Notes: generated from the letters alone by a model not told the origin. 32,000 nt of DNA from Candidatus Saccharimonadota bacterium (GCF_014857065.1 NZ_CP046533.1:540001-572000); one strand, 5' to 3'; counted from the first letter of the stretch, positions 1 through 32,000 are shown. Numbers and translations are program-made.

Positions 1-761
1 CTATAGGTCGTGGCCAACGTGGTCTTATTGTTGCTCCACCTAAAGCTGGTAAAACAATACTTTTGCAAAATATTGCTCAAAGTGTTGCTTATAATCATTC
101 GGAATGCGTTTTAATAGTTTTGCTGATTGATGAACGCCCTGAAGAAGTTACGGAAATGCAGAGGTTGGTAAAAGGGGAGGTTATTGCATCTACTTTCGAT
201 GAACCGGCTTCTCGTCATATACAGGTTTCTGAAATGGTTATTGAGAAAGCTAAACGTTTAGTGGAACATAAAAAAGATGTTATTATTTTATTGGATTCTA
301 TTACTAGGTTGGCGCGTGCTTATAACACAGTAGTTCCAGCTTCTGGAAAAATTTTGACAGGAGGCGTAGATGCTAATGCATTACAACGTCCGAAGAGGTT
401 TTTTGGTGCTGCGCGTAATATGGAGGAAGGTGGTAGTTTAACTATTATTGCTACTGCATTAATTGATACTGGTTCAAAAATGGATGAGGTAATTTATGAA
501 GAATTTAAGGGAACAGGTAATATGGAATTACATTTGTCTCGTAGAATTGCAGAAAAGCGAGTTTTTCCAGCAATTGATTATAACCGTTCTGGTACTCGTA
601 AAGAAGAGTTGCTTACTACTCAGGAAGAGCTTCAAAAAATTTGGATTTTACGTAAAATTATTCATCCTATGGGGGAAATTGATGCAATGGAATTTATGAT
701 GAATAAACTATCAATGACTAAGACCAATGATGAATTTTTTAACATGATGAGGCGTTCTTAA
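1..761 (+). CDS. rho: Transcription termination factor Rho, 3' portion, truncated by the window edge. Identical to 15886..16646.
   Basis: The frame is open from the window start ([18 protein letters not shown] Walker A) to TAA at 759..761. The ORF-track protein is identical to the C-terminal 232 aa of the full Rho ORF and very close to E. coli Rho. Confidence 0.95.
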
Positions 762-838
762 TTTTGTTATTGTTTTTATTTTTAGTAACTGAATTTTATT
801 CGTTAATTAATTGAATTGTTTTAAAATGATTTAGCTAT

Positions 839-912
839 GCGCTCGTAGCTCAACAGGATAGAGCGTTGTCTTCCGGAGGCAGAGGTTTCAGGTTCAAGTC
901 CTGTCGAGCGCG
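839..912 (+). tRNA. argX: tRNA-Arg (anticodon CCG), no encoded CCA
   Basis: Hand-folded cloverleaf: acceptor GCGCTCG/CGAGCGC, D arm GCTC..GAGC, anticodon loop TTCCGGA, T loop GGTTCAAGTCC. Same position as E. coli argX in the argX-hisR-leuT-proM cluster. Confidence 0.9.
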
Positions 913-980
913 TTCTAATGAATGTAGATATTCGATTTGGTTTTTTGTTACTTGATCTATTTTTGAAAATAATAGAATAT

Positions 981-1054
981 GGTGATTGTAGCTCAGTTGG
1001 TAGAGCACTGGATTGTGGTTCCAGTTGTCGTGGGTTCGATTCCCATCAGTCACC
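981..1054 (+). tRNA. hisR: tRNA-His (anticodon GUG) with the extra 5' G(-1). No complete CCA is encoded.
   Basis: GGTGATTGTAGCTCAGTTGGTAGAGC..CTGGATTGTGGTTCCAG..GGGTTCGATTCCC..CAGTCACC. Nearly identical to E. coli hisR. Confidence 0.9.
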
Positions 1055-1092
1055 CAAGAAAGGGTATTTATCGAAAATTTGTATCTGGTCAA

Positions 1093-1183
1093 GCGAAGGT
1101 GGCGAAATGGGTAGACGCGCTAGTTTCAGGAATTAGTGTCGAAAATAATAAAGACTGTGAGGGTTCGAATCCCTCTCTTCGCA
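1093..1183 (+). tRNA. leuT: tRNA-Leu (anticodon CAG), a class II tRNA with an unusually large variable-arm loop. No encoded CCA.
   Basis: Acceptor GCGAAGG/TCTTCGC, anticodon loop TTCAGGA (CAG at 1127..1129), T arm GAGGGTTCGAATCCCTC. The variable arm is GTC-(12 nt GAAAATAATAAA)-GAC, where E. coli leuT has GTCC-TTAC-GGAC. Confidence 0.85.
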
Positions 1184-1214
1184 TGTATTTTCTTTTTTTT
1201 TGCGTTTAATTATT

Positions 1215-1288
1215 CGGCGAGTAGCGCAGCTTGGTAGCGCAGCTGGTTTGGGACCAGTTGGTCGGGGGTTCAAATCCTCTCTCGCCGA
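1215..1288 (+). tRNA. proM: tRNA-Pro (anticodon UGG), no encoded CCA
   Basis: CGGCGAGTAGCGCAGCTTGGTAGCGCAGCTGGTTTGGGACCAGT..GGGGTTCAAATCCTCTCTCGCCGA. Near-identical to E. coli proM. Confidence 0.9.
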
Positions 1289-1353
1289 TAAGAGATTATA
1301 ATTTGATTTTTTGTTTTTATTTAAATATAAATTTTCAAAATAAACAGTATATA

Positions 1354-1374
1354 CTAATTTCTAATTTCTAATTT
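1354..1374. repeat. Short tandem repeat (CTAATTT)x3
   Basis: Read directly: CTAATTTCTAATTTCTAATTT in the spacer downstream of tRNA-Pro. Confidence 0.8.
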
Positions 1375-1499
1375 CTATAGATAGTTAATTGATTTTAAAT
1401 GCTAATTTTTTTAGATTGTATTGAGGATTTATATAGCATTTACATACATGAGAATATATAGTAATCATTCAGTTTGGCAGTATATTTTATAATTTGTTA

Positions 1500-2246
1500 T
1501 TATATATTCAGTAATAATTTTATTAAATCTTTATTGTTGGCTGTTTTTGCCATTACAATATCTTTCCACCCTAATCGTTTAGCTATATAAGCTAAACGAT
1601 TACTTACTACTATTAATTTACAGCAGATTAACCAAGATTTTCTATGATTTTTTGGTAATAAGTAATATAGTTGTTTTAGCATTTCTCCACTAGTAACCAC
1701 TAGTGTATTGATGCCCAGTTTTATCATTCGATTGCCTTGCTCTTCTCCATTGTAATTTATTTGTTTTCTATAATAACATTCACAGTATTCTACTTTTACT
1801 CCTCTTTTTTTAAGTACATTTCCAAGTTTTTTACGACCATTTTTACCTTGTAGTATTAATGCTCGTTTTCCATGTATGTTTGTTAATGTTGGTAAAAGTA
1901 ATAAGTTTTCACTGCTTTCACCATTTTTAGGGAAGTTTACTGATAATCCTGTTAGTTTATTCATTAATAATCCACTAGATCTGCCGATCGAATAGTATTT
2001 TAATTTAGATGGCCAAAATAATCTTGAAATAGACAACCATTGATGAGCATAATTGATTGCATTTTGTGATATAATGAATACAAGATCTTCGTTAGAAAGG
2101 AGGTTTAATTTTTTTATTAATAAAGATAATTCTTTGCTAGGGTAACAATGAATTAAAGGTAAATGCCACGCTTCTTTACCTAAATTAATTAATTGTTTAA
2201 CTAAATTATCTCCTGCTGGCGATGGACGGGTTATTAAAATTTTTTT
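1500..2246 (-). CDS. hemD: Uroporphyrinogen-III synthase HemD. The frame is full length and open but has no canonical in-frame start. The ATG at 2260..2258 is out of frame across an A9 tract.
   Basis: The ORF track shows only 1500..2036. By hand, the same frame stays open up to 2246: KKILITRPSPAGDNLVKQLINLGKEAWHLPLIHCYPSKEL.., which aligns with the E. coli HemD N-terminus MSILVTRPSPAGEELVSRL... The C-terminal part contains GKRALILQG..VVTSGEML. Confidence 0.8.
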   Translation of the reverse strand, partial: KKILITRPSPAGDNLVKQLINLGKEAWHLPLIHCYPSKELSLLIKKLNLLSNEDLVFIISQNAINYAHQWLSISRLFWPSKLKYYSIGRSSGLLMNKLTGLSVNFPKNGESSENLLLLPTLTNIHGKRALILQGKNGRKKLGNVLKKRGVKVEYCECYYRKQINYNGEEQGNRMIKLGINTLVVTSGEMLKQLYYLLPKNHRKSWLICCKLIVVSNRLAYIAKRLGWKDIVMAKTANNKDLIKLLLNI

Positions 2247-2277
2247 TTATTTGTTTGCATATTTTAGAATTTAAAAT

Positions 2278-3213
2278 TTATTTGCTGTTAATTATTAGTT
2301 CTCTTGCGATCTTTATGCTTAAAATTTTTCTTTCTTTTATAAGTGCAGTACCTTCACTGCGTATAATTTTTTTTTTATTAGTTGAGTAAATTAATGCCCT
2401 TAACCATATGTAATTATTATTTTTGATTTCAGCATAACTGGCAATTGATGATTTACAATTACTTTTTAGCAAAAAATTAACATTGCGTTCAGTTTCAATG
2501 CATAGAGAAGTTATTTGATGGTGCAATGGTTTTAATAATGCTAAAGTTTCATCATCTTTTAATCTATATTCGATTCCTAATGCTCCTTGTCCCATAGCAG
2601 GTAAAAAGTTAGCCGGATCGATTGACATACGGATATAATTATTTAATGATAAGCGTTTAAGTCCTGCTGTCGCTAGGATTAAGGCGTCGTAGTGGCCTTG
2701 ATTTAATTTTTTTAATCTGGAGTCAATATTTCCTCTTATATTTTTTATTTTTAAGTCTGGCCTATGTTCGTATAATTGACATTGACGTCGCAGACTTGAA
2801 GTACCTACTATTGCTCCATTTGGTAAATTTTCTAATTTGGAATATCGTAAACTAACAAAAGCGTCTCGTGGATCGTCTCGTTTACATATTACTGCTATAC
2901 CAAGACCTTTAGGGAAAGAGATACTTACATCTTTCATTGAATGCACTGCAATATCAGCATGATGGTTAAGTAAAGCATATTCTAATTCTTTAATAAATAA
3001 TCCTTTTCTGTTAATGTTTTCTAATTCTTTATTTAATGCTAGATCCCCTATTGTGATTATTGGAATTAGCTTTATTTGTAAATTTGGGTGATAATGAAGC
3101 AATTTATTATATATATAATTTGTCTGGCATAATGCAAGTGGACTATTGCGTGTAGCTATTTTTAGGGTTTTAAGATGCATATCGTTATTTATCTTTGTTT
3201 TTAAAAATTTCAT
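2278..3213 (-). CDS. hemC: Porphobilinogen deaminase (hydroxymethylbilane synthase) HemC. An alternative start at 3180 (MHLKTLKIATR) aligns better with E. coli.
   Basis: 311-aa ORF with IATRNSPLALCQ, ADIAVHSMKD, GTSSLRRQCQL and PAMGQGALGIE. Strong similarity to E. coli HemC and adjacent to hemD, as in E. coli. Confidence 0.93.
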   Translation of the reverse strand: MKFLKTKINNDMHLKTLKIATRNSPLALCQTNYIYNKLLHYHPNLQIKLIPIITIGDLALNKELENINRKGLFIKELEYALLNHHADIAVHSMKDVSISFPKGLGIAVICKRDDPRDAFVSLRYSKLENLPNGAIVGTSSLRRQCQLYEHRPDLKIKNIRGNIDSRLKKLNQGHYDALILATAGLKRLSLNNYIRMSIDPANFLPAMGQGALGIEYRLKDDETLALLKPLHHQITSLCIETERNVNFLLKSNCKSSIASYAEIKNNNYIWLRALIYSTNKKKIIRSEGTALIKERKILSIKIARELIINSK

Positions 3214-3705
3214 TATGTTTATATTGTTTTTAATGAAGTATTAATTTTATTGATAGAATAACATTTTAATCATTTTTAGTTTACTTGTCTTTATATACAA
3301 TTATTAAATTTTTTTATTTATTTGAGTGAATTATGATAATTTTATTATATTGAATTTTAAATATATCATTAGTATTAATATAGATTTTGAAATTAATTAA
3401 ATTTATTTATATAAATTTTTATTAAATTATTAATTTTTATTTTTAAATTTTTGATAAAGTAATTTTATAAGTTAGTTTTTATTTGATTTTATAAAATTAT
3501 TGTTTATTTAAGTATCTATACATATAGATATAGTATATATTTTTTTTTTGAAATTATGATTAAATTTTTCTTTATTCCTGATGATTAAATTTAGTTATAT
3601 TTTAAAATATTTATTAATTTTATATGTGTTTTGTATAGTAAATATTTATGAAGTTTATTAATAATTTATTTATTTATTAATATGAAGATAATGATAGAGT
3701 TTTGT

Positions 3706-3748
3706 TTAGTATATTTAATTTTAATATAATTAAAATTAAATATACTAA
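3706..3748. repeat. AT-rich inverted repeat (20-bp arms, 3-nt loop) in the hemC-dapF spacer
   Basis: Checked base by base: 3706..3725 pairs perfectly with 3729..3748. Sequence is TTAGTATATTTAATTTTAAT ata ATTAAAATTAAATATACTAA. Confidence 0.7.
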
Positions 3749-3954
3749 TAATGGTATGATATTTTGATTTTTATAATTTTATTATAATTAATAATTTAGT
3801 AACTGTAATTGTAAATATATTATGAGAATGTTATTTTTTTATTTTCCCATTGATTTTTAAATATAAATTTAATTTTACTAGTTGATAAATAGCTAATTTA
3901 CGTAATATTTATTATATTATTGTTATTTTAATTGTATTACTTATTGAGGTATCA

Positions 3955-4785
3955 ATGCGATTTTCTAAAATGCATGGATTGGGTAATGATTTTATGATTG
4001 TAGATGGAATAACACAAAATATTGCATTTACGCGAAAAACAATCTGTCGTTTGTCTGATCGACGGTATGGAGTAGGTTTTGATCAATTATTATTAGTAGA
4101 GTTATCAGAGCGTTTCGGAATAGATTTTAATTATCGTATTTTTAATGCTAATGGTCAAGAAGTAAATCAGTGTGGTAATGGTGTTCGTTGTTTAGGTAGT
4201 TTTGTAAAAATTAAGAAATTAACTTATAAAAATATCGTTTATGTTAGTACTAGAACCAGATGCATGATGTTATCTTTTATTAGGGATGATTATATTAAAG
4301 TGAATATGGGGGAACCTGATTTTTGTCCCGCCAGGGTTCCGTTTAAAGCTTGTAAAATAGAAAATAGTTATGTTTTATATGTTGCTGGGCAAGCTATGTT
4401 ATGTGGTGTTGTTTCAATTGGCAATCCTCATTGCATTATTCTAGTGGATAATGCGGATATTGTTAACGTTACAGCTATTGGTGCTTTGTTGTCACAGAAT
4501 CCTAGATTTCCTGAAGAGACTAATGTTGGTTTTATGCAGATTGTTAATTATAATCATATTCGTTTAAGAGTATATGAAAGAGGTGTTGGCGAAACACAGT
4601 CCTGTGGTAGTGGTGCATGTGCGGCTGTTGCTGTAGGTATTCAACGGGGGTTATTATCTGAACAAGTGAATGTAGATCTTTTAGGTGGAGCATTATTAAT
4701 TAATTGGAAAGGGGTTGGACATGCTTTGTATATGACTGGATCAGCTACTCATGTTTATGATGGAGATATTAGTTTAAATTTTTAA
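3955..4785 (+). CDS. dapF: Diaminopimelate epimerase DapF
   Basis: 276-aa ORF: [17 protein letters not shown].., [27 protein letters not shown]. Collinear with E. coli DapF over its full length. Confidence 0.95.
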
Positions 4786-4944
4786 TATATAAACCGGTGA
4801 TTTCTTATTTATCATGTTATTTATTTTGTTAACAAAAATTTCTTAATTTAATTTTTATTTTGTTTTCTTCATTTAAGCGTGTGAAAAGTAATAATTTTTG
4901 GTTGTTAGTTATTTAGTTATATTTTGTTAATTTGGAGATTTATA

Positions 4945-5655
4945 TTGTTAATATTTCGTCGTTTATTAAGGCCTTTATATATATTAACTTTTAATTTAGA
5001 CGATGTTTTATGATAATCGTTCAGTTATTGCTAATGTGGAGATAAATTAATTTTATTTTACGACATCATTATGCTAATAGTAATAATTTAAGTATTAGGG
5101 AACATTGAAAGTTACGTTGTATTTTACTTCAACATGAATCAAATTTTTATTATAATATTAATTATTGGCACTGGTAATTTATTAGTTTAGTTTTATAGAT
5201 TTTTGGTTTAGTTTAAATGAAGCTTCTGTAGGTATCGATAGTTCAATGGAGATTTTTATTGATTGGCATAGTGAAATTAATATTATCTTATGAATACATA
5301 TTCTATATTGAATATTTTAATTTCTAGTTGTCATTAGTTGTTATTACTAATAGTAATGTTAATTTAGTTATGTATGGTTTAGATAAATATTTTAGTTATG
5401 CTTTTCGTGTCTGAATTGATGATTGTGTAAAACCATATGAAGATATGTATTTTATGACGGTAAAATAATTAGGTATATTTTGCAGAATATTATGCATATA
5501 GGTAATGATGTAATCATAGATATATAGAGCTATTAATTGGTGGGTTCAGGTTTCTTGTATGATGAATATGTTGAGAATTATCGTTTGGTTTTAATAAGAG
5601 TTATGTACCTCATTTAGATATTTCAAAATTGTTTTTTTTGACAGAATTGTTATAA
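4945..5655 (+). pseudogene. yigB: Degraded yigB (HAD-family FMN/5-amino-6-ribitylaminouracil phosphate phosphatase) with several stops and frameshifts
   Basis: Hand translation gives fragments in E. coli YigB order. LIFRRLLRPLYILTFNLDDVL* then YDNRSVIANVE matches [52 protein letters not shown] matches [40 protein letters not shown] matches HVGDDLTTDV. YVPHLDISKLFFLTELL* matches LLPHLEISRLASLTSLI. It also sits just upstream of uvrD, where E. coli has yigB. Confidence 0.8.
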
Positions 5656-5720
5656 TAAATAAAATTTTTATGTATATGATTTTCATTTTTTTTTGAATTA
5701 AACATTTTCTTAATCTGCCC

Positions 5721-7688
5721 ATGGATATTGTAAGTTTGTTTAATAAACTGAATGATAAACAGCGTGAAGCTGTTGTTGCTAAAGACAGTCATGTACTGGT
5801 TTTAGCTGGTGCTGGTAGCGGAAAAACTCGAGTATTAACCCATCGTGTTATTTGGTTGAAAATGATAAAGAATTATTCTTCTTCTTCAATTATGGCAGTA
5901 ACTTTTACTAATAAAGCATCATTGGAAATGAAGAGTCGTATAAACGCTTTAATTGGTGATTTTTCTAAAGGAATGTGGATAGGTACATTTCATGGTTTTG
6001 CTTATTGTTTATTGCGCTCTCATTATTTAGATTCGAATTTGCCTAAAAATTTTCAAATAATAGATAGGAATGATCAGATATGTTTATTAACGAAATCTAT
6101 TCGTTATCTTGGTTTAGATGAAAAAAAATGGCAACCTAATAGTGCTGTATGTTTTATTAGCGATAAAAAAAATAAATCTTCTCTATTTCCTAATGTTGAT
6201 GGACGATCAAGTAAATCAGAAATTACTTGGTTGAATATCTATAAAGTTTATCAGAATATGTGTGATCGTGCTGGATTAGTAGATTTTGATGAACTTTTAT
6301 GTCGTTTATATAATTTGTTACTGAATAATCCAGCTATTTTAGCTTATTATCGAAATAAGTTTGTTAATATTTTAGTGGATGAGTTTCAAGATACTAATAA
6401 AATGCAATATAATTGTTTGTATTTGTTATTAGGTGAAAAAAGCAATGTTATGATTGTTGGTGATGATGATCAATCAATTTATAGTTGGCGTGGCGCTCAG
6501 GTTGATAATATTTATAGATTTATTAGTGATTTTTCATCAACACGTATTATTCGTCTAGAACAAAATTATCGCTCTACTAATAACATTTTACAAACAGCTA
6601 ATACTTTAATTTCCTATAATCAAAATCGTATTGCTAAGAAGTTATGGAGCACAGAAGGCAAAGGGAAGACTGTTTCTTTATATAGAGCAGTGAATGAATT
6701 AGATGAAGCATATTTTGTAATTAATTGTATAAAAGCTTGGCAACAAAAAGGAGGTTTATTGAATAATTGTGCCATTTTGTATCGTAGTAATATTCAATCT
6801 CTTGTTTTAGAGAGAGTATTGTTACATAGTAAGATTCCGTATAAGATATGGGGTGGTAGTATCAGGTTTTTTGAACGTCAAGAAATTAAAAATATGTTCG
6901 CGTACCTTCGTTTAATTATTAATAAAAGTGATGATGTTGCATATGAAAGAATTCTTAATGTTCCACCTAGAGGTATAGGAAAGCGTACGTTAGATTTAGT
7001 AAGAAATATATCTATTACTGATCAGTTGACTTTATGGGAAAGCACTAAGAATTTATTAAATAATACTAAATTAAAAACAAGAATTTTTAGAGTATTACAG
7101 GATTTTATTACTTTAATTAATTTTTTATCTGAAGAAATTGAACAGTTATCATTATTTGATCAAATAGATTTAGTAATAAAAGAAACTGGTTTGTTTTGTT
7201 TTTACAAGCAAATGCAAGGTTCTAAGTCTACGTTATGTATTGAGAGCTTTAAAGAAATCTTAGATGCTGCTCATCGTTTTGATCAAAATTATGAAAATAG
7301 AAGTGATAATATATCTGTTTTGCGTGATTTTGTTTCATATTATTTGTTAGAAAATGATAAAGATTATCGTAGTTCTGAATTATTTTCTGATCTTGATTCT
7401 GTTAATTTAATGACTTTACATGCTTCTAAAGGATTAGAATTTTCTCAGGTATTTATTGTTGGTATGGAGGAAGGTATTTTTCCTAGTCAAATGTCTTTAT
7501 TAGGAGAAAAGCAAGTAGAAGAAGAACGTAGATTAGCTTATGTAGGTATTACCCGTGCGATGCATAGTTTAACTATTAGTTATGCTGAAAATCGTTTTAT
7601 ATATGGCAAAGCTATTATATGTAAAGTTTCCCGTTTTATTAATGAATTACCTAAAGAATGCATAAGTAATGTTTTTTTTTCAAATTGA
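5721..7688 (+). CDS. uvrD: DNA helicase II UvrD (655 aa), lacking the ~65-aa C-terminal extension of E. coli UvrD
   Basis: MDIVSLFNKLNDKQREAVVA..LVLAGAGSGKTRVL, ILVDEFQDTN, VGDDDQSIYSWRGA, LEQNYRST, LMTLHASKGLEF..VFIVGMEEGIFPS, RRLAYVGITRA. The N-terminus and synteny match UvrD rather than Rep. Confidence 0.93.
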   Translation: MDIVSLFNKLNDKQREAVVAKDSHVLVLAGAGSGKTRVLTHRVIWLKMIKNYSSSSIMAVTFTNKASLEMKSRINALIGDFSKGMWIGTFHGFAYCLLRSHYLDSNLPKNFQIIDRNDQICLLTKSIRYLGLDEKKWQPNSAVCFISDKKNKSSLFPNVDGRSSKSEITWLNIYKVYQNMCDRAGLVDFDELLCRLYNLLLNNPAILAYYRNKFVNILVDEFQDTNKMQYNCLYLLLGEKSNVMIVGDDDQSIYSWRGAQVDNIYRFISDFSSTRIIRLEQNYRSTNNILQTANTLISYNQNRIAKKLWSTEGKGKTVSLYRAVNELDEAYFVINCIKAWQQKGGLLNNCAILYRSNIQSLVLERVLLHSKIPYKIWGGSIRFFERQEIKNMFAYLRLIINKSDDVAYERILNVPPRGIGKRTLDLVRNISITDQLTLWESTKNLLNNTKLKTRIFRVLQDFITLINFLSEEIEQLSLFDQIDLVIKETGLFCFYKQMQGSKSTLCIESFKEILDAAHRFDQNYENRSDNISVLRDFVSYYLLENDKDYRSSELFSDLDSVNLMTLHASKGLEFSQVFIVGMEEGIFPSQMSLLGEKQVEEERRLAYVGITRAMHSLTISYAENRFIYGKAIICKVSRFINELPKECISNVFFSN

Positions 7689-8166
7689 TTTCAGGAGATT
7701 AGATTGATATTATTTTATTACTGTTTTGTAACGTGATTTTAAAGATTATGTATTTTGATTAATAAATATATTTTATCTTAATTTTATAAATAAAATATGA
7801 TAGACTGCCATTTTGATATATAAGTAGTTGTTGTTTTGTAGTGATTTTTTATTATGTTATAGTTTCAATTGTAATTGTAGGTTCGTTTTTTATTGTTGAT
7901 TTGCTTTGTTTTTGTTATATTTTCCTGATTTATTTTAATGTATATTATTAATTTTATGTTAAATGTGTGTATATATTCCATTATATTGTGGTGTTGTTTT
8001 GGAAATTATGTCATTAAATATGTCGGTGTGGTGATTTCAAATTTAATTTTGTATTTGAGCGATATTTATTTAATATTGTCGAATGTTTTGTTGCTAGTTC
8101 TTATTTTAATTTCAGCAGTTTGATATATGATATGTTTTAGTTTTAATCACCAAGGAAATAGTGGTT

Positions 8167-9114
8167 ATGCTTAGCGCTTTTAAATTGGAGAATAATCAAT
8201 TAGTTAAGATTAATTTGGAAAAATCTTTTGCTTTGCGTGAAGCGATATGGATTGATTTAATTGAACCTACCAAAGATGAATTTAATCGCATACAAATAGA
8301 GTTAGGTGATAGTTTTATAAAATGTTTTGATTCTAAGGGAAATATTGGTAATAGTAAATTTTTAAAAAGCAAAAAAGATTTATATATTTGTTCTGTATTT
8401 TTTTACAATGAGATATATCATCAAACGGATGGTATTGTTGTTTCGTTTATAATTTGTGATGGGAAATTATATAGTGTACGTGAACAAGAAATATCTGTTT
8501 TTCGTTTTTATCAAACGGATGTTGATAATACAGAACTTTTTATTGATGATAATGGTGCATATACAATTTTATTAGATTTATTTGAGTTAAAAATAGATCA
8601 TTTGGCAAATAAAATAGAGAATGTTTATAGTGATTTAGAAGTATTGGGTGTCTTGATTATGAATGGGAAAGAAATAGATAAATACAGTTCAATATTTTCT
8701 ACTTTAGCAAGTTTAGAACAAGTTTGTTGGAAATTGCGTAGATGTTTATTAGATACTCAACGTTCTGTTGATTTTTTGATTCGTAAGGCAAAAATTTCTA
8801 TCAATCAAATAAGTCAGGCAAAGAAAGTTTTAAGTATTATAGATTATTTATTAGTTCATACTGAAACAGTATTACAAAAAGTTAATTTTTTGATACAAAT
8901 AGCAATGGGGTTCATTAATATTGAACAAAATCGTGTTCTTAGATTTTTTTCTGTAGTTTTTTTACCACCTACATTAGTTGCTTCTAGCTATGGTATGAAT
9001 TTTGAATTTATGCCGGAGTTAAAATGGTCTTTTGGATATCCCATAGCTATTATCTTAATGATTTTAACTGGTTTAGCTCCTTATCTTTATTTTAAGCATA
9101 AAAATTGGTTATAA
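8167..9114 (+). CDS. corA: Magnesium/cobalt transporter CorA
   Basis: The ORF runs 8161..9114. The ATG at 8167 gives MLSAFKLENN, matching E. coli MLSAFQLENN. The C-terminus has FLPPTLVASSYGMNFEFMPELKWSFGYP, including the GMN motif. Confidence 0.93.
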   Translation: MLSAFKLENNQLVKINLEKSFALREAIWIDLIEPTKDEFNRIQIELGDSFIKCFDSKGNIGNSKFLKSKKDLYICSVFFYNEIYHQTDGIVVSFIICDGKLYSVREQEISVFRFYQTDVDNTELFIDDNGAYTILLDLFELKIDHLANKIENVYSDLEVLGVLIMNGKEIDKYSSIFSTLASLEQVCWKLRRCLLDTQRSVDFLIRKAKISINQISQAKKVLSIIDYLLVHTETVLQKVNFLIQIAMGFINIEQNRVLRFFSVVFLPPTLVASSYGMNFEFMPELKWSFGYPIAIILMILTGLAPYLYFKHKNWL

Positions 9115-9742
9115 TTTTGTTTATTATTCAGTGTTGATATTTTATTTTTATATTTTCATGTATTGTATATTATGTATTTAAATTTTATAGAATTAATATT
9201 TTAGAATCGATATTTTGATGATTACATATACTGTTTTTTATTTCAGATATATTTAAATTTCAATCATAAGTTATGTAATAAAATAATTATTGTTAAATTT
9301 TGTTATATGAATATTTATTTTTTTTGATTTGTATTTTTGTATTATTTATGTTAACGGCTACTTGATGTAGTTATTTAGACTTTTGTATTTCTTTACTAAG
9401 ATAGCTTTTAATTGCTATATATATATTTTATGTTAAGAATTGTTTCTAACAAAATAGGTTTTTCTAAAGTTTTAAATAGTAAAAACTATGATATATATAT
9501 TTATATATTCGAGGAAAGGTTATTTTCTTTAATATATATTTATTAGTTAATTTATAATTATAGATCAAATATTTTTAAATGATATTATAATAGATATGGC
9601 GGAAAATTAGGATAAATCTAAATGAATGTTTAAATTTATTATTGTATATTTAATTATAAATCATTACTACTAAACTTAGTTATGTATTTTATAATAAGAT
9701 TATAATTGTTTATTTAATTGAATATTAGAGGTTTGGTGTTTT

Positions 9743-10561
9743 ATGTTTCATATTGTTGCATCTGATTTGGATGGTACTTTATTATCTTCTGATCATAAAG
9801 TCGGTTGTTTTACTAAACAAATCTTACAGTCCCTTATTACCCAGGGTATACATTTTGTTTTTGCTACTGGTCGTCACCATGTCAATGTCATTAAGATACG
9901 TGATTATTTAAATATTTCTGCTTATATGATTACTTCCAATGGTGCTAGAGTATATGACAATAGTAATGAGTTAATTTTTTCTCATAATTTGAATGAAAAC
10001 ATAGCTTTGGAATTGTTTGATTTAGTGTATAATGATCCAAAAATTGTTACTAACATATTTCGTAATGATGAATGGTATATAAATCGTAACGTTCATCTAG
10101 ATAAAGAAAATTATCTTAGTGGTTTTTCTTTTCATGCTAAATTATACCAACAAAATATGTTACCTGCTGATGGCATTTGTAAAGTTTATTTTACTAGTGA
10201 TGACTATCAACATCTATTAAATTTGGAACGATTTTTGAATGTGCGTTGGGGGGATTGTATTAATGTTAGTTTTTCTTTACCTATGTGTCTTGAAGTTATG
10301 CCTGGTGGTGTTTCCAAGGGTTATGCCTTACATGAAGTTGCTAACTTATTAGGTTATGATTTGCAAGATTGTATTTCTTTTGGGGATGGTATGAATGATC
10401 AAGAGATGTTATCAATGGTTGGTAAAGGTTGTATTATGCGTAATGCTCAACAACGACTAAAAGATAGTCTTCCTTGGTTAGAAATTATTGGTAGTAATGA
10501 AGAAGAAGCTGTTTCTCATTATTTACGAGAAATGTATCTGATAAAAACTGATTTTTTATGA
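9743..10561 (+). CDS. yigL: Cof-type HAD phosphatase YigL
   Basis: MFHIVASDLDGTLLSSDH..FVFATGRHH..ITSNGARV..GDGMNDQEMLSMVGKGCIM. Collinear with E. coli YigL. Confidence 0.9.
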   Translation: MFHIVASDLDGTLLSSDHKVGCFTKQILQSLITQGIHFVFATGRHHVNVIKIRDYLNISAYMITSNGARVYDNSNELIFSHNLNENIALELFDLVYNDPKIVTNIFRNDEWYINRNVHLDKENYLSGFSFHAKLYQQNMLPADGICKVYFTSDDYQHLLNLERFLNVRWGDCINVSFSLPMCLEVMPGGVSKGYALHEVANLLGYDLQDCISFGDGMNDQEMLSMVGKGCIMRNAQQRLKDSLPWLEIIGSNEEEAVSHYLREMYLIKTDFL

Positions 10562-10869
10562 ATAATGATTATTATATAGAATAAAATTTTTATAATTTCA
10601 AATAATTAATTCTTGATGTTGTTGCGATTTTGATATTTTTGTTATTTTATTTTTGTTATGGATAAGAATGATTTAATAAAATTTAAAGTAAATTATATAT
10701 TTATCTTAAATTTTGTTTAGTTAAGTATATCAATTATTATAATAGTTAAAGTTTATTTTTGGGTAAAATGCTTATTGAAATCGCGTAAGTTGTACGATAT
10801 GTTACTGTTTAAATATAATTTTTCAATTTTATTTTAATAAGTAATATATCGTACTTTAGCGTTGATAGT

Positions 10870-11463
10870 TTATGTGCGAAGGTAGTCTTTTATGCCATCC
10901 AGTAACATTTGAGTAGAAATCATAATTAATAATAACCCCATTAAACGTTCTAGAGCGTTTATTCCTTTGTTTCCTAATAGACGAGAAAATACATTTGATA
11001 GCATTAAAATTAATATAGATAACCCCCAAGCAATTAGTAGTGATAGTATTAGAAAATCAATTTTATGAGGATATTGATGTGATAACAGTAATAATGTAGC
11101 TAAAATTGATGGCCCCGCAACTAAAGGAATGGCTAATGGTACTAGGAATGGTTCTTCATCTATTTGTAATCCTGAATTGTTGTTTTCTTGTGATGGAAAG
11201 ATCATTTTAATTGCTATTAAAAATAAAATAATTCCACCTGCAATAGATACCGTTTCTGTATGTAAATTAAGGAATATAAGTATATGTTCGCCGACAAACA
11301 AAAATATTAACATTAATAGTAAAGCTATTAGCATTTCTCTAATTACAATTATTTGTCTTCTTTTTGGTTCTAAATGTTTTAGAATTGACATGAAGATTGG
11401 TAGATTTCCAATCGGATCCATAATTAAAAATAGTAGTATAGTAGCTGATATCATTTCATTCAT
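10870..11463 (-). CDS. yhgN: MarC-family inner membrane protein YhgN
   Basis: 197 aa: MNEMISATILLFLIMDPIGNLPIFMSILKHLEPKRR..PLAIPLVAGPSILATLLLLSHQYP. Close to E. coli YhgN and adjacent to and divergent from asd, as in E. coli. Confidence 0.9.
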   Translation of the reverse strand: MNEMISATILLFLIMDPIGNLPIFMSILKHLEPKRRQIIVIREMLIALLLMLIFLFVGEHILIFLNLHTETVSIAGGIILFLIAIKMIFPSQENNNSGLQIDEEPFLVPLAIPLVAGPSILATLLLLSHQYPHKIDFLILSLLIAWGLSILILMLSNVFSRLLGNKGINALERLMGLLLIMISTQMLLDGIKDYLRT

Positions 11464-11671
11464 TAGTATATAAATCTCCTTAAGTTTTATTAATTGAAAT
11501 TAATTGTTGTTTTGTTCATTTACGAATTAATTTTTATTTTTTTATGTTCTTATTTTAAATTTATTGTTTCATATTATTAGTGTAATATATAGTATATTCG
11601 TAAATTAGATGTAATTGCAGCATATAAATTTTGTTTATTTAGTAAGTTATTTGATGCAAAAGGAAGAATAT

Positions 11672-12775
11672 ATGAAAAATGTTGGGTTTATAGGTTGGCG
11701 AGGGATGGTTGGATCAGTGCTTATGAAACGTATGCTTGAAGAAAATAATTTTAATAATATTTCTTCTGTTTTTTTTTCGACTTCTCAATATGGCAAAACT
11801 GTTTCTAATATGAATGATCGTTTTGGTATTATACAAAACGCTTGGGATTTAGATATTCTTAGTTCCTTGGATATTATTGTCACATGTCAAGGTAGTGATT
11901 ATACAAATGAAATTTATCCAAAATTAAGAAATATTGGTTGGCAAGGTTATTGGATAGATAGTGCATCTTCATTAAGAATGCTTGAAGATGTTATTATTGT
12001 CCTTGATCCCATTAATCAACATTTGATAAATCAAGGTCTAGATAGAGGTATTAAAACTTTTGTAGGTGGTAATTGTACTGTTAGTTTAATGTTGATGTCT
12101 TTAGGTGGTTTATTTGTTTCTAATTTAGTTGAATGGATTTCAGTATCTACCTATCAGGCTGTTTCTGGTGCTGGCGCTAAATTTGTACGTGAATTATTAA
12201 TGCAAATAGGTGATATACATAACTCAATAAGTGATTTATTGCTAAATTCTGATATATCTATTTTAGAAATTGAAGGCCTTGTAACTAAATTGTTAAATGA
12301 TAATTTAATATTAAATAATTATGATAGTGTGCCTTTAGCATGTAATTTAGTGCCATGGATTGATAGGTTATTAGATAATGGTCAAACCAGAGAAGAATGG
12401 AAGAGTCAAGTTGAGACTAATAAAATACTAGGCCTTAAGGAAGTAGTTCCAATTGATGGTTTATGCGTGCGCATTAGTTCTTTACGTTGTCATAGTCAAT
12501 CTTTTGTTATAAAGTTAAAAGAAAATGTTTCTTTAAAAGAAATTGAATTTTTGCTTGCAGCACATAATGAGTGGGTAGTTGTGGTACCAAATGATTATAG
12601 TTGCTCATTACATCAACTTACACCAGCAGTTGTTACTGGTACTTTGAATATTCCAATTGGTAGATTACGCAAATTAAATATGGGTCCACGTTATCTTTCA
12701 GCTTTTACTGTAGGTGATCAGTTGTTATGGGGAGCTGCTGAGCCATTGCGAAGAATGTTATGTAAGTTAATTTAA
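11672..12775 (+). CDS. asd: Aspartate-semialdehyde dehydrogenase Asd
   Basis: The ORF track starts at TTG 11615. The ATG at 11672 gives [18 protein letters not shown], identical to the E. coli Asd N-terminus, and is preceded by [24 protein letters not shown] and [13 protein letters not shown] are present. Confidence 0.95.
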
Positions 12776-12955
12776 TTTAATTGTTGTTTTGTGTAGTGTG
12801 TATTTTATTTGTTTTATGTTTTATATTAAGATAGGATTTGAAATTATCAGAGATAATATATATTATTTTTCGTAATTTTTGTTTTACTGTTTAGAATAAC
12901 TATTGGAAAAGTATCAGATTTCTTTATAATATACTTCGTGGATTAAGTATATTTA

Positions 12956-13001
12956 AAGTTAGAATAAACTAAATTGAATTCAATTTAGTTTATTCTAACT
13001 T
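12956..13001. repeat. Perfect 46-bp spacerless palindrome centred on GAATTC. It starts at the duplication junction and is followed by a T-run, so it could act as a terminator.
   Basis: Checked pair by pair: 12956..12978 is the exact reverse complement of 12979..13001 (AAGTTAGAATAAACTAAATTGAA|TTCAATTTAGTTTATTCTAACTT). The next pair, 12955/13002, mismatches. GTTTTTA follows. Confidence 0.9.
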
Positions 13002-13226
13002 GTTTTTATCTAAATTTAAATTTATATAATATTAGTTGTATTTTTTAAGATTTTTTAAATATTATATTTGTGTTATTTTTTATTTTTGCTTATTTGCATT
13101 AGAAACAAAATATGTTTTTGATAATTAGTATTTATAAAAAGAAAGTTCATTTAACATTTTAAATATTAGAATGTAATATCTGTTATATTAACATTGAAAT
13201 GGTGATTATAGAATATAGAGGTATTT

Positions 13227-14705
13227 ATGATTAATTACTTTAATACGCTGACTTTTCAAAAAAAAATAGAACATTTAGGTCAGTGTCGATTTATGGATCA
13301 CAGTGAGTTTTCTTGTGCTGTAGATTGTTTGATGAATAAAAAAATTGTTATTGTTGGTTGTGGAGCTCAAGGTTTGAATCAGGGTTTGAACATGAGAGAT
13401 TCTGGCTTAGATATCGTTTATGTTTTACGTAAAGAAGCAATTCTTGAAAAAAATGATTCTTGGCGTAGAGCAACATTACATGGTTTCAGATTAGCTAGTT
13501 ATGAAGAAGTTATTCCAGAAGCAGATTTAGTAATCAATTTAACACCAGATAAACAGCATTCTAATGTTTTAAGAATGTTACAACCATTAATGAAAAGTAA
13601 TAGTGTTTTAGGATATTCTCATGGGTTTAATATTGTAGAAGTTGGTGAAAAAATTCGTAAGGATATTACGGTAATTATGGTAGCTCCTAAATCTCCTGGT
13701 AGTGAGGTTCGCGAAGAATATATGAGAGGATTTGGCGTTCCTACTTTAATTGCAGTACATTCAGAAAATGATTTAAATGAACAAGGGTTGATGTTTGCAA
13801 AAGGATGGGCCGCTGCAATTGGTAGTGATCGAGCTGGAGTATTAGAGTCATCATTTGTAGCAGAAGTAAAATCAGATTTAATGGGAGAACAAACAGTTTT
13901 ATGTGGTTTATTGCAAGCTGGGTCTTTATTATCATTTAATAAAATGGTTGATGATGGCATTGATCGTATGTATGCGGCAAAATTAGTGCAATTTGGTTGG
14001 GAGATCATTGCTGAATCCTTAAAACATGGAGGTATTACATTAATGATGGATCGTTTATCTAATACTTCTAAATTGCGCGCTTTTACTTTAGCAAATAAAC
14101 TAAAAGAAATAATGTTACCTTTGTTTGAAAAACATATGAATGATATTATTAGTGGCGTATTTTCTCATTCTATGATGTTAGATTGGGAAGATAATGATAA
14201 AAAATTACTTAATTGGCGCCATCAAGTTAGTAATACTATGTTTGAAAGTACACCTACTTGTAGTGAAAAGATTAGTAATCAAATATATTTTGATCATGGT
14301 GTACTTATGGTGGCTATGTTGAAAGCTGGAATAGAGTTAGCTTTTGAAATTATGATTAAGGTTGGTATCGATCCAAAATCAGCTTATTATGAGTCATTGC
14401 ATGAATTGCCGTTAATCGCTAATACAATTGCTCGCAAAAAGTTATATATGATGAATAAGACAATTTCTGATACAGCTGAGTATGGGTCTTATTTATTTTC
14501 GAATAGTTTAATTTCATTGTTACAGGAGGATTTTATTGCGAGTTTACAACAAGGAGATTTAGGTCAATCAATTATTGAAAAAAAGGTGGATAATATTCAA
14601 TTACGTAATGTTAATGATGATATTCGTTCTCATTCTATCGAAAAAATTGGCGCACAATTGCGTTTGTATATGATAAATATGAAGGATATTACAAAAGGTA
14701 GGTAA
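13227..14705 (+). CDS. ilvC: Ketol-acid reductoisomerase IlvC
   Basis: 492 aa: [86 protein letters not shown]. Collinear with E. coli class II KARI. AGAGG lies upstream of the ATG. Confidence 0.95.
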
Positions 14706-14838
14706 AGTTTGTGTAGTTAGGATTTTATTTTTATTTATGCATTTATGGTATTCTGAATAATTAGTGTATTTTAGGTGTGCTAGAAGTATATGGATCTGAG
14801 TTAATTATTTTAGTTTTCTGAATATCTTGGAGTTCGAA

Positions 14839-15171
14839 ATGAATAGTGAGATTCTTTGTTTAAATGACTCTAATTTCAATAAAAATGTGATAGATTTGAG
14901 CAGTAAGTGTTTGTTTTTGGTTGATTTTTGGGCGGAATGGTGTAATCCTTGTAAAATTATTTCGTCAGTTTTAGATGATGTAGCAAAGGAATACATTGAT
15001 AAATTAAGGGTTGCTAAATGTAACATTGATGAGAGTCCAATAACAACTAGGAAATATGGAATACGCAGTATTCCGACTTTGTTGTTGTTTAAATATAATG
15101 AAGTAATATCAACTAAAATTGGAGTTCTATCGAAAGGTCAATTAAGGGAGTTTTTAAATGTTTATTTATAA
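14839..15171 (+). CDS. trxA: Thioredoxin 1 with the variant active site WCNPC
   Basis: The ORF track starts at TTG 14827. The ATG at 14839 is preceded by GGAG and gives about 110 aa, similar to E. coli TrxA (109 aa). VDFWAEWCNPCK..YGIRSIPTLLLFK..SKGQLREFL. Confidence 0.9.
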   Translation: MNSEILCLNDSNFNKNVIDLSSKCLFLVDFWAEWCNPCKIISSVLDDVAKEYIDKLRVAKCNIDESPITTRKYGIRSIPTLLLFKYNEVISTKIGVLSKGQLREFLNVYL

Positions 15172-15386
15172 AATTATAAGTAAGATTTATTTTGTAGTTA
15201 AGATATTATAGACTTAAGTAGAGAAATGTGTTATAAGGCTATTTGTTTAGATTTTACTAAGATATTTATGATATCTTTAATTCTTGCTTAGATTAAATTA
15301 GAGTTTTATTAAATTTCATAAATAAGATATTGGTTGAATTGTTTTGTGGTATTTATTTAATATAAGATTGGGATGTGCCCGCCATT

Positions 15387-16646
15387 ATGAATCTTACCGA
15401 ACTAAAAAATATCTCTGTTTCTGAGCTGGTCACTTTGGGAGAAAGTATGGGCTTGGAAAATTTAGCTCGTATGCGAAAACAGGATATTATCTTTGCTATT
15501 CTTAAACAACATTCTAAAAGTGGTGAAGATATTTTTGGAAATGGTGTTTTGGAAATATTACAGGATGGTTTTGGTTTTCTTCGTTCTAGTGATAGTTCTT
15601 ATCTCGCAGGACCAGATGATATTTATGTATCACCCAGTCAAATACGTCGTTTCAATTTACGTACAGGTGACACCATTTCTGGTAAAATTAGACCTCCAAA
15701 AGAAGGAGAACGTTATTTTGCATTGCTTAAAGTAAATGATGTCAATTATGATAAACCGGAAAATGCTCGTAGTAAAATTTTGTTTGAGAATTTGACTCCT
15801 TTACATGCAAATTCTCGTTTACGTATGGAAAGAGGTAATGGTTCTACAGAAGATTTAACTGCGAGAGTGTTAGATTTAGCTTCACCTATAGGTCGTGGCC
15901 AACGTGGTCTTATTGTTGCTCCACCTAAAGCTGGTAAAACAATACTTTTGCAAAATATTGCTCAAAGTGTTGCTTATAATCATTCGGAATGCGTTTTAAT
16001 AGTTTTGCTGATTGATGAACGCCCTGAAGAAGTTACGGAAATGCAGAGGTTGGTAAAAGGGGAGGTTATTGCATCTACTTTCGATGAACCGGCTTCTCGT
16101 CATATACAGGTTTCTGAAATGGTTATTGAGAAAGCTAAACGTTTAGTGGAACATAAAAAAGATGTTATTATTTTATTGGATTCTATTACTAGGTTGGCGC
16201 GTGCTTATAACACAGTAGTTCCAGCTTCTGGAAAAATTTTGACAGGAGGCGTAGATGCTAATGCATTACAACGTCCGAAGAGGTTTTTTGGTGCTGCGCG
16301 TAATATGGAGGAAGGTGGTAGTTTAACTATTATTGCTACTGCATTAATTGATACTGGTTCAAAAATGGATGAGGTAATTTATGAAGAATTTAAGGGAACA
16401 GGTAATATGGAATTACATTTGTCTCGTAGAATTGCAGAAAAGCGAGTTTTTCCAGCAATTGATTATAACCGTTCTGGTACTCGTAAAGAAGAGTTGCTTA
16501 CTACTCAGGAAGAGCTTCAAAAAATTTGGATTTTACGTAAAATTATTCATCCTATGGGGGAAATTGATGCAATGGAATTTATGATGAATAAACTATCAAT
16601 GACTAAGACCAATGATGAATTTTTTAACATGATGAGGCGTTCTTAA
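15387..16646 (+). CDS. rho: Transcription termination factor Rho, full length (419 aa)
   Basis: The ORF track starts at GTG 15375. The ATG at 15387 gives MNLTELKN, as in E. coli Rho. Roughly 90% identity by eye along the whole length. Confidence 0.96.
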
Positions 16647-16723
16647 TTTTGTTATTGTTTTTATTTTTAGTAACTGAATTTTATTCGTTAATTAATTGAA
16701 TTGTTTTAAAATGATTTAGCTAT

Positions 16724-16797
16724 GCGCTCGTAGCTCAACAGGATAGAGCGTTGTCTTCCGGAGGCAGAGGTTTCAGGTTCAAGTCCTGTCGAGCGCG
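16724..16797 (+). tRNA. argX: tRNA-Arg (CCG), duplicate copy
   Basis: Identical to 839..912 at offset +15885. Confidence 0.9.
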
Positions 16798-16865
16798 TTC
16801 TAATGAATGTAGATATTCGATTTGGTTTTTTGTTACTTGATCTATTTTTGAAAATAATAGAATAT

Positions 16866-16939
16866 GGTGATTGTAGCTCAGTTGGTAGAGCACTGGATTG
16901 TGGTTCCAGTTGTCGTGGGTTCGATTCCCATCAGTCACC
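16866..16939 (+). tRNA. hisR: tRNA-His (GUG), duplicate copy
   Basis: Identical to 981..1054 at offset +15885. Confidence 0.9.
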
Positions 16940-16977
16940 CAAGAAAGGGTATTTATCGAAAATTTGTATCTGGTCAA

Positions 16978-17068
16978 GCGAAGGTGGCGAAATGGGTAGA
17001 CGCGCTAGTTTCAGGAATTAGTGTCGAAAATAATAAAGACTGTGAGGGTTCGAATCCCTCTCTTCGCA
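16978..17068 (+). tRNA. leuT: tRNA-Leu (CAG) with enlarged variable loop, duplicate copy
   Basis: Identical to 1093..1183 at offset +15885. Confidence 0.85.
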
Positions 17069-17099
17069 TGTATTTTCTTTTTTTTTGCGTTTAATTATT

Positions 17100-17173
17100 C
17101 GGCGAGTAGCGCAGCTTGGTAGCGCAGCTGGTTTGGGACCAGTTGGTCGGGGGTTCAAATCCTCTCTCGCCGA
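17100..17173 (+). tRNA. proM: tRNA-Pro (UGG), duplicate copy
   Basis: Identical to 1215..1288 at offset +15885. Confidence 0.9.
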
Positions 17174-17384
17174 TAAGAGATTATAATTTGATTTTTTGTT
17201 TTTATTTAAATATAAATTTTCAAAATAAACAGTATATACTAATTTCTAATTTCTAATTTCTATAGATAGTTAATTGATTTTAAATGCTAATTTTTTTAGA
17301 TTGTATTGAGGATTTATATAGCATTTACATACATGAGAATATATAGTAATCATTCAGTTTGGCAGTATATTTTATAATTTGTTA

Positions 17385-18131
17385 TTATATATTCAGTAAT
17401 AATTTTATTAAATCTTTATTGTTGGCTGTTTTTGCCATTACAATATCTTTCCACCCTAATCGTTTAGCTATATAAGCTAAACGATTACTTACTACTATTA
17501 ATTTACAGCAGATTAACCAAGATTTTCTATGATTTTTTGGTAATAAGTAATATAGTTGTTTTAGCATTTCTCCACTAGTAACCACTAGTGTATTGATGCC
17601 CAGTTTTATCATTCGATTGCCTTGCTCTTCTCCATTGTAATTTATTTGTTTTCTATAATAACATTCACAGTATTCTACTTTTACTCCTCTTTTTTTAAGT
17701 ACATTTCCAAGTTTTTTACGACCATTTTTACCTTGTAGTATTAATGCTCGTTTTCCATGTATGTTTGTTAATGTTGGTAAAAGTAATAAGTTTTCACTGC
17801 TTTCACCATTTTTAGGGAAGTTTACTGATAATCCTGTTAGTTTATTCATTAATAATCCACTAGATCTGCCGATCGAATAGTATTTTAATTTAGATGGCCA
17901 AAATAATCTTGAAATAGACAACCATTGATGAGCATAATTGATTGCATTTTGTGATATAATGAATACAAGATCTTCGTTAGAAAGGAGGTTTAATTTTTTT
18001 ATTAATAAAGATAATTCTTTGCTAGGGTAACAATGAATTAAAGGTAAATGCCACGCTTCTTTACCTAAATTAATTAATTGTTTAACTAAATTATCTCCTG
18101 CTGGCGATGGACGGGTTATTAAAATTTTTTT
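17385..18131 (-). CDS. hemD: Uroporphyrinogen-III synthase HemD, duplicate copy, with the same A9 tract and start-codon problem
   Basis: Identical to 1500..2246. The T9 run on the plus strand is at 18125..18133. Confidence 0.8.
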   Translation of the reverse strand, partial: KKILITRPSPAGDNLVKQLINLGKEAWHLPLIHCYPSKELSLLIKKLNLLSNEDLVFIISQNAINYAHQWLSISRLFWPSKLKYYSIGRSSGLLMNKLTGLSVNFPKNGESSENLLLLPTLTNIHGKRALILQGKNGRKKLGNVLKKRGVKVEYCECYYRKQINYNGEEQGNRMIKLGINTLVVTSGEMLKQLYYLLPKNHRKSWLICCKLIVVSNRLAYIAKRLGWKDIVMAKTANNKDLIKLLLNI

Positions 18132-18162
18132 TTATTTGTTTGCATATTTTAGAATTTAAAAT

Positions 18163-19098
18163 TTATTTGCTGTTAATTATTAGTTCTCTTGCGATCTTTA
18201 TGCTTAAAATTTTTCTTTCTTTTATAAGTGCAGTACCTTCACTGCGTATAATTTTTTTTTTATTAGTTGAGTAAATTAATGCCCTTAACCATATGTAATT
18301 ATTATTTTTGATTTCAGCATAACTGGCAATTGATGATTTACAATTACTTTTTAGCAAAAAATTAACATTGCGTTCAGTTTCAATGCATAGAGAAGTTATT
18401 TGATGGTGCAATGGTTTTAATAATGCTAAAGTTTCATCATCTTTTAATCTATATTCGATTCCTAATGCTCCTTGTCCCATAGCAGGTAAAAAGTTAGCCG
18501 GATCGATTGACATACGGATATAATTATTTAATGATAAGCGTTTAAGTCCTGCTGTCGCTAGGATTAAGGCGTCGTAGTGGCCTTGATTTAATTTTTTTAA
18601 TCTGGAGTCAATATTTCCTCTTATATTTTTTATTTTTAAGTCTGGCCTATGTTCGTATAATTGACATTGACGTCGCAGACTTGAAGTACCTACTATTGCT
18701 CCATTTGGTAAATTTTCTAATTTGGAATATCGTAAACTAACAAAAGCGTCTCGTGGATCGTCTCGTTTACATATTACTGCTATACCAAGACCTTTAGGGA
18801 AAGAGATACTTACATCTTTCATTGAATGCACTGCAATATCAGCATGATGGTTAAGTAAAGCATATTCTAATTCTTTAATAAATAATCCTTTTCTGTTAAT
18901 GTTTTCTAATTCTTTATTTAATGCTAGATCCCCTATTGTGATTATTGGAATTAGCTTTATTTGTAAATTTGGGTGATAATGAAGCAATTTATTATATATA
19001 TAATTTGTCTGGCATAATGCAAGTGGACTATTGCGTGTAGCTATTTTTAGGGTTTTAAGATGCATATCGTTATTTATCTTTGTTTTTAAAAATTTCAT
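18163..19098 (-). CDS. hemC: Porphobilinogen deaminase HemC, duplicate copy
   Basis: The ORF-track protein is identical to 2278..3213. Confidence 0.93.
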   Translation of the reverse strand: MKFLKTKINNDMHLKTLKIATRNSPLALCQTNYIYNKLLHYHPNLQIKLIPIITIGDLALNKELENINRKGLFIKELEYALLNHHADIAVHSMKDVSISFPKGLGIAVICKRDDPRDAFVSLRYSKLENLPNGAIVGTSSLRRQCQLYEHRPDLKIKNIRGNIDSRLKKLNQGHYDALILATAGLKRLSLNNYIRMSIDPANFLPAMGQGALGIEYRLKDDETLALLKPLHHQITSLCIETERNVNFLLKSNCKSSIASYAEIKNNNYIWLRALIYSTNKKKIIRSEGTALIKERKILSIKIARELIINSK

Positions 19099-19840
19099 TA
19101 TGTTTATATTGTTTTTAATGAAGTATTAATTTTATTGATAGAATAACATTTTAATCATTTTTAGTTTACTTGTCTTTATATACAATTATTAAATTTTTTT
19201 ATTTATTTGAGTGAATTATGATAATTTTATTATATTGAATTTTAAATATATCATTAGTATTAATATAGATTTTGAAATTAATTAAATTTATTTATATAAA
19301 TTTTTATTAAATTATTAATTTTTATTTTTAAATTTTTGATAAAGTAATTTTATAAGTTAGTTTTTATTTGATTTTATAAAATTATTGTTTATTTAAGTAT
19401 CTATACATATAGATATAGTATATATTTTTTTTTTGAAATTATGATTAAATTTTTCTTTATTCCTGATGATTAAATTTAGTTATATTTTAAAATATTTATT
19501 AATTTTATATGTGTTTTTGTATAGTAAATATTTATGAAGTTTATTAATAATTTATTTATTTATTAATATGAAGATAATGATAGAGTTTTGTTTAGTATAT
19601 TTAATTTTAATATAATTAAAATTAAATATACTAATAATGGTATGATATTTTGATTTTTATAATTTTATTATAATTAATAATTTAGTAACTGTAATTGTAA
19701 ATATATTATGAGAATGTTATTTTTTTATTTTCCCATTGATTTTTAAATATAAATTTAATTTTACTAGTTGATAAATAGCTAATTTACGTAATATTTATTA
19801 TATTATTGTTATTTTAATTGTATTACTTATTGAGGTATCA

Positions 19841-20671
19841 ATGCGATTTTCTAAAATGCATGGATTGGGTAATGATTTTATGATTGTAGATGGAATAACA
19901 CAAAATATTGCATTTACGCGAAAAACAATCTGTCGTTTGTCTGATCGACGGTATGGAGTAGGTTTTGATCAATTATTATTAGTAGAGTTATCAGAGCGTT
20001 TCGGAATAGATTTTAATTATCGTATTTTTAATGCTAATGGTCAAGAAGTAAATCAGTGTGGTAATGGTGTTCGTTGTTTAGGTAGTTTTGTAAAAATTAA
20101 GAAATTAACTTATAAAAATATCGTTTATGTTAGTACTAGAACCAGATGCATGATGTTATCTTTTATTAGGGATGATTATATTAAAGTGAATATGGGGGAA
20201 CCTGATTTTTGTCCCGCCAGGGTTCCGTTTAAAGCTTGTAAAATAGAAAATAGTTATGTTTTATATGTTGCTGGGCAAGCTATGTTATGTGGTGTTGTTT
20301 CAATTGGCAATCCTCATTGCATTATTCTAGTGGATAATGCGGATATTGTTAACGTTACAGCTATTGGTGCTTTGTTGTCACAGAATCCTAGATTTCCTGA
20401 AGAGACTAATGTTGGTTTTATGCAGATTGTTAATTATAATCATATTCGTTTAAGAGTATATGAAAGAGGTGTTGGCGAAACACAGTCCTGTGGTAGTGGT
20501 GCATGTGCGGCTGTTGCTGTAGGTATTCAACGGGGGTTATTATCTGAACAAGTGAATGTAGATCTTTTAGGTGGAGCATTATTAATTAATTGGAAAGGGG
20601 TTGGACATGCTTTGTATATGACTGGATCAGCTACTCATGTTTATGATGGAGATATTAGTTTAAATTTTTAA
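19841..20671 (+). CDS. dapF: Diaminopimelate epimerase DapF, duplicate copy
   Basis: The ORF-track protein is identical to 3955..4785 (offset +15886). Confidence 0.95.
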
Positions 20672-20830
20672 TATATAAACCGGTGATTTCTTATTTATCA
20701 TGTTATTTATTTTGTTAACAAAAATTTCTTAATTTAATTTTTATTTTGTTTTCTTCATTTAAGCGTGTGAAAAGTAATAATTTTTGGTTGTTAGTTATTT
20801 AGTTATATTTTGTTAATTTGGAGATTTATA

Positions 20831-21541
20831 TTGTTAATATTTCGTCGTTTATTAAGGCCTTTATATATATTAACTTTTAATTTAGACGATGTTTTATGAT
20901 AATCGTTCAGTTATTGCTAATGTGGAGATAAATTAATTTTATTTTACGACATCATTATGCTAATAGTAATAATTTAAGTATTAGGGAACATTGAAAGTTA
21001 CGTTGTATTTTACTTCAACATGAATCAAATTTTTATTATAATATTAATTATTGGCACTGGTAATTTATTAGTTTAGTTTTATAGATTTTTGGTTTAGTTT
21101 AAATGAAGCTTCTGTAGGTATCGATAGTTCAATGGAGATTTTTATTGATTGGCATAGTGAAATTAATATTATCTTATGAATACATATTCTATATTGAATA
21201 TTTTAATTTCTAGTTGTCATTAGTTGTTATTACTAATAGTAATGTTAATTTAGTTATGTATGGTTTAGATAAATATTTTAGTTATGCTTTTCGTGTCTGA
21301 ATTGATGATTGTGTAAAACCATATGAAGATATGTATTTTATGACGGTAAAATAATTAGGTATATTTTGCAGAATATTATGCATATAGGTAATGATGTAAT
21401 CATAGATATATAGAGCTATTAATTGGTGGGTTCAGGTTTCTTGTATGATGAATATGTTGAGAATTATCGTTTGGTTTTAATAAGAGTTATGTACCTCATT
21501 TAGATATTTCAAAATTGTTTTTTTTGACAGAATTGTTATAA
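20831..21541 (+). pseudogene. yigB: Degraded yigB, duplicate copy
   Basis: Same sequence as 4945..5655 at offset +15886, with the same disruptions. Confidence 0.8.
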
Positions 21542-21606
21542 TAAATAAAATTTTTATGTATATGATTTTCATTTTTTTTTGAATTAAACATTTTCTTAAT
21601 CTGCCC

Positions 21607-23574
21607 ATGGATATTGTAAGTTTGTTTAATAAACTGAATGATAAACAGCGTGAAGCTGTTGTTGCTAAAGACAGTCATGTACTGGTTTTAGCTGGTGCTG
21701 GTAGCGGAAAAACTCGAGTATTAACCCATCGTGTTATTTGGTTGAAAATGATAAAGAATTATTCTTCTTCTTCAATTATGGCAGTAACTTTTACTAATAA
21801 AGCATCATTGGAAATGAAGAGTCGTATAAACGCTTTAATTGGTGATTTTTCTAAAGGAATGTGGATAGGTACATTTCATGGTTTTGCTTATTGTTTATTG
21901 CGCTCTCATTATTTAGATTCGAATTTGCCTAAAAATTTTCAAATAATAGATAGGAATGATCAGATATGTTTATTAACGAAATCTATTCGTTATCTTGGTT
22001 TAGATGAAAAAAAATGGCAACCTAATAGTGCTGTATGTTTTATTAGCGATAAAAAAAATAAATCTTCTCTATTTCCTAATGTTGATGGACGATCAAGTAA
22101 ATCAGAAATTACTTGGTTGAATATCTATAAAGTTTATCAGAATATGTGTGATCGTGCTGGATTAGTAGATTTTGATGAACTTTTATGTCGTTTATATAAT
22201 TTGTTACTGAATAATCCAGCTATTTTAGCTTATTATCGAAATAAGTTTGTTAATATTTTAGTGGATGAGTTTCAAGATACTAATAAAATGCAATATAATT
22301 GTTTGTATTTGTTATTAGGTGAAAAAAGCAATGTTATGATTGTTGGTGATGATGATCAATCAATTTATAGTTGGCGTGGCGCTCAGGTTGATAATATTTA
22401 TAGATTTATTAGTGATTTTTCATCAACACGTATTATTCGTCTAGAACAAAATTATCGCTCTACTAATAACATTTTACAAACAGCTAATACTTTAATTTCC
22501 TATAATCAAAATCGTATTGCTAAGAAGTTATGGAGCACAGAAGGCAAAGGGAAGACTGTTTCTTTATATAGAGCAGTGAATGAATTAGATGAAGCATATT
22601 TTGTAATTAATTGTATAAAAGCTTGGCAACAAAAAGGAGGTTTATTGAATAATTGTGCCATTTTGTATCGTAGTAATATTCAATCTCTTGTTTTAGAGAG
22701 AGTATTGTTACATAGTAAGATTCCGTATAAGATATGGGGTGGTAGTATCAGGTTTTTTGAACGTCAAGAAATTAAAAATATGTTCGCGTACCTTCGTTTA
22801 ATTATTAATAAAAGTGATGATGTTGCATATGAAAGAATTCTTAATGTTCCACCTAGAGGTATAGGAAAGCGTACGTTAGATTTAGTAAGAAATATATCTA
22901 TTACTGATCAGTTGACTTTATGGGAAAGCACTAAGAATTTATTAAATAATACTAAATTAAAAACAAGAATTTTTAGAGTATTACAGGATTTTATTACTTT
23001 AATTAATTTTTTATCTGAAGAAATTGAACAGTTATCATTATTTGATCAAATAGATTTAGTAATAAAAGAAACTGGTTTGTTTTGTTTTTACAAGCAAATG
23101 CAAGGTTCTAAGTCTACGTTATGTATTGAGAGCTTTAAAGAAATCTTAGATGCTGCTCATCGTTTTGATCAAAATTATGAAAATAGAAGTGATAATATAT
23201 CTGTTTTGCGTGATTTTGTTTCATATTATTTGTTAGAAAATGATAAAGATTATCGTAGTTCTGAATTATTTTCTGATCTTGATTCTGTTAATTTAATGAC
23301 TTTACATGCTTCTAAAGGATTAGAATTTTCTCAGGTATTTATTGTTGGTATGGAGGAAGGTATTTTTCCTAGTCAAATGTCTTTATTAGGAGAAAAGCAA
23401 GTAGAAGAAGAACGTAGATTAGCTTATGTAGGTATTACCCGTGCGATGCATAGTTTAACTATTAGTTATGCTGAAAATCGTTTTATATATGGCAAAGCTA
23501 TTATATGTAAAGTTTCCCGTTTTATTAATGAATTACCTAAAGAATGCATAAGTAATGTTTTTTTTTCAAATTGA
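21607..23574 (+). CDS. uvrD: DNA helicase II UvrD, duplicate copy
   Basis: The ORF-track protein is identical to 5721..7688. Confidence 0.93.
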   Translation: MDIVSLFNKLNDKQREAVVAKDSHVLVLAGAGSGKTRVLTHRVIWLKMIKNYSSSSIMAVTFTNKASLEMKSRINALIGDFSKGMWIGTFHGFAYCLLRSHYLDSNLPKNFQIIDRNDQICLLTKSIRYLGLDEKKWQPNSAVCFISDKKNKSSLFPNVDGRSSKSEITWLNIYKVYQNMCDRAGLVDFDELLCRLYNLLLNNPAILAYYRNKFVNILVDEFQDTNKMQYNCLYLLLGEKSNVMIVGDDDQSIYSWRGAQVDNIYRFISDFSSTRIIRLEQNYRSTNNILQTANTLISYNQNRIAKKLWSTEGKGKTVSLYRAVNELDEAYFVINCIKAWQQKGGLLNNCAILYRSNIQSLVLERVLLHSKIPYKIWGGSIRFFERQEIKNMFAYLRLIINKSDDVAYERILNVPPRGIGKRTLDLVRNISITDQLTLWESTKNLLNNTKLKTRIFRVLQDFITLINFLSEEIEQLSLFDQIDLVIKETGLFCFYKQMQGSKSTLCIESFKEILDAAHRFDQNYENRSDNISVLRDFVSYYLLENDKDYRSSELFSDLDSVNLMTLHASKGLEFSQVFIVGMEEGIFPSQMSLLGEKQVEEERRLAYVGITRAMHSLTISYAENRFIYGKAIICKVSRFINELPKECISNVFFSN

Positions 23575-24052
23575 TTTCAGGAGATTAGATTGATATTATT
23601 TTATTACTGTTTTGTAACGTGATTTTAAAGATTATGTATTTTGATTAATAAATATATTTTATCTTAATTTTATAAATAAAATATGATAGACTGCCATTTT
23701 GATATATAAGTAGTTGTTGTTTTGTAGTGATTTTTTATTATGTTATAGTTTCAATTGTAATTGTAGGTTCGTTTTTTATTGTTGATTTGCTTTGTTTTTG
23801 TTATATTTTCCTGATTTATTTTAATGTATATTATTAATTTTATGTTAAATGTGTGTATATATTCCATTATATTGTGGTGTTGTTTTGGAAATTATGTCAT
23901 TAAATATGTCGGTGTGGTGATTTCAAATTTAATTTTGTATTTGAGCGATATTTATTTAATATTGTCGAATGTTTTGTTGCTAGTTCTTATTTTAATTTCA
24001 GCAGTTTGATATATGATATGTTTTAGTTTTAATCACCAAGGAAATAGTGGTT

Positions 24053-25000
24053 ATGCTTAGCGCTTTTAAATTGGAGAATAATCAATTAGTTAAGATTAAT
24101 TTGGAAAAATCTTTTGCTTTGCGTGAAGCGATATGGATTGATTTAATTGAACCTACCAAAGATGAATTTAATCGCATACAAATAGAGTTAGGTGATAGTT
24201 TTATAAAATGTTTTGATTCTAAGGGAAATATTGGTAATAGTAAATTTTTAAAAAGCAAAAAAGATTTATATATTTGTTCTGTATTTTTTTACAATGAGAT
24301 ATATCATCAAACGGATGGTATTGTTGTTTCGTTTATAATTTGTGATGGGAAATTATATAGTGTACGTGAACAAGAAATATCTGTTTTTCGTTTTTATCAA
24401 ACGGATGTTGATAATACAGAACTTTTTATTGATGATAATGGTGCATATACAATTTTATTAGATTTATTTGAGTTAAAAATAGATCATTTGGCAAATAAAA
24501 TAGAGAATGTTTATAGTGATTTAGAAGTATTGGGTGTCTTGATTATGAATGGGAAAGAAATAGATAAATACAGTTCAATATTTTCTACTTTAGCAAGTTT
24601 AGAACAAGTTTGTTGGAAATTGCGTAGATGTTTATTAGATACTCAACGTTCTGTTGATTTTTTGATTCGTAAGGCAAAAATTTCTATCAATCAAATAAGT
24701 CAGGCAAAGAAAGTTTTAAGTATTATAGATTATTTATTAGTTCATACTGAAACAGTATTACAAAAAGTTAATTTTTTGATACAAATAGCAATGGGGTTCA
24801 TTAATATTGAACAAAATCGTGTTCTTAGATTTTTTTCTGTAGTTTTTTTACCACCTACATTAGTTGCTTCTAGCTATGGTATGAATTTTGAATTTATGCC
24901 GGAGTTAAAATGGTCTTTTGGATATCCCATAGCTATTATCTTAATGATTTTAACTGGTTTAGCTCCTTATCTTTATTTTAAGCATAAAAATTGGTTATAA
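24053..25000 (+). CDS. corA: Magnesium/cobalt transporter CorA, duplicate copy
   Basis: The ORF-track protein is identical to the copy-1 corA ORF. Confidence 0.93.
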   Translation: MLSAFKLENNQLVKINLEKSFALREAIWIDLIEPTKDEFNRIQIELGDSFIKCFDSKGNIGNSKFLKSKKDLYICSVFFYNEIYHQTDGIVVSFIICDGKLYSVREQEISVFRFYQTDVDNTELFIDDNGAYTILLDLFELKIDHLANKIENVYSDLEVLGVLIMNGKEIDKYSSIFSTLASLEQVCWKLRRCLLDTQRSVDFLIRKAKISINQISQAKKVLSIIDYLLVHTETVLQKVNFLIQIAMGFINIEQNRVLRFFSVVFLPPTLVASSYGMNFEFMPELKWSFGYPIAIILMILTGLAPYLYFKHKNWL

Positions 25001-25628
25001 TTTTGTTTATTATTCAGTGTTGATATTTTATTTTTATATTTTCATGTATTGTATATTATGTATTTAAATTTTATAGAATTAATATTTTAGAATCGATATT
25101 TTGATGATTACATATACTGTTTTTTATTTCAGATATATTTAAATTTCAATCATAAGTTATGTAATAAAATAATTATTGTTAAATTTTGTTATATGAATAT
25201 TTATTTTTTTTGATTTGTATTTTTGTATTATTTATGTTAACGGCTACTTGATGTAGTTATTTAGACTTTTGTATTTCTTTACTAAGATAGCTTTTAATTG
25301 CTATATATATATTTTATGTTAAGAATTGTTTCTAACAAAATAGGTTTTTCTAAAGTTTTAAATAGTAAAAACTATGATATATATATTTATATATTCGAGG
25401 AAAGGTTATTTTCTTTAATATATATTTATTAGTTAATTTATAATTATAGATCAAATATTTTTAAATGATATTATAATAGATATGGCGGAAAATTAGGATA
25501 AATCTAAATGAATGTTTAAATTTATTATTGTATATTTAATTATAAATCATTACTACTAAACTTAGTTATGTATTTTATAATAAGATTATAATTGTTTATT
25601 TAATTGAATATTAGAGGTTTGGTGTTTT

Positions 25629-26447
25629 ATGTTTCATATTGTTGCATCTGATTTGGATGGTACTTTATTATCTTCTGATCATAAAGTCGGTTGTTTTACT
25701 AAACAAATCTTACAGTCCCTTATTACCCAGGGTATACATTTTGTTTTTGCTACTGGTCGTCACCATGTCAATGTCATTAAGATACGTGATTATTTAAATA
25801 TTTCTGCTTATATGATTACTTCCAATGGTGCTAGAGTATATGACAATAGTAATGAGTTAATTTTTTCTCATAATTTGAATGAAAACATAGCTTTGGAATT
25901 GTTTGATTTAGTGTATAATGATCCAAAAATTGTTACTAACATATTTCGTAATGATGAATGGTATATAAATCGTAACGTTCATCTAGATAAAGAAAATTAT
26001 CTTAGTGGTTTTTCTTTTCATGCTAAATTATACCAACAAAATATGTTACCTGCTGATGGCATTTGTAAAGTTTATTTTACTAGTGATGACTATCAACATC
26101 TATTAAATTTGGAACGATTTTTGAATGTGCGTTGGGGGGATTGTATTAATGTTAGTTTTTCTTTACCTATGTGTCTTGAAGTTATGCCTGGTGGTGTTTC
26201 CAAGGGTTATGCCTTACATGAAGTTGCTAACTTATTAGGTTATGATTTGCAAGATTGTATTTCTTTTGGGGATGGTATGAATGATCAAGAGATGTTATCA
26301 ATGGTTGGTAAAGGTTGTATTATGCGTAATGCTCAACAACGACTAAAAGATAGTCTTCCTTGGTTAGAAATTATTGGTAGTAATGAAGAAGAAGCTGTTT
26401 CTCATTATTTACGAGAAATGTATCTGATAAAAACTGATTTTTTATGA
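25629..26447 (+). CDS. yigL: Cof-type HAD phosphatase YigL, duplicate copy
   Basis: The ORF-track protein is identical to 9743..10561. Confidence 0.9.
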   Translation: MFHIVASDLDGTLLSSDHKVGCFTKQILQSLITQGIHFVFATGRHHVNVIKIRDYLNISAYMITSNGARVYDNSNELIFSHNLNENIALELFDLVYNDPKIVTNIFRNDEWYINRNVHLDKENYLSGFSFHAKLYQQNMLPADGICKVYFTSDDYQHLLNLERFLNVRWGDCINVSFSLPMCLEVMPGGVSKGYALHEVANLLGYDLQDCISFGDGMNDQEMLSMVGKGCIMRNAQQRLKDSLPWLEIIGSNEEEAVSHYLREMYLIKTDFL

Positions 26448-26755
26448 ATAATGATTATTATATAGAATAAAATTTTTATAATTTCAAATAATTAATTCTT
26501 GATGTTGTTGCGATTTTGATATTTTTGTTATTTTATTTTTGTTATGGATAAGAATGATTTAATAAAATTTAAAGTAAATTATATATTTATCTTAAATTTT
26601 GTTTAGTTAAGTATATCAATTATTATAATAGTTAAAGTTTATTTTTGGGTAAAATGCTTATTGAAATCGCGTAAGTTGTACGATATGTTACTGTTTAAAT
26701 ATAATTTTTCAATTTTATTTTAATAAGTAATATATCGTACTTTAGCGTTGATAGT

Positions 26756-27349
26756 TTATGTGCGAAGGTAGTCTTTTATGCCATCCAGTAACATTTGAGT
26801 AGAAATCATAATTAATAATAACCCCATTAAACGTTCTAGAGCGTTTATTCCTTTGTTTCCTAATAGACGAGAAAATACATTTGATAGCATTAAAATTAAT
26901 ATAGATAACCCCCAAGCAATTAGTAGTGATAGTATTAGAAAATCAATTTTATGAGGATATTGATGTGATAACAGTAATAATGTAGCTAAAATTGATGGCC
27001 CCGCAACTAAAGGAATGGCTAATGGTACTAGGAATGGTTCTTCATCTATTTGTAATCCTGAATTGTTGTTTTCTTGTGATGGAAAGATCATTTTAATTGC
27101 TATTAAAAATAAAATAATTCCACCTGCAATAGATACCGTTTCTGTATGTAAATTAAGGAATATAAGTATATGTTCGCCGACAAACAAAAATATTAACATT
27201 AATAGTAAAGCTATTAGCATTTCTCTAATTACAATTATTTGTCTTCTTTTTGGTTCTAAATGTTTTAGAATTGACATGAAGATTGGTAGATTTCCAATCG
27301 GATCCATAATTAAAAATAGTAGTATAGTAGCTGATATCATTTCATTCAT
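26756..27349 (-). CDS. yhgN: MarC-family membrane protein YhgN, duplicate copy
   Basis: The ORF-track protein is identical to 10870..11463. Confidence 0.9.
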   Translation of the reverse strand: MNEMISATILLFLIMDPIGNLPIFMSILKHLEPKRRQIIVIREMLIALLLMLIFLFVGEHILIFLNLHTETVSIAGGIILFLIAIKMIFPSQENNNSGLQIDEEPFLVPLAIPLVAGPSILATLLLLSHQYPHKIDFLILSLLIAWGLSILILMLSNVFSRLLGNKGINALERLMGLLLIMISTQMLLDGIKDYLRT

Positions 27350-27557
27350 TAGTATATAAATCTCCTTAAGTTTTATTAATTGAAATTAATTGTTGTTTTG
27401 TTCATTTACGAATTAATTTTTATTTTTTTATGTTCTTATTTTAAATTTATTGTTTCATATTATTAGTGTAATATATAGTATATTCGTAAATTAGATGTAA
27501 TTGCAGCATATAAATTTTGTTTATTTAGTAAGTTATTTGATGCAAAAGGAAGAATAT

Positions 27558-28661
27558 ATGAAAAATGTTGGGTTTATAGGTTGGCGAGGGATGGTTGGAT
27601 CAGTGCTTATGAAACGTATGCTTGAAGAAAATAATTTTAATAATATTTCTTCTGTTTTTTTTTCGACTTCTCAATATGGCAAAACTGTTTCTAATATGAA
27701 TGATCGTTTTGGTATTATACAAAACGCTTGGGATTTAGATATTCTTAGTTCCTTGGATATTATTGTCACATGTCAAGGTAGTGATTATACAAATGAAATT
27801 TATCCAAAATTAAGAAATATTGGTTGGCAAGGTTATTGGATAGATAGTGCATCTTCATTAAGAATGCTTGAAGATGTTATTATTGTCCTTGATCCCATTA
27901 ATCAACATTTGATAAATCAAGGTCTAGATAGAGGTATTAAAACTTTTGTAGGTGGTAATTGTACTGTTAGTTTAATGTTGATGTCTTTAGGTGGTTTATT
28001 TGTTTCTAATTTAGTTGAATGGATTTCAGTATCTACCTATCAGGCTGTTTCTGGTGCTGGCGCTAAATTTGTACGTGAATTATTAATGCAAATAGGTGAT
28101 ATACATAACTCAATAAGTGATTTATTGCTAAATTCTGATATATCTATTTTAGAAATTGAAGGCCTTGTAACTAAATTGTTAAATGATAATTTAATATTAA
28201 ATAATTATGATAGTGTGCCTTTAGCATGTAATTTAGTGCCATGGATTGATAGGTTATTAGATAATGGTCAAACCAGAGAAGAATGGAAGAGTCAAGTTGA
28301 GACTAATAAAATACTAGGCCTTAAGGAAGTAGTTCCAATTGATGGTTTATGCGTGCGCATTAGTTCTTTACGTTGTCATAGTCAATCTTTTGTTATAAAG
28401 TTAAAAGAAAATGTTTCTTTAAAAGAAATTGAATTTTTGCTTGCAGCACATAATGAGTGGGTAGTTGTGGTACCAAATGATTATAGTTGCTCATTACATC
28501 AACTTACACCAGCAGTTGTTACTGGTACTTTGAATATTCCAATTGGTAGATTACGCAAATTAAATATGGGTCCACGTTATCTTTCAGCTTTTACTGTAGG
28601 TGATCAGTTGTTATGGGGAGCTGCTGAGCCATTGCGAAGAATGTTATGTAAGTTAATTTAA
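27558..28661 (+). CDS. asd: Aspartate-semialdehyde dehydrogenase Asd, duplicate copy
   Basis: The ORF-track protein is identical to the copy-1 asd ORF. The ATG giving MKNVGF is at 27558. Confidence 0.95.
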
Positions 28662-28897
28662 TTTAATTGTTGTTTTGTGTAGTGTGTATTTTATTTGTTT
28701 TATGTTTTATATTAAGATAGGATTTGAAATTATCAGAGATAATATATATTATTTTTCGTAATTTTTGTTTTACTGTTTAGAATAACTATTGGAAAAGTAT
28801 CAGATTTCTTTATAATATACTTCGTGGATTAAGTATATTTAATTTCCACATGTTATATTTTTAAGGAATTTTTAATTTTTTTTCCTGTTTTCACATT

Positions 28898-29473
28898 TTA
28901 ATAAAAAGAATGTTTTCCGTGTTGATGTTCAGTCAGATCACAGATTTTTTTTAGTTCTGGAAATTTTTGTAGTAATTCCTTTTCAATACTTTCTTTTAAA
29001 GTAAGATTTACCATAGAGCAACCATTACAACCGCCACTAAATTGGATAATTGCTGACATATCTTTTGTTATTTCTATGAGTTTTACAGATCCTCCGTGTT
29101 GCGCAAGTACTGGATTAATTTTTGATTGTAAAATATATTCAATTTTTTTATCAAGTGGTGCATCATCATTAGGTTGACACATTCTGGCATTTGGCGCTTT
29201 AATTGTTAGTTGAGATTCTGTTTGGTTAAAAATTAAATCAATTTCAGTATCTTTTAAATAAGGTAGATTAGTTTTGTTTATATATACTGAAAATGATTTG
29301 AATCTAATTTTTATATCTGAAGGATTAATATTTTCAGCAAAGCAATAAGATATACCACATTCTGCATTATATGTTCCAGGTTCTATGACAAATATGCGTA
29401 TTTGGGTTCCGGGTTTTTGTTGTGATAATAATTTTGTTAAGTGTTCTTGAGCAATATTAGTAATATCTATCAT
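28898..29473 (-). CDS. nfuA: Fe/S biogenesis protein NfuA
   Basis: 191 aa: MIDITNIAQEHLTKLL..GTQIRIFVIEPGTYNAECGISYC..LTIKAPNARM..GGCNGCSMVNLTLKESIEKELL..DLTEHQHGKHSFY. Collinear with E. coli NfuA (YhgI). Confidence 0.93.
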   Translation of the reverse strand: MIDITNIAQEHLTKLLSQQKPGTQIRIFVIEPGTYNAECGISYCFAENINPSDIKIRFKSFSVYINKTNLPYLKDTEIDLIFNQTESQLTIKAPNARMCQPNDDAPLDKKIEYILQSKINPVLAQHGGSVKLIEITKDMSAIIQFSGGCNGCSMVNLTLKESIEKELLQKFPELKKICDLTEHQHGKHSFY

Positions 29474-30543
29474 ATTGTAATATATTTTGCTTATTAAATA
29501 ATATTATTCTAATGTTAATTTTAGGATATTACAAGTTTTGTATCATTTTAAGATTTGTATGCGTTGAGTGATTAAAATAATTATATTGATTTTATTTGAT
29601 TTTTATTGAATAGAATTAATTCTAAATTCAGAATTCTGTATGAAGGTTCTTATCAGAAATTTTAAAAATTGTAATGTGATGTTACGGTTTTATATTTATT
29701 TATTAAGTTGTGTTTTAATATTTTAAATGATGATCAGTTTAGATATGGGATTCTAATTTGTAAAATGTAATGTAGTCGTTTATTTTATTTTTGATATTAT
29801 TTATTTGCATTTGTTATATGTGTATAAATATTGAACTTTTTTATGATTGTTTTCAAAATTTAGGACAAATGAATTAGAGTTATTTAGATTTTTTGTACTA
29901 GTTTGTTAGTTTTATTTAATAGATTATTTGAATTAATTATATTTAGATATTTTGTTTATTGTGTTAGTGTTTATTGAATATATTTTGGTAAAATTAATAT
30001 ATTAAGTGTCTATTTTGTGTATGTTGATATACTTGTGTTTGTTTTATATAAAGTAATATGTTAAATTGACGAAAGTTTTTGATTTTCTTTTGTTTTGCGT
30101 TAAATAATTCAATTATTATCCAATAATAATCATAGGATTTTTACTTTGGGGATGATTTAATTAATAAGTAAATTTTAATTTTGATATTTAAATTTTTGGA
30201 ATTGTTATGAGTTTTATTTGTTTATGTTGGTTTCAGTTTAAGAATGTTGAATACGTGAGATGTGGTTTTTGTACATATTTTATAAAATGTTTAGTATGAA
30301 TTATAATATGTTTTAGTAAGATTATTGAATTATAGACTTTATTTTCATGGGTGTGTTGTTATTTTATTCATTTTGTAATTTGCAAATGCCATGATTTATG
30401 TTTTAGAATGTTTTAAGTTATTTAAAATATTCAAAGCTGCTGATTATAGCAGAACGGTTTATTTTGTTCCAGTTCTAATTTGTTTTTATTTGTTTTTAAT
30501 TTGCAATTTATTATGCTTAATAAAGTGGTTTTATAATTAAGAT

Positions 30544-31059
30544 ATGGTAGAGAAACGTAATATTTTCTTAATTGGTCCTATGGGTGCGGGGAAAAGTACT
30601 ATTGGTCGTCAATTAGCACAATATTTAAATATGGAATTTTTTGATTCTGATCAAGAGATTGAGCGTCGTACAGGAGCCAATATAAGTTGGGTATTTGATG
30701 TAGAGGGTGAAGATGGTTTTCGTTTTCGAGAAGAAAAGGTTATTAATGAATTGACTGATAAAAATGGAATTGTATTAGCTACTGGAGGAGGTTCGATTAA
30801 ATCACGTGAAAATCGCAATCGGCTTTCTTCCAGAGGTTTTGTTATTTATTTAGAGACTACTATTGAGAAACAATTAGTTCGTACTCAGAGAGATAAAAAA
30901 CGTCCTTTATTAAAAACTAATAATGCATCACAAAAAATATTAGAAGCTTTAGCTATTGAACGAGAGCCATTGTATCAAGAAATTGCAGATATTACTGTTC
31001 GTACGGACGAACAGAGTGTTAGAATGGTTATTAATAGAATTATTGGTATATTGCAGTGA
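30544..31059 (+). CDS. aroK: Shikimate kinase I AroK
   Basis: 171 aa: [61 protein letters not shown]. Very close to E. coli AroK. Confidence 0.95.
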
Positions 31060-31090
31060 TGTTGTTTCGTTTTTGAGATGTATTTTTTTT

Positions 31091-32000
31091 GGAATTTTTA
31101 ATGAAGAAACTTTTTTTAAAATTAGAAAAATGTGGTTATCCTATTTTTATCGGTGATGGGCTATTAAAGAGAATTGATAATTACGGTTTGTTAGAGTTAA
31201 ATAGGATTGCAGTTATAATAACAAATGATGTTATTGCACCTTTATATTTAGATCTAGTGTCTTCTAGATTAAGTCAAAATGGATTTATGTTTGATAAAGT
31301 AATTTTACCTAATGGAGAATCTCAGAAATCTTTGAGTGTAGTTGAACAAGTTATATCTTTATTGTTAAAACAAAATTATACGCGAGATATGGTTATTATT
31401 GCTCTTGGTGGGGGTGTTATTGGTGATTTAGCTGGTTTTGTTGCTTCTATTTATCAACGTGGTGTGTGTTTTGTGCAAATACCTACTACGTTATTAGCTC
31501 AAGTGGATGCTGCTATAGGAGGGAAAACTGCGGTCAATCATGTATTGGGTAAAAATATGATTGGTAGTTATCATCAACCTAGTTCGGTTATTATAGATTT
31601 GAATTGTTTAAGTACTTTATCACGTAGGGAATTTTGTTCTGGATTAGCAGAAGTTATTAAATATGCAGTGACTTTTGATTGTGATTTTTTTATTTGGTTA
31701 GAAAATCATTTGAATGATTTGTTATCTTTAAATTTACAATGTTTATCTTATTGTGTTTACCGTTGTTGTAGTTTGAAAATTAAGGTAGTTGAAAAAGATG
31801 AACGTGAATTTAATTTGCGGATGTTACTTAATCTTGGTCATACTTATGCTCATGCAATTGAAAGTTATTTTTGCTATAAAGGTAATTGGTTACATGGTGA
31901 AGCAGTTTCTGTGGGGATTATGATGGCTATGAGTTTTTCATTTTTTTTAGGTTGGTTTAGCAAATCAGATTTTGACCGTGTTCGAAAATTGTTAATACGC
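31091..32000 (+). CDS. aroB: 3-dehydroquinate synthase AroB, 5' portion; it runs off the window end
   Basis: Not in the ORF track because it has no stop in the window. Hand translation from the ATG at 31091 stays open to 32000: MKKLFLKLEKCGYPIFIGDG..ALGGGVIGDLAGFVASIYQRGVCFVQIPTTLLAQVDAAIGGKTAVNH..LAEVIKYA..LLNLGHTYAHAIE..NWLHGEAVSVG. This matches E. coli AroB and lies directly downstream of aroK, as in E. coli. Confidence 0.92.

What the first reader, a model, noticed from the sequence alone, without database searches (positions are those of the whole stretch)
1..28842. A 15.9-kb-period, near-perfect tandem duplication of a 13-gene, 4-tRNA housekeeping block in a reduced endosymbiont-type genome
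Seen: 1..12956 equals 15886..28842. All proteins are identical (rho 3' part, hemD, hemC, dapF, uvrD, corA, yigL, yhgN, asd), as are four tRNAs, the yigB pseudogene and every spacer I spot-checked. Identity is still running at base 1, so the left boundary of copy 1 is not observed. ilvC, trxA and the rho 5' part (12957..15885) lie between the copies.

Established: genomes of this type are normally strictly single-copy and structurally static. Documented exceptions are few, such as the amplified trpEG and leu plasmids of Buchnera and repeat-driven instability in whitefly Portiera.

Inference: this is a head-to-tail duplication of the unit ilvC..asd, whose unit start is at 12957. Copy 1 would therefore begin about 2.93 kb upstream of the window and would also contain ilvC, trxA and a complete rho. 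More than two copies are possible. Both boundaries fall in spacers (181 bp after asd, 270 bp before ilvC), so no gene is broken and every cargo gene would be present at double dose. Near-zero divergence means the duplication is very recent, is being homogenised, or is an assembly artefact.
Basis: partly seen in the sequence, partly recalled or inferred. Interest (0 to 1): 0.8.

Follow-up and report, generated by a model that had tools for sequence, protein, structure and literature searches.

The report
Unverified 15.9-kb duplication in Blochmannia assembly
The deposited genome of the ant endosymbiont Blochmannia (host Colobopsis nipponica) contains a 15.9-kb block of housekeeping genes twice in a row, but it was built only from short reads that cannot span such a repeat, so the second copy is somewhat more likely a finishing error than real biology.

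Summary
Window 1..12956 equals 15886..28842 except for one extra T in a T-run: T4 at 3629-3632 and T5 at 19514-19518.

[quoted passage not shown] Protein accession pairs (ilvC = QOI10881 and QOI10891; nfuA only QOI10901) show exactly two head-to-tail copies of a 10-CDS, 4-tRNA unit.

Whether the bacterium carries the duplication is not shown.
- The genome was assembled only from 151-bp Illumina reads with about 350-bp inserts (Velvet, GapCloser, manual finishing). The paper never mentions a duplication.
- The sister genome from C. obliquus has the block once.
- An independent assembly of the same reads (Logan) runs unbroken from asd into nfuA. It ends inside the only long perfect palindrome in the window, which sits exactly at the copy junction.
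- Toy graph simulations fit a single-copy genome without extra assumptions. They fit a 1:1 duplication only under one particular tip-clipping behaviour.
- Against an artefact, the exact junction and the T4/T5 difference are what a real duplication resolved from an assembly graph would give.

My estimates: finishing artefact about 0.55, fixed recent tandem duplication about 0.25, subpopulation duplication or 15.9-kb circle about 0.15. Read depth and junction-spanning reads from SRR12768939 would settle it.

The parts
1..12956 (+). Visible part of copy 1 (rho 3' part .. asd + 181 bp). Copy 1 starts about 2.93 kb upstream of the window.
   Evidence: Identical to 15886..28842 except for one T. Identical to the Logan contig of the same reads.
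12957..28842 (+). Complete copy 2, the 15,886-bp unit: ilvC, trxA, rho, 4 tRNAs, hemD (frameshifted), hemC, dapF, yigB remnant, uvrD, corA, yigL, yhgN, asd.
   Evidence: PGAP accessions QOI10891-10900 against QOI10881-10890 for copy 1.
12956..12957 (.). The new asd-end | ilvC-spacer junction. This is the only sequence specific to the duplication (...GTATATTTAA|AGTTAGAAT...). The A at 12956 is the only possible microhomology.
   Evidence: Read support is not testable here.
12956..13001 (.). Perfect 46-bp palindrome with 23-nt arms and no loop, starting exactly at the junction. It is the only long perfect no-loop palindrome (arms of 10 nt or more) in the window. I infer that it is the truncated form of a 64-bp palindrome (12947..13010) present on the ilvD side.
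   Evidence: DNA fold -18.3 kcal/mol, z = -7.5. The longest arm in 30 shuffles was 8-12 nt. The Logan k=31 contig starts at 12981, which needs the mirrored region to reach 13010.
3629..3632 (+). T4 homopolymer in copy 1, in the hemC-dapF spacer. One half of the only difference between the copies.
   Evidence: The Logan contig also has T4.
19514..19518 (+). T5 homopolymer in copy 2. The other half of the only difference between the copies.
   Evidence: The Logan assembly does not reproduce it.
28843..32000 (+). Unique right flank: nfuA (28898-29473, minus strand), aroK (30544-31059) and the start of aroB.
   Evidence: The order asd-nfuA is the same as in the sister genome.
13227..14705 (+). ilvC, first gene of the unit (492 aa).
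   Evidence: NF003557, 858 bits. Accessions QOI10881 and QOI10891.
27540..28661 (+). asd, last gene of the unit (373-aa call). The copy-1 equivalent is 11654-12775.
   Evidence: TIGR01745, 588 bits. Logan gene call of 373 aa.
16723..17174 (+). tRNA-Arg(CCG), His(GUG), Leu(CAG) and Pro(UGG) cluster. The copy-1 equivalent is 838-1289.
   Evidence: ARAGORN.

Best explanation
The second copy is most likely a product of manual finishing of a short-read assembly, not a structure in the Blochmannia chromosome. Under this reading the real genome reads ilvD - 64-bp palindrome - ilvC ... asd - nfuA once, as in its sister species.

A perfect palindrome longer than the k-mer size makes a de Bruijn graph fold back on itself, so every short-read contig stops there. 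The deposited junction (asd end joined to position 12957) lies 10 nt inside the left arm of that palindrome. That is exactly where a k=55 contig would begin.

The inferred sequence of events is that a contig beginning in the palindrome was joined to sequence that already contained the same 15.9 kb. Read mapping to the finished sequence did not expose the false join, because clipped reads still cover every base.

Shown: the duplication is in the record, the data type cannot span it, the sister genome is single-copy, and the independent contig behaves as described. Inferred: the 64-bp palindrome, the value k=55 and the joining error itself.
For: 1. CP046533 was built from 151-bp HiSeq X reads with about 350-bp inserts only, using Velvet, GapCloser and Geneious hand finishing. 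The paper does not mention a duplication, although it would be the genome's most unusual feature. It reports 609 CDS and 40 tRNAs as comparatively high. Those counts include the 10 CDS and 4 tRNAs of the extra copy.
2. The sister genome CP010049 carries ilvD-ilvC-trxA-rho-hemD-hemC-dapF-(uvrD remnant)-corA-yigL-yhgN-asd-nfuA once.
3. The Logan assembly of the same run, SRR12768939, gives one 175-kb contig that runs from ilvC through asd into nfuA, aroK and on to fusA with no break at 28842|28843. It ends at window 12981, inside the palindrome.
4. In k=31 graph simulations this contig is reproduced by a single-copy genome with a 64-bp palindrome whichever way hairpin self-loops are treated. A 1:1 duplication breaks the contig at 28842 unless the hairpin is clipped as a tip.
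5. The junction sits exactly on the only long perfect no-loop palindrome in the window. In the single-copy model a k=55 contig starts at 12957.
6. No substitutions in 12,956 bp would require a duplication only centuries to a few thousand years old. This uses endosymbiont substitution rates from my own knowledge, not checked here.
Against: 1. A de Bruijn assembler holds each k-mer once, so it cannot create a 15.9-kb redundancy by itself. A human step is needed, and I cannot name it from the methods text.
2. Nothing in a single-copy genome explains why a contig or join should end at 28842. The Logan contig has no break there.
3. The T4/T5 difference means the two copies were not simply pasted from one contig. 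A loop containing a bubble is what the assembly graph of a real duplication with one copy-specific variant looks like.
4. The start at 12957 needs k = 55 exactly, and the k used is not published.
5. The junction is internal to the record, so the common 'untrimmed circular overlap' error applies only if the sequence was rotated afterwards.
6. How Minia treats hairpin self-loops was not verified, so point 4 of the evidence for is worth only a factor of about 3.
Confidence: 0.55

Rival explanations
1. A real, fixed and very recent tandem duplication. A break or template switch inside the left arm of a 64-bp perfect palindrome upstream of ilvC was joined to a point 181 bp after asd, with at most 1 nt of microhomology. 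This produced two head-to-tail 15,886-bp units and doubled the dose of ilvC, trxA, rho, hemC, dapF, uvrD, corA, yigL, yhgN, asd and four tRNAs. The authors resolved it correctly from a 2x-coverage contig and its junction reads.
For: - The structure is exactly what resolving a loop-with-bubble assembly graph gives: a precise junction, two copies and one copy-specific indel.
- Long perfect palindromes are known hot spots for breakage and template switching (established knowledge), so a breakpoint inside one is natural.
- In the duplication model, a contig at any k of 57 or more starts at 12956 and ends at 28842, which are the observed unit boundaries.
- The Logan contig is compatible if the hairpin is clipped as a tip.
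Against: - No read can span the repeat, and no depth or junction data are reported.
- The paper is silent about a duplication.
- The sister genome is single-copy.
- The Logan contig is unbroken at 28842, which a 1:1 junction should break unless tips cascade.
- T5 is not the path Logan kept.
- Zero substitutions require a very young event, so the prior is low.
- I found no paper reporting a large tandem duplication in Blochmannia.
Confidence: 0.25
2. The junction is real but is not a fixed chromosomal duplication. Either only part of the symbiont population in the pooled workers carries the tandem duplication, or the 15.9-kb unit also exists as an excised circle (asd end joined to 12957) beside a single chromosomal copy. 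Short reads cannot tell these from a tandem duplication, and the authors wrote the structure as two chromosomal copies.
For: - DNA came from multiple pooled workers.
- A junction present at roughly a quarter or less of chromosomal depth would be removed by coverage-ratio graph cleaning. That would leave the Logan contig unbroken and T4 as the majority path, both as observed. The cleaning thresholds are from my memory of Minia and were not checked.
- A circle and a tandem duplication give the same short-read graph.
Against: - The junction would need to exceed Velvet's 30x cut-off while staying low enough for Logan to drop it, which is a narrow range.
- The unit contains no replication-initiator gene or other plasmid function.
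- There is no direct evidence for either form.
Confidence: 0.15

Closest known systems
False duplications introduced when short-read contigs are joined by hand or by gap closers at repeat or hairpin breaks
   Same: The data are short reads only. The junction lies at a structure that ends de Bruijn contigs. The copies are identical except for a homopolymer length. The authors did not notice it. An independent assembly of the same reads shows no branch at the repeat end.
   Different: At 15.9 kb it is far larger than typical gap-closer duplications. The junction is internal to the record rather than at its ends. The exact step that produced it cannot be reconstructed.
Tandem segmental duplications or amplifications in free-living bacteria (Salmonella and E. 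coli duplication-amplification literature; own knowledge)
   Same: Head-to-tail units, a single novel junction with 0-1 nt of microhomology, all cargo genes doubled, and near-zero divergence if recent.
   Different: Those are usually flanked by rRNA operons or IS elements and depend on RecA. Here there is no flanking repeat, only a palindrome at one breakpoint, and the host lineage has a static genome.
Buchnera trpEG and leuABCD amplification on plasmids
   Same: An endosymbiont raising the dose of amino-acid biosynthesis genes. ilvC, dapF and asd are in the unit.
   Different: The Buchnera cases are dedicated replicons with repA/ori and a focused pathway cargo. This unit is an arbitrary stretch of chromosome (rho, trxA, hem genes, uvrD, corA, tRNAs) with no replication gene.
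Sister genome: Blochmannia endosymbiont of Colobopsis obliquus, CP010049
   Same: Same gene order from ilvD to nfuA. IlvC is 73% identical, HemC 76% and Asd 66%.
   Different: The block is single-copy. There is no long palindrome in the ilvD-ilvC spacer. uvrD is a degraded pseudogene there but an intact 655-aa ORF here.

Membership tests
Genuine tandem segmental duplication | Two adjacent head-to-tail copies of near-identical sequence in the record | tested here: met
   One indel in 12,956 bp, and paired accessions offset by 10.
Genuine tandem segmental duplication | Reads or molecules that cross the novel junction (asd end to ilvC spacer) | not testable with these tools
   No read access. The junction-specific sequence is 59 nt at k=31, below Logan's 150-bp reporting limit.
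Genuine tandem segmental duplication | About 2x read depth over the unit relative to the flanks | not testable with these tools
   Only a genome-wide mean of 232x is published. Logan abundances are not exposed.
Genuine tandem segmental duplication | An assembly graph of the reads branches at the end of the repeat | tested here: inconclusive
   The Logan contig is unbroken at 28842|28843. Simulation shows a 1:1 duplication should break it unless hairpin tips are clipped in cascade.
Assembly or finishing artefact (false duplication) | Sequencing data cannot span the repeat | tested here: met
   151-bp reads, about 350-bp inserts and no long reads, against a 15.9-kb unit.
Assembly or finishing artefact (false duplication) | Junction coincides with a natural contig end | tested here: met
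   The junction lies inside a perfect palindrome. The independent k=31 contig ends in the same palindrome. A k=55 contig would start at 12957, but the k actually used is unknown.
Assembly or finishing artefact (false duplication) | Closest relatives are single-copy at the locus | tested here: met
   CP010049 locus L083. This is also compatible with a recent real event.
Assembly or finishing artefact (false duplication) | No reads support the junction | not testable with these tools
   Requires mapping SRR12768939.
Endosymbiont amplification plasmid (Buchnera trpEG/leu type) | A replication initiator or origin within the amplified unit | tested here: not met
   Every ORF of 80 aa or more in the unit that matches a family is a chromosomal housekeeping gene. 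No rep gene was found.
Endosymbiont amplification plasmid (Buchnera trpEG/leu type) | Extrachromosomal circular molecule | not testable with these tools
   Short-read graphs of a circle and of a tandem duplication are identical.

The most novel reading that the evidence does not exclude
The junction is real. This Blochmannia then carries a duplication of a 15.9-kb chromosomal block that is at most a few thousand years old and was triggered by a palindrome. The block could sit as a tandem repeat or as an excised circle, and includes ilvC, dapF, asd and four tRNAs. This would be a rare view of structural change and gene-dose increase under way in a lineage regarded as structurally static. The truncated palindrome at the junction and the full palindrome at the outer boundary would record the mechanism.
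Probability: 0.4. Interest if true: 0.65.

Novelty: not a real feature. Interest (0 to 1): 0.3.

Why it matters
If real, this would be the first large recent tandem duplication reported in Blochmannia, as far as my literature searches show. It would show that a long perfect palindrome can still drive rearrangement in a genome thought to be frozen, and it would double the dose of several amino-acid biosynthesis genes.

If false, as I think somewhat more likely, it matters as a data-quality issue.
- CP046533 would be about 15.9 kb too long: 712,230 bp rather than 728,116 bp.
- The published counts would be inflated by 10 CDS and 4 tRNAs (609 to 599 CDS, 40 to 36 tRNAs).
- Comparative studies that use the record would infer a false duplication and false paralogues.

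Either way, the reads are public and one mapping run decides it.

Tried and rejected
1. **Fetching the upstream flank.** I tried to find what lies upstream of copy 1.
   - The genome-contig scan with IlvC did not return the source genome or any Blochmannia.
   - I identified ilvD as the upstream gene from the sister genome.
   - The third and last homology search, using the sister IlvD fragment, did not return the C. nipponica IlvD. The Logan contig carrying ilvD and the left arm of the palindrome could therefore not be read, and the 64-bp palindrome remains an inference.
2. **UvrD as a homology query.** This wasted a search. Other Blochmannia lack an intact uvrD.
3. **asd look-up.** The look-up with the TTG-start ORF failed because the called start differs.
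4. **Palindrome only at the junction.** I considered that it might be a templated inverted insertion. I rejected this because neither treatment of self-loops reproduces the Logan contig.
5. **46-bp palindrome in both contexts.** Rejected, because the k=31 contig would then start at 12972, not 12981.
6. **A short dispersed repeat shared by the asd-nfuA and ilvD-ilvC spacers causing a misjoin.** Rejected, because the Logan contig would then break at that repeat. This is my reasoning from the graph logic and was not simulated.
7. **Untrimmed overlap after circularisation.** The paper mentions 2-kb end overlaps. This is possible only if the record was rotated afterwards, and the overlap would have to be 15.9 kb, so I kept it as one unproven route to the artefact.
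8. **Literature.** No paper mentions this duplication.
Full report
**1. Observation**

At offset 15885, window 1..3632 equals 15886..19517. At offset 15886, 3629..12956 equals 19515..28842. The only difference in 12,956 bp is one extra T in a T-run: T4 at 3629-3632 in copy 1 and T5 at 19514-19518 in copy 2. The run lies in the hemC-dapF spacer.

Identity stops at 12956|12957 on the left copy and 28842|28843 on the right copy.

ARAGORN finds the same four tRNAs twice. hemD is split by a frameshift in both copies. Its N-terminal 72 residues are in another frame at 2031-2246 on the minus strand. A weak YigB remnant lies at 5186-5290 (E = 0.026).

**2. Source and full extent**

Exact-sequence look-up places the proteins in 'Blochmannia endosymbiont of Colobopsis nipponica', on a 728,116-bp NCBI contig.

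Each duplicated protein carries two GenBank accessions exactly 10 apart:
- IlvC: QOI10881 and QOI10891
- HemC: 10884 and 10894
- DapF: 10885 and 10895
- UvrD: 10886 and 10896
- YigL: 10888 and 10898

NfuA has only QOI10901. The record therefore reads [ilvC..asd][ilvC..asd]nfuA, with exactly two units of 10 annotated CDS. There is no third copy.

**3. How the record was made**

The genome announcement (PMC8086219) describes accession CP046533.
- DNA came from multiple pooled workers.
- The library was TruSeq Nano with about 350-bp fragments, sequenced as 151-bp HiSeq X reads.
- Assembly used Velvet 1.2.10 with a minimum depth of 30x, then GapCloser, BWA, SAMtools and Geneious 'for filling gaps'.
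- Circularity was 'confirmed via overlapping 2-kb sequences on both ends'.
- The reads are SRR12768939.

There are no long reads or mate pairs, so nothing spans a 15.9-kb unit. The paper does not mention a duplication. It notes that 609 CDS is the third highest count and that 40 tRNAs ties for the highest among Blochmannia genomes. Both counts include the extra 10 CDS and 4 tRNAs. No other paper in the library cites the accession or reports a Blochmannia tandem duplication.

**4. Relatives**

The closest available genome is Blochmannia of Colobopsis obliquus (CP010049, locus L083). Its order is ilvD, ilvC, trxA, rho, hemD, hemC, dapF, a degraded uvrD, corA, yigL, yhgN, asd, nfuA, each present once. 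Single copy with asd followed by nfuA is therefore the ancestral state, and ilvD is the expected left neighbour of copy 1. The ilvD-ilvC spacer of that genome has no long palindrome.

**5. The junction**

Position 12956 is the first base of a perfect palindrome, 12956..13001, with 23-nt arms and no loop. It is the only perfect no-loop palindrome with arms of 10 nt or more in the window.
- Shuffled sequence gives maximum arms of 8-12 nt.
- It folds at -18.3 kcal/mol with z = -7.5.
- The only other long hairpin is a 20-nt-arm, 3-nt-loop structure at 3706-3748, repeated at 19592-19634.

**6. An independent assembly of the same reads**

Logan (k=31, Cuttlefish2 unitigs cleaned by Minia3) holds one 175,163-bp contig from SRR12768939.
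- It begins at window 12981, two bases past the palindrome centre.
- It runs through ilvC..asd and continues without a break into nfuA, aroK, aroB and on to fusA.
- It is identical to the window everywhere except that it has T4 where copy 2 has T5.

Logan keeps each 31-mer once by construction, so it cannot show two copies. The informative points are where the contig ends and where it does not break.

**7. Graph simulations**

I built canonical k-mer graphs for five model genomes and applied simple tip clipping. The observed contig starts at 12981 and is unbroken at 28842.

| Model | Fits the observed Logan contig? |
|---|---|
| Single-copy genome, palindrome reaching 13010 (64 bp, left arm GATAAAAACA + AGTTAG...) | Yes, whichever way the hairpin self-loop is treated |
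| 1:1 tandem duplication with the same 64-bp palindrome on the ilvD side | Only if the hairpin unitig is clipped as a dead end, which then removes the 59-nt junction chain. Otherwise the contig breaks at 28842 |
| 46-bp palindrome only | No. The contig would start at 12972 |
| Palindrome only at the junction | No. The contig either breaks at 28842 or merges with the ilvD side |

Two conclusions follow.
- The ilvD-side context almost certainly holds a 64-bp perfect palindrome, and the duplication junction cuts 10 nt into its left arm.
- The Logan evidence favours a single copy, or a low-frequency junction, by a modest factor. I could not check how Minia treats self-loops, so I value this at about 3-fold.

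**8. The case for an artefact**

- The data cannot resolve the repeat.
- The authors seem unaware of it.
- The junction lies in a structure that ends every short-read contig.
- In the single-copy model a k=55 contig starts exactly at 12957.
- The relative is single-copy.
- No substitutions means any real event is extremely young. At about 1e-7 substitutions per site per year (own knowledge, Buchnera-type rates), no change in 2 x 12,956 bp implies roughly under a thousand years, or up to about ten thousand years at rates ten times slower.

**9. The case for a real junction**

- A de Bruijn assembler cannot output the same 15.9 kb twice, so a person had to place the unit twice. The usual reason to do that is a 2x-coverage contig whose end branches back to its own start.
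- In the duplication model the unit contig ends at 28842 at every k tested and starts at 12956 at k of 57 or more. These are the observed boundaries.
- Nothing in a single-copy genome explains an end at 28842.
- The T4/T5 difference shows the copies were not pasted from one sequence. A loop containing one bubble is what a duplication with one copy-specific variant looks like.
- Long palindromes are established hot spots for breakage and template switching.

**10. Verdict**

These points roughly balance. The low prior for a very recent event, the authors' silence and the Logan result tip it towards an artefact.

| Explanation | Probability |
|---|---|
| Finishing artefact | 0.55 |
| Fixed recent tandem duplication | 0.25 |
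| Junction real but present in a subpopulation or as a 15.9-kb circle | 0.15 |
| Other | 0.05 |

The unit has no replication gene, so it is not a Buchnera-type amplification plasmid by that criterion.

**11. Novelty and interest**

Even if real, this is a tandem segmental duplication, which is a known kind of event. It would be notable only for its host lineage and its palindrome breakpoint. As it stands it is an unverified feature of a short-read record. Interest is 0.3. The public reads allow a decisive test in under an hour using depth, junction 40-mer counts and the T4:T5 ratio.

Noticed in passing
window 1500-2246 (minus strand; also 17385-18131): hemD is split by a frameshift. Residues 76-245 are in ORF 1500-2036 and residues 2-71 are in another frame at 2031-2246. 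It has no protein accession in the numbering. hemC next to it is intact. It is either a pseudogene or rescued by slippage.
   Followed up: partly
window 5721-7688; L083 12183-14104: uvrD is an intact 655-aa ORF here, lacking about 65 C-terminal residues relative to the 720-aa family model. In the sister Blochmannia of C. obliquus it is a fragmented pseudogene at about 30% identity. No other Blochmannia UvrD appeared among the top homologues.
   Followed up: partly
window 3706-3748 (also 19592-19634): A second long perfect hairpin with 20-nt arms, a 3-nt loop and 95% A+T lies in the hemC-dapF spacer, about 75 bp downstream of the T4/T5 indel. Its left arm shares the 14-mer AGTATATTTAATTT with the asd/nfuA breakpoint (3708, 19594, 28832). 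This may be chance in A+T-rich spacer sequence.
   Followed up: partly
window 12947-13010 (predicted form, on the ilvD side, outside the window): The Logan contig end implies a 64-bp perfect palindrome between ilvD and ilvC in the real genome. That is unusually long for a bacterial chromosome, and the sister species' spacer has none. It would be worth checking in the full record.
   Followed up: partly
whole record CP046533: The published genome size (728,116 bp), CDS count (609) and tRNA count (40) all include the second copy. Without it they would be 712,230 bp, 599 CDS and 36 tRNAs.
   Followed up: no
window 3214-3954 and 4786-5720: Long non-coding spacers sit where E. coli has cyaA/cyaY and yigA-xerC-yigB. 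Only a faint YigB trace remains (E = 0.026 at 5186-5290).
   Followed up: partly
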